Below are positions 1-64,000 of a stretch of DNA of 64,000 nt, one piece after another. The DNA is from Antedon mediterranea (Eukaryota; Animalia; Echinodermata), in NCBI RefSeq assembly GCF_964355755.1, contig NC_092675.1, positions 1,235,812 to 1,299,811 on the forward strand. The letters run 5' to 3'. Each line of letters opens with the position of its first letter. Positions within the stretch are counted from its first letter, which is position 1. The notes below the pieces were generated by a model that worked only from the letters and a program-made list of their open reading frames with translations, had not been told where the DNA came from and ran no database searches. The position numbers were made by a program, and so were the translations under genes.

Positions 1-248
1 CTGTAAGGTGACAAGAAGAGAGTTCTAATAACATGAAAATAAGAATTGTATTGATTAGCGGTACGTATTTATTCTTTTGTAGACTATTCGTGGGTTCACA
101 ATAAGCCATGACACGTGACTATACCTTTGTTACTATGAAAGAAATTATACATTAATATCAGTAATTAAAAAGTGGCCAAAGCATTTTTGTAGTGTCGTCA
201 CAGTATAGGCCTAAGGTAGGAGACGAACACAAACTTCATGAATCCACT

Positions 249-2366
249 ATGGTATTTGTAATTTGTCTGCTTGTTTTGGTAAACAATTTTGTTATCCAGA
301 CATTTCAATGTGATACCGGTAAGTTTGAATATATTGTGATTGGAAATTGAAGAACGGTAATTGATACTGAACAGGTACGGTCGCTAAGGTAAAAATGAGA
401 TCGTAATAATGATTATGTTTTTTTTTGGTATTGTAGATGTGGTGGATTGCTATTATAGCACAATGAAAATGTCAAGATTGTTCAATAGCAGCAGTCTATA
501 CGGTCGTCATCTACATCAGACACCAGCTAGAAGTTTGATAGAATGTCAACAAATGTGCATGAATCATTATTCTAGTTGTACATACATCGCATATGATAAA
601 ACCAAAGGATCATGTGATGTATTTACAACAGAAGGGCCAAATGATGTTTTTCCGTTCGCAAAAGATGTGTTTCTGTATGAACGTGTACTTAATAGCGACT
701 GTACAGATGCTAAGAATCAACCAGGTGCCGTAAGTGGTGTTTATCTAATCCACCAGCCACCGACTAACGCATTTCTTACTTACTGTGACATGAGTACAGA
801 TGGTAAAGCTTGGACAGTAAGTTTCGTTCGTATATTGGAAAAAACTGTTTGAAAAATGCGAAGATAATTGTAAATGTCCACCAAATTATTATAGGCAATG
901 TACATGTACTGTATTAATGTCGGTGGACGTTGTCATACAATAGCTCAATTTTTGTAATGAAAATTTAATTTTAATATTTACATTTTACAAACTGAATTGG
1001 AAAGACCAGAGTCAACCAGGGTCAACCTTTCTTTCTTTGTCTTTCTTTCTTCATGTTTCTCTATTTCGTACTTCTTCTTTTAGTTCCGAATATGTATTTT
1101 TATAACATAATATTTCTCAACACATTGTGGTACAAAATATTATAAAAGACGGTTTAAGAGATACTATAGGCCTAGGGTTGATTTGTCTATTATTTATATT
1201 TTTCAGAAAAACATATTTTATAAGAATTGAATTGATTATATACATTTATAATACTCTATAGGTATTCCAACGGCGAATAAGTGGAACTATTGATTTTAAC
1301 CAGAATTGGGAAGCATTTGCTTTGGGTTTTGGCGATATTTGCGGTGAATTTTGGATGGGGAATGAGAACATTTATAGAATGACGTCATCCGATTCGTATG
1401 AATTACGTATTGATATGATTGATACAGAGGGGTCTAAACAGTATGCCGTTTTTAACCAATTTCGGATTGGAAGTGAATCAGACAAATATAGAATTCATTT
1501 GGGAAAGTTCATACGAAGCCGCTCCAGTTTTGGTGAGGCTTTTTATGTTGTACTGAATGTAAATTGATTGATTTAGATTGTTAACATGTTATCAGAGAAC
1601 GGTCTAATGTCATAAAACCAATTCATACAGTTTAATATAACAAGTTATTTTTTAATTGCTTGACCTTAAAAGGTCTAAAATCCGAGCGCCGTCGATATGA
1701 CATAGTGTGTACAACAATTCAAAAAGAAAGCTGAGTTTTGTTGATGAGGATGATGATGACTAACTGAAATAACTGATTAACAATTTGTTTTTGTCATAAA
1801 ACAAACAATGAATGTTTTCGTCGTTCAATAAAGAATGATAATATTTTCATTGTTCAAAGATACAACTTTGTTTTGATTTGTTTTTAATTAATTTGTACTA
1901 CTTAGTTTTGTTATTTTTGTATTTTATAATAATGATGGAGTAAGAGCAGTTTTCTGTTTGGGCTTATGCCTATTACTTACTCCTGGCAAGATGAAATGTA
2001 AATCGTACTTTTAAGAACTTTTGCCGAATAAATATTATTATTATTAACTGATTCACCTAATGTAATTTCTTCCATTTTTCACTATAAATAATTACTTGTA
2101 TTTATTTTTAAGATCATCGAGATGCAACTGGATTTTCATTGACTACTAATAAACCCAATTCATTCACCACCACTGACCGAGACAATGATAGAAGTCAACG
2201 AGATATTAACTGTGCTAATACACAGGGTGGCGGTTGGTGGTATAGCCAATGCGCCTATGTTAATCTTAATGGAGATTTTAAATCTCATTTTTATTGGAAA
2301 ACGCCTAAGCCTAACAAAGATATGCATTTAACATTTTCAGAAATGAAAATGCGAAGAATAGCTTGA
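249..2366 (+). CDS. Secreted PAN/apple-domain + fibrinogen C-terminal (FReD) protein, 4 exons, ~324 aa
   Basis: Exons 249-318 (signal peptide [23 protein letters not shown]), 437-816 (PAN-like [13 protein letters not shown]...CDVF, then [24 protein letters not shown]), 1262-1532 ([30 protein letters not shown]), 2113-2366 ([34 protein letters not shown]). All introns GT-AG, phases consistent, total 975 nt. Confidence 0.9.
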
Positions 2367-3103
2367 ACGATGGTATATTGGCAGATTTCAAAAACTGTTC
2401 TACTCAGAAAAACCGAGTCGTTGTTTTTTTCAAACTCAAAAAATATCAAATAATATTTTTTGAAACTGTTTAGGCGTATGTTTATATTAATAGTATTTTG
2501 CATTTTTTTGTGCACATGGAAAAATGTATTTTTGTGTTCATTGAGAATTTAAGAACCCAAGTAGTTTTTTAGATAACGTTTATACAACTTGTATAATTAT
2601 GATAATAAATAAATATAGTAAAACAATATTTATGAAACCAGTACGTTTTAGGAATGATCACTTTTTTACACGACGCACTATTTTGTGCGGAACCAAACAT
2701 GCACTCTGACTGCACTATCGTCATCAATTGGTTTATTTTCTTAGAAAATATTATTATTTAAAATTGTAAACCTTCCTTATAAGCATGTAAACAAATTGTT
2801 TGTAATTAATTAGTTTTGGTTTTCTTTTTAAAATGTTTCACTTCTGATCTGATCATCAAAAACAGTTCAATTAAGTTAGTAAGTTCTATAAGCATCGCTA
2901 TTTAAGGTAATATTATTACCAAATAAGTAAGACTGGATCTTGGAAGTTTTGCCAATTTGTACTTATAAGGAAGGATTGGTAAAAAAATATTATTGTTATT
3001 ATTGTAATTTTGGTAACATCATCATTATTATACTATAATAGTCATAGCCATATTTGGAAGAGATGAAAACAATATACGATTGAATTTAAAACAAGGTGTA
3101 TCC

Positions 3104-3393
3104 AAATTATTAATTCGTCATCGTCAAAGCAAACTCTGATCAAAGCGTGGCTACTTTAAGAGTATTCTGAAACCATCTCCTGTCTTCTGTCATCCTAAAT
3201 TATTAATTCGTCATCGTCAAAGCAAACTCTGATCAAAGCGTGGCTACTTTAAGAGTATTCTGAAACCATCTCCTGTCTTCTGTCATCCTAAATTATTAAT
3301 TCGTCATCGTCAAAGCAAACTCTGATCAAAGCGTGGCTTCTTTAAGAGTATTCTGAAACCATCTCCTTTCTTCTGTCATCCTAAATTATTAAT
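3104..3393. repeat. Tandem repeat, 3 x 93 bp
   Basis: aaattattaattcgtcatcgtcaaagc... recurs at 3104, 3197 and 3290, nearly identical. Confidence 0.95.
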
Positions 3394-3834
3394 TAAGTAG
3401 GCTAAAACAAAATTATACATTAAATAACAGCCAGGTGTAAACAAAATAATGCAGTAACTTTTGTATACACATTAATCACGTGACGATGACACATTGAAAT
3501 AAAATTGTAAACTTTCAAAGATTGCAAGATCAAAATTGACTTTAATAAAAACATGCATATAAAAATGTACATAACTATAATAAAATCGCTCTGTACTGTA
3601 TCTAGATTTCTCCAGTATCATATAAATATTCGGTAATATTCGGTAATATTCGGTAATACAGTATTGCCTAGTTCATAGACCACCTGACCTCACATGATAC
3701 AACCACCTGATAATGCTGTATTACCAAATATTCTTGTGATACTGGACAAATGTCGTATGTGGAGATACAGCACAGATAATCAGGTAATCAAATACAGTAA
3801 CAAATGTGTTCTATCTATAGAATTGATTATAAAT

Positions 3835-4560
3835 TATTCTATCTGTAAGGTCCTCCTCCTCAATACTTAAGTTTCCACAAACGTAACTCAAGCTCTTTCT
3901 CAATTCGCATCCCATCAAACGTATCCATGTATAATGAAATTTAGCTTCACAATAATATATACATAGCGAGGTAAAAAGCATCGTATTCAATAAGACAAAT
4001 TACAATAAAAAAACAATATTCTATCTGTAAGGTCCTCCTTCCCCATTACTTAAGTTTCCACAAACATAACTCAAGCTCTTTCCCAAATCGTATCCCATCA
4101 AACGTATCCATGTATATTGAATTTAGCTTCACAGTAATATATACATAGTGAGGTAAAAAGCATCGTATTCAATAAGACAAATTACAATAAAAAAAACAAT
4201 ATTCTATCTGTAAAGTCCTCCTTCCCCATTACTTAAGTTTCCACAAACATAACTCAAGCTCTTTCTCAATTCGCACCCCATCAAACGTATCCATGTATAT
4301 TGAAATTTAGCTTCACAGTAATATATACATAGCGAGGTAAAAAGCATCGTATTCAATAAGACAAATTACAATAAAAAAACAATATTCTATCTGTAAGGTC
4401 CTCCTACCCCATTACTTAAGTTTTCACAAACATAACTGATGCCACATGCTCTTTCCGAAATTGTATCCCATCAAACGTATCCATGAATATTGAAATTTAG
4501 CTTCACAATAATAATTATATACATAGGGAGATAACAAACCTCGTATTCATTAAGACAAAT
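3835..4560. repeat. Tandem repeat, 4 x ~183 bp
   Basis: tattctatctgtaaggtcctcc... recurs at about 3835, 4017, 4200 and 4383. Confidence 0.93.
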
Positions 4561-4906
4561 TTGCGTATATTACGTTGCGTCGCTAGTGGGAACCACGCTT
4601 TAGAGACGCAACACAAAGACGTAACGCAATGTAAGTTAGTTGACCAATGAAAAGCGATGGATTATTCAGGCTAACCCTTGTCATTGGTCAACACGATCGC
4701 GTTGCGTTTACGTCCTTGCGTTACTTCCTAGTGGTAACCAAGCTTTACAATAAAAAAACATTACATAATTGATTTTAATAAGCAAGTTCTATACAATTTT
4801 GTAAGCTTTACAATATTTATTTCCACAATGTTGTGCTTAATCACAACAGTTGGAATTAAATACATCACTTTTCAGTAGTCAGCGTCCTAGTGGAAACCAA
4901 GCTTAA

Positions 4907-5164
4907 AGATGTATGTCCCCAAAAAACATGCAAGAAAAATGAAGGTTATTTTTTGGTTTTAATAAGGTTGAAAAAAAACCCAGTAAAACTTAATGGTTAA
5001 ATCTAATCAAAAACCCATTGACTGGCAGACATTTTGACTATTTTTCCTTTACATTTTTTTACAAGATTTTTGGGTAAATAATTTTTTTTCTATTATGCGA
5101 CATTAAAATGGCATATTCAACAGAATTGGTTTAAGAATTATTTTTTCAGGTGAACAATACATCT
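4907..5164. mobile_element. Non-autonomous DNA transposon with TTAA flanks (Kolobok-like MITE); diverged copy at ~12637-12936
   Basis: ttaa|agatgtat ... atacatct|ttaa terminal inverted repeats; internal aaaacccattg(a/g)ctggcag shared with the 12.8 kb copy. Confidence 0.65.
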
Positions 5165-5375
5165 TTAAGGTAAAAATATTATAATTATAATGCAGTATTC
5201 CTTTATTACGTAAATTAGGCAAAATATTGATAATTATTTATTTATATGTTCTAAATTGAAAACAAGTAATAACAATTATTACCACTAAATCTGAATGAAA
5301 TGCATTTCTAATTGGTCTAGCGGAAGAAGAAGAATGATTAGTTATCCATTGATGATATTTTTCGATATAGCTTAC

Positions 5376-5450
5376 AGTGTACGTAGAAAGTATCACAAGC
5401 AATGTTTAAATCCCATCTATGGTGTAGGATGGGGTCGACGGGTGGCCACA
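5376..5450 (-). pseudogene. Degenerate fragment resembling the start of the receptor Ig exon
   Basis: After ttttttag it reads (V)WPPVDPILHHRWDLNIACDT, versus IAPLNPILHAGSDLNISCTL in B-Ig2. Confidence 0.4.
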
Positions 5451-5727
5451 CTAAAAAAGTAATAACATTTTGTTTTCAACATGTAATAGACGTATACCAA
5501 CTATTAACGTCACGTCACCATACGTTAACCATGGTCTTACCGAATGTTTCGGTTCGAGTAATCATTAATTGGGATGCACGGTAACCCACTCTTCCTACCC
5601 TACTATACAGTAACATCAATAATACAGGATTTCTGTACACTGTACTGTACATCTAAAAAGACTTTTAATCACTATGGGATAGGAAATAGATGTTACTGTG
5701 TTTACATTTTAAGATCTACTATTCATT

Positions 5728-8514
5728 TTAAAGTGCGTCTGCTGGCGTCATTGATATTGGATCAAACCATCTGAATAAAATTACCTTGTTTTTATTATTA
5801 TTTCTGCCTGTTTCAGCTTGGTATGTTGGTCCCCAATCACTCCACGACTTATTGTGAAATCGTGCGCGCGCTTGTATCTTGTACCAAGTGTAGGGCGCAA
5901 GTTTACCAATTTTAATTTGATCACAATGCCGATTGTTATCAGCTGAATCCTGAAAAAAAAAATGTATTTGATAAGTATAGGCTACAAAACAACAATAGTA
6001 CAATTTCGATTTAGAACTGTATTGACTTACGTAGGCCTGTAAACTTTTTACTACGTCATCCGACTCTGAGTCATCATCTAGCTCTATAAACTCGATTTCG
6101 TCAAAGCATATGTGCACCAAACAGGTGCAACTTCTCTGTGAGAACGCAATCTAATTTCGTTACCTGGACCTATAATCGACCAAATTAGGTCCAACGAGCC
6201 AAACGTCTTTTAACGTCCAATGTCATAAGTCCTAAGTCCCTAATTCAGATACTTTACACTCAGCTCTGCATTCTCTGCACGACAATACATCAATACAAAT
6301 TATCTCTCTAACTATAACACTATATACAGACAACATAGAACGTATCTGAATGGTATAAACCATACCAGGGCTGTTAATTTGTCTATAAAAATGTCGAAAG
6401 ATACATTTCATTGGCATGCAGATCATATATTCTAACTGCAAAAGTAAATGGATGTATAACGTGCGGTGATGGACCGTAGCCAACGACTAACCAAATTCTT
6501 ACCTCTGTCCAATTGTCATCAGTATCATTCTTGCAGTAACGGATTTGGTAACGTAAGCTGGACTTTTCAGTAATATCTGGTTGTAGTTCAACCTTAATCT
6601 CCAAGTATCGTTTTCTTTCCTTTACCTTCTTAATACTAGGCGATAGAGGTATGGCAGCTAAAGCAAACAATAACATGTTGAATGGGGTTTTTGTTTGTTT
6701 GTATATCCACAAATTAATATCTATTATACACATATATAAATTGATTATTCCATAAAACACATACATAGAAGTTATTGGAACAACAAGCAGTGGGATACTC
6801 TATAAAATGCCAATAACATATTTGACTTAAACCTTCTTCCACAAAAAAAAACAAAAAAAAACAGTGTCTTTATAACCAGTAAAAATCCTTCTTACCCATG
6901 CTAGGATCAAAATAAATTTCGGTTGAGACACTGCCAAGATAATTGGTAACATTTACTCTAACACGATGGCCAATTCTACTGCCGTCTTCCCGTGGAACAT
7001 TACACCTAAATTCACGATCAGGTTCAGGGCAGGTTCTCCAAGAACTTGAGAAAAACAAGAATTATAGAATCCGTTGATTAAGTGTATACATGTTACTAGG
7101 CCTATTACAAAATGCATAAATATGCAGCTTTTGCAATGTTTAAAATGAGTGTGTCAATGCAAGTAAGTTTTGAGATAAACTGCGGTGTATTTCAGGGCTA
7201 AATGAAGATACACTTACACATGCCTGGGTACTGAATGAACTGATTGTCAAAATTGTTTGATTGTCAAAAAGCAAAAATAGTTCGAGAAAATAATGTTTTT
7301 GATAAACTCCTTATGATTCGTTGTTTCTTATTAATAACATCTACATAACGTTAAACACTGTACTTACGATTGATATTCATATTCGAATGTGTATGTATCT
7401 CTTAAATTTGTGTTCTCGATCTCTGACCACTCACACCAGTAATCATTAGTGTTTGTTGAAAAACAGTTGAGTGTTGGCTTAGTTGGTGCCACTGTAAATA
7501 AGTAATGTATCTATAACTTAATCTTTTAATGTCATTTACTGCTAGCAAACATAAATGCACCAGATCAAATAACATTGGCAATAATATAATGCAGACGATT
7601 AAATGTTCTTCTACTAAATATTTAATCGTTTTCCGAAATTTTAAAGTAAACTTACTTCCTACGTATACATATGTTCCATGCCATGACGACGAATCAGGTA
7701 AATAACAATGATATTGATCTTTGTAATTTGCCATCGTTAAGTTCTGTAATCTTAGCATAGCCTCTGAGTCTGATATGATATCTATCTGCGATGGGTCTAT
7801 TCTATCAGTATCTTTACCAAAACTAGTCGTCCATATGATATCTCTTGAGGTATACGTGGTTGATGCATCTAATGTACAAGTCAGATTTAAATCTGATCCA
7901 GCAGCTATGATAGGGTCCATTGGCGTTAAAATGACTAATAAAGTAAAAACAACGCTAAATGAAACTTTAAAAAATTTAAAATAAAACAGTTTTTAACACT
8001 TAAAAGATAATAATTATGGCTGAAGTTAGTAAACAAATCGAACCCGCTCTAAATCCTAGTGAAAAAAGTAGGCCTACATAACTCGATTGAAAATCCTTCA
8101 TTTAGTCGTTCAAAGAGAAAAATTTGAAACAATATCGTATAGTTAAAGTAGAATCTTACTTTACGCGGAAAATCTGTCAAGACGGTTGATTCTAAAATAC
8201 CTAATGCATTGTGTCCACCGCCTTATGGTCAAGTATAATAATAATATTATGGGTACGTCCGCTCATTCGTCATCCGAAATTAGAAGTTTTCCATAAAGAG
8301 ATTACACAACTATTGAAATTTCAAGCTAACCGACAAGATGAACACGTTTTAAGCTCTGTCTACACTATCAAACTTTATGTGACAAAACATATTTGGGCAG
8401 ATCACTACCATATTTGGGCACATCACACCTTTTTTTATCATGTATTTTACCTGAACGAGCATTGGCAAGAATAAACAAGCTTGCAAGTATATAGAATGTA
8501 TCCAGTGCAGTCAT
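5728..8514 (-). CDS. Class I cytokine receptor-like paralog A (signal-Ig-CBM, no TM found; putative soluble form, ~330 aa)
   Basis: Exons 8451-8514 (MTALDTFYILASLFILANARS), 7656-7934 (Ig), 7368-7491 (LNCFSTNTNDYWCEW), 6896-7044 (WRTCPE..FRCNV), 6503-6657, 5728-5949 (..KSWSDWGPTY.. read through to stop). Phases match paralogs. The 3' end is uncertain (possible donor at 5785). Confidence 0.75.
8350..8430. mobile_element. Partial MITE (ctctgtctacactatcaaact family); fuller copies at ~49915-50061 and ~58287-58428
   Basis: Shared terminus aagctctgtctacactatcaaact and internal tgcccaaatatgg / gggcacatcac in three places; inverted end gtgtagacag at 50051. Confidence 0.7.
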
Positions 8515-9149
8515 GTTTGTTTGGTCTGTGGAAGAAATAACTATTATCATTAACAAACAAGAAAAAAAAAACACATCTCAATAACAAGAAAAAGGAATCT
8601 CACTACCAAATAAAGTGCATACCTCGAACTAAAATATGATTTTACTACATAAAAATCGTCCATTGTGTGTGATTATTGCACTAAAAACTAGTGAATAGGA
8701 CAGACAGACAAAATGGGCAAAGGTAATAACAAACAAGTTAGAAATCTGTAATAATCTCAATTATTTAATCATATCAATTTATATCAATAAAATAGTTCTG
8801 TTAGAAAGCTGAAAGCAGTAATTGGACGTAGAAACTCGTTGCCACTGAGCCCAACATTTTTCGGGCTCTGCGTTCATTCACAGAATCTAAAATGAACTCT
8901 AGTTTTACCCTTTTTTTTACCGGGTTGGAATCCGGGATAAAGAGACGAATGTTATTAGATATCAATAACAATTATAAGTACACGGTTAGACTACAAGGTA
9001 TAAAACATGGTATTCTTCAAATGTTACATTTTACCATTTTTTAGATAACATAATTTTAAAATAAATTAAAATATCAAAATGCAAATTATAATAAGAATAA
9101 TAATATAATATAAATACTAATTATAATACAAGTTGTAAAACAAAGATAA

Positions 9150-11170
9150 CTAAGAAAGCCACTCCGAGAGTGCATACCTCCACCTCTGTAAAATTCTCCT
9201 ACATAAGATTTCTCCGGGAAAATATGTGTATATAATTTATATTTGTGTGTCTTAATCTGTTTGTGATTTAGGCTAATTTCACTACAAGCAGGTTTATGCG
9301 AGTTTGGTGTAATGGTTATGTAACAAGCCTTTCAATTAACAATAGCTTCAGTTGACTAACAATAGAACAGCAACGCAAAAATCAAACGAGTGAATTTGAA
9401 AAGAAATAGGTTTTTTAAACTACTCGCATCAAAAAACGTGCACATTAAATCAAATTATGTATCAATTAAATTAAAATTACAAATCAAAAATTATAACTCT
9501 TTGCCTCTTGTACAAAAATGAAGTTTTTTGGACAAGTAGTTCTCGAGAAAATGCAATTACAGTTTACTTGTTACTTTAAGACTGCTCGCCGGCTTTTGAA
9601 AAATTCTGTCCTATCTTTTAACACTAGCAGGTCTGAAAGTATACTAAAAAGTGGTCCAGAATTGGGACCGTGGTCCCAAATGGTTCCAAAATGTAATGGA
9701 ATGGTCCTTGAACACATTTCTATCTGTATATTCATTTTGGTTAATTACTTTTTGAGTAATCCTAACAAACAAACTAGCCTTCGCGCATAGCGCGATACTT
9801 GGCCAAATCAAAATTGGCCTCCTGACCATGACACGATTTTCACCAAAAGTGTGTGTCTTAATGCTGTGTTGATTTATTCACTACAATCATGTGTATACGA
9901 GTTTGGTGTAAAGGTTATGTTCAACTAACAATAGCTTCAGTCGACTAACAATAGAACAGCAACGCGACAAACACACGGGTGAATTTGAAAAGAATTAGGT
10001 TTTTTAAACTATTCGCATAAAAAAACCTGTATATTAAATCAACTTATGTTTTAAAATTACAAATCACAAATTATAACTCTTGCCTCTTGTACAAAAAATG
10101 AAGTTTTTTGGAGAAATAGTTCTCGAGAAAATGCAATTTTAGTTTACTTGTTAATTTAAGACTGCTCACCGGCTTTTGATAATTCTCTCCTATCTTTTAA
10201 CACTAGCAGGTCTGAAAATAATTTTTTAAAGTGGTCCAGAATTGGGACCGTGGTCCAGATTTTAACCAAAATTAGGCAGTGTCGTCCTTGCACCAGGTGA
10301 CATGTATGGTAGTAATTTGAATCAAAACTGTGAGCGCTAGAGTGATGATAAACAAACAAACACACACAAACCAAACAGATCAACATACTTGGCCAATTTT
10401 CAATTTGGCCAAGTAACTAGCCCTCGCGCATAGCGCGATACTTGGCCAAATCAAAATTGACCTCCTGACCATGACACGATTTTCACTAAAAGTGTGTGTC
10501 TTAATGCTGTGTTGATTTATTCACTACAATCATGTGTATACGAGTTTAGTGTAAAGGTTATGTAACCAGTCTTTCAACTAACAATAGCTTCAGTCGACTA
10601 ACAATAGAACAGCAACGTGAAAAACTCACGGGTGAATTTGAAAAGAAACTATTCGCATCAAAAAACCTGTATATTAAATCTAATTAAGTTTTAAAATTAC
10701 AAATCACAAATTGTACCTCTTGCCTCTTGTACAAAAATGAAGTTTTTTGGACAAGTAGTTCTCGAGAAAATGCAATTTAAGTTTACTTGTTACTCTAAGA
10801 CTGCTCACCGGCTTGTGAAAATTCTTTCCTATCTTTTTAACACTAGCAGATCTGACAATAATTCAAAAAGTGGTCCAGAATTGGGACTGTGGTCCGGATT
10901 TTAACCATTTGGTCAGTGTCGTCCTTGCACCAGCCGACATGTATGGCAGTAATTTGGAGTCATTCGAATCAAAATTGTGAGCGCTAGAGTGATGACAAAC
11001 AAACAAACAAACACGCAAACACACAAACACAAACCAAACAGATCAACATACTTGGCCAATTTTCAATTTGGCCAAGTAACAAACACACAAATCAAACAGA
11101 TCAACATACTTGGCCAATTTTCAATTTGGCCAAGTAACAAACAAACAACAAACTTGGCGGAGGTAAATAA
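9150..11170. mobile_element. Composite dispersed repeat with ~3 internal ~620-bp tandem units (Helentron/HINE-like non-autonomous element)
   Basis: Units share agttctcgagaaaatgcaatt, gtggtccagaattgggac and actagcc(t/c)tcgcgcatagcgcgatacttggccaa; subterminal acctccacc (9177) versus ggcggaggt (11157); (caaa)n tracts. Class assignment is inference. Confidence 0.55.
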
Positions 11171-13793
11171 CACCAGACAAATTCAAACTAGTTAGGTCTA
11201 TCAACTATACCTAAAATGTAGGCCTTATGTAAGAATAAATGTAGGATAAAAAAAAAGGTTAAAGCTCTAGAATAATTATAGAATATTCAAATAAAAATGA
11301 TAATATTTGAAAAAATATCATATTTACTTACTTTTAACCAGTGATGAAGGTAGTAAATATACAAATGTCTTAAACTGACGACAGATCGAACTTAAACACC
11401 AGTACGCACTGCTAACAGTTAACGATATCTCTACTGTATGATTAATGTAATAATTTTATTGAAACTACTGATTGACAATACTCTTCTGTCGACTCTGCTC
11501 TCCCCCTTTTATCTTATCTTGTATCTATGATTCTGTGTACGTGGGACAAATAATCAAGATACAGTATTATACTTCCGGTACAGTTTTTCTTTGAAACTAC
11601 TTTATTACAATAATAAGTAAATAAAACAGAAATATTGGTAAATGTATATGGCCTTGTTTTTAGTACATATTTAGACATGTTTAACAAAGACTTTGAAGAC
11701 AGGAACCGGAATAAGCGGCAAGATGCGTAAAATAAAGATATAAGTGTTATATTAAATGTAATTTAGTGTTTCTAAGTTATTGTATTGATCATCCGATTTA
11801 ATTTAGCTGTGTATGAGAAAAAAAACAACAACTTTGTAATCAGGCATCCAATGTACAAGCTTTCTTTTTCTTTTTCTGGAATCCAAGTTAGCATCCGTTT
11901 GCATTTACCAAATGACCGTTCTGGAATTTGCCTGGCATAATTTTTGTAAAACCTTTGGCCACACTGATGATAACCACAAATAAATTATTTGGACTATTCA
12001 TCATAACTTCAGCTCTTTAACATTCAGAAATGTATTTTTTTTCTTTCGTTTATGGGTCTTGCGTGACAAGAAATCTCTTCTTGCAAGATCCTCTATTAAT
12101 GGTGTTTTTGTATTGTCTCATAAATTACCACTTTTTTTATTGTATTGCTGTTACCATTGATAGAAACTAATAAATGTTTGAACTGTAATTTCAATTAACT
12201 TAGCTTTACATGCTTTATTGGTTTTGATAACAATGCTTTAGGAATGCTTGCACGTGCTTCTCTACCTTGCTGCTGTATTGTTGTTCGATCAGTACAGCCC
12301 ATGCTAACAGTCAGTAACCAGGCCTATTAATAGTCAATGTAAGCGGCAAAACAAGCCACTGGTAGAACGTCTTTAATGACAATTCTGTTATTTAGGAAGT
12401 CAGACCTTATGGTAAGCTTGCTTGTTATACTTTTGAATAGATATTAAAGTACGATTTTTTATACCTATGCTCTATAAATTTGTGATTGAAGACGATGTTA
12501 TTTATTTTGCTTTCGGCCTCACAGTAAATCAGTCTGAAACAAAGAAATCAAGGAATAGAGGATCGCAATTGGAATGCTCGGACACAATTATAACATTATG
12601 TTTGAATAAAAAATGAATTTGGGACACATCAATTACAGATATATTGTCTCTCAAAAACATGAAAAATAAAGAATAATATAATCAGACCTGAATAGATTAT
12701 TTTGTAGTTTTAATAAAGTCAATCACTTCCTTAGAAAAAAAATAGTGTTTTCCTTTAAAATGACAGAATAAATGGTAAAATTCCAACAAAAACCCATTGG
12801 CTGGCAGCCAATTTTTTTCTTAAGATGACAGTTTGTTAGGTAAATAAATTGTTTTCAATCCAATTGTTGGTCAAAGTGGATGACTATTAGATGACATAAA
12901 ATGGCATATAAAAAAAAATTATATTGTCATACATCTTTAAAGATAAAAATGGATCAATCAATCAATCAATAATAATTTATTTCTCAAATAAAAACAAAAT
13001 CAGTTAACATTTTCTAAAACAATAAACAAAAAATGAGAAAAAAGGTACTTCACTGGAAGCTAAGCTTTAAAATGTGGGGTCCGGGCAACATATTTAAGGA
13101 TAATTTCCTCTGTCAAAAAAATATGCAATAAGTCTTAATCACAGAATATGTGACACCAAAGTGGTCTAGAAATCGGTGGGCAATACACACATCAGAATAT
13201 TACTGTTTACTCCACAACCGTGTATACATGTATCCATTCTAACGATATGTTAATGACATTTTATCACATTAAAAGCACTTTTTGTTGTTCAATAGCCAAC
13301 ATTAGTATGAGTGTCACTTATAAAACATTTAGTTCATTGTTGTGATCAACGTTAATTTTTGTTTCAAAATGTTATAAGTGTAAGGCAAAACTTTAGTTTG
13401 TAAATTCATAAAAACTCAAGTGTTTGGCTAGAAAGTCTTGCTAACAATTGTACTACAGAAAACTAGTTTCTAAAGCTAGTATAGGCCCTACACTTAGCAA
13501 ACTTTAGCACACTCACAGTTTACAAAAACAAAATTTGATATTTACTAAAGTGTCCATATTTATATGCTTTAGTGGATAATCAGTGATGGTGGAAAACAAA
13601 AAAAAGACACAAAATTGGAGAAGCAACTCATTTATTGAAATAGAATGTACTACTGTAAATTATAGATAGTCATATTAATGAAAGATTGAAACAATCTCAG
13701 AAAAGACAAAACAAAAAAAGTACTTTCAGTGAAATAATCAATAATAATAATAATGTTATTAGGCCTATACTGTTAGTCAGTAAAGTACTGTAA

Positions 13794-13967
13794 AGCCTGT
13801 TTTCCTGTCGACGTTATTCGACGCAATTGTCGTTGATCGTTAACAGTTGAAATGATAACGATAGTGAGTACCTTTTCTTGTAAATCGTTAACATTCTAAT
13901 GTTTACGTAGAAGATTGCCGGTTTTTGTTAACGATAGCATCGAATAACGTCGACAGGAAAACAGGCT
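13794..13967. mobile_element. MITE with ~28-bp TIRs and TAA target-site duplication (PIF/Harbinger-Tourist-like)
   Basis: taa|agcctgttttcctgtcgacgttattcga ... tcgaataacgtcgacaggaaaacaggct|taa. Confidence 0.85.
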
Positions 13968-15650
13968 TAATAATACCAGAATTATATAAAAATATTTCTG
14001 ATAATTAAACTGAAACGGAAATTTAACAAAAAGGTCATTATACGTAAACTGACGGTTAACAACCTACATAAAACAACCGACGGTATACGGATGTAGGAAA
14101 TGAAGAAATACAATATTGTACTACTCTAATATTACATGTCAACTTTTTCAAATAATTTAAATTCCAAATAACTAAAATATGACATTTAAAATCTAAGTAA
14201 GCAGCAAAATTATAAAACATTTTGTTTTGCTAATAGTTAAATGGTTATGGTTAAAGCTATATGATGTTTTGTGAGAAATTACATAGAAAGGCTGAGCTAG
14301 GCTCTATAATTGTTTTGTAATATTTCATTGAAAATATATAATATAAATATTTGAGAATTTGCCAGTACAGTATATAATATTTAGGCCTAATCCAGCATGG
14401 TATATCGGTGAGAGGTATATTATGCTGCACGATTGACTTAGTTTTTTCCTGTTAATTGTACTGTATAATGGTTGTACGTGCGTATAATCAGGAGGTTGTC
14501 ATTGAGGTTTTTCTGTTGTCTTCGATTTCTTGGAGCTAAATAATTGTGTGTACAAATGAAACCAACATGTTTTCCAACGAGTTCAAGATGACAAAGGGAA
14601 AATTAAAAAAAATATCAGAATGTATTCACTCATTCATCAATTTTAATTACAAAGTGGTACATATTTAGTTGCAAAATCAAAGAACAATTACTTAACTATA
14701 ATCACTTAATTCACATTTACCAAAAATACAAGGCAACCATATTATTATTTACAAAATGATTATTATAAGGTGTAATTTTGCGATACATTATTTTTCTTTT
14801 ATATCATTACTCTCTTAGTTTTGAGAGAGTATTGATATTTAATGGTTACGTTACCTTTATCTATTTTTTATTATGTACTGTATGTGTTGAAATAAAATAA
14901 ATTTTAAAAAAAATTAATAAATAAAAAAATTCACTCATTCATCTTTTGATTTCGGAATACAATGATTACATGATACATAACATGAAAACATAACTAAAGA
15001 ATAATTAGTGCTGGGAATTTTAAAATAATAGGCCTAAAGATTGTGAAATACTGTAAATGTTATTTGAGGAAGAATAATGCCAACATTACAGTAATTTGAT
15101 GATAAAAAAAAGATAAAAAGTTAATAGAAAAAAACAATATCAGAATGTATTTTTTCAAGTTATTACTTACGTTTTACCAATGAATGACAAATTAGTGTAT
15201 CGGGAAAAAAGGAAGAATTGTGTAACTGAAAACAATGTTAGATAGCGGCAGATTCTGGAATAAAAGTATGTTTTTAAAAGTTTTAATCTTACTAATCTTG
15301 CCTGCATAAGTTCCTATTTCAGAAAAAAGAAAAGTTATATATATGAAAATGGCTGTAGAAATATTTTGTTTATATTGTACAAGCGTACTAAAATGGTAAA
15401 TGTATAAATAGAAATGGGCGTCAAAAGGGAAAATAGATAAAAATGTCTTCCAAAAATTACTTAATTATATTAACCGTCCATTTTTAATCGTTTTTACATT
15501 AGCATATATATAGATATATATATATTAACATATATATATAAACACAAGAGGCAAAGAACATTAATTCTAAACCGCCCGGTGATATACTGAAATTTAATTA
15601 ATTAATTTGAAACGATAAAGATGAGGAAATCTGTGAGAATGAGAAAAAGT

Positions 15651-15722
15651 CGCCCCAACCGAGACTCGAACTCGGACCGCCTGCTTGATATGCAGATGTC
15701 CTAACCATTAGACCACTGGGGC
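15651..15722 (-). tRNA. tRNA-like cloverleaf (anticodon ATC, Asp-type), probably pseudo-tRNA or SINE head within a dispersed repeat
   Basis: GCCCCAG/TTGGGGC acceptor stem, A box TGGTCTAATGG, anticodon arm TCTGC-ATATCAA-GCAGG, T arm CCGAG-TTCGAGT-CTCGG; flanks and a decayed copy recur at ~35185-35340. Confidence 0.55.
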
Positions 15723-15934
15723 TTTCATGGTATTGTTTGAACATTCTCGGCGTGGTACGGCGGAACAGCACTAGTCCTCAGTTGTACGCACGCGCAACAG
15801 AGATCAAATTGATACGCCCTCATCTTTCAGTATTTTTATTCACGAGGCGGGATCTCCGAAGAGATACTTTTATATATATAAACACAAGAGGCAAACAGAG
15901 ATCAAATTGGTACGCCCTCATCTTTCAGTATTTA

Positions 15935-15936
<2 letters not shown>

Positions 15937-15978
<42 letters not shown>
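15937..15978. repeat. (AT)n microsatellite
   Basis: About 21 AT units. Confidence 0.95.
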
Positions 15979-15982
<4 letters not shown>

Positions 15983-16772
15983 TAGCATATATACAGAATA
16001 CAGACATTTATTGGTCCAAAAATAAATTCGTTTTGTTGACAAGCTCAAACAATTATAAATATAAAAAGTCATGCATACAAAAATACAAGTGTGATAAAAA
16101 AAATCTTATAAAAATACGAATAAACATCGAACATAGACAAAATATATTTAGTAGTATTTAGCATTGCTTGTACGGTATCAGTAGAAATAAATATTATGTA
16201 TTGTTAAATATGTATACTCTGAATAAACTTGGAAAGCTTAACCTATTTGTGTTGTGTGTAAATTAGCAGTATTAAATACAGTTAAAAAAAATTAAATTTT
16301 CAATAGCGTTTTTGCAATCTGCGTTTAAACATTATTTTTAGATTATTTTTTCATTGGCCTATGAATCGTTTCTGCAATTTGATGTATTTTTCTGTAATTG
16401 TTATGTCTTAATTTTATTATGCCAAGAAAATGAATTTCCATTTTCAGTGAACCAATAAAATTTCTTGAATCTTGAATCTTATATGCACACCAACTACACC
16501 ACTAAATTGCAATTCAACAAGTGTTTATTCTATTTCTCATTGACCCATCAATTAAATAGCCTCCAAAATTCGAATACTTAGTTGCCAAACTGTATATTAT
16601 AGTACGGTACTTTGTAAAAAGCGGAATTTCTTTTTCAAGATAGTTCCGCTGAAGTCACCACTCAGAAGAAGAAGACAAGAAGAATGACAACTATTAACAA
16701 ACAAGTTATCTATCACGCGAAGCACAGTTGCATATCTAAATGTATATTATTCAATAATGCTCATGTATTCGA

Positions 16773-19700
16773 CTACGCCTCTGAATTTTGATGCATTATT
16801 CTGAAATCATCTAACGCTATATAGCCAGTAGATAGATGTTCAATAGCATGAGGCGGATCTGGATCCTCATCACCATTTTCTGATCCAGTTGAATCTGTTT
16901 TAGTGGCACAACTAAAGTCGGTTTCTTCATTTGAAACAGTTGTGTATACATACGTGCAGTCATTAAAAGGCGGTTGGATTGAGTTTGTGGTGGTTTCAGA
17001 GATGGGCATCATGTGTGTATACTCTTCTTCCAATTCACTACTTTCGTATGGATAACATACCTCACCTCCCACCAAGTTGCCTTCATAATTCATGTGAAAA
17101 AATTCCAGTCCTGTATTTGTCTTGCCGGTTTTTAATGGAGCTCTTTCTTCCCTCTGTTTACCTTGTTCTTGCAAATAAGATGCATCCTCATCAACATTAT
17201 CTTCATTGAACTCATCCGGTCTTTTTGTAAGAAGGTCATCAAAGGTTTCTTTTTCAATTGGATGTGGCGATACACTTGGATACATTGTCTAAGTAAAACC
17301 ATAGAAATTAGAAAGAAGCATGGTAAAACCAACATGAAATAAGTTTGAACCAACAATTTAGATGGATTTATTCGTTATTGAAAAAATAGATGGCATTCCA
17401 AGGAACATTCTAGAAAAGGTATTTTTGGAAGAATGCATAATGACTTGTAGCTTGTAAGATCTAGTAGTCTCCACCACTATAAAGCATAGCGCGGTACTTA
17501 CAATAATTGGTATTCTTGGTTCTGGCCATGATCTAAAGTATTTGATATGATATTCCTTTTTATAGATATACACAACCACAAATAATGCCAGTATTATAAT
17601 ACTTGGTGCCAAGATAATCACAGGTATTCTTGAAGCTAGAAATAAAAAGATACAAGTTATATTAATATTTTGATAGTTGGCAATGAGAATTAAAGATGCA
17701 TCATCGTTATGAATCGTCTCTTTATATGAATCACTAACAATTTTGATTTTCATGTAAATTAATAAAATTGTACAACACAATAAAGTTAACTAATTGATGA
17801 TTGTCTGCTGGAAATTAGGCCTACTATAAGAATTTACAGCGACATATAAAAATATCTATTGAAATATGACCTGTACATTTGTTTTAATAATACTGTACCA
17901 ACAAATAGGCCTATCCCAATTCAAACTTTTCTGTAATTGTAATTCTCAAGCATATCATTACGTTTAGTGCGTGTAGTATTTTCGCCCGTAACTCCTATGC
18001 CTGTGACATGGTCAATGTCTGGAGAACTAGGAACTGAAGGATAAAACGGGAATAAATAAGTTTAAAATCAATGGTTTGAGTTATGAATAATACACTGTTA
18101 TGATTACCGATAAATGAATTTCTTATGCCTTCTGACCAAGGTCCAGAGTTCAATTCTAACCTAGTGCTGTTTCAATTTCACTCATTAAGCCACAAATTAG
18201 GCTGCATTGTTTATCCAGTATTATCTTCTGTTGCATGTTTTGGGAAAACAAGAAACACAATCTTGTTGATATTAGTTATTATTATACACCATAACAACTA
18301 AATGAAAATGTTTGTTATGTGTTCAATTCGTTACATGGTGTGCATTATGTAAATCTTAAAACTGTATCCACTATATAATATTGAAGTACTAATGTTTATC
18401 CTAATCCAATCAATTAAATTAACTATTATACATTGAATATAATACTTATTTATGACATAAATAATGTCGATATTAATTATGTTCAGGACTTGATAATTAC
18501 TTATTACGTATTGCAGGATGCTACTGATAATTAATAATTGAAACTTACCTTCCTGCTGACTGGTTGAGTGCACAATCTTAAGACTACTGGCACCTTCCCC
18601 TACCTTAGTACTGGCTGTCATCCACACCACATATTGCGTAAAGGCTTCCATTCCTTGAAGTCTATAAGTGATTTTACCTAAAAATTGTATTGATCGTTTA
18701 ACTATATCAGAGCCGGACGTATCTATCAGCAACAAAAACAGATTATTAACATTAATACAGTAGGCCTAAATACAATATCTTTTTAAAAACCTTTTCATGT
18801 TATTATGTACAGTATCTAAATTATTCTCTTCTGCGTTATGGTTTATTTTGTCTATATTGTTTTTATCTCAATTTATTGACTTTATTCAGATAGGATTTCC
18901 AACAAAGACCATTCTCATTTATTGCTACTTTTATTATTCTTTCTACCAAAATGTATTAAAATACTTACTTTTTTGGTAGTAAATATGGTAGTTAGTAATC
19001 ACACCATTTGGTTTCTCTGGTGGTTGACATGAAATGAATAATACAGTTGCATTTGTTTTTTCGGATTGTACTAAGAGTATTACAGGACCGGTTCCAGGAA
19101 CTATAAATAAAACAACGAATAAACAGATTATATGCAGGTTTTCCTTATAGTCTCCTACATCATTTTTCTTATTTTCCTCAGTTTTTATTTTGTTTAGTTT
19201 TCACCTTATATTTTGTCTTGGTATGCACATGCTAGATTATTCGATAAGCCTAACCAACTGTACACATACCACCTTCCAGTGTTTGAGTTGATGTAGTTGG
19301 TCCCCAATCACTCCACTCATTATTTAAAAATCTTGAACGTGCTTGTAAGTTATATTCTGTGTAGTAATCCAGACCAATAATCTTCACCGTATCATAATGA
19401 TAATTATAATCATTTGAATCCTAAAAATACGACCATAAATTTCAGTTGCAATATTTTCTCGGTGGTTTCTTCAATATAGATTTGTAACCCTTTTTAAAAT
19501 TAGTGTCAGAAATAAAAGGGTATGTATACGGTGCACAGTAACCTTTGAATCTGTAAAATGAGGTCTGTCGTCCACTAGAGATTATGGTAGCTTCATCTGA
19601 CACTGCTAACAAAAAATACTCTGATACGCTCTACAAAACATTTGTTTTACTTTAGTTTGACCTAATAGTTTTTTTCTTCAAAACATGCCGAAATAGAATC

Positions 19701-21776
19701 ATCAAACATATATATATATATTTATTTACTTTCAAATTTACATAAAATTCATACCATGGTCCAGTTGTTTGGTGAACTCCTGAGGCAATAGCGAACTTGA
19801 TAACGGTAGTACTCGTCATTTGACATAATATCGTATTGTAGATTAAAACTAACTACCAATGAAGTACTGCTTGTTTCTACATTAATATCAGGCGGGTGAG
19901 GAATAGCTGAAATAATGGCGTTAAAAAGTTGTTTTTATTTATTCATTATTTTATATAAGTTAATTATATATAAACGCGCATGTGGAACAGTCCTACCTCT
20001 ATAGAAAAAAAATAGAGAAAACTTTCAATACTCAATTGCAATTTTCAAAATATAGCCTATTGTAAAATAATATTTATTTCCTGAAAAAATGATAGCAGAA
20101 ATCACATCTTACTTTCCTTTTTAGGAGAAAAAGACATTTGAGTCGTGGCATTTCCAAGATCGTTTTTAACAGTTATCCTCACACCGTGTTCTGTTGTATT
20201 CATAATATTCCCATAGCAATCATGAGATGGAACTCTACACTTGAACGTACCGATAGGCATAGGACATATTTTCCATTCACTTGTTAAAAAATCAAAGCAT
20301 TATATATAATTAGTATTGCAGCACAGTATTCAATGTATAGGCCTACTTCTCTTCACATATTTCTGTAACACAAAACTGTTATAGTAAAACAATGGTATTC
20401 TATAAGTAACCAGTCAAGAAGGTATAATATATCATAGTTTCTTTATAATAATGTGTCCACCCCATTTGTGGGATGTGTAAACAATACTTCTTACCCTTGT
20501 TTATGTTCATATTCAAATATATAAGTTTCTACTAGATTTGTATCTTCGACCTTTGACCACACACATACATAGTTGACAGCATCGGTTGACGAACATGTAA
20601 GTATTGGCTTAGTTGGTGCCACTATAAATAGATGTATTGTAATGTAAACATTTTATACTGTTATGGTTGTTTATAGTTATCGTTATTTTATATAAGATCT
20701 TCTTTTTCCCGCCACACTAATAATAATTAAAACGTAAACTTACCTATGTGCAGCTCTGTTCCATCCGTACTATTTCTTGAATCTGGCAAACGACAATGGT
20801 ATTTATTATTATTATTAGCACCCGTTAAGTTCTGTAATGTTACCATAGCCACTGAATCTGATTAGGAGTGAGTGAGTGGCCGAGCGGTTAAGACAGTGGA
20901 ACCGTAATTACGTAGCCATAACATCGGCAGGGGTTCGAGACTCACTCACTCCATGGTTCTGGTGGTCGAACGAGTCTTCTCGGATAAGGACTATAAACCG
21001 TAGGTCCAATGTACACATCTAGCTCGTGTGCACTTTAAAGAACCTAGTACATCTTTCGAGACGAGTAGGGGGTTACCCCGGTGTATTAGTACATCACAGC
21101 CACTGACCAACTGGGAGACCAGTCTTTGACTGAAGAGTTTGCCCAGTATAAATATAGATTTCAATCAATATGTATTTCTGATTTGTTTACTTTAGTGGAA
21201 TGGGCGGAATTTTTTAAAATTTGTAAACTGATGTCGCAATTACTAGGATTCCTCTACAAAGGATTTCAATCATGAATTCATGATGTTAGAATTCACTTAC
21301 CGTTTACGATATTTTCCCGTATTTGACCTTGATACGTTGGTCCCCAGTCACTCCACTCTCTATATTTAAATTGTGAACGTGCTTGTAGGTTGTACTGAGT
21401 GTAGGGCTCAAGTTTACTAATAGTAATTGTATCATAATATCGATAGTCATCTGAATCCTGAAAAGTATATATGTAGATTGTACAGCGTAAAACAATTATT
21501 GTAGATGGAAAAAATAATGTTAACCATCTTCGTATTATTGTGTGCTGGTATTTTTCATCATCGACATCCATTATACAGTGTATACGATCGGAGGAATCGT
21601 TAAACCTAAATTCGTTTTAGTCGTCTATAAATAATTATATAACTCAACTTAATTAGTAAACGTAAATTTATATATAAATGCAAGCAGTTAAGACAGTTAA
21701 ACCGTAATTACGTACGGTAACCATAACATCAGCAAGGGTTCAAATCTCACTCGCTCCTGTTCTGGTGGTAGAACAA

Positions 21777-21808
<32 letters not shown>

Positions 21809-24800
21809 ACAGTGTACGCATCTGGCTATTATTATTATATCGATATGCTGCTGATGATGCTGATGCTGCTGCTGCTGATGATGATGATGCTAATTCAGCT
21901 GCTACTGCTGATGCTGCTGATGCTGTTGGTGATGCTAATACAGCTGCTGCTGCTGCTGCTGATGATGATGATATATGGTACTTAGATGTTAAAATCTAAG
22001 ATGAATGACAACCATAGCTTATACAATTTCACTTACCTCTGTCCAATTGTCATCTGTATGATTCTTGCAGTAACGAATTTGGTAACGCAAAGTGTTTTTA
22101 TAGTGAGTAATATCTGGTTGTAATTCAACGTTAATTTCCAATGATCTTTTTTTCCGTTCTACCTTCTTAATTCTTGGTGGAAATGGGATGGCAGCTAAAA
22201 AAACAATAACATTTAGCATGTTTGTTTTTATTGTTGCTGTTGTGGTTGTTGTTGGTTCCCCTACAGGCATACCGTACATATTTCATTAAACTGAAATGTA
22301 AATTATATTATTAATAATAAACTTTTTCTTACCCATGTCAGGATTAAAAGAACGTTGGGTTGAAACATTACCAAGATAATTGGTAACCGTTACCCTGATG
22401 CGATGGTTAGTTCCTGGGTTAAAATAATTTCCATCATCGTCTTGAAGCGGAACATTACACTTAAATTGACCTACATATTCAGGGCAGGTTCGCCAAGGAC
22501 TTCCGTTTAAAAAAATTAGAGAATCTGGTCTTTAACATGTTTGTTTGAAATACACATGGTACAATCATAATTAATTAATGATTTATCACAACAAAATGTA
22601 TATAATTATTACTGACAACAATTTTAACAAGTCTTCTTCGCATCTGTTACACTGCAGTACAAAGTTACAATTACTTTGTTGTCAAGGAATGTCTTAATTA
22701 AGTTGTTATAAGCAGTTAGTACTGCTAAAACATAATAAAAACTTGGTAATATTTGTACATGCTTTTACTTTACTGTGCCATTTTGCAATTTCAATACTGT
22801 CGTACTCACAATAGCAAGCAAGCGCAGAAATATAACAAAGGAGATACAGGCCGGTGAATAACTTTTCTGGCTGTTTGACTTTATCGTTTTGATTTAGCTT
22901 TTCGCTCGTATCTCCATCGAGATCCTGCCACTGATACCCACAGCACTTTCAGTAATTTGTCTTCGAAATTAAACACTACTTACGTTTCATACTTGTATTC
23001 AAATATATATGTATCTCTTAAATTTGTGAACTCAATCTTTGACCACTCACACCAATAATCAACAATATTTGTTGAAAAACAGTTGAGTGTTGGTTTCGTA
23101 GTTGGCGCCACTGTAAATGAAATGTTATAATGGATACTGATACTGGTTTGATATTTTTGATCCAGGAGATATGACTAGACAATGAGATTGTATAATATTT
23201 GGATAAAAGAAAAATCAAAAAATTTGTTAAGCTTTGTCTGGACTTGGTTCTCACTAGAGATGCAAGGCATAGACGTAGACAAGCGATTCGACCAATGACA
23301 AGCAACAGTTCGAATAATCCATCGCTTGTGATTGTTTAAATCACTTACGTTGCACATACGTTATTCCGTTGCGTCTGTCTAGTGAGAACCAAGCTGAATG
23401 AATGTTAGTGCAATGACGTAGTGCTTGTAGTGATTTGACCAAGCACAAGCAATGGATTATCCAATTTTACAACTCCCTGTCCAAACTGCCTCTTGCGTTG
23501 CATCTACATCATTGCTTTGCTTGTGTAATGGGAAAGAAAGACAGAGTCGTTTTGAATAGAAAATAGTATAGGCCTAAGCACTAAACATCCCGTCTTCCAT
23601 TTTGTGTAATGAACCAAGTTTTATTACAGCTTGGTAATCATAGTCATGACTATCTCATCACATGGAGAGGTCAGAATTAAATAAATTTTGTATTGATAAA
23701 TTGCTTCTCTAAACACTTGATCTTATTCCTGAATTTTAAAATAAACTTACTTCCAATATGTAAAGTTGTTGCGTGCCATAATGAATTTGGTAAATAACAA
23801 TAATATTTATAATTTGCCATCGTTAAGTTCTGCAACCTTAGCATAGACACTTTGTCTGATAATATATCTATCTCCGATGGGTCTATTCTGTCGGTATCTG
23901 GTTGGAAACTAGTCGTCCATGTGATATTTCTGGATTTATACGTAGCCGATATATTTAATGTACAACTAATATTTAAATCTGACCCAGCATGTAAGATGGG
24001 ATTCAACGGTGCTATAGTATCTAAAAATCAAAGATAAATTGTTAAATCAAATGGTGTATATTGTGATCAAAGCTGTAAAAAAAATACTAGCTACTATAGT
24101 TGGGTTTTCATCCAATTTTAGGAGGAAAATTATATAAATAATTAATTTTATTCTAATTTATCTGTCATTTTTAAAAAAAAATTGGAAGATTTCTATTAGG
24201 ACCTAGACAACTGTGATAGATTCGGAAGTACGCATACCAGTTGATGACTGAATGGTCCTTGTAAGAATAGGATTTGAGTATTTACCTGTTATATAGGTTA
24301 ATAGTATAGAATATGAGATCAAGGAGAGAGAGATGGGTGGGAGAAGGGAACATCTGATCTTTAAATATTCATGCATCATGGGCTACATGATGACCGCAAT
24401 TGTACTGTATTGTGAAAGTTTTAAACTACATTTGAAATCACTCTGGTAATAATGAAAGCAGTTATAAGTAGGGGACAAGACAAAACATTTTTTATGCAAA
24501 GAAGACATATTACAATAAGGATAGATCAAAAACCACCAAGGAGGTGGTGCATTACCATCACGCAAACTTACTTATCTGCTTTTTCATAACTTCTGTTTTT
24601 CCAATAGAATTAAACACAACGACACTAATATAAAACTGTTCAAACATTGACATTTCTGTAGGAAAATAAAATAAACGTTAACAAAAGTTTGTGTAAAAGC
24701 AGTTTGATAAGCAATATATATAAGAAGAAAACGAGAAAACAAACATTGCAAACACGGGTACGTGTGTACCTGAATTCAATTCAACACGGGTACGTGTGTA

Positions 24801-27800
24801 CCTGAATTCAATTCACACGGGTACGTGTGTACCTGAATTCAATTCAACACGGGTACGTGTGTACCTGAATTCAATTCAACACGGGTACGTGTGTACCTGA
24901 ATTCAATTCAACACGGGTACGTGTGTACCTGAATTCAATTCAACACGGGTACGTGTGTACCTGAATTCAATTCAACACGGGTACGTGTGTACCTGAATTC
25001 AATTCAACACGGGTACGTGTGTACCTGAATTCAATTCAACACGGGTACGTGTGTACCTGAATTCAATTCAACACGGGTACGTGTGTACCTGAATTCAATT
25101 CAACACGGGTACGTGTGTACCTGAATTCAATTCAACACGGGTACGTGTGTACCTGAATTCAATTCAACACGGGTACGTGTGTACCTGAATTCAATTCAAC
25201 ACGGGTACGTGTGTACCTGAATTCAATTCAACACGGGTACGTGTGTACCTGAATTCAATTCAACACGGGTACGTGTGTACCTGAATTCAATTCAACACGG
25301 GTACGTGTGTACCTGAATTCAATTCAACACGGGTACGTGTGTACCTGAATTCAATTCAACACGGGTACGTGTGTACCTGAATTCAATTCAACACGGGTAC
25401 GTGTGTACCTGAATTCAATTCAACACGGGTACGTGTGTACCTGAATTCAATTCAACACGGGTACGTGTGTACCTGAATTCAATTCAACACGGGTACGTGT
25501 GTACCTGAATTCAATTCAACACGGGTACGTGTGTACCTGAATTCAATTCAACACGGGTACGTGTGTACCTGAATTCAATTCAACACGGGTACGTGTGTAC
25601 CTGAATTCAATTCAACACGGGTACGTGTGTACCTGAATTCAATTCAACACGGGTACGTGTGTACCTGAATTCAATTCAACACGGGTACGTGTGTACCTGA
25701 ATTCAATTCAACACGGGTACGTGTGTACCTGAATTCAATTCAACACGGGTACGTGTGTACCTGAATTCAATTCAACACGGGTACGTGTGTACCTGAATTC
25801 AATTCAACACGGGTACGTGTGTACCTGAATTCAATTCAACACGGGTACGTGTGTACCTGAATTCAATTCAACACGGGTACGTGTGTACCTGAATTCAATT
25901 CAACACGGGTACGTGTGTACCTGAATTCAATTCAACACGGGTACGTGTGTACCTGAATTCAATTCAACACGGGTACGTGTGTACCTGAATTCAATTCAAC
26001 ACGGGTACGTGTGTACCTGAATTCAATTCAACACGGGTACGTGTGTACCTGAATTCAATTCAACACGGGTACGTGTGTACCTGAATTCAATTCAACACGG
26101 GTACGTGTGTACCTGAATTCAATTCAACACGGGTACGTGTGTACCTGAATTCAATTCAACACGGGTACGTGTGTACCTGAATTCAATTCAACACGGGTAC
26201 GTGTGTACCTGAATTCAATTCAACACGGGTACGTGTGTACCTGAATTCAATTCACACGGGTACGTGTGTACCTGAATTCAATTCACACGGGTACGTGTGT
26301 ACCTGAATTCAATTCAACACGGGTACGTGTGTACCTGAATTCAATTCAACACGGGTACGTGTGTACCTGAATTCAATTCAACACGGGTACGTGTGTACCT
26401 GAATTCAATTCAACACGGGTACGTGTGTACCTGAATTCAATTCAACACGGGTACGTGTGTACCTGAATTCAATTCAACACGGGTACGTGTGTACCTGAAT
26501 TCAATTCACACGGGTACGTGTGTACCTGAATTCAATTCACACGGGTACGTGTGTACCTGAATTCAATTCAACACGGGTACGTGTGTACCTGAATTCAATT
26601 CAACACGGGTACGTGTGTACCTGAATTCAATTCAACACGGGTACGTGTGTACCTGAATTCAATTCAACACGGGTACGTGTGTACCTGAATTCAATTCAAC
26701 ACGGGTACGTGTGTACCTGAATTCAATTCAACACGGGTACGTGTGTACCTGAATTCACACGGGTACGTGTGTACCTGAATTCAATTCAACACGGGTACGT
26801 GTGTACCTGAATTCAATTCACACGGGTACGTGTGTACCTGAATTCAATTCAACACGGGTACGTGTGTACCTGAATTCAATTCAACACGGGTACGTGTGTA
26901 CCTGAATTCAATTCAACACGGGTACGTGTGTACCTGAATTCAATTCAACACGGGTACGTGTGTACCTGAATTCAATTCAACACGGGTACGTGTGTACCTG
27001 AATTCAATTCACACGGGTACGTCATATGTTTTCTGAATTCAATTCTCAAACCGTTCAAATTGACCTATAAGTCTGCCATCTTGAGTGCCAAATTACCCAA
27101 TTAAAGGGCATTTAGGCATTTTCGATAAGGCATTTGAAAGCATGTACTTACCTCTAATGATCATCTTATCAGATGAAACATTATATTGTTCACTAATTGT
27201 TTGAGAATCATTTTTCCACAGAGTTACTTGGTAACCTTGAAGTTTACCTTTCAGCATATCTTTTGAAAATTTCTAATAAAAATAAAAGTGTAAAAAAGTG
27301 TAATGAACATTTATTGTTATATCTATATATAAATTTACGTAAGGGCAAAATTCGGTAAATCGCGCGTTATTTCTAGAATGTTTACTCGATGGTATATAAA
27401 GTTGGTTAGAATCTCGGTACTGATTTTAACCACCAGATGTAACCCTGTTTACTAATTAAATTGAGTTAGATAATTAGTTATTGACAATTAAAACAAATTT
27501 AGGTTCAACGATTTGCCCCAAATAGGGGTGTTTTTCGATCGTGGTATACACTGTCTAATGGATGTCCGTCTTGAAAAATACCCGAAGACAATAATACGAG
27601 GATGCTTCGCATTTTCCTATCTCCTCCTACGATAATTGTTTTTAATGGCTGAAAACCGGTTGAACAGCTCGAGTACAGCATCATAATGTTGAAGACAGGC
27701 CTATTTTCTTTAAAAAATACTATTTTGATAGATTTAATATACGTTTATATAAATGTATTGATTTGCGATGAATGGAACATTCCAATCTCTGTTCCACAAG

Positions 27801-30800
27801 TGTCTATTCCCTCAGGCGTCGTAAAGGCCAGTACTGTATACAGTACTCATAACAGAAATTCGATCCATTTTTTTCCCAATCTGTACTGCAGAGGTTGGAT
27901 ATAATTTTTTTTAAACGGATAATGAGCTACCGTTTTCAGTCGCCGTATATTATGTACAAATCTTTATTATTGCATTTAAACCACCCACATCATCACCCTT
28001 CCCTCACTGCCATGAGTAGCGTTGTAAAGCCAGTAGAGGATAAGCCTATACGGTGCATCACATGCCCTAAACGCAGAACAACTTTGGTGGGTAGGGTAGG
28101 AACCAACTTAATTATGAATTGGCTCTAAGAAACAATTGAAAACCATTAGGCCTACTAATTAAGTTGAGTTAGATAATTTAATATTATTGACGATTAAATC
28201 GAACTTATGATTTTCCCCGAATAGAGGTGGTTTTCACAAATTGTTTAACATTATATATAAACATACGTCGTAGTGTATCGTTACATGTACTGTACTATTT
28301 CAATCGACTACGACGATGATAGTTTCAACAAAGGATTACATCGCAATGTTTTACTGTGTTTAGTGGTATATTATTTGTAAAACATGAAAACAATTAATAT
28401 TTCGTTACAAAATAAAGAATATATTTAAAAATTGTTCCTCTTTGCACCCATCCTCTTCCCCATCCCTCAACCATAATGTTACATACAAAACACAAAATAA
28501 GTTAGTTTAAATCTGACTTTTAAAACAATTGGTCTCATTGTGTGACAAGTTTCTCTTTCGGAAGTAATTCCCAGGGTGCTAATTTTAGTTGAGTACATAA
28601 ATCACAGTGTCTATTTATTCGTTCCTGTAAACGACATGTATTATTGTCCTGCATTATTGTACATTTGAAGTCGCCAGTTTTTTAACGCTGAAATCATTAT
28701 GTATTCGAGAACCATCTGTGGGCACGACCTAGATGGTACGCGAGCGAAGCGAGCGTACCATCTAGTATATATAAATTTACGTAAGGTAAAATTCGGTAAA
28801 TCGCGCGTTGCTTCTAGAATTTTTCTTCGATGGTATATAAAGTTGGTTGTACTGATTTTAACCACCTAACATAACCCTCTGTTTACTAATTAAGTTGAGT
28901 TAGAAAATTAGTTATTTACGATTAAAACGAATTTAGGTTCAACGATTTGCACCAATTACCGCTGTTTCCCGATCGAGGTATACACTGTTTAATGGATGTC
29001 GATGCTGGAAAATAGCCGCACACAATAATGAGGATGCTTCGCATTTACCTATCTCCTTCTACGATAATTACGAAGACAAATCAAATTGCTTTAAAAAAAC
29101 AAACTATTTTGATATATGTAATACATTACTATACGCGTATACAAATGTATTGCGATGAATGAATATTCTGTCTCCCAGTACTCCATTTTGGTATAATGCA
29201 AGTAGGTAAATTTATGGGTCCTTGTGGAATAAACTTAAAACCTTTAAATATAGTATTGCAATTCTGTTGTTAGTTATAAGTTTTCCTCCATGTATAACAC
29301 ATTTTAACAATACTGTAAATACATATTAACCATTTTTGGTCGCCATTTGAAACGCTGATTTCTTACTGTACGTGTGGGTACTGTTAGATATATAAACACA
29401 TATACAAACTTTATTACTGACAGTTGGTTCTCAACGTTTTTATTGATTAATAATTACAACAAATATAAACGTCGTAGTGGTGTATCGTGACATATTATGT
29501 ACTTTACTATTTCAATCGACTATGACTATGACAGTGACATTTTCAGCAAAGTATTAAATCGCAAATGTTTTTATTAGTGGTATATTATTTATAAAACATG
29601 AAAACAAATATTTCAATACTGAATAGATAAAAGAATTTATTTTAAAATTGTTCCTCTTTGCACCAATCCTCTTCCCCATCCCTCGACCCTAATGTTACAT
29701 ACAAAACACAAATTGGGTATATTTAAATTTGGTTCAAAAATGTGTTTTTTTCGGAAGTAATTCTCAAGGTACAAAGTTTTAGTTGACTATGCAAACGAAT
29801 CACATGTATTTTACATTCCTGCGGTACGTACATTTTAAATCGCCATTTTTTACTCAGAAATAACTATGTGTATTCGAGAACCATCTAGTAATGATAATTA
29901 TTTGAATATCAGTACAAACACACTTATTATTCATGTATTTTAGAACTTCAAATTATAACATTATACTATACCGTCCATTGCACCATGATGTCTCTTGTTT
30001 TAAAAGTATTTTTTATGACAGTGACACTAAAATCAACATAGCCTTCAGGTTCTAGTTTTATATTAAAAAAAAAAGATTTAAGCAATTATTAACAGTATAA
30101 ATTCTGCTGAATCAGTACACAGTCGCAATGAGTATCGATAAGGTGTGGGGTCAAAATTGCAACAAAAAAAACACATACATTTCCTAATACAAAAAAAGGA
30201 ATAGGCCTACTATAATTGGTAACCGCGCGCATATGTTTTACTAGGGTCAAACAAAAAACAACATTATCAGTTAATTTGTTACCCAATCAGATAAAGATAT
30301 CAGATATTAAAGAAAATAATGTGCGCATGGTCAGTCATTGCCGAACAACCAAGTGCCCAATCATAACGCAACAATCTGTATCTAGGTCAAAGGTTAAAAA
30401 ATGATCAGATCATTTTTAAAACGGTTGGACAACATCATTCTACAAAATCTCACGTTATAATAAAAATTCATATCATCTTACCACCTTCCAGTGTTTGAGC
30501 TGAATACGTTGGTCCCCAATCACTCCAATCGTTATACCGAAATTTCGAACGCGCTTGTAGCTTGTACCAAGTGTAGGGCTCAAGTTTAATAATAGTGATG
30601 GGCTGATTATAACGATTATCGTCATCTGAATCCTGAAAAAGTAATTATGAGAGAGAAAATAAATAGAATTGTTGTGAACATCAAGAATTTAAGTTAAATA
30701 AAATTAAGAAAATAAACAAGGCCATATACATGGCTGCAGTCGCGTGCTCAAGTTAGTGTTTACCGACCAACCGACCAACAGACCGACCAACCAACCGACA

Positions 30801-33800
30801 TAGACAGCTGTAGAGTCGCGTTGCACGCGACTAAAAATAATGCTGTTCAAATAGAAACGTGAATTTTGTTCAATATAAGCATCTTGTGAAGACTCAATTT
30901 GATATTAATAAAATATTAAAACCTATGATAATAATGATGAATATGATTTACACAATATAAATAAAGTAATTTTAAGCAACATGGATATAGATTACAAGGT
31001 GGATAATATAATGGAGAAAATAATTGGCTGTAGGCCTATACATATTCGAATAACAATAGAATATAATAACAGAAAAGAAAAATATTTGATTAATGATATG
31101 ATGATTGATCTGTATTTGGTAAACAAGAGTAATACATTCTTACCTCTTTCCAGTTTTCGTTTGTATCATTCTTGCAGTAGCGAATTTGGTAACGTAAGCT
31201 GTTCTTATAGCGACCAGCATCTGGCTGTAGTTGAACAGTAATTCTCAGTGTTGTACTAGTTGGCTCTACCTTCTTAATACTTGGCGTACGAGGGATGGCA
31301 GCTAAAGCAAATAATAATATATTTCATGGGATTTTCTGTGTTTTTAGGTTACAACTTAAAACTCATGATCCTTTAGTATTAAAATAATGTTTTAAAGGAA
31401 GATTGATTAAATTATTTTTCAATATTCATTGATTTGATCTGCTGCGTAAACACATTGTTTTGTCTTAGTTTATTATACGCAAGTAATAATCTTTACTTAC
31501 CTATGTAACAGTCAAAATTAATTTGGGTTGAGGCTTCACCAATAAAATTGGTAACGGTTACTCTGATACGATGGGCAATTGCTGGATTGTTTGCAGAATT
31601 AATGTTACACCTAAATTCACCAACTTGTTCAGGGCAAGTTCTCCATGAGCTTGAGAAAAACAAGAATTATTAATTATGAATAATCCGAGTTGGTTAAGTA
31701 TTTGAAAAATACACGTTACTGCTCTCAAGTGAAGACCATCTCATATGGTCACCGTGCAATATCTTATGCAGCTCCTATGCTTTGGAATTCTCTTCCAAAC
31801 TGCATTAAAGATGCACAGTCGGTGGTTCTTTTTAAGAGACTATTAAAAAAGCATATTAATCCCCGTTTTTCTCATTTTCCCTGGTTAGCGACGAGGGCGT
31901 ATCCACTAACTTCGCTTTTTTTTTTTTTTTTTTAAATCCCTTTTATCGTATTAGTTTATGTACAACGCTTAGAGGTTTTACAACAGTAGGCGCTATAGAA
32001 ATCGAGGTGGTTATTATTATTGTTTCTAGACCTAGAGACCCCCAAGAGCTTAAGGGGAAAAAGATACAGAAAAAGTACATCATAATAAGATAAAGATAAG
32101 ATGCTAATACACATTTTCTTAGAAACAAACCACATTACACTGGTTACAATAAGTTACATAAGATAAGTTACAATATTTGGTATTTAGGACATGTATTACT
32201 ATATTACATAATATAAACCTGAAAACATTTATAATCAAAATAGAAACTCGGGCATTATATTTCTAAATGGCAGCAAATTTAATAGTTGTTTTATATAATC
32301 GGACAGTAGGTACTTACTGTTTATATTCATATTCAAATGTATATGTATCCTTTAAATTTGTGTTCTCGATTTCTGACCACTCACACCAGTAATCAATTAT
32401 ATTTGTTGAAAAACAGTTGAGTGTTGGTTTAGTTGGTGCCACTGTAAATAAGTAAATTATTCCATACTGTAGTCAAGATAGGTCATGGATTGGTTGGTAA
32501 TTTCAAATTGGGCAAAGAGGTGCATTGATAATGTTAGTAATTCTAAAAGAAAATGCAGAGGCATATGGGGAACCGAGGGTGAGATGGGCGGTGCTGGTTG
32601 TACATACTAAAATAAAGCTGATCCAGCCAGCATTGCAAAATTACAATGGATGTTTTATTGAAGTTGATACATATTTAAAATGTTATCTTCGTTTGTCAAT
32701 CATTTGTACTTTTGGAGAATGGATGCGTATAGCCTACACGTCAAAACCACCATCCACCCCCCACCATAGAAAAAATAGTTCGTTTAGTTGTGGATGTTTT
32801 AATCAAACAAATAAAAGGAAACTTTGTGTTATTTTGTCAGTGTATTGAGAGGACATACGAGTACTAAATGTCTAATGAATATGTAATCGCATTCTTAAAT
32901 TTAATCTTACTTCCTATATATATATAGGAATTTGGTAAACAATGATATTAATAATCACTTATTGACCGTATCCGGACAACTATCACAATTACCACCCGGA
33001 CAACTACTCTCTGGACAACTACACCTATGATAACTACCCCCTAGACAACTACCCCCTAGGACAACTACCCACTAGGACAACTACCCACTAGGACAACTAC
33101 CCACTAGGACAACTACCCACTAGGACAACTACCCACTAGGACAACTACCCACTAGGACAACTACCCACTAGGACAACTACCCACTAGGACAACTACCCAC
33201 TAGGACAACTACCCACTAGGACAACTACCCACTAGGACAACTACCCACTAGGACAACTACCCACTAGGACAACTACCCACTAGGACAACTACCCACTAGG
33301 ACAACTACCCACTAGGACAACTACCCACTAGGACAACTACCCACTAGGACAACTACCCACTAGGACAACTACCCACTAGGACAACTACCCACTAGGACAA
33401 CTACCCACTAGGACAACTACCCACTAGGACAACTACCCACTAGGACAACTACCCACTAGGACAACTACCCACTAGGACAACTACCCACTAGGACAACTAC
33501 CCACTAGGACAACTACCCACTAGGACAACTACCCACTAGGACAACTACCCACTAGGACAACTACCCACTAGGACAACTACCCACTAGGACAACTACCCAC
33601 TAGGACAACTACCCACTAGGACAACTACCCACTAGGACAACTACCCACTAGGACAACTACCCACTAGGACAACTACCCACTAGGACAACTACCCACTAGG
33701 ACAACTACCCACTAGGACAACTACCCACTAGGACAACTACCCACTAGGACAACTACCCACTAGGACAACTACCCACTAGGACAACTACCCACTAGGACAA

Positions 33801-34858
33801 CTACCCACTAGGACAACTACCCACTAGGACAACTACCCACTAGGACAACTACCCACTAGGACAACTACCCACTAGGACAACTACCCACTAGGACAACTAC
33901 CCACTAGGACAACTACCCACTAGGACAACTACCCACTAGGACAACTACCCACTAGGACAACTACCCACTAGGACAACTACCCACTAGGACAACTACGCAT
34001 TGCAGTGAACCACCAATATCTTTCTCTGTATTTATGTCCATTTATGCATTACATCATTCCGTTAATTAATCACGCATAACGGAGAGTAACTATCGCAAAA
34101 CCATATAAAAAGTTTACAAAAGAGGTTGTTTAGATGTCAAAGAAAAAAATATTCTCTTCTCTCAAAGTAGAGTTTCTCCAACAGCTAATAATATAATTAT
34201 AAAAGAAACGTTTGTCGTGTTAATGCTGTGGGTTTCAAAATACCATATAAATATTATGCCAAATAATAATTATGTTGGTAATAATCTCATACAACATATG
34301 GAGTGGACAGAATTAACTACTAAATATTTAATCGTTATTTAAGCTTACTTCCTACGTATACATATGTTCCATGCCATGACGAATCAGGTAAATAACAATG
34401 ATATTGATCTTTGTAATTTGCCATCGTTAAGTTCTGTAACCTTAGCATAGCCTCTGAGTCTGATATGATATCTATCTTCGATGGGTCTATTCTATCAGTA
34501 TCTTTACCAAAACTAGTCGTCCATATGATATCTCTTGAGGTATACGTGGTTGATGCATCTAATGTACAAATCATATTTAAATCTGATCCAGTAGCTACGA
34601 TAGGGTCCATCGGTGTCATGATCACTAAAAAATAAAATGTTTGTTTAAGAAACTTTAGAACAAGATGTCTCCCTTGTATTAAAATATCATCCAAATTTGT
34701 TTTCGCAATAAGAATTAATGGTAGAATCTTTTCATGATATTTTTATAAACTAATATTATTATTAGAAAGTACGAAAAAGTATTTGTTTTACCTGCACGGG
34801 CGCTGGCCTGATATAGTTGTTGAAAACATAAGCCGATAAGTATATATAGTGTAGTCAT
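16773..34858 (-). CDS. Class I cytokine receptor-like paralog B with three cytokine-binding modules (24 exons, ~1275 aa)
   Basis: Exons: 34792-34858 (SP), 34349-34624 (Ig1), 32318-32441, 31501-31649, 31144-31301, 30482-30632 (CBM1, WSDWG), 29972-30051, 27152-27272, 24572-24655 (FN3), 23751-24020 (Ig2), 22984-23110, 22333-22499, 22037-22194, 21301-21457 (CBM2), 20744-20857 (half Ig3), 20495-20621, 20113-20279, 19755-19906, 19270-19420 (CBM3), 18969-19100, 18549-18722 (FN3), 17962-18033 (stub), 17502-17635 (TM+WPEP), 16773-17288 (tail). Open frame, GT-AG and phase-compatible throughout (3828 nt). Joining into one transcript is inferred. Confidence 0.7.
20865..21150 (+). mobile_element. tRNA-derived SINE (related copies at ~21680-21825 and ~39172-39425)
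   Basis: A box gtggccgagcggttaag and B box ggttcgagactc; shared body gtcttctcggataaggac..gtaggtcca..tgtacac..ctagctc and tail cccagtataa. Confidence 0.85.
21846..21971. repeat. Imperfect (GCT/GAT)n trinucleotide microsatellite
   Basis: tgctgctgatgatgctgatgctgctgct... Confidence 0.9.
23243..23393. mobile_element. MITE with 16-bp TIRs; related fragments at ~4570-4745
   Basis: cttggttctcactaga ... tctagtgagaaccaag; internal gaccaatgacaagc motif shared with the 4.6 kb region. Confidence 0.7.
24752..27022. repeat. 32-bp minisatellite, ~71 copies (acacgggtacgtgtgtacctgaattcaattca)
   Basis: Near-perfect tandem array with occasional 1-bp deletions and one short unit; no spacers. Confidence 0.98.
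27325..29890. repeat. Diverged intronic tandem duplication containing a dispersed repeat (27330-27790 ~ 28765-29170; 28240-28720 ~ 29445-29885; inverted copy ~21480-21680)
   Basis: Shared strings tatataaatttacgtaagg..aattcggtaaatcgcgcgtt and aaaattgttcctctttgcacc..tcctcttccccatccctc each occur twice. Confidence 0.75.
30715..30837. mobile_element. Short dispersed repeat with (accga/ccaa) tract; inverted copy at ~37728-37890
   Basis: aacaaggccatatacatggctgcagtcg...gtcgcgttgcacgcgactaaaa is the reverse complement of ttttagtcgtgtgcaaacgcgac...gcagccatgtatatggccttgtt. Confidence 0.7.
31714..32022 (+). mobile_element. L2/CR1-like LINE 3' fragment
   Basis: KTISYGHRAISYAAPMLWNSLPNCIKDAQSVVLFKRLLKKH matches the typical L2/CR1 ORF2 C-terminus; tail cgcttaga...ggcgctataga...(tta)n. 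Confidence 0.7.
32893..32950 (-). pseudogene. Relic 3' end of an Ig exon with donor, inside a paralog B intron
   Basis: Plus-strand cttacttcctat...gaatttggtaaacaatgatatt resembles the Ig2 exon end cttacttccaat...gaatttggtaaataacaataatatt, with an internal deletion. Confidence 0.45.
32973..33996. repeat. 16-bp minisatellite, ~60 copies (ggacaactacccacta)
   Basis: Perfect array 33059-33996 preceded by degenerate units. Confidence 0.98.
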
Positions 34859-36702
34859 GGTTAATAATTTTATTTGCTAAAACAAAAACAATAAAATGGT
34901 GAAGTTCATTTGAATATAGTAGTCATGGCAATTTTGCAACAGACAATCCGATCCTCTTTAACAATATACTGTACAGCTGCAAGTGTACGCCTATGTCTTA
35001 AGAAGTGCTAAAACATGAAACAGGTAAACAATATTCTCGAACTAAAATAGTGACTGAACATGACCGTATTCTGTACTAAAATAAGTGTTAACAAATGTTG
35101 AATATATACTCTACACAATATATTAGTAAATGTATTAAAAAATTACTTACTACCATTTTTATCATTAATATCATTAATACAAATAAATTCTAAACCGCCC
35201 GGTGATATACTGAAAATTAATTAATTTAGAAACGATAAAGATGAGGAAATCTGTGAGAATGAGATTCGAACTTGAAACCTTGTGTTTGATGTGCAGATGT
35301 CGTAAACATTGAACAATACCATGAAAGCCACAATGGTTTATTGTTTATAAGTATATTCTCTATTATTAATGTATAATTCAGTAAAGGATGACTGTTGAAA
35401 TGAAGGATTTATTTGTCAAATAAAATAAACATTGAATGTAGTCTACCTAAATATCATTTACTGGTAAAGTTCATGAACTCTTACCGATAGATATACTTAT
35501 ATTAGATAATAGATAGATAAACTTAATTTAATATTTAATAACAGAAAAAAAATAATAAAGAAATATTATATTTTAATAATTTAAATGAATCAATATGTAT
35601 AACATACTTCTTCAAACAAGAGCTCACGTTTACATAATGTGATAATATAATATAGTATAACACTGTGTATTATTCAGCGCTGAGCCGAGTTATAAATTAA
35701 AATTTTAAAAACAGAAACGAAACGAAAATAACGGCTTTTTATATTTAAAAAATTAACTGTTTTATTCGATCTAGTTTTTGGAAAAAATAATTTATTTCAT
35801 TCCCGAGATATTGGGAGAATTAGGCCTATTAAATTAGAAACAAACTTAATTAATTTATCTTTACTCTAGTTCTCTCTTTTTACTCTTGAATTAATTTGTT
35901 CATTTGTTCAAGGAAGCCATAAATATAGGCCTATAATATGAATGAAGTGATTGTTGTCTACTTCTGAGAATGGTTTGACGTAACGATTCAGGAAATGGTT
36001 AACCACCACGCATCATACATAATACAGTTCAGCATATACAATCAAGATGTATTAAAATCGTTACAACAGATGGACAACAATCGTTTCTCAAATAATGTAC
36101 CAAAGTACAATTAATAAACAAAAACCGGATGAATATATTTTTCAACGTGGTTTCTAATACGATTAATATTTACTTATTTCTTCATGTAGTAAACACACTG
36201 TTGCTGGTTTGCACACATTAAATAGACAAGCAATATCTACATGTGAATTGTGATATATATTTAGCTTTAACCTAACATACGTAAATAATTTACCTGTGTT
36301 ATTAGAATTTACAAAACAGTTTACAATGTTATCATAGAAATACAATGTTATAAATCATTCCTTCGTGATTAGTATTAACGTTATACAGTAATAAGATAAG
36401 TCCTTAAAATAAATTAAAATATCAAAATACAAAATCTAAATAATATCGTACATCTCTATCATAATTATGTTAAGTATGTTGCTGAAAGATCCAGTTTCAG
36501 AATATTCCATTCAAAGATAGGGGTAGAATAAAATTAAATAAAAACTATACTTACTTGCAAATGTAAGTTTACTACGAAATGAACAACATCAAATATTTAA
36601 GTTTATTTAAACTAGCATGTGTCTCCATGAACTATACATCCATACATGAACGCAGTAATGGTAAATGAGTTTAACGAATGTTAAATAGTAGTAAAAGTTA
36701 GC

Positions 36703-36750
36703 CTGGTGCGCATGCGTCTGAATCAGGAATGCTCAATACCAGGAAAATGG
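36703..36750 (-). promoter_or_regulatory. Putative conserved promoter block of paralog B (GCGCATGCG + TTCCTGGTA)
   Basis: Same two motifs as upstream of paralog C; lies just 5' of a candidate non-coding exon donor (~36553). Confidence 0.45.
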
Positions 36751-37299
36751 CAATTAGTCTTCCATGTTTCCCGTTCACATGTTATGTGTTTTTGAGATAA
36801 GATTAAAGCTAACACTAGTTTAAAGTTCAGAATGGTAGTCCATATTGACTGCTAACAAAAATATTAGTTATTAGGCCTATTATTAGTATTACATTTTTCT
36901 CCAAAGTTTATTATTTGATTTTTCATCGCCATTTATACCAATTTATTGTAGTAATGTAGAATCATTCACGTTTGCCCTACTATTAGATATGTATTTAGAA
37001 ATTGAATTGAAAATTGAACCTGCATTGGAACACGGTACTAAACTATCCAAACCTAGGAATTTGTTACATAACCTTATATATTATTAACCTGAATCAAACA
37101 ACTATTAATTGCTATCATCTAGGCCTAATAATATAGTTGAAATAAAGTTAGGAATAAAGATTCTCTACAAGTAAGCATGTTTTATTGCGTTGCAATAAAT
37201 ACTCCTATTGCAGTTAATGAAAGGGTCCGTACCGGCATAGTACCGTATAAAATAATTAATGTTCATGAATGCAATGGTACAAATAACTTCATGATGATA

Positions 37300-37413
37300 C
37301 AGTCAACTCTCCCAATACCGGACTCTCTGAAAATCAGAAACTCTCCAAATACCAGACTTTTCGGAAACATACTTGACCAGCCCAAAGGTGTCTGATATTG
37401 GGAGAGTTGACTG
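37300..37413. mobile_element. Tc1/mariner-type MITE with TA target-site duplication
   Basis: ta|cagtcaactctcccaata ... tattgggagagttgactg|ta. Confidence 0.85.
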
Positions 37414-38561
37414 TATGACATTATCTTCCATCGAATGAAATTATTTGTTCCGTTGGACGGATATAAACCAACCGAAAAGGCAGCGCTCTAATTTTGGACG
37501 CGGAATAGAACAATTATAGACGGCGCATAGCGCCACACTACAGGCTGATTTTTCAACGCGATCAGTCAAAAACCTCGTGTCACACATTCCAGTTGTTCAC
37601 TGTGTAACTAAGACGTAAAAGTTCAATAGAGTAGTTATTGAATATCATGTGATAAAACGACAATAATCAACTCGAGTGTGTTAATAATCATCATTCACCA
37701 TTCACCGAATCTGTGTTCGCTTACCGTTTTTAGTCGTGTGCAAACGCGACTTTACAGCTCACTATGTCGGTGCAAACGCGACTTTACAGCTCACTATGTC
37801 GGTCGGCTGATCGGTCGGTTGGTCGGTCGGTCGGTAAATACTAACTCAAATTTGAGCACACGACTGCAGCCATGTATATGGCCTTGTTCCTTAATAATGA
37901 GTAGAATACACACGTTTTAAGTACAAAAATAAAATATTTATTCAGTATACATTATGGCTAAGACTAGACTAGACTTTTAACCAAGGCTAGACTTTTAACC
38001 AAGACCATTAATAGCAACAAATTCCCAAAGAAGCTGCAGTACATTTACTTATAAATATTCTTCTTACAATTGGCTCCATATCAATCAATTTTAATTTTCA
38101 GTTCATCTCTCAGTCAAAGATATATGTGGTTATGTTTATAGTACTACACAATACAAATGCAACATTAATACGATAAAAGTATTAAAGAAAAATATTTCAC
38201 ATAATGTGTTTGCATTGTGTACGGCTATCTTACACTAATTAAGCATTATATTATACAATTTTCTTTTAAAATACAAATTTACATACTTAAGTTTCTTATC
38301 GTAGGATATTAAGCATAAATAATTGTATACAATATTCTTTTTTAAAAACAAATCTATAATCTATATTAGATAAATACAACTGTACTACTGCACCCTGTAT
38401 GCCACTTTACCTCCATTATTTTAGCGTTAATTCGTTATTAAATTATTCAAAACCATGTCCGCTCTTAATGGCTTTGATGAGGAACTTTTTCCGTTTTAAT
38501 CATCAAACAGAGCACTTTAAGAATTATTACTATCATAAAGAATTGATAGTAGACACTGATT

Positions 38562-41500
38562 TTAACTTGAGTGAAGTGTAGGCTTTTGGTTTGGTAACAT
38601 TGGTACGTACCCACAGTCTTCGCTTGTAGATGGTATAATTGACTCAATGGTTGAAGTGGAGGGCATATTGGTGTATGATTCAGAATTTGAGGTATCAGTC
38701 GTATAATCGGAAACAAACTCTTCGTTTATTTCGTTCCCTGGAGGATACTGATAACACATCTCACCATTTACAAAGTTACCTGCGTAGTTAATGTGAAAAA
38801 ATGCCTTTCCCATATTTTCATTTTCTCTATTTATACCCTGTTGTGCTGGATAAAATGTATCATCATAATTATTAAGTTCATTCTTATATGAAGTTTTCTC
38901 TTCTATTTGAGAAAAATTCGACATATCATGGAATCCTTGATCAGAGCTTGCTGTGCTTCCGATTGTGCTTTTGTTATTCGGTCTTTTCTTAAGTTCATCA
39001 AACGTTTCTTTCTCTGTTGGAGGAGGGGACAGTTCAGGATCAATCACCTTAGAGTATAAAAAGAAGATTTCAAGTGAAAGGAATTGAAACTCTATTTCAA
39101 ACATACATTACCCTTAGCCCTAATCCACTCAATAAACATCGTTAGAACAAATGTTTTGATGATCTTTGCCTTTGAGTAGCTGAGTAGTTAAGACGGTGGA
39201 ACCGTAATTACTTAGCCCTAACATCGGCAAGAGTGCGAGGCTCACTCACTCCATGGTTTATGGTGATAGAACAAGTCTTCTCGGATAAGGACGTAGGTCC
39301 AGTGTACACACCTAGCTCATTTGCACCTAGTACATCTTTCGGGTTATCCCGGTGTACTAGTACATCACAACCACTGATCATAACTATGGGCCCTCTGGGA
39401 GACCAGTTTAGGTCGCCCAGTATAATTAAATAATAACAATTTCATAAAGGGTAGGTTTTAAAAAAAGGCAAAGCTTCTATATAATAATTTTTCAAGTTAT
39501 AACGCCACATGATGTGTGATTGTACACTAATATACGAATACGGAAATAGTGAATAAACTATACTTACAACATGTGTGAATTTCGGTTCAGGCCACGGTTT
39601 AAAATATTTATCATGGTATTTATGTTTATAGATGTAGGCAATCAGTACAAATGTCAGTATTATGACAATTGGTATGAGGATATATAGATAAATGGCTGAA
39701 GCTAGAATAAGAAATATATCGTTATTAGTATAATATATAGAGTGAGGTAGATACTACACCTTCTCTTATTATTTATAGGATGTTAAATGTAAAACAGGGT
39801 ATTTTAATACCTATACCACCAAAGAACGACGTTTTATCTTTTTTTTATGGAAAATTGCGTTTGGGTTGATTTACAAATATTTTCATGATCAAACTACAGT
39901 ACCATTTGAGACCAAACGAATACTGTATCTAGAAAACCAAGCAACTGCCGCTTGTAAACAAAAGTTATATCGACAATATGAACATCTTTCAGTACAGTGA
40001 CGGATAGACAATGCACATATATAATTTGTTTGTTCAATATGCCATTTTAATGTTAAATAATGTTACATTTTCATATTTTCTATAAGCATATGCATAAGTA
40101 TCATACGGTATTTGTTAAGTTTATCTTTTAAATACACAACTTATATAATAACGTTTCAACAAAATGTATGTGTCCTATAGTCCTAAAGCTGAAGGTGATG
40201 ATTGATAGTCAATTTTCAAAGTATAAACTGGTAGATTGAATTAAGAACTTACTTTCCTGGTTGATTTTCTTCGAAACAGGACTATGATAACCCGTTTTTG
40301 CATCATTGCTGTCCGTCTTCGACGTCCATTGCATGGAAGTTGGGAGGTTTTCATGTAGGCCTACAGCTGTAGTCGTGTAAGTAGTTGTCTGTGCTAAAAT
40401 CAAATAAATTAGAACTATTTTAATAAAAGCCTTTACAAAAAAAACTTGCATAAACCATGGACTGGTATGTTATACAAATAAGTGTGTATATATCTTCTTA
40501 AAGTATATTGTAAATACTGTACATTTTAGACAAGTTTACATTCTGAAAATTTGAGCCAAGTCCGAGTTGAGTAAAACGTTTTCGTAGCAAATTCCTCAAC
40601 ACAATCATTAGTCTACTCTCAGTAATAAATCAAATTTGTGCGAAAAGGGTCTAGCTCTAGATCTGATAGAAGGTTCTGGGTTCGAGAACTACTTTCAAAT
40701 GACTAATTATGTATGAGTAAATCAAAATTCAAATATCTTCTAACACAAAATCACTCTACAAAATAATAGATAACTTACCACCTTCATCATTGCTGTCCGT
40801 ATTTGACATCCATTGCATGGAGGTTTGGGGGTTTTCATGTACAGCTATAGGCATATAAGTATTTTGTGCTGAAATCAAATATAAATTACATCATTTTTCA
40901 TTCTCTCACTGCCTCTCATTTTTATGTTAAACCATCGCCTGTTTTGACAATGTATATTTAATAAGCGAATAATCTTACAGTCTTAAAAGTAGTTTGATTA
41001 ATTTCTTACCTGTTTCAGGATAAAAATAAATTTGGGTTGAAGCTTTTCCAAGAAAATTGGTAACATTTACCCTGAAACCATGGCCAATTCCAGAATTTAG
41101 ATTAGCCTCATCGCCATCAAATGAAACTTTACACCCAAATTCACCAACCTTTTCAGGACACGTTTGCCAAGAACTTGAGAAAAATAAAAAAGAGAATTGA
41201 ACGGTAAGAGGATTTGATTACATTTTGGCAGGTATGGCTTTATTTTATTTTTTCAAAATAATGTTACCCTTGTTTCATTTTATAATATTGTTTTGAAATA
41301 TTTATGCATTAATACATATTAATGAATATTATAAAAAATATGAAATTATTATTATTAGTATCTGTATTGCTTAGGTTTAAAACCCATGCTTTCTAATTAC
41401 ATAGTTCTCAATGAGTCTTCATCAGAACAAGTATTTTCAAACAAAACTTTATCAATTCAACTATATTTAAGCACGGAGGCCAAAATCTAGTCTGGGTTCC

Positions 41501-44500
41501 AGACGGAGTTTTGTCTTAATATTAGTAAAAAGATAAATATTTTGGCACATATGGCGTTTCATACGTATACTACTTGATTTTGGATACTCCGTCTGGGGAA
41601 ACACGCACAAGTCACGTGGTTTGACACCAAGAATTCTTGGTGCATACGATTATCCGGTTGACTAGTTTCAGCTGCATGCGATTGGCTACTCACTCGTACA
41701 CCGTTTTAATATTCATATTTCAGAATTTCAAAGACTCAACAACTAAGATGATGCGCATGCGCTATGTTACGTTTAGACAATGTGTACTTGGGTACATTTA
41801 TGAAAGTTTCTGAAGGCTAGAAATTATTTTATATACCTAGTAGTCTGGTAAACATTTGATGGCATTTTTTCCCAAGAACATGAAACTCGTCTTGATATGA
41901 TAGGCTATAGCTTCTCCGCAAATCAAACATTGAATGGATCATTTATTACGCGGAGATAATTTTGATTTAATTCCCACCCAGACCCTGTCCTGTTAAGTTG
42001 TGTGCCGGTGGTGGTATGTAGGGCTACTTTATTGGCGTTTTATTTGGCAGGTCATGCGTGCGAGTTGAGTGGGACCTACGAAAGAGGCCTAGGCCAAGGA
42101 CTAAACAATTAATAAACAAAACAACTTGGCATTACGATTTTATATTTCAACAGTCTCGATCGTACATTCAGCACTGTACGTACGTCTCGATCTTTTTCAT
42201 TTTGAAACAAAATGATCATTGGTTGATTCGAAATCCATATTTACATACCGCCCGCCCAATATAGCCAAATACGGTATGATAACCTACGTCATTCTTATCG
42301 GATGTTTGCGGTCTGCAAATCGATTTCTATACGTGTTTCACAAGTCTGTATTTTCAGACAAAAATCGCGGTCGAAATAAAAACCAATAAATTTAAAAAAA
42401 AGATAATAAAGACTTGGGGCAAGTCTAGCCAAAATCCAATGTATATTATGTCATAAAAAAAATATATAATTAATCAACCTCACATTTATAATATTACGCA
42501 AGGCTATGTTTTTATATTCAGTCTTAGGTAAAGGCAAAGGGGACATTTTAAATGGCTATATATTTGAAGTTTTCATATGCAATGCTCAACAGTGTGTGTT
42601 TAAAATGACTGGTATACTTACGATTTAGTTTCAAACTCGAATGTGTATGTATCTCTTAAATTTGTGTTCTCGATCTCTGACCACTTACACACATAATCAA
42701 CAGTATTTGTTGAAGAACAGTTGAGTGTTGGTTTAGTTGGTGCCACTGTAAATACATTAAAGTACATAATTTGTAATATGTCGTTCAATAATCATTAATA
42801 GTACAAAAAAGCGAAAATTAGCTAAATTAATTTATTAACAACATATCTGGCTTGTTACAAATGCCGGAGAGGGACTCCCGTACAGTGAACCACAAGTTAA
42901 TATACATCTTTTTCCGTATTATTCCCGTTTATGCATTACATCATTTCATTAATTAATCAGGAAAAACGGAGTGTAGATCGCGCTGTAACAAAACCATATT
43001 AAGTTTATTTTTTAGCTGTCGAATGAACAATCTTGAAAGCAATTATTTTGGTTGTGGATTTTTAATTTAACCGATTTTAAAATCACCAACAGCAACTTAC
43101 TAATATAATTATATAAGTAACGTCTGTGTTATTGCTGTGGGTTTAGAAACACCAACAACATAATGCCAAATAATAATTATGTTAGTAATATTCTCATACA
43201 ACATGTGAAGACGACAGAATTAACTACTAAATATTTAATCATTATTTAAGCTTACTTCCTACGTATACATATGTTCCATGCCATGACGAATCAGGTAAAT
43301 AACAATGATATTGATCTTTGTAATTTGCCATCGTTAAGTTCTGTAACCTTAGCATAGCCTCTGAGTCTGATATGATATCTATCTTCGATGGGTCTATTCT
43401 ATCAGTATCTTTACCAAAACTAGTCGTCCATATGATATCTCTTGAGGTATACGTGGTTGATGCATCTAATGTACAAGTAATATTTAAATTTGATCCAGCA
43501 GCTAGGATAGGGTCCATCGGTGTCATGACCACTAAAAAATCAATTTTTTGTTTAAGAAACGATAGAGTCCATTAGTGACACGATCACTAAAAAAAAGTAT
43601 AACAAAACGCTAAAAAAAACCTTGCCTATAAGGAAACATTTTATTCAACCTGAAACCCTAATGTTTTATTTTTTTAATGGTTATCCGCCATCCGATATCT
43701 GTAGGCCTAAAGTTAAAATAATTTTCTCTTCAAAGTTTGTAATTGTTCCTCGTAATTATATATCAAGAATCGTTAACCACCTGTTTAAAATGGAATATCC
43801 GTTTCTAAGAAGTTTCGATCATAATAATAATGCAATAATTATTTCCATTTTTGCTGCTTCGCAAAAGCGCACATCGGCATGTATTGATTTCATTATTAAT
43901 GGGTATAACGGATGTATTTTACACAAAAATAACGTCTTAAGAAAACATTTCTTTCCTCCTTGCGTCGTGTTTGTTTAATTTGTTGATTTGTACTATATTT
44001 TGTAAAATATGTATCGTTTGCCTGAATAAATAATAATAATAATAACATTTTTCTCAATAATTACAATTTTATAAAACGAAAGAGCAAACATTACGTGCAA
44101 AGCTTGTTTGCGGAAAAGCAAAAACAAAAAATGATTATCGAACAATAAAATGTAATTCGAAGAGTAGGTTATCATTATCAATAGATTACTTCACATGTTT
44201 TAGGTAAACAATTTACTATGTTTTCCAATAACATAAGAATATTTTAAAGATTATAATATCTCCTTGAAAAAAATGTAGTCCTATTTCGTAATTTTTTCTT
44301 TTAATATGCCATTTTCTTTTGATATAATAATATATTTGTTAGCATTTTGTTTTTGGCAAAAGTGAATATTGTAACTATTATTAGGCCTATATTAAAACTA
44401 CAAAATTGCCTATTTAAAGTTTGATTTTATTTATTTTAATTTTCATATTTTGAGGGACATAATATATATCTACAGTATTTCTGTTAAATAACTAGTTGAG

Positions 44501-44584
44501 ATGTTTACCTGCACGAGCGTTGGTATCATGAATGTAACTAAATAAAGTCCCGAGTGCGTAGATTACAGTCAGTGTTATAGCCAT
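38562..44584 (-). CDS. Class I cytokine receptor-like paralog C (SP-Ig-half CBM-S/T stalk-TM-tail, ~496 aa)
   Basis: Exons 44509-44584 (SP), 43256-43531 (Ig), 42622-42745, 41010-41173 (Cys-containing FN3), 40779-40868 and 40253-40393 (related S/T-rich stalk exons), 39568-39701 (TM IYLYILIPIVIILTFVLIAYIY + KYFKPWPEPKF), 38562-39047 (tail). Total 1491 nt, in frame. Confidence 0.78.
39172..39425 (+). mobile_element. tRNA-derived SINE, same family as 20865, in the last intron of paralog C
   Basis: gagtagctgagtagttaagacggtggaaccgtaattac...tctcggataaggac...cccagtataa. Confidence 0.8.
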
Positions 44585-45725
44585 GTTTATTTAGTTTGAT
44601 CTGAAAAGAAAATAAATTATAATAATTTAATAATAAATAAGACTGTAAGAGTATTTCAATATAGTTAAAGTTGTAATATGCGCCAGTTTTACTTATTTAT
44701 GTACAGAAGTCAGTGGCTAGTCTTTAAGGAATGGTTCCTTGTATAAGGACCACTGTTTAAATATTTTAATACAAAATATAGTATGATCTAACAAAATCAT
44801 ACGAAAAATCTCAAATTAATTGCAAAAATAGCATGTAGTATAATGAAGTTTGAGTTGGGGGGCGAGTACACTTAAGGCCGAGTTGACTTGGAGCATAGAC
44901 CTCTAAATTAGTAAGTCCATGCGTGGAGTAGAGTTGCCTATGGTAAATGACTGAGACCATGGAAGAGTGTAATGTCACTCTTCCTGCTGAGACCGTGATT
45001 ATTTAAATAAACTGTTAGCAATCTTAATCTTCAATGGTTTGTATCAAGTGCCATTATCGTTACATTAAACCGTGAATATGTAATAATATCTCATTACTTA
45101 AATGTAATCACCTTAAAATTTATCCATTACTTTCTTTATTCTAAAATGAAATGTCTGTCTTACCAGACGGTAACTGCGTGAGTTACAGCAAAATAGGCCT
45201 ACTCATTCAAACATAAAAACAGATAGATAAAAAAAAATATACGTAAAATTCTGGTACAATATTGTTTACTAGAGATTCCCACATTGCGCTATGCCTAACA
45301 TTTCAGTCATTGTTGTCCTAAAGAGATTATTAAACGAAAAAAATTTCGCCCCAATACGGGTATCGTACGCCCACCGCACTAGCGTAAGCCTGGCGTAAGT
45401 CTAGCGTAACTAAAGCCTAGCAGTGGCGTTGTTAACTTCATCCACTACGCCAAGCCCTAGGCGTTTTATGACAGCTACGCACAATGTAGTATGAAATTAA
45501 TTTAATAAAAACTTAAAAACGTTAAACTTGCTCCAGGAAAAAAATTTGTCATATAATTATTGATATATATTATATACCTACTTATAACATTCGGTTGTCA
45601 AGATCCAATCGTACGCTATCGACCCAGCTCTGCATCCCTGACAACACACATTCAATTGAGAATAAATCTAAACAGATCAGCTGTATACATGCTACATACA
45701 TACTCTACAATACGTAATTATTTTA

Positions 45726-45783
45726 CTGGTGCGCATGCGCATGCATACTCGGAACTTAAATAGTCGATATACCAGGAAAATGG
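45726..45783 (-). promoter_or_regulatory. Putative conserved promoter block of paralog C (GCGCATGCGC + TTCCTGGTA)
   Basis: ctggtgcgcatgcg and ataccaggaaaatgg are shared, in the same order, with 36703-36750 upstream of paralog B. Confidence 0.45.
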
Positions 45784-47822
45784 ATTTCCTGAAATACATT
45801 ATTTGAGGTAAATTGGGGTCAACATTCTCAAGTTCAAAATGGCGGTAAAAGTAAAATAAATATTAACTAGAATTTAATTCATCGAATTTGACGAATTAAT
45901 AGAATTGTAGGTGATCACTTTATAAGTTTACTGACATTTAATTTTTTTTAAACGATTCACGTATTTTTTGTAAAAAATTTTTACAACTATTTAAAACTTC
46001 TGGTGACTAATGTTAAGCCTTTTTTCTGTTTTAGGGCAGTGAAGAAGTGAACCATCAACTGCCATGTTTTGTTCGAAAGTCATTCAGTTTATGAATATAT
46101 GTAATGTAATAATTATATAATGTTTACCGATCATCATTTCGTTATCATAACGTTCGTGGATCTCTATATTCAATCATTCTATCATTTGGTGATTATTAAT
46201 TTTCATTATGTATTCAAATCACTTCGCACGTCATTCATATTAATGTATTTATAAATAATGACTTTCAACTTCCTTCATTTCATTATTAATAGATAATAGC
46301 TTTGCACGTCATTCGTTGTTTTTAATTATTTATAGGCCCAGATAATGACTTCGTGGAACGGAGAAAGAAAGAAGGAGCAAGATGATGAGTTCATGTTATA
46401 TTTAACATCATAATTAACATGGCTGTTAAAATGTTTCATAGCCAAAAACCCGCCAAGTCTCATGATATGGAACTTGTTTATAAATCATGGTTTAGTCCTA
46501 TCCTATCCTGTCCTATTATCCGCTCTATTTCGGTGTTGGCTGATATTTTTAGAACGTCTTGTAAAATAAGTCAATTATTTTATTAAATATTAATATTTTT
46601 GTTTGTTTCATAGTCAAAAACACGTTATTATACATACGAACTTAGTTCAAATACAGAAGTTTTGTTTAAGACGGAAGGTGTTCTGTTCTAGGCCTATACC
46701 CTCTCAGTCGGGTCAAAATATGAAATATAAAGCCTGTTTTGTTACTTATAAATTGTTTTCACGGTTATTAGTTACGCCAAATCACAAGAAATGATAATTA
46801 AATAATAATAACTATGACTGAATTGAGTGAGTTACTGTTGTAAAATATAAGGGCCTGAGGACTATGTATGCTCGAATAAAATCCATGAAAATGGAAGTGA
46901 ATTGAATAGACTCGTCTCACTTGAATAGCTACAGATGGTTACTACGGTATGACATTCTATAATGCTTTATAATTCCGAAATGTATCCCTTGTATCACGTC
47001 TCATTATTATAAACAAGATAATATATTGTTTGAAGGTTTGCATGGCGAAATCAAAATTAATGTTGATATAAAGTTTGCGGTACACCACGTATATTACTTC
47101 TGAAAATAACTGTTGAGTTTGTCGACATTTTTATCAATCAGCAAGTCCAGGAAACTTGAAATATAAGTGGAAAGGGTGGGACTGGTGTGAAAGCCAGAAA
47201 TGGCAAGAAAATATAGATATCGATATTGTTTCACTTTCACGTTGATTTAGATATATGTTTTACGTAATAAGAATATTATTAAAAGTTGGTTTGTGGTACA
47301 CATCGACCTTTCGGTTTCTTCTACACATCTGTCGTCTTGAGTGATTTTTCCGGGTTTTTTTTTTACTAACTTTAGGCCTATATCTAATAATTGAAACACA
47401 CCTTAAAGTAGTTAAAAATCGAATAGGCCTTGAAAAAAAATAGGTTAGGAATCACTCGCATCGCTGTGTGTTCAAGTCCCTCATAGCATGGATTAATGAA
47501 TAATAAATATATTAAGCAGATTATCTTTGATTGTAGTAACGCAGAATTGGTTTGATTAATTGCTGTTTCGCTGTGACATTAATCAAATGTAATTTTCACA
47601 AGAGCGTGTTGATTAAAAATGGTTACAATGAATATCAAAGAGTAACCAAATTAAAGATAAGTCTCTCTTTACGTGAAAAATATCCTATTTTAATATTATT
47701 ACTATTCATTATTTATAAAGCGCCTTTCCAGAAGATCAAAGCGCTATACCACATACAAAAACATAAATAAAAAATGCTACTAGGGGAACAAATACGTTTT
47801 AGTTGTTTCTTAAAAAGACAAG

Positions 47823-48352
47823 GGGTGGATTGCTATAAAACAGTCTTAACTGATGGTCTTAACTCCCCGATTAAAGCCGGCTTTATCAGATAGACGGTCT
47901 TATTAAAGCCACTCCTGATAGACCATTGCTATAAAACAGTCTTGGATAAGACCGCGTAAAGTAACAAATTGAGGGCGTAGTTTGCGCGTAGAATACCAAA
48001 TAAGGTAATGTTCGTCACGCTTGTTCAATTCACAATCATAACAGTACGTACATTTCTACGCGAGAAAATCCATTCTAGGCCTATATAAGAATAAAATCAC
48101 CGTTATTATTTGATTTAACACTTAAAACTCGTTTAATTGGTTGTCTTTGACGATAAATAATACGTAAAAGCAACAAAAAGAGAGGTTTAAGACTGTTTTA
48201 AGACTCCTTCGAGTAGGCTTTAATTTTAAAGACCGTTTACAGGTCAGACCGCGGTATAGCAATGGTCTTTTAATAAAGACTACTTGCTACGTCACGAATT
48301 ATAGCCGGCTAAGCGCTAAGACTGTTTATAGACCGCTTATAGCAATCCGCCC
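47823..48352. mobile_element. MITE (TIR ggg(t/c)ggattgctataa, apparent 3-bp AAG duplication) nested in a minus-strand L2/CR1 3' fragment (~47700-48402)
   Basis: gggtggattgctataa ... ttatagcaatccgccc; the joined flanks read approximately KLWNS.PSDIR.ALSSCLFKKQLKTYLFP on the minus strand. Confidence 0.7.
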
Positions 48353-48669
48353 AAGAACTAAGAGCCTATCGGATATCCGAAGGGCTGCTGTTCCAAAGTT
48401 TCTAAATTAGATTATGTTATGTAAAGAAAAACCTCGGAAATTATGGATATTCCCCTTTTCCCTGTTTACAACAATGGCATCAAAATAAGAACAAGCTCTG
48501 AATTACGTCATTGTTGCTGGTTCATTACACATCGCTGGCGCGCGTTCGTACCATTAACGACAAGGGAGACAGAACACGCCGCGGAATCTTCAAACGTTTC
48601 TCACAAACCGTACCTATCCAAAATCAGCACAACACAACGTGTTTACAATTATCTCATTATGAACTCCTT

Positions 48670-49250
48670 TATTTATATTTTAGAATATGCTGCCCCTGTT
48701 TGGCATGGCGCTATCACTAAGGACATGTCCAAGTCTATTGAAAAGGTACAAAAGAGAGCATTGCGTATCATGCTAGGTAACAACTATTTGTGCTATGATC
48801 ATGCATTGTCTGTTACTGGTTTACCTACTCTTGTAGAGAGAAGAAACAAACTTGTGTTGTCTTTCGGGGAAGGCTTATTAAAATCCGAGCTGTTTAGAGA
48901 AATACTTCCCCCTCTTCATAAGCCAGCTCGGTCTCTCAGAGTCAACCGCTTTCTAGAAGTACCTCATGGTAAAACCAGCAGACTTAGGTCGTCTCCAGTT
49001 CCCACCATGGTGGATATAATTAATAGGCACCACTAGCTCTTTTTTAGATATGTAATAAGTGAATGTTTTAAGGTTTTTTATTCATGTATGTTTTTAATTG
49101 TATGGTACGATATCTAATTTTATTAAGATGTTTCTATTTTTATAGCAATTTTAACTAATTTTTAGTCATTTGTAATACATTTCATTTCAGTCCTTGACTG
49201 TCGTTTTGTAATATATTTTTATATACCGAATAAATAAATAAAAAAAAATA
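48670..49250 (+). mobile_element. 5'-truncated non-LTR retrotransposon (post-RT C-terminal ORF2 fragment + 3' UTR)
   Basis: LEYAAPVWHGAITKDMSKSIEKVQKRALRIMLG..Y.HALSVTGLPTLVERR is a typical LINE ORF2 C-terminal motif; ends in (aaat)n/A-rich tail at ~49230-49250. Confidence 0.85.
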
Positions 49251-50264
49251 TATCATAAATTCCAACAAAAAAACTTCCATACAAATTTGTTTTTATAATT
49301 CGGTCTTATAATAGTGATAAGACCAACAACAAAAATGAGAAATTGGTTTGATAAACACAACCGCCTATTATTATAATTCTACTGCGTACTATCGCACCCA
49401 ATCCATCATGTAGTTCCGTTTACACTGGGTATATAAATGATTTATAATTTGCAATACAGGTATAACTTTATCAATATCGATGATAATTATGAATTGATTA
49501 GGACATTAGGCGCCATTTCTATAGATTTTGGTAGACCCGACGACCACTTGTAGGCTCATAATTATCAAAACAAAGTGCAGAAGGAATCGTTCCTAACGTG
49601 GAATAATAATAATATTATTAATTATACTGTAGCTGTCTAGCATTCATTATTAATTTTACGGTGATCCTTAAACAAACATAACTCGCTAACATTGTAATAA
49701 TGCATGTAAAAACACAAGCAACACCACTGTAAAGGTATTGCGCAACAAAATACAAAATTATGAATTTTGTTGGATTACAAAACCTTGTACGTATGAATCT
49801 GCCAGCATAACTGACCCCGCCCACTTTACGCGGGCTAAAAATGCGGTCTCAAATCGAATGTTCCTAATAATACGTTTATGACAAAGTTACATACAATCAC
49901 AGTAAATTATCTTAAACTCTTTCTACACAATCAAACTAGTTTGACAAAAAAAATGTGCCCAAATATGGTGGCGATATGCCCAAATATGTGACATGACATC
50001 ATCATGTCCATCTATGGGCACATCACATTTTTTGTCACATAAAGTTTGTCGTGTAGACAGTATAATTAATGTTGTCGATGACGAAATGATGCCGTCAAGA
50101 GCTAGAAAAGATCAGGCTAAAAGATAGTTTTAATTACCTTAAACAAATCAATGCAGTATATTTTCATTTTTTATATAAAAAATACAGTTTTATGTATCAA
50201 AATGTGCTACAAAACTAAATAATTTTCACTACTATACCCTATTTTATTACATTTATGACATTAT

Positions 50265-51448
50265 TCATTCTTGTTTGTTGCTAGTAATATTATCAAGAAA
50301 GTCTACTAAATTTGCTATCTCCATTTGTGAATAATCATCAATAACACTGTCTGTTTCTAATAAGCCATCCTCTAACGTATCTGATACCGAGTGTACTGCA
50401 CCAAAATGGGTTACCATGTAGTCACCAAGGAGCGGTTCACTGGCGTTGGCTTCTGGATGATCTGTGGTTGAAGTAGGTACGTATCCACAGTCTTCCATTT
50501 GAAAAGGTTCGATCGAGTTAATGCTGGTTGGAGAATCGGTAACTATTTTGGTATATGGTTCAGAATCTGAGAAGTCATTGGTAGAAGAACACTCCTCTTG
50601 TGTTCCTTTCGTTTCAGGATTCTGATTCTCATCGGTAACTATTTTAGTATATGGTTCAGAATCTGAGAAGTCATTGGTAGAAGAACATTCCTCTTGTGTT
50701 CCTTTCGTTTCAGGATTCTGATTCTCATCGGTAACTATTTTGGTATATGGTTCAGAATCTGAGAAGTCATTGGTAGAAGAACACTCCTCTTGTGTTCCTT
50801 TCGTTTCAGGATTCTGATTCTCATCGGTAACTATTTTAGTATATGGTTCAGAATCTGAGAAGTCATTGGTAGAAGAACATTCCTCTTGTGTTCCTTTCGT
50901 TTCAAGATTCTGATTCTCATCAGTAACTATTTTGGTATATGGTTCAGAATCTGAGAAGTCAGTGGTGAAAGAACACTCCTCTTTTGTTACTTTCGTTTCG
51001 GGATTCTGATTCTCATCTTTCACACATTTACCTTTGTAATTTATTGGGAAATATTCCTGTCCTGCATTTTCTGAATTTGTCACGTCACTGTTACACCCCA
51101 TTTTGTTTCCTTTCTTTACGATTTGTTCTTGTGGATAAAATGCATCATCATCATTATCGTTAAGTTCATCTTTGAAGGAGTCTGATCTACAGGCAGCATG
51201 GTTGTCATAAAATACTTGTTGCTCTTGAACATTAAGTTCTACACGAGACAGAGAAGGAGACATATCATGGAATCCTTGATCAGAGCTTGTTGTGCTCCTG
51301 ATTGAGGTTTTGCTATTGGGTCTCTTCTTAAGATCGTCAAATATCTCTTTTTCTCTTGGAGGAGGGGATAACTCTGGATCAATCACCTAAGAATAAAAAC
51401 AAAGTTTTTAACATACTGTATGAAGCAGAATGACAGTTTTAGTTTATT

Positions 51449-51483
<35 letters not shown>

Positions 51484-54400
51484 ATTTATTGCTAAAAACC
51501 AGTTACAAACAACAAAAACACAGAAACTAAGGGAGTAGGCCCCTAAAAGTGAACCTAATCACTATAACAAGAGTTCAGGTTCCGTACTCCCAAAGTAACA
51601 ACAATGATATATAATAAACTATATAAAAATATTTAAATAACAAATAGACGAATCAACAGTGTCAATATAAAATAAACGGATAAAATACATTATAGTCGAT
51701 TCAACAAAGTCAATATAAAACATGTGATTTAAGTGAATTTAAAATGCTGGAAAACTGTCTAAAATTAAAGAATGTTTAATCATTTCCGGTATTATTATGT
51801 TTCTGTATTCTGAAATAATACAGTATGAGCAGAGAAACGCCAGGCTGCTACTCAAAAGAGAAAGAAGAATAGAAACATTCAGCAATTGTAGTAAGTTGGT
51901 AAATTGGTCTAAATCAATTACCAAGTAAGAACAGTGGTTTTGTGATCTGTTTATCTGCATTTCACGAGTTGTAACGTCTAGACGGTTTTGCGATACAGTA
52001 TCCAGTTATCAGAATGTAACCCTAAGAATACTTTGTGTATTGTAAAGGTCACACATTGAAAGTAGTAAACGAAAAAATGTACTCACAATTTGTAAGATTT
52101 TTGGCTCTGGCCATTTTTTGAAGTATTTGTCGTGGTATTTACTTCTATAGATGTAGGCAACCAGAACAAATGTCAGTGAAATAAAACCTAGTATCAGGAT
52201 TAACGTAGCGATTGATGAATCTAGAATAAAGCAGATACATTTACTATCCCTGTTATTTCACTTTGGAACACATTACCTCAATCTGTAGTTGGTTCACAAA
52301 CCATATTATCATTTAAAATCAACCTTTCGAATTATTTAAAGCACATTTTAGTGAATTTTTATTTCTTTTTCTTATTGTTCTTCTGTATTAATTTAAGATA
52401 TAGTGTATTTAGACATCATATGTGTTTACTTACCAGGATCGCACTCAAAATTATCATAGATCTCAGATGCAGGTCCGGACCTGCGTGAATCATATTCGTC
52501 TTTATTGACTGCCCGAACAAGGAATTTATAATGAAGTATTTCTGTGACATCACAGCTAATAAGCAGTGTAAGAGACGTTGTCATAACCTTTTCAGTCTCA
52601 TTAATATATTGGTTGTTGTATGTGACTACATAATGGTCAATAGGTCCATTAGGATGCTTTGGTTCGCTCCATTGTAACTGTGTTGTGTCTTTCAAAAACG
52701 TTAGATCTTGAGGGGGTCCAGGAACTGAAAACGCATTTTAAAAGAGTTAGTTATTTAGTTATTAACCAAAAAAGTGTTATGTTAGATCAAGGCAATCTAA
52801 CAACAGGACACTGAGCTTGCCGTGCAATGATAGGAACTCGTAACAGTCCTTTGATCTCGTACCTGGCTGCGACAAATACCACAGAACTATGTATATTTTC
52901 TCCCCGGCGCGTGGTGTGTCTTTTAATGAGAGAGATCTGAACTGATTATTATATTTTTTCCCAAGATTTGTTAAAATCTTGAAATGTTATTGCATTGTTA
53001 TTAAATAGCTTAAGTTTTACTATTACAATATTTACCTCCTATTAATGTCTTGGTAGTATCTTTTGGAAATGCCTCCTGGCCACAAGCATAATCAGCTAAA
53101 CTTTCACTACAAGCAGACACGCTCACTATATACACAGTGTCTCCCAAAAGGTTTTCTAACATTTTGCTCTGTGTTGTCTCGAAATACAATGTGCCATTTA
53201 ACTTAATTTTATAGTGTTTAATATTTCCGTTTATTTCATTTGGTTCATCCCAAACGATTGTTAAACTGCTGTCAGTTATGTTGCTAATTATGACATTCTG
53301 TGGAACACCGGGAGCTATAGAAAAAAATGATTAGTAGTATCAAAGATTTTTCTTTAAATCCACAAAGGCAAGTGGCATTGGGCCTTTCATCAGTAAATAT
53401 ATTTCTTCATAATTGATACTATTTATATTGATATTTATTATTTCTTATTTGAAACGGAAATGCAAATGAATCAATGAGGCTGTGTGAAAAGGTGATGCAG
53501 AGTAAATCCGTAGAGAAATGTCCAAAATATCAGTATCGAAAGACATGTATATAAAGATATTTCCACTGTGATGCATTATAAAGTTGTGGGCGGTGATTGA
53601 TAATCCTTGGTATCGTTTTCTAAATTCAAAATAAATTAATCTGATGAAAGTTAGGCAACTTACTTCCCTGGCTTGTTTTCTTGGTAACATGAACACTGCT
53701 AGGCCCCTCTCCCACGTTGTTACTTACTGTCATCCACACCTTATATTCAGAGAAAGGTTTGAGGTTTCCAAGTTTATAACTTTGTTGTTCGGAATTCAGA
53801 GATAGACCATCAACATAACCATTTGGATCTAACATTAAAATACAAAATATATCGATTTAATCTGTATTCTAATAATGCAACCATAATAATTATTAATAAA
53901 AACTGATTTGTAAATACAGTATCTTTATTATAATATATACATATACTTACATTCTTGGTAGTAAATATTATATTTAGTAATTACACCATTTGGTTTTTCT
54001 GGTGGTGTCCATGTAATACTTAATACAGTTGCATTCATCTCTTCTGATTGTACTGATAGTGTAGATACATTACCTGGAACTATACCAACAAACAGTATTA
54101 ATGTTAGCTATAAAATAGTGATGATTTCTCCTAAACCACCAATCTAATTAAAATCTGACTTAATTACATGGTACTGTTAGCACGTCTAATAAAGCATATT
54201 TGTAATAAGCTACTGTAGTCTAGTAATTAACTGTTAGAGGTACGTTGGTAACATAGGTGTTGCAGGTAAGAGAGAAATTTCAAATAAGCAAAAAATACCA
54301 ACAATAAATGAAATTGAGAAAATCTCGAGATTTCGAGATTTTGATTAAATAACTTTAAAATCATTTTTTATCTCTGCTACTTGTGCAGCGTGGTTTTCCT

Positions 54401-57400
54401 GGTTCTACAAACATTTTAAAAATGTACTTCAAATGTTATATGACTTCAATAGCCACTTACTTTGTGTGTTCAAACAATATTTTAAGAGCAAGTAATTGAG
54501 CTTATAGGCCTATCAAGAATGAATAAATTAGTGTAGGCATTACACCATTACATTACACTACATTACACCATTACAGTACTATTGTTGTATAAGTTACTCA
54601 TAATCACACAAATTGTAGGCATTACACCATTACAGTACTATTGTTGTATAAGTTACTCATAATCACACAAATTTATGATTCTTGCGTCATGTTATCAAAT
54701 TGAGTTCAGATTTGCATATATATAAAGATAATGCGTTTGTGTTCTTAGTTCATATATGGTATGTCTAAAACTTCTAGAGATTACTTTTTCCTAGTATCCG
54801 CATATGGGTAAACAAGTATATATACATTGTAATGATTGCCATCTACACTTCAGACGGTATGTAAACAAGCATTGGGTTATATCTATGCAGCAAATCTAAA
54901 ACCTTTGCTAGAGAATATTTGTCATTTTACACACTGTTAAACGGCTATCAATGAAATAGCAAGCAAAAAAATAAATTATACCATTAAAGGGCACTTACCG
55001 TCTGAATGGTCAATTATCTGCTTTTTCTCAGCAGCTTCTGTGGACCCAATAGAACTATATGCAACAACACTAATGTAAAACTCATCAAACATCGAAATGT
55101 CTGTAGGAAAATAAAATATACTTTAACGCATGTTTATGTAAATTTGCATAAATAGTATGTATAATAAGTGTAATAAATGGTCATTTATTTGCTTTTGCTA
55201 AGCAGCTTATGTGGACCCAATATAACTATATGCAACCACACTAATGTAAAAGTCATCAAACATCGAAATTTCTGTAAGAAAATATAATAAATTTTAAAAC
55301 ATGTCTGTGTAAAATTGCATAACTAGTATGTATATTATAATAAGTGTAAAAGTATTAACGTACCATGTATGGTCATATTAACAGAAAAATTAGAAACATT
55401 ATGTTGTTCACTAATTGTTTGACAATCACTTTGCCACAGAGTTACTTGGTAACCTTGAAGTTTACCGTTCAGTTCATCTTCTGAAAATTTCTAAAAACAA
55501 AACAAAATTGTTTATCAAATATTTATTTTATAAATATTGGTGCCAACGCTGGTAAAGAAAACATTATACTATACCTTCCATTGCACCAGGATATCTCTTG
55601 TAAAAGTATAATTGGTAGCAGTGATATTAAAATCAACATGACCTTCGGGTTCTATTTTTAATAAAGATGTTTACTAAAATTAGTTTGGTAAACAATAAAT
55701 AATTATTGGGATTTAAACTTAAGGATTGGGTAAGAAACATCCATCATTTATGGAGAAAGATTGGAGGTACCGACTTGAGGGAGGGAGTCAGAATTAAACA
55801 CAATATTTTCCATCGCATCAAATATTCATATTATAACAGAAATTCCCTTGCTGACCATGCCACCTTCCGATGCAAACATGTTATAATTCCAGTACATACT
55901 CAAGAAAGATATTGCTTTTCAGATGTTACTCTACATAGTTTATCTACCGTTGTATCTTTTTAATCGGACTTGCTGTCAACCAACATTTCTTTGTAATTTT
56001 ACGAAGATAAATAAATGTCTTATATTATAACATTTGGTATACATTTAAAATAAGTGAAGTCTATGTATTATCAAGACTAGACAAACTTACCACCTTCCAG
56101 TGTTTGAGCTGAATACGTTGGTCCCCAATCACTCCAATCGTTATACTGAAATTGTGAACGTGCTTGTAGGTTGTACCGAGTGTAGGGCTCAAGTTTAATA
56201 ATAGTAATTGTTACATCATAACTATTGTTAACGTATAAATCCTGTAAAGCAAATTATGAAAATAATTAAAAAATATTTTACCTGTATGTGAATGCTCAAA
56301 ATATCTAATCAAATCGTAATAAAGACACAAATTTAGACAGATACTCTTAAAAACTACGACAATAATGATGAGATTATGATCATAAAACGATTACTGTGGC
56401 CTAGAATTTGCAACAGTAAATTCATATTGTACCTCTGTCCAGTTACCGTTAGTGTTATTCTTGCAGTAACGGATTTGGTAACGTAAGCTGTACGTATATG
56501 TAGTAATATCTGGTTGAAGTTCAACATTAATCGACATTGACGTATTGGTTGGCTCTACATGCTGGATATTTGGCGGAAGAGGAACAGCATCTAGACGAAA
56601 CACATTTTACATTTTGTTATTTTCCACACACAGGCAGCCGAATTCGATATGAAAGTTATACATGATATAAGTATTATTGGTGGTAAATCCAAAGGCAATT
56701 ACGGAAAATGTGACAAATAAAATTAGCACAAATTTTAATAAAAACGATAAAGTAAAACATCCAGAAAGGAAGTGCCAAGTCAGGGATAATGAGATTATTT
56801 TTATTGTTATTTCATAAAAACCATTGATTTCTCTTCAATTAACGAATTTATCCTTTTTATTAATTTTTTTATGATATATACTTTTTACTTGCGCTAATTC
56901 TTATAGCTTAATAAGTAATAAATGTTTTCTTACCTTTGCTGGGATCAAAATCAATTTTGGTTAAGGCGTTGCCAAGATAATTGCTTACTTTTACCCTGAC
57001 ACTGTGGTCAATTCCTGGATTCAAATAAGTTCCATTGTCGTCTTTAAGTGGAACATTACACTTGAAATTACCTACATATTCAGGGCAAGGATGCCAGCGT
57101 ATGTTGTTTCTGTGAAATATTAAATAATTTATTTTGGTAATTTGCATATTCAAATAAGTAGCAACATTGTATATAAGAAATAAAGTTACTTAGAAAATAT
57201 TCAATTTTTAATAGATAAAACAAGGAATCTAATTTACAACAAATTCAATCTTTAGAAAGAAAGCTTTATATGCCCTGATGAAATAAAGTGCCTTTTCTAC
57301 ACACAATTAAACACTAGGTACTTACGTTCCATCTCCATATTCGAATATATACGTATCTTTTAAATTTGTATATTGGATCTCTGACCACTCGCACCAGTAA

Positions 57401-58901
57401 TCGACTATATTAGTTGAAAAACAGTTGAGTGTTGGTTTAGATGGTGCCACTATAAATGAGTAAAAACTGTTTTTTTTTAATCTGACAAATATGATGAAGA
57501 TGATGAGTTGGTTGTTATATGGGCCTGTTTTTGGTTTGAGGTGTGTAGTGTGGGTAAAGAAGATCATGCAATTTCAAAAGGAACACATCTGTGTTATCTA
57601 TGTCGTTACATTGGTGCTAATTCAGTGTCTTTTATTTCGGAGAAATGTCATCCATATCAACAAACGTACAGACAGAAAAAGAAAAAAGAAAATTCGCAAG
57701 CAACAAGAATATTACAACTATTCAACATATTACGTTGCATGAAGCCATAGATAGATTTTCGCATATACTCATTAAAGGAAGGGACACCATCATACTGGAA
57801 CTACTGCTTCTAGAAACATTCAGTATACGCAAATATTTAATGTTAGGGCATGGTTCTATTAAACAGATTTAATTCCTGAATTTGAATGTAAACTTACTTC
57901 CTATGTGAAAATATGTTCCAGCCCATGACGACGAATTAGATAGATAACAATAATATTGATCTCTATGATTTGCCATCGTTAAGTTCTGTAACCTTAGCAT
58001 AGCCTCTAAGTCTGAAATGATATCTATCTGCGATGGGTCTATTCTATCAGTATCTTTACCATAACTAGTCGTCCATATGATATCTCTTGATGTATAAGTG
58101 GATGAATTATCTAATGTACAAGTAATATTTATATCCGATTCGACAGGTAGGATAGGATCCAACGGTGCAATGGTCACTAAAGATAATATGCAATTGATTA
58201 AGTACAGCTTTTGTACAAAAACAGCTATCAGACATAAATGTAAAGAAATTAACATTACATTAACATTAATATTGTACGAATGTCTAAAGCTCTGTCTACA
58301 CTATCAAACTAGTTTAACAAAAACAAAGTGTCATATGCCTAAATATGGTAGTGATATGCCTAAATATGGTAATGATATGACTTCATCATGTCCATTATGA
58401 GTACATCACATTTTGTTGTCACATAAAGAGCTATAAAGAAGCCTAAGTAGGGTCTAAAATATAGGAAACGATACACATTTTTCGTTGAGTATTTATAAGA
58501 AGTTCCACTTGTTGTTGAAAAGGAATATAACTAGAATCAAGCATAGCTGTGAAATGTAGTCAGTCTAATTATTTCCTTATTGCTTTCGTGTCGTATTCGT
58601 TTTATTATAGCATGCTATCTTTATAAAATAATTGTTTCCTCTATGATGCTTTCGTGATAGTTTTTTCTGGTCTGACAGGTAAAACAAAAGGAAACTTTTC
58701 TGCAGAAGATTACAATATTACAATATTATGTTTTGTTATGTATCCTTCTAATAAACAGTGGGGGTGTTTTTATTTTCAGGTAAATAATAGTAATTATTCA
58801 TGTGAGGAAAGATAAATAATAAATTGTGTTTTACCTGCACCATAACAATAGGCATGATGAATCTTAATGATTAGGCTGGCAAGTATATAAAATGTAGCCA
58901 T
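50265..58901 (-). CDS. Class I cytokine receptor-like paralog D, gp130/Domeless-like tall receptor (SP-Ig-CBM-4xFN3-TM-tail, ~1126 aa)
   Basis: Exons 58835-58901, 57898-58176, 57326-57449, 56934-57109, 56433-56590, 56091-56241 (WSDWG), 55575-55651, 55364-55490, 54999-55100, 53951-54079, 53664-53828, 53036-53314, 52434-52724, 52087-52220 (TM + KYFKKWPEPKI), 50265-51386 (tail). Total 3381 nt, all GT-AG, in frame. Confidence 0.85.
50538..51017 (-). repeat. Coding tandem repeat, 5 x 96 bp (32 aa DENQNPETKGTQEECSSTNDFSDSEPYTKIVT) in the cytoplasmic exon of paralog D
   Basis: Directly visible in ORF 50265-51386; period of 96 nt confirmed (atatggttcagaatc at 50553, 50649, ...). Confidence 0.95.
51445..51990 (-). 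mobile_element. Probable degraded retroposon 3' end with poly(A) tail in the last intron of paralog D
   Basis: Long poly-T on the plus strand at 51445-51478 followed by tttatt; weak LINE-like residues (KPLF, IKHS..LDSF) in broken frames. Confidence 0.4.
54530..54672. repeat. Short tandem duplication (~60 bp) with (cattaca)n
   Basis: ccattacagtactattgttgtataagttactcataatcacacaaatt occurs twice. Confidence 0.85.
55184..55271 (-). pseudogene. Duplicated copy of the paralog D FN3 exon 54999-55100 with in-frame stop (pseudo-exon or alternative terminal exon)
   Basis: Acceptor tttcttacag intact; reads ISMFDDFYISVVAYSYIGST*; donor lost; minus-strand AATAAA at 55184-55189. Confidence 0.75.
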
Positions 58902-61334
58902 GTTGTATTGATTTTATTATCTGGTGAAGAAAAAAATATTTAATCAATAATTTATTATACAATTAATTGATTATATGGAGTGTTTAGCTATGTTTAATTA
59001 TTTTGATGTTGAACTTGAAGAAACTGATTAATCAATAATAATGATAATTAATTAATATTATTAATTCATTTTATAGAGTTTTAACTTTTGGGGAGAAACA
59101 ATAAAACTTATGATTAGTAAAGGATTAACATTATATATATTATTAAATAATTATTATATAGTTTAGCCATGTTTATGACCTGCATGAGGAAAAACATGAT
59201 AAAAATATATTTATATTTATAGGTGTAGGCTTACATATTATGTGAAATTGTATCTATGTATATGCCGATAGCGTGTAATTTGATACATTACACTAAGCTA
59301 AAATATAAATATTTGTGATTGCATTTCTAAGAATACAGTGATGTCATGATTGAGGAAATAAAATATGGAATAATAAAAACAAAAAAAACTGTAAAAAAAC
59401 AACATCGTTGGTAGATTATAAGGAAACGCTTCACAGTCAGGTAATGTGATTTGTGTTACTTCTTACCTGGATAAGTCGGTGATCTTTCCACCAAAGTTAC
59501 CGATAATTGTCTTACTTACTCCAGCACCAGTAAATAAGCCTGAAACATAATTTTGCGTACTGTATTAAAACTTATTAATTAAAACCACACATTGAAAAGT
59601 AGTTTAATTCAATCCGCTGATATGTTTCGCATGCGAGTTATACCTACATTTGGCCCTTATTATATTTTTTAACAATTTATACCAATTACGTTTTATTATT
59701 TTAAATACTCCTTGGGAACACAGAAAGATGGTTATTTCAGATGTTTACGGAAACTATTTGTTCATAGTACCGAGACTCGGAAGTGTATAATGATACTTAT
59801 AACGATTGGTATTGGCTATTGGATATGACTCTAAATCCTAAAAATATTACCTATACATTTTACATGGATGTATATAGTTATTGGATGATAGTAGAAATAT
59901 TACCAATATTACAAATAACTAAGTAATTTAGTCCAGTGCTTATAATCTTATTAATTTCAGAAAGCTGTATTTAAAGAATTAATAACCACTAATGAAACTT
60001 TTGATTATACTCAATAATGTTGTCCATCAAAGGGTTTATCTGTGGCTGCGACACGATCAGTTTCTTCACGCCAATTAACAGAACAGTGCCGTTCATAGTA
60101 CATAACAGTTGGTATTTGTCGCAGCCAGACATAAGGCAAGGTGAGCTCAGTGTCCTGGGTGATTGCCTTGCTCTTACATTGACATCTATTACTACACTTG
60201 CGTGCAGTATACACATTTTTCTTTCTTATTTCTGATTATTGTTCATTTGTGATTGCTATATCAGTAAACCTATTCACAACTTTTATATCAATACACCAGG
60301 CAGGAGATTTCTTACAACAACGACAATCGTACAAACGCTCCCTAGTATAAAATAGATAACTTAATAGTATAACAATTATAGGTCAAACCTGTAAGAACAT
60401 ACACTTACCTTTCACAAGTTCATTCAAAATATTATGTATAAGCATAAAATGCAACACATTTTGAGACCAGCTCCTGCCAGCTACTAAATAGAAATGCACT
60501 TTAGAATTTGTACCTTTACATTTTAAATAATCATGTTTACTCACTTTACTTATCAGGTTCATACATAAGTGTGTTGCCACAACTCGATATTTATTTAACC
60601 AGTTCTATAAGTCCAGAAATGATTAAACAACAATTACAAGCTAAACACGTCTCCTTAAATGTTCAAAAGACGCATTATATTCTGTCGGTTTTTTTCTCTC
60701 AAGCTTGGAGCCAAAAAATATGTTGTTCCGTGTGTCTAAAGCAAATAGGCCTTTGGCATGTTTATTTGGCCTATTTGAGTCTATGTACTAAACACAACTA
60801 TTTATTTCTTTATTCTGATATAAAATCAATAGGATAAATACACAAAAAAGTACCGAGACGGCAAACTTATTTCCATTGTGGTCCTGGTCCTACTATAGCC
60901 TATTACAGTTCAATAGATGAATAATTCGTTTACAGGAATTGAAAAGTTCATGTCACTATTATACATCATTTTTATTGTTATTTTTGTTATTTTTATTGTT
61001 AATACGGATGTACCAACACCTTCAAAACACTTTTTAATACGTTTTCTATAGCAACAGAAAAAAGTTTCAACTTTCAAATTCGTAAAGAACGATGAACTTC
61101 AGATAACACGGACGGTACCTAAAACTTGCAAGTGTATATAAAATAATAGTATAATGTAAAATGTTCTGTATAGAATAACATTGCATATTTATAATAAGTG
61201 TTTAGTGTACCAGACGTATGTTATGTTAAACTGTTTCAATCCTTAGTGTAACAAGAGATTTCAATTCCAACTTTACATGCGTTTGACAAGTTTTTTCGGT
61301 TGAGATTTTATTCAGCAGAGCTTCCACTCGGATG

Positions 61335-64000
61335 GATTTGATCGAAAAATGACCAAATTTCGACCTTCTTATTTTTCGACATAAAGTGGTCCCATGGTAT
61401 GCCGGCACTTTAGGATGAAGATATGGCACTATAATACGTACACATATAGCAATATTAGTGCATAATAATTGGACTTTAAATTCCAAATAATTTGGGTGAT
61501 TTTTCAAAAAAATCCATGTACTAATAGTACAGGGATTTTCTCGAAAAATGACGAAATGTTTATATTTTTCGACATAAAGTTATCCAATGACACTTTAAAA
61601 TGATAATATGACATTATACGTGCACATATAGCAATATTAGTGCATAATAATTGGATTTTAAAAAGGTCAAAATTTGGGTGATTTTTCAAAAAATCCCTGA
61701 TTTTCTCGAAAAATGACCAAATTTCGACCTTTTTATTTTTCGATATAAAGTGGTCCAATGACACTTTACGATGATGATGTGGCACTATACGTGCACATAT
61801 AGCAATATTAGTGCATAATAATTGGATTTTAAAAAGGTCGAAATTTGGGTGATTTTTTCGACATAAAGTTATCCAATGACACTTTAAAATGATAATATGA
61901 CATTATACGTGCACATATAGCAATATTAGTGCATAATAATTGGATTTTAAAAAGGTCGAAATTTTGGTGATTTTTCAAAAAATCCCTGATTTTCTCGAAA
62001 AATGAAAAAATTTCGACCTTTTTATTTTTCGATATAAAGTGGTCAAATGACACTTTACGATGATGATATTGCACTATACGTGCACATATAGCAATATTAG
62101 TGCATCATAAGTGGATTTTAAAAAGGTCGAAATTTGGGTGATTTTTCAAAACATCCCTGTAGGCCTACTATACTGCCCCGTCAGGAAAGAACGACTCAAC
62201 TTCATAAAAGCATAAAAGTTTTGAGATAATCAACAAAACGTGTTCTTATTTTAGCTCTTCACGTGTGCAGATAATGTTATTTTGATTAGCATAATAAACA
62301 TGCGCAAAGGCGAATAATGGGTTTTGCGCATGTCAATTGTGCTATAGTAACCAGTTTTATCGAAAAATAAAAAGGTCGAAAATGTGCCAATTTTTGAAAA
62401 ATCCCTGTACTATAGTACAGGAAAATTTGTGAAAAATGGCCGATTTTCGACCCTTTTATTTTTTGACATAGGCCTAAATAGTTACTATTGCATAATAAAC
62501 ATGCGCAGAACCCATTATTCGACTCTGCGCATTTTTATTATGCTATAGTAACCATTTATGTCAAAAGCGGTTACTTTTGACATAAATGGTTACTATAGCA
62601 TGATAAGCATGCGCAGAGTCGACTAATGGGTTCTGCGCATGTCAATTGTGCTATAGTAACCAGTTTTATCGAAAAATAAAAAGGTCGAAAATTGGCCATT
62701 TTTTGAAAAAAATCCCTGTACTATCATAACCAGTTTTGACATAAATGGTTACTATAGCACAATTGACATGCGCAGAACCCATTATTCGACTCTGCGCATG
62801 TTTATTATGCTATAGTAACCATTTATGTCAAAAGTGACTTAAATGGTTACTATAGCATAATAAACATGCGCAGAGTCGACTAATTGTGCTATAGTAACCA
62901 GTTTTCTCGAAAAATAAAAAGGTCGAAAATTGGCCATTTTTTTTTTGACATAAGTGTTATTGTTTATTGTAAATGTTTATTCTTATGGTGTTTTTATCCT
63001 TAAGGGCCACAATGGAAATAAGTTTGACCTTTGGTTACTTTTTTGTGTTACCCTGAATTCATTCTTTGTATTTTTTTTTTATGTTGTGTTATTTTATGAA
63101 TTCGAATAAAGAAATGAAAAAAAAAAAAAAATGAAATAAATTTATTTTTTGACATAAATGGTTACTATTGCATAATAAACATGCGCAGAGGCGAATAATG
63201 GGTTCTGCGCATGTCAATTTTTTTTTTATGTTGTGTTATTTTATGAATTCGAATAAAGAAATGAAAAAAAAAAAAAAATGAAATAAATTTATTTTTTGAC
63301 ATAAATGGTTACTATTGCATAATAAACATGCGCAGAGGCGAATAATGGGTTCTGCGCATGTCAATTGTCTATAGTAACCAATTTTGACATAAATGGTTAC
63401 TATAGCATAATAAACATGCGCAGAGGCGAATAATGGGTTCTGCTCATGTCAATTGTGCTATATTAGCCGGTTTTATCGAAAAATAAAAAGGTCAAAATTT
63501 GCCATTTTTTGAAAAATTCCTGTACTATAGTACAGGAAAATTTTCGAAAAATGGCCGATTTTAGACCCATTTATTTTTTGACATAAATGGTTACTATTGC
63601 ATAATAAACATGCGCAGAGGCGAATAATGGGTGTCTGCGCATGTCAATTGTGTTATAGTAACCAGTTGTGACATAAATGGTTACTATAGCATAATAAACA
63701 TGCGCAGAGGCGAATAATGGGTGTCTGCGCATGTCAATTATGCTATAGTAACCAGTTTTATCGAAAAATAAAAAGGTCAAAAATTTGCCAATTTTTTGAA
63801 AAATCCCTGTACTATAGTACAGGAAAATTTTCGAAAAATGGCTGATTTTAGACCCATTTATTTTTTGACATAAATGGTTACTATTGCATAATAAACATGC
63901 GCAGAGACGAAAAATTGGTTCTGCGCATGTCAATTGTGCTATAGTAACCATTTTTGACATAAATGGTTACTATAGCATAATAAACATGCGCAGAGGCGAA
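61335..64000. repeat. Satellite / foldback-like repeat block: two related unit families with direct and inverted copies, running off the window end
   Basis: 61335-62160 repeats gcacatatagcaatattagtgcataataattggatttt; 62290-64000 repeats ttgacataaatggttactatagcataataaacatgcgcagagg..ctgcgcatgtcaattgtgc, with inverted units (e.g. 62497-62545, 62755-62830) and palindromes ctgtactatagtacag. Confidence 0.9.

What the first reader, a model, noticed from the sequence alone, without database searches (positions are those of the whole stretch)
5728..58901. Tandem array of four architecturally diversified class I cytokine receptors: a possible self-contained JAK/STAT receptor toolkit in an invertebrate
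Seen: four same-strand paralogs built from the same exon set but assembled differently (soluble Ig-CBM; triple-CBM; half-CBM with stalk; tall gp130-like). Known: invertebrates are usually described with one Domeless/gp130-like receptor, and Drosophila has an adjacent short inhibitory paralog (eye transformer/latran). Vertebrates split roles among tall receptors, alpha chains and soluble partners (gp130, IL6R, CRLF1). Inference: this cluster may have independently evolved a similar signalling/co-receptor/decoy division of labour by local exon shuffling, implying unidentified helical cytokine ligands.
Basis: partly seen in the sequence, partly recalled or inferred. Interest (0 to 1): 0.85.

Follow-up and report, generated by a model that had tools for sequence, protein, structure and literature searches.

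The report
Feather-star cytokine receptor array, reshaped copies
A feather star carries a tandem array of gp130-like cytokine receptor genes (one full-length, one lacking half its ligand-binding module, one without a membrane anchor, and one that may string three binding modules together), which likely arose by local duplication and would give it several ways to tune JAK/STAT signalling, although the ligand and all functions are untested.

Summary
The array is real and lies in the crinoid Antedon mediterranea. Four minus-strand loci encode class I cytokine receptor modules: four cysteines with CxW, WSDWG, CRLF1/gp130 as best sequence and fold matches. G1 (tall, 1126 aa) and G2 (Ig, half CBM, disordered stalk, TM, tail; 496 aa) equal RefSeq proteins letter for letter. 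G4 (Ig-CBM, no TM) matches over 312 aa. G3 reads as one open 24-exon, three-CBM receptor, but RefSeq splits it into three models, and RNA-like contigs support only its last two splice joints, so one transcript is about even odds. The copies are not uncollapsed haplotypes. All window modules fall in one crinoid clade, apart from vertebrate receptors. They arose by tandem duplication, deletion, fusion and likely gene conversion. The array is not self-contained: a fifth tall paralog and further Antedon receptors lie outside the window, and other echinoderms also have tall and TM-less receptors. Best reading: a lineage-specific expansion with tall signalling chains and truncated modulators (Latran-like, decoy-like); functions are inferred. 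New variant of a known kind.

The parts
50265..58901 (-). G1: tall receptor, 15 exons, 1126 aa: signal peptide, Ig, CBM (WSDWG at 304), four further FN3, TM, Box1-like WPEP, tyrosine-rich tail
   Evidence: Exon model identical to RefSeq XP_071952712; Pfam fn3, Lep_receptor_Ig, EpoR_lig-bind; gp130 matched over residues 25-589
50535..51017 (-). Five copies of a 96-bp coding repeat in the G1 tail, repeating an EPYTKIV tyrosine motif five times
   Evidence: TRF period 96, 5.0 copies; one counterpart each in the paralogs and the Anneissia protein
55176..55284 (-). Duplicate of a G1 FN3 exon with an in-frame stop; skipped in the RefSeq model, would truncate G1 before the TM if included
38562..44584 (-). 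G2: 8 exons, 496 aa: signal peptide, Ig, N-half of the CBM only, 79-aa Ser/Thr-rich stalk from two related exons, TM, WPEP, short tail with the only YxxQ (YPAQ at 401)
   Evidence: Identical to RefSeq XP_071953499; no C-half exons in its introns; model has two folded domains and pLDDT under 50 at 230-289
29972..34858 (-). G3 module a: signal peptide, Ig, CBM1, first exon of an FN3; CBM nearly identical to the fifth paralog outside the window
   Evidence: (49 of 52 and 45 of 50 aa); RefSeq model XP_071953201 covers only signal peptide, Ig and one CBM exon, then a cryptic exon
21301..27272 (-). G3 module b: rest of the FN3, second Ig, CBM2 (WSDWG); no signal-peptide exon of its own
   Evidence: RefSeq XP_071953200
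20744..20857 (-). 3' half of a third Ig exon, cut at its 5' side by a high-copy repeat; in frame, weak acceptor, may be skipped
   Evidence: repeat depth and loose ends at 20866-21154; acceptor score -2.7
16773..20621 (-). G3 module c: CBM3 (WSDWG), one FN3, a 72-nt FN3 remnant exon (18033-17962), TM, WPEP, 171-aa tail exon
   Evidence: RefSeq 473-aa model P0009; splices remnant exon to TM and TM to tail inferred from run X1
5785..8514 (-). G4: signal peptide, Ig, complete CBM (WSDWG at 293), no TM
   Evidence: best PDB match CRLF1 by sequence (E 7e-20) and fold (E 3e-20); mean pLDDT 89.7
5282..5461 (-). Decayed Ig exon behind G4; RefSeq uses 5450-5406 of it, out of the old frame, as G4's last exon; it also stops in the old frame
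   Evidence: nhmmer E 7e-7

Best explanation
This is a tandem array of gp130/Domeless-type class I cytokine receptor genes in the crinoid Antedon mediterranea, likely made by local duplication of one tall receptor followed by deletion, fusion and gene conversion, in which the tall chain G1 would signal through JAK/STAT while the shortened copies would modulate it. Shown: the exon anatomy, family membership, crinoid-only clade and past purifying selection. Inferred: G1 and the fifth tall paralog bind an unknown secreted ligand, recruit JAK at the WPEP Box1-like site and STAT at conserved tail tyrosines, above all the distal DDYSQ. G4, lacking a TM, would be secreted and bind the same ligand as decoy or carrier. 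G2 lacks the C-half of the CBM and the distal tyrosine but keeps the Ig domain and Box1, so it would act as a Latran-like damping or partner chain. G3 is a fusion of three partial copies that, if spliced through, gives a receptor with three CBMs.
For: Family: CRLF1, CNTFR-alpha, gp130, TpoR and PRLR are the top PDB sequence hits of G4, and all 22 hits are class I receptors; Foldseek ranks CRLF1 first, then IL-27, IL-11 and IL-6 receptor-complex chains, above the first adhesion protein at rank 32. Local origin: the six window CBMs, the fifth paralog and one Anneissia protein form a clade at 99/98, inside an all-crinoid clade at 100/96 (37 rows; same shape with 82 rows). Ancestral tall form: the Anneissia protein and the fifth paralog share a colinear tail with G1, including WPEP, FYPQEQ, GDY and DYSQ; G2 and G3 end before DYSQ. 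Selection: dN/dS 0.25-0.88 in all 25 CBM-half pairings at dS 0.26-1.19, with no stop in any modelled exon. Conversion: Ig exons of G2, G3a and G4 have dS 0-0.08, against 0.26-0.43 in the next exons. Truncation: a decayed Ig exon follows G4. Precedent: Latran, a tandem short paralog that heteromerises with Dome and lacks a STAT site (PMC2914635, passages).
Against: No ligand, binding or signalling was tested. G1 and the other tall crinoid receptors have no canonical YxxQ, while G2 has one, the opposite of a simple signalling versus non-signalling split. dN/dS between paralogs records past constraint only; open frames survive 2-5% neutral change in 8 to 229 of 500 simulated runs, so recent decay of G3 cannot be excluded. 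RefSeq splits G3 in three. G3c and G2 group with the Anneissia protein (96/86, G2 half-filled, long branches), so part of the expansion may predate the Antedon lineage.
Confidence: 0.6

Rival explanations
1. Birth-and-death debris: only the tall receptors work; G3 is a set of decaying partial duplicates, and G2 and G4 are truncated copies without a fixed role.
For: RefSeq breaks G3 into three models, two without signal peptide and one ending in a cryptic exon. Decayed pieces lie all over the array: half Ig, Ig remnant behind G4, FN3 remnant, stop-bearing duplicate exon. Domain borders are all phase 1, so fused remnants are in frame by default. Three G3 acceptors score below the weakest of 26 training sites.
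Against: No stop or frameshift in 24 G3 exons; CBM3 is 45-55% identical to all other copies yet intact; G2 and G4 have complete RefSeq models with signal peptides; the last G3 exons are spliced in an RNA-like run.
Confidence: 0.25
2. Full convergent toolkit: G4 and G2 are obligatory ligand-specific partners (like CRLF1 and IL-6R-alpha) that assemble with G1 or G3 on several helical cytokines.
For: G4 has exactly the CRLF1 architecture and best match; G2 has an alpha-chain-like disordered stalk; TM-less Ig-CBM-FN3 receptors recur in three other echinoderm classes.
Against: G2 lacks the CBM half that alpha chains use for ligand binding (family knowledge, recalled) and keeps Box1 and a YxxQ; the likeness to CRLF1 is architectural, not orthology; no ligand gene was found in the window; more receptors lie elsewhere in the genome.
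Confidence: 0.12
3. The proteins are Ig/FN3 adhesion or phosphatase-like receptors, or the array is an assembly artefact.
For: G1's best PDB sequence hits are receptor phosphatases; some relatives are named 'sidekick-like'; Pfam cytokine-receptor hits are mostly under the curated cut-off; the Ig exons of G2, G3a and G4 are 95-98% identical.
Against: The phosphatase hits cover only generic FN3 domains; the Ig-CBM part matches class I receptors alone; other exons and the introns are too diverged for haplotypes; three DNA-like runs of one sample give contigs across 17082-20227 (one in two pieces) at even depth (may be the assembly's own source).
Confidence: 0.03

Closest known systems
gp130 (IL6ST) and Drosophila Domeless
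   Same: G1: Ig, CBM with four cysteines, further FN3 domains, TM, Box1-like PxP, long disordered tyrosine-rich tail
   Different: Four extra FN3 instead of three; WSDWG for WSXWS; no YxxQ; fivefold repeated tyrosine motif; separate clade from vertebrate receptors
CRLF1 (also soluble IL-6R-alpha, CNTFR-alpha)
   Same: G4: signal peptide, Ig, complete CBM, no TM; best sequence and fold match
   Different: Arose inside the crinoid array by truncation; not an ortholog; no known cytokine partner
Drosophila Latran/Eye transformer
   Same: Tandem, same-strand shortened paralog of the signalling receptor; G2 and G3 lack the most distal conserved tyrosine
   Different: Latran keeps a whole CBM and has no YxxQ (PMC2914635); G2 has half a CBM, a stalk and one YxxQ; here at least five copies, not two
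Two-CBM receptors LEPR and LIFR (also OSMR, beta-c, TpoR; these three recalled)
   Same: Internal repetition of the CBM in one chain, as modelled for G3
   Different: PMC12284397 (Introduction) gives one or two such domains for all class I receptors; G3 would have three, each from a separate gene copy; its single transcript is unproven
Other echinoderm class I receptor models in RefSeq/GenBank (Patiria, Amphiura, Holothuria, Anneissia)
   Same: Tall and TM-less receptors in one genome
   Different: The TM-less eleutherozoan proteins keep two more FN3 domains and lie outside the crinoid clade; none of the 101 hits showed three CBMs or, among those named, a half CBM with TM apart from one Antedon splice isoform

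Membership tests
Class I cytokine receptor | Four cysteines with CxW in the first CBM domain (CX9-10 CXW X26-32 C X10-15 C, PMC1963337) | tested here: met
   All 6 N-halves have C-x9-C-x-W and two more cysteines; spacing is up to 2 residues shorter than the vertebrate pattern (24-27 after W; 8 between the last two)
Class I cytokine receptor | WSXWS motif in the second CBM domain | tested here: met
   Variant WSDWG in all 5 complete CBMs; WSEWG in Anneissia; absent from G2, which lacks that domain
Class I cytokine receptor | Ig-CBM fold like gp130/CRLF1 | tested here: met
   G4 model pLDDT 89.7; Foldseek top hits CRLF1 and IL-6-family receptor chains, TM-score up to 0.72. G1 and G3 were not folded
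Class I cytokine receptor | Single TM followed by proline-rich Box1 | tested here: met
   One hydrophobic peak and WPEP about 15 residues behind it in G1, G2, G3; conserved in other crinoid receptors, WPDP in sea urchin; JAK binding not tested
gp130/Domeless signalling chain | YXXQ STAT docking motif in the tail | tested here: not met
   0 in G1 and G3, 1 in G2; 0 in the fifth paralog and the Anneissia protein; other tyrosine motifs are conserved
gp130/Domeless signalling chain | Binds a four-helix cytokine and activates JAK/STAT | not testable with these tools
   No ligand known or found in the window
CRLF1 / IL-6R-alpha orthologs | Groups with the vertebrate soluble or alpha receptors | tested here: not met
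   G4 and G2 lie in the crinoid clade, 100/96; the vertebrate-type rows are unnamed and labelled by architecture and motif only; the AU test did not finish
Latran-type inhibitory short receptor | Heteromerises with the tall receptor and lowers signalling; no STAT site | tested here: inconclusive
   G2 and G3 lack the distal DYSQ but G2 has YPAQ; binding not tested
Multi-CBM receptor (three CBMs in one chain) | One spliced transcript through all three CBMs to the TM | tested here: inconclusive
   Open model; RefSeq splits it; X1 contigs support only the last two joints

The most novel reading that the evidence does not exclude
G3 is expressed as a single 1237-1275 aa receptor with three cytokine-binding modules, more than any described class I receptor, and together with the half-CBM chain G2 and the secreted G4 (whose Ig domains are kept almost identical) it forms a crinoid-invented receptor system for still unknown helical cytokines, convergent on the vertebrate IL-6 family.
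Probability: 0.3. Interest if true: 0.78.

Novelty: new variant of a known kind. Interest (0 to 1): 0.52.

Why it matters
Reviews treat the expansion of class I cytokine receptors into tall, short and soluble chains as a vertebrate event (PMC1963337, PMC13203501). This array shows that a non-chordate deuterostome produced the same range of architectures independently, and the homolog survey suggests that several receptors per genome is common in echinoderms and hemichordates. A secreted Ig-CBM protein such as G4 is a ready-made bait to fish for the missing invertebrate deuterostome cytokine. A three-CBM chain or a working half-CBM chain would be a new architecture in the family.

Tried and rejected
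No whole genome is held for this window, so the place of the fifth paralog and any ligand gene could not be searched. Run search: no RNA holder listed on record; 5 runs from 2 studies, one guessed to be RNA. In X1, 9 of 30 bins had no depth, among them most of the CBM3 and FN3 exons, and listed pieces ran unspliced across E2, the half Ig and the B3 donor; the tables were cut (110 joints and 23,337 pieces not shown), so this is no evidence against splicing. The idea that G2's stalk exons derive from an FN3 exon has weak DNA support (nhmmer E 0.002-0.09) and none at protein level. The AU test of one clade did not finish. The profile search meant to name short relatives returned 6 proteins and named only one more echinoderm (Diadema). 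Two hits with a repeated Ig-CBM start (P0061, unnamed, second copy nearly identical to the first; P0103, Diadema) are partial and were not taken as precedent. No complex was predicted, because no ligand is known. Three look-ups of earlier findings returned nothing. Haplotype artefact and adhesion-protein readings were rejected.
Full report
What is there. Self-comparison of the window showed repeated exon classes on the minus strand. Reading the sequence and snapping to splice sites gave four open models with GT-AG introns only. G1 (58901-50265, 15 exons, 1126 aa) is signal peptide, Ig, cytokine-binding module (CBM), four FN3, TM and tail. G2 (44584-38562, 8 exons, 496 aa) is Ig, the N-half of a CBM, a 79-aa stalk with 29% Ser/Thr, TM and tail. 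G3 (34858-16773) reads as Ig-CBM-FN3-Ig-CBM-half Ig-CBM-FN3-remnant-TM-tail, 24 exons and 1275 aa, or 1237 aa without the half Ig. G4 (8514 to 5785, then 5728 or 5406) is Ig-CBM with no TM in any reading. Profile searches per exon class found 4 signal-peptide exons, 6 N-half and 5 C-half CBMs, 3 TM and 3 tail exons, and decayed extras.

Organism and annotation. A search with one Ig exon returned 6 proteins among 32 candidates, all RefSeq models of Antedon mediterranea. G1 and G2 are identical to XP_071952712 and XP_071953499. G4 matches XP_071952674 over 312 aa, whose last 14 aa come from 5450-5409; that exon is a decayed Ig exon, so G4 is a truncated descendant of a longer copy. G3 is split into a 180-aa model ending in a cryptic exon, a 422-aa model and a 473-aa model, the last two without signal peptide. 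XP_071953994-6, a tall receptor with five extra FN3, is on a contig of the same length but not in the window.

Family. Single exons hit Lep_receptor_Ig, EpoR_lig-bind and fn3, the first two under the curated cut-offs. All 22 PDB sequence hits of G4 are class I receptors, CRLF1 first at E 7e-20 over residues 20-311. The G4 model (pLDDT 89.7) matches CRLF1 and then IL-27, IL-11 and IL-6 receptor-complex chains. G1's best sequence hits are receptor phosphatases through generic FN3 domains, but gp130 aligns over 25-589. Every N-half has C-x9-C-x-W and two more cysteines, with spacing up to two residues shorter than the pattern in PMC1963337 (passages seen). Every complete CBM has WSDWG. G1-G3 have WPEP behind the TM. 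Only G2 has a YxxQ. The G2 model folds two domains and leaves 230-289 and most of the tail unstructured.

Is G3 one gene? For: no stop in 24 exons; modules b and c have no signal-peptide exon of their own; dN/dS with the other copies is below 1 for all three CBMs. In run X1 (RNA by guess), one contig begins exactly at the tail-exon acceptor (17288) with 60 letters left over and another exactly at the remnant-exon donor (17962) with 24 left over. Those letters account for the depth of 2.61 in the bin of the TM exon, which lies between empty bins (computed 2.608). Against: RefSeq's three models; domain borders are all phase 1, so fused remnants are in frame by default; three acceptors score below all 26 training sites; other X1 pieces run unspliced through introns; and short-term neutral decay often leaves frames open (8 to 229 of 500 runs at 2-5% change, 0 to 1 of 500 at 20%). 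I put one through-transcript at about even odds.

Not an artefact. CBM exons are 59-90% identical between copies, and 33 of 34 intron pairings share under 100 alignable columns. The exception and the 95-98% identity of three Ig exons (dS 0-0.08 against 0.26-0.43 next door) point to gene conversion or a recent partial duplication. Three DNA-like runs of one sample cover 16600-21800 at even depth outside repeats; they may be the assembly's source and are not independent.

Relatives. A full HMMER search with G4 gave 101 proteins at E up to 0.001; 20 were named by look-up and one more. They include further Antedon models on two other chromosome-sized contigs, three Anneissia models, a tall and two TM-less Patiria proteins (one on a scaffold of the same length as the tall one), three Amphiura proteins, a TM-less Holothuria protein with three full-length Logan members, and two tall Glandiceps proteins; TM calls are from a hydropathy scan. 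In trees of the CBM (82 rows quick; 37 rows careful, leaving out most unnamed rows) the window modules, the fifth paralog and Anneissia XP_033111316 form one clade (99/98) inside an all-crinoid clade (100/96). The TM-less receptors of other echinoderms and the vertebrate-type rows lie outside. G3a is sister to the fifth paralog (100/99). The Anneissia tail is colinear with G1 and the fifth paralog; G2 and G3 stop before the last conserved tyrosine motif, DYSQ. The library keeps one protein per 50% cluster, so extra Anneissia copies could be hidden.

How it likely works. The ancestral state is a tall receptor. G1 and the fifth paralog would be the signalling chains. G4 would be secreted and bind the same ligand. 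G2 cannot form the CBM elbow, where such receptors bind ligand (recalled), but keeps the Ig domain, which in gp130 binds cytokine site III (recalled), and Box1; it would dampen or partner the tall chain, as Latran does for Dome (PMC2914635, passages). The near-identity of the Ig domain in G2, G3a and G4 fits a shared partner but also plain conversion. The placement of the only YxxQ in G2 counts against a neat split. All of this is inference.

Literature. PMC1963337 (passages) reports two class I receptors in Ciona and places the expansion in vertebrates. PMC13203501 (passages) finds receptors other than IL6R only in vertebrates and does not mention Antedon or crinoids in its main text; its supplements were not read and may list echinoderm accessions. 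PMC12284397 (Introduction and passages) gives one or two CBMs for all class I receptors and one receptor in amphioxus. PMC5385356 (passages) added nothing on echinoderms. Six searches listed no paper on this array or on an echinoderm expansion of the family; the library lacks most subscription papers.

Verdict. A real, already partly annotated but apparently undescribed crinoid expansion of class I cytokine receptors with unusual architectures. New variant of a known kind; interest 0.52, higher if the three-CBM transcript and a ligand are shown.

Noticed in passing
window 388-2366 (+): Three-exon-or-more gene with a PAN/apple domain and a fibrinogen C domain, facing the array tail to tail; a likely immune lectin-type protein. 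No link to the receptors tested.
   Followed up: partly
window 50535-51017: A tyrosine motif (EPYTKIV) found once in relatives is repeated five times in the G1 tail, a possible amplification of an SH2 docking site.
   Followed up: partly
window 55176-55284 (-): Duplicate FN3 exon of G1 with an in-frame stop and a normal-looking acceptor; inclusion would give a secreted Ig-CBM-FN3 form.
   Followed up: partly
proteins P0014, P0111, P0010, P0023: TM-less Ig-CBM-FN3-FN3 receptors of 559-584 aa in a starfish, a brittle star and a sea cucumber; possibly an old soluble receptor type of eleutherozoans, not resolved as one clade in the tree.
   Followed up: partly
proteins P0011, P0105-P0109, P0126: A second crinoid receptor lineage: six near-identical Antedon models on one contig and one gene on another, without a WSxWS-type motif by my pattern.
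   Followed up: partly
window 16738-16878: Run X1 holds a second, 94% alike version of the end of the G3 tail exon with a 4-base gap close to the stop; allele or further paralog.
   Followed up: no
window 24751-27022 and 32998-33996: Long minisatellites (32 bp x 71, 16 bp x 63) inside G3 introns.
   Followed up: no
window 20866-21154, 21683-21827, 39173-39380: Copies of a very high-copy interspersed repeat; one replaced the 5' half of the third Ig exon of G3.
   Followed up: partly
window 48425-49036 (-) and 31684-31935 (+): Open frames that look like ends of LINE reverse-transcriptase genes (by eye, recalled motifs); the second hosts, on the other strand, the cryptic last exon of RefSeq's 180-aa model.
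   Followed up: no
window 15636-15710 (-): A tRNA-like stretch by eye, perhaps a tRNA-derived SINE; a related piece lies near 35183-35300. Not scanned.
   Followed up: no
window 61334-64000: Complex satellite-like region of direct and inverted repeats.
   Followed up: no

What the first reader, a model, noticed from the sequence alone, without database searches (positions are those of the whole stretch)
16773..34858. Single predicted receptor with three Ig-CBM modules in tandem
Seen: only one signal-peptide exon (34792-34858) and one TM exon (17502-17635) bracket three complete CBMs, each with 4 Cys and WSDWG. The FN3 exon 24572-24655 ends in phase 1 and joins Ig2 in frame, and I found no signal exon before Ig2 or Ig3. 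All 24 exons are open. Known: LIFR, LEPR, MPL and the common beta chain carry two CBMs; I know of none with three. Inference: fusion of successive tandem duplicates into one multi-ligand or high-avidity receptor.
Basis: partly seen in the sequence, partly recalled or inferred. Interest (0 to 1): 0.8.

Follow-up and report, generated by a model that had tools for sequence, protein, structure and literature searches.

The report
Feather-star triple-module cytokine receptor gene
In a feather star, parts of three duplicated cytokine-receptor genes sit in one open reading frame that would give a receptor with three ligand-binding units, more than in any relative found here, but a full-length transcript is untested and the public annotation splits it into three genes.

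Summary
The anatomy is mostly real; the single transcript is not shown. The window is Antedon mediterranea (a crinoid) and holds four gp130/Domeless-type receptor genes in tandem. At the finding, 24 GT-AG exons join into 1,275 open codons with three cytokine-binding modules (CBMs), each with 4 Cys and WSDWG. Two corrections: the third Ig is only its last 38 residues, broken by a SINE, so there are two Ig-CBMs plus a bare CBM; and a signal-peptide-like exon candidate lies before Ig2 (24379-24286). The modules are 49-66% identical and are not one clade, so this is a fusion of diverged neighbours, not an internal triplication. Modules 2 and 3 show no relaxed selection, while dead pieces in the same cluster are visibly decayed. 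RefSeq splits the locus into three fragments; one crosses both module junctions. No other of 110 proteins scanned has three CBMs; two-module forms occur in Diadema and Ptychodera. Verdict: likely a fused three-CBM receptor (about 0.5); rivals are young decaying read-through (0.27) or two units (0.18). New variant of a known kind.

The parts
34792..34858 (-). Signal-peptide exon (22 aa), with an acceptor 18 nt upstream of the ATG as in the three paralogues
   Evidence: start of RefSeq XP_071953201
34349..34624 (-). Ig1 exon, complete, 2 Cys
30482..32441 (-). CBM1, four exons: 32441-32318, 31649-31501, 31301-31144, 30632-30482; 4 Cys and WSDWG; sister to XP_071953995
31765..31839 (-). Cryptic terminal exon used by RefSeq XP_071953201 (180 aa); lies in what looks like an antisense LINE 3' end (label recalled); acceptor -1.6 bits against 13.8 for the proper acceptor at 31649
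24572..30051 (-). First post-CBM FN3 in three exons: 30051-29972, 27272-27152, 24655-24572 (last one 15 nt shorter than in gene A, still phase 1)
24751..27022 (.). Satellite, 32-nt unit x 71, inside the intron between the second and third FN3 exons; assembly across it not tested
24021..24571 (-). Junction 1 intron (551 nt), FN3 to Ig2; no detectable remains of TM or signal exons of the paralogues
   Evidence: one DNA contig spans it
24286..24379 (-). Candidate own first exon of module 2 (ATG, 31 hydrophobic codons, phase-1 donor); no upstream acceptor and no likeness to the family's signal exons. The same site could instead open a 48-nt in-frame mini-exon 24285-24238 (not significant)
23751..24020 (-). 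Ig2 exon, complete, 2 Cys
   Evidence: predicted fold confident
21301..23110 (-). CBM2, four exons: 23110-22984, 22499-22333 (RefSeq starts at 22529), 22194-22037, 21457-21301; 4 Cys and WSDWG
20873..21163 (+). Young, abundant SINE (tRNA-like head recalled from its look) inserted within the third Ig; about 30 nt of Ig-like sequence remain on its upstream side, ending at 21164
20744..20857 (-). Ig3 remnant: last 38 aa only, one Cys; possible acceptors 20857, 20851, 20782 (RefSeq) or skipped, all in frame
19270..20621 (-). CBM3, four exons: 20621-20495, 20279-20113, 19906-19755, 19420-19270; 4 Cys (plus a fifth) and WSDWG; most diverged module
18549..19100 (-). Membrane-proximal FN3 in two exons (19100-18969, 18722-18549), matching gene A's second post-CBM FN3
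17962..18033 (-). 24-aa stalk exon
   Evidence: an X1 contig piece ends exactly at its donor
17502..17635 (-). Transmembrane exon with Box1-like WPEP
16773..17288 (-). Cytoplasmic exon (171 aa), nine Tyr; lacks the family's SSDQGFH segment and C-terminal DYSQ motif
   Evidence: an X1 contig piece ends exactly at its acceptor
32998..33996 (.). Satellite, 16-nt unit x 63, in the intron after Ig1

Best explanation
Exons from three diverged gp130/Domeless-type paralogues lie in one open, phase-matched chain that is likely spliced as one gene into a membrane receptor with two Ig domains and three cytokine-binding modules. Shown: the open 24-exon chain, three complete CBMs, a broken third Ig, and that the modules come from different lineages of the cluster. 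Inferred: two deletions removed the tail of gene 1 with the head of gene 2, and the tail of gene 2 with the head of gene 3; because the cut points fall between phase-1 exon edges the frame survived. Inferred: the Ig3 remnant is skipped or kept as a short linker, so CBM2 and CBM3 abut. Predicted function: a multi-ligand capture receptor or co-receptor. Each CBM would keep its parent's preference for a helical cytokine (module 1 is 82% identical to XP_071953995), Ig1 or Ig2 would supply the site-3 contact that Ig3 lost, and Box1 would recruit JAK. The shortened tail would signal more weakly or differently than the full-length paralogues, with which it may pair.
For: Open frame and canonical splice sites at all 23 introns; all four ways across junction 2 keep the frame. 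Only one family-type signal exon and one TM exon serve three CBMs, so modules 2 and 3 can only be used through a fused or newly started transcript. RefSeq XP_071953200 joins 24572 to 24020 and 21301 to 20782 to 20621; whether RNA supports those introns I could not see. No relaxed selection: pairwise dN/dS 0.35-0.58 for module 2 and 0.46-0.60 for module 3, against 0.57-0.75 among the other modules; private changes syn:non-syn 14:12 and 26:21, like intact gene A at 12:14 (this count is biased to conserved columns). Simulated neutral decay leaves Ig2-to-end open in 20% of runs at 1% divergence and 9% at 1.5% with substitutions only, 3% and 0.4% with indels; the SINE at junction 2 has 3 near-fixed private changes in 237 nt. 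Dead pieces in the cluster look dead: the Ig behind gene C keeps only 52-54% identity with stops and indels. 7 of 7 listed haplotype SNVs in 17082-20893 are intronic, where 37.5% is exon (P about 0.04; table cut by 2 rows). Module 2 is predicted to fold like gp130 D1-D3 and CRLF1. Hint of age: CBM2 groups with gene C's CBM (SH-aLRT 88), and the dead Ig behind C shares 9 of 22 Ig3-private bases (6 intact state, 7 other; tree 95/77, long branch).
Against: The full-length join rests on prediction only. RefSeq breaks the locus into three proteins of 180, 422 and 473 aa, with a cryptic terminal exon, a read-through stop after 20495 and two internal Met starts. A search with exon 31301-31144 returned only two paralogues among 4 candidates (weak). 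Weak acceptors at 22499 (0.0 bits), 19906 (-0.8) and the Ig3 remnant (-8.7 to 2.0). dN/dS between paralogues mostly records history before the fusions. If the fusions are very young (0.3-0.5% divergence) open frames are expected by chance (17-63%); junction 1 is undated. A possible own first exon precedes Ig2. In run X1 the cytoplasmic exon carries 5 non-synonymous differences among 8 listed (one contig with six may be a paralogue). The junction-2 introns of B and C show no significant likeness (z 0.5-1.8). The cluster is full of similar deletion debris (gene D half CBM, gene C dead Ig, gene A dead exon copy).
Confidence: 0.5

Rival explanations
1. Young deletion debris: the fused unit is transcribed weakly and mis-spliced, gives mostly truncated or decayed messages (such as the 180-aa form), and its frames are open only because little time has passed.
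For: RefSeq's three fragments with odd splice sites. Broken Ig3 with a young SINE. Weak acceptors. Lost tail motifs. Neighbours show repeated decay. Open frames are likely at 0.3-0.5% neutral divergence.
Against: Whole-locus openness falls to 7.5% or 0.1% at 1% divergence, without or with indels. 0 of 7 haplotype SNVs are exonic. Both SINE flanks at junction 2 are also in a second sample, X1, so that arrangement is not private. X1 contig ends and bin depth fit splicing of the last three exons. The Ig3 remnant is no more diverged (63-71%) than CBM3 (61-65%).
Confidence: 0.27
2. Two transcription units: a front gene making a secreted Ig-CBM(-FN3) protein, and a second gene that starts at its own exon 24379-24286 and makes a 903-aa membrane receptor with one Ig and two CBMs.
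For: ATG, hydrophobic stretch (8-residue maximum 2.19, against 2.41-3.02 in true signal exons) and strong phase-1 donor; rare in control tiles, 1 of 112. The join is open to the stop, 903 aa. Gene C next door is modelled as such a secreted Ig-CBM protein. AATAAA signals lie in the 29971-27273 intron (the DNA is AT-rich).
Against: All 4 true signal exons are internal exons with an acceptor 11-19 nt before the ATG (8.0-13.2 bits); the candidate has none (-5.3, -3.2) and only 192 nt separate it from the upstream donor. No DNA likeness to family signal exons (z at most 0.2). Its hydrophobicity may simply reflect a pyrimidine tract. Exon 24655-24572 has an intact donor (8.6 bits) with Ig2 as the next family exon. 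RefSeq does not use the candidate.
Confidence: 0.18
3. Assembly artefact: pieces of separate paralogues or haplotypes were stitched together.
Against: Junction 1 lies in one contig; 17082-20227 lies in one contig in two haplotypes; depth is even at about 30-37 in X2 and X3; modules are too diverged to be alleles.
Confidence: 0.03

Closest known systems
Neighbouring A. mediterranea receptors XP_071952712 (gene A, 1,126 aa) and XP_071953995 (1,119 aa), and Anneissia japonica XP_033111316
   Same: Same Ig, CBM, FN3, TM and tail families; 46-82% identity per module; same WSDWG or WSEWG, Box1-like WP(E/D)P.
   Different: One CBM followed by four or five FN3; long tail with SSDQGFH and DYSQ motifs that the finding lacks.
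gp130 (IL6ST) and CRLF1
   Same: Module 2 model matches CRLF1 (8d7h, E 2e-19) and gp130 D1-D3 entries (1i1r, 8dps, 1p9m; target TM-score 0.72-0.76); CRLF1 is also the best sequence hit, E 3e-8.
   Different: Single Ig-CBM; about 20% identity; ligand and signalling known there, untested here.
Two-CHD vertebrate receptors LIFR, LEPR (OBR), OSMR; MPL and the common beta chain
   Same: Repeated CBM in one ectodomain: full in LIFR, with a duplicated Ig in OBR, partial in OSMR (PMC1963337, passages). In LEPR the proximal CHR and the Ig bind leptin while the distal CHR bends away (PMC10066393, passages). MPL and beta-common with two abutting CBMs are recalled.
   Different: At most two modules; ancient and conserved. 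The finding has three, from a lineage-specific fusion within a crinoid cluster; it is not their orthologue (groups all modules with crinoid paralogues against brittle-star-type outgroups; vertebrate rows were not in that tree).
Diadema setosum XP_072174704 (1,077 aa), D. antillarum XP_071489118, Ptychodera flava XP_070577341
   Same: Invertebrate RefSeq models with a second Ig and CBM N-domain; the Ptychodera order Ig-CBM-FN3-Ig-CBM(part) equals the front of the finding.
   Different: Two modules, second one incomplete or weak; 25-28% identity; predicted models, and the Ptychodera one has near-identical repeats and may be an annotation fusion.
Drosophila Domeless and its short partner Eye transformer/Latran
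   Same: A tandem neighbour of a gp130-like receptor that modulates JAK/STAT signalling (PMC2914635, PMC4751595: search listing and abstract starts only).
   Different: One CBM; function shown by experiment; no fusion.

Membership tests
Class I cytokine receptor (gp130/Domeless type) | [quoted passage not shown] | tested here: met
   Cys 124/134/161/170, 504/514/541/550, 744/754/782/791; feature from PMC7378365 passages
Class I cytokine receptor (gp130/Domeless type) | [quoted passage not shown] | tested here: met
   WSDWG in all three modules and in the intact paralogues; last residue G, not S
Class I cytokine receptor (gp130/Domeless type) | Ig plus CHR fold | tested here: met
   Module 2 only: confident model for residues 61-360 of XP_071953200 and gp130/CRLF1 as top Foldseek hits. 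Modules 1 and 3 were not folded.
Class I cytokine receptor (gp130/Domeless type) | Complete Ig domain before each CBM (the finding's title) | tested here: not met
   2 of 3; Ig3 is a 38-aa remnant with one Cys
Class I cytokine receptor (gp130/Domeless type) | Single TM followed by a proline-rich Box1 | tested here: met
   TM exon 17635-17502 with WPEPRIP, aligned to paralogues; Box1 label by likeness, recalled
Class I cytokine receptor (gp130/Domeless type) | Cytoplasmic tyrosine docking sites for STAT | tested here: inconclusive
   Nine Tyr in the last exon; no YxxQ (motif recalled); family DYSQ motif lost
Class I cytokine receptor (gp130/Domeless type) | Binds a helical cytokine and activates JAK/STAT | not testable with these tools
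Class I cytokine receptor (gp130/Domeless type) | Expressed as one signal-to-tail polypeptide | tested here: inconclusive
   Open join; RefSeq split in three; read evidence only for the last three exons, and that inferred
Two-CHD receptors (LIFR, LEPR, OSMR, MPL, beta-common) | Exactly two (or one and a half) CHDs arising from an old internal duplication | tested here: not met
   Three CBMs that do not form a clade: works like them at most, not a member

The most novel reading that the evidence does not exclude
A working class I cytokine receptor with three cytokine-binding modules, built by end-to-end fusion of three diverged paralogues, in a crinoid cluster that shuffles Ig, CBM and FN3 exons. 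It would show in a living, datable locus how two-module receptors such as LIFR and LEPR can arise, and could sense several of the feather star's candidate IL-6-type cytokines with one chain.
Probability: 0.4. Interest if true: 0.68.

Novelty: new variant of a known kind. Interest (0 to 1): 0.5.

Why it matters
Invertebrate deuterostomes are usually described with one or two class I receptors (two in Ciona, PMC1963337; one in amphioxus, PMC12284397; passages). This window alone has four, with one, a half and three CBMs, soluble and membrane-bound, and at least one more paralogue lies outside the window on the same contig. If the fused transcript is real it is a three-CBM receptor, which I did not find among 110 proteins or in eight literature searches, and a natural model for how duplicated-CHD receptors form. 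It is cheap to test by RT-PCR. If it is debris, it still shows a fast-changing receptor cluster that automated annotation fragments.

Tried and rejected
No whole genome was held, so the other paralogues could not be mapped. No RNA holder was listed for 16700-24740; X1 is only guessed to be RNA. X1 gave no spliced contig at either module junction and no cover of exon 24655-24572; this blank is not evidence either way. X1 contigs over 23959-24121, 21106-21557, 20693-20891 and 20350-20564 are unspliced and could be pre-mRNA or DNA; no silent control stretch was laid. My first guess that X1 bin depths hid a 24572-to-24020 splice was wrong. Internal triplication: rejected (AU p 1e-82; B1+B2 4e-9; B2+B3 0.03; gene D and one long-branch row left out). 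A full decayed 5' half of Ig3: not detectable (z at most 0.6); only about 30 nt next to the SINE fit (best match ends at 21164-21165 for 6 of 6 Ig queries; 8-78 of 500 shuffles reach it). An FN3-tail mini-exon at 24285-24238: 62 of 500 shuffles reach the score. Remains of signal, TM or FN3 exons in the junction introns: none above z 2.2. Shared junction-2 intron between B and C: not significant. Further receptor exons in the gaps or on the plus strand: only the dead Ig at 5442-5395. Earlier scan notes near this place, by sequence and by words: nothing. Literature search for three-CHD receptors returned unrelated acronyms or nothing. The spliced 1,275-aa product was not folded or searched remotely; no complex prediction was run.
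Full report
Setting. The window is 33% GC animal DNA. A search with the Ig1 exon returned six proteins, all Antedon mediterranea. Seven RefSeq proteins thread exactly onto the window, so it is this crinoid's assembly or a near-identical one. The minus strand holds four related genes: A (58901-50268; signal, Ig, CBM, four FN3, TM, tail), D (44584-38565; signal, Ig, half CBM, two mini-exons, TM, tail), the finding (B), and C (8514-5409; signal, Ig, CBM, no TM). A fifth paralogue, XP_071953995, is on a contig of the same length but not in the window.

The observation. The 24 exons join to 3,828 nt and 1,275 aa with GT-AG at all 23 introns. Profiles built from the homologues find Ig-CBM-FN3-Ig-CBM-(half Ig)-CBM-FN3. 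Each CBM has four N-domain Cys and WSDWG. The RefSeq protein covering module 2 folds confidently over residues 61-360 and matches CRLF1 and gp130 D1-D3 best; CRLF1 is also the best sequence hit in the PDB. DNA contigs span junction 1 in one piece and most of modules 2-3 at even depth; these runs are one sample and may be the source of the assembly.

Two corrections. First, Ig3 is only its last 38 residues. Likeness to the other Ig exons starts at 20861-20864, at the edge of a SINE. About 30 nt of Ig-like sequence remain on the other side of the SINE, ending at 21164; further upstream nothing is detectable. Second, the junction-1 intron has an ATG at 24379 with 31 hydrophobic codons and a 10.2-bit phase-1 donor, seen in 1 of 112 control tiles (thresholds chosen after the fact). 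It lacks the upstream acceptor that all four true signal exons have and is unlike them in sequence. It remains unexplained.

Origin. The modules are 66% (1-2), 49% (1-3) and 52% (2-3) identical. Module 1 is sister to XP_071953995 (82%; 97/98). A tree holding the three modules together is rejected (quick method; D and one long-branch row left out). Module 1 is followed by the family's first post-CBM FN3; module 3 by an FN3 that matches A's second. This fits two deletions that joined three diverged neighbours (inferred). There is a hint that junction 2 is old: CBM2 groups with C's CBM (88), C is also followed by an Ig, now dead, and that Ig shares 9 of 22 Ig3-private bases. The introns do not confirm it.

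Is it alive? Pairwise dN/dS is 0.35-0.60 for modules 2 and 3 and 0.57-0.75 among the others, but this mostly predates the fusions. Simulated neutral decay keeps Ig2-to-end open in 63/35% of runs at 0.3% divergence, 20/3% at 1% and 9/0.4% at 1.5% (without/with indels at an assumed 10% rate). The SINE copy has 3 near-fixed private changes in 237 nt, about 1.3%; this dates the SINE, not necessarily the fusion. All 7 listed haplotype SNVs in 17082-20893 are intronic (P about 0.04; two table rows not shown), and the exonic changes at 16938 and 23994 are silent. Against this, X1 shows 5 amino-acid changes among 8 differences in the cytoplasmic exon. Dead pieces nearby are obvious: the Ig behind C and A's duplicate exon near 55270, which has two in-frame stops (read; 86% to the live copy).

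Transcript evidence. RefSeq has three proteins that tile the locus: XP_071953201 (signal, Ig1, first CBM exon, then a cryptic exon at 31839 and stop), XP_071953200 (internal Met at 27257, across junction 1, CBM2, across junction 2 by 20782, ending by read-through after 20495) and XP_071953197 (internal Met at 20203 to the tail). The breaks are not at module borders, and both module junctions are modelled. I could not see whether RNA supports these introns; internal starts and early terminal exons also fit ab initio fragmentation (my inference). In X1, a run guessed to be RNA, two contig pieces end exactly at 17288 and 17962, and the depth of bin 17428-17709 (1.61) equals their unlaid letters placed in the TM exon (1.609). 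This indicates splicing of the last three exons; the joint rows themselves were cut from the table. Both flanks of the junction-2 SINE are present in X1, a second sample.

How it would work. Known: cytokines bind at the elbow of the CHR, an Ig domain gives the site-3 contact, and JAK binds Box1 (PMC7378365, passages). In LEPR the proximal CHR and the Ig bind leptin and the distal CHR bends away (PMC10066393, passages). Inferred for B: three CBMs with different loops, two usable Ig domains, Box1 kept, tail shortened with loss of the SSDQGFH and DYSQ motifs that A, XP_071953995 and the Anneissia homologue share. I commit to a multi-ligand capture receptor or co-receptor with reduced signalling output. 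Unchecked notes from this scan describe several IL-6-type cytokine candidates in the same genome; I did not test them.

Comparison and novelty. A one-module search of 1.84 billion representatives gave 101 hits. Among 104 proteins scanned and 6 more, none but the B model has three CBM N-domains; weak cross-hits of 8-15 bits on FN3 domains were ignored. Two occur in P0057, in P0068 (a shark LIFR), in Diadema XP_072174704 and, partly, in XP_071489118 and Ptychodera XP_070577341. The search reaches only relatives detectable from one crinoid module. Vertebrate CHD duplications are partial or twofold (PMC1963337, passages). PMC13203501 (passages) gives the usual layout as signal, Ig, one IL6R domain, three to four FN3, TM, tail; I did not read its supplements, which may list other invertebrate layouts. 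PMC12284397 (passages) reports a single receptor in amphioxus. I found no three-CHD receptor and no account of this cluster in searches; the library lacks most subscription papers.

Verdict. Observation partly confirmed; interpretation partly supported. One fused three-CBM, two-Ig receptor 0.5; decaying read-through 0.27; two units 0.18; assembly artefact 0.03. New variant of a known kind; interest 0.5.

Noticed in passing
window 8514-5165 (-): Gene C: signal-Ig-CBM without TM, a CRLF1-like secreted form. It is followed by a decayed full-length Ig exon (5450-about 5170) into which RefSeq splices out of frame; that Ig may be of the Ig3 type.
   Followed up: partly
window 44584-38565 (-): Gene D: Ig plus only the N-terminal half of a CBM, then two duplicated Ser/Thr-rich mini-exons, TM and tail; no WSxWS. 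Its Ig exon and the following intron are 83% identical to B's (34018-34659), suggesting recent duplication or gene conversion.
   Followed up: partly
window 55349-55176 and 54405-54388 (-): Gene A carries a dead duplicate of an FN3 exon (two stops) and a possible trace (EPGKPR; 37 of 500 shuffles reach it) of the extra FN3 that XP_071953995 and the Anneissia homologue have.
   Followed up: partly
window 51017-50535 (-): Gene A's cytoplasmic exon has four or five 96-nt tandem repeats, each with a PYTKI tyrosine motif: an amplified phosphotyrosine array.
   Followed up: no
window 24379-24238 (-): Unexplained exon-like site in the junction-1 intron: either a signal-like first exon or a 48-nt in-frame mini-exon.
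   Followed up: partly
P0105 (XP_072174704, Diadema setosum) and P0103 (D. antillarum): Sea-urchin receptor models with signal-Ig-CBM-Ig-CBM N-domain, in one 90% cluster across two species: a likely independent two-module receptor.
   Followed up: partly
P0011 cluster (XP_071944324 and five more) and P0017: A second, more distant group of A. mediterranea Ig-CBM receptors on other contigs, so the family is expanded at more than one locus.
   Followed up: no
P0090 (Pelodytes ibericus KAM8960856): A gp130 model with about 390 residues that look like LINE reverse transcriptase at its N-terminus; probably an annotation fusion.
   Followed up: no
window 16938: All four laid runs read C where the window has A (silent in the tail exon): an allele or an assembly error.
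   Followed up: partly
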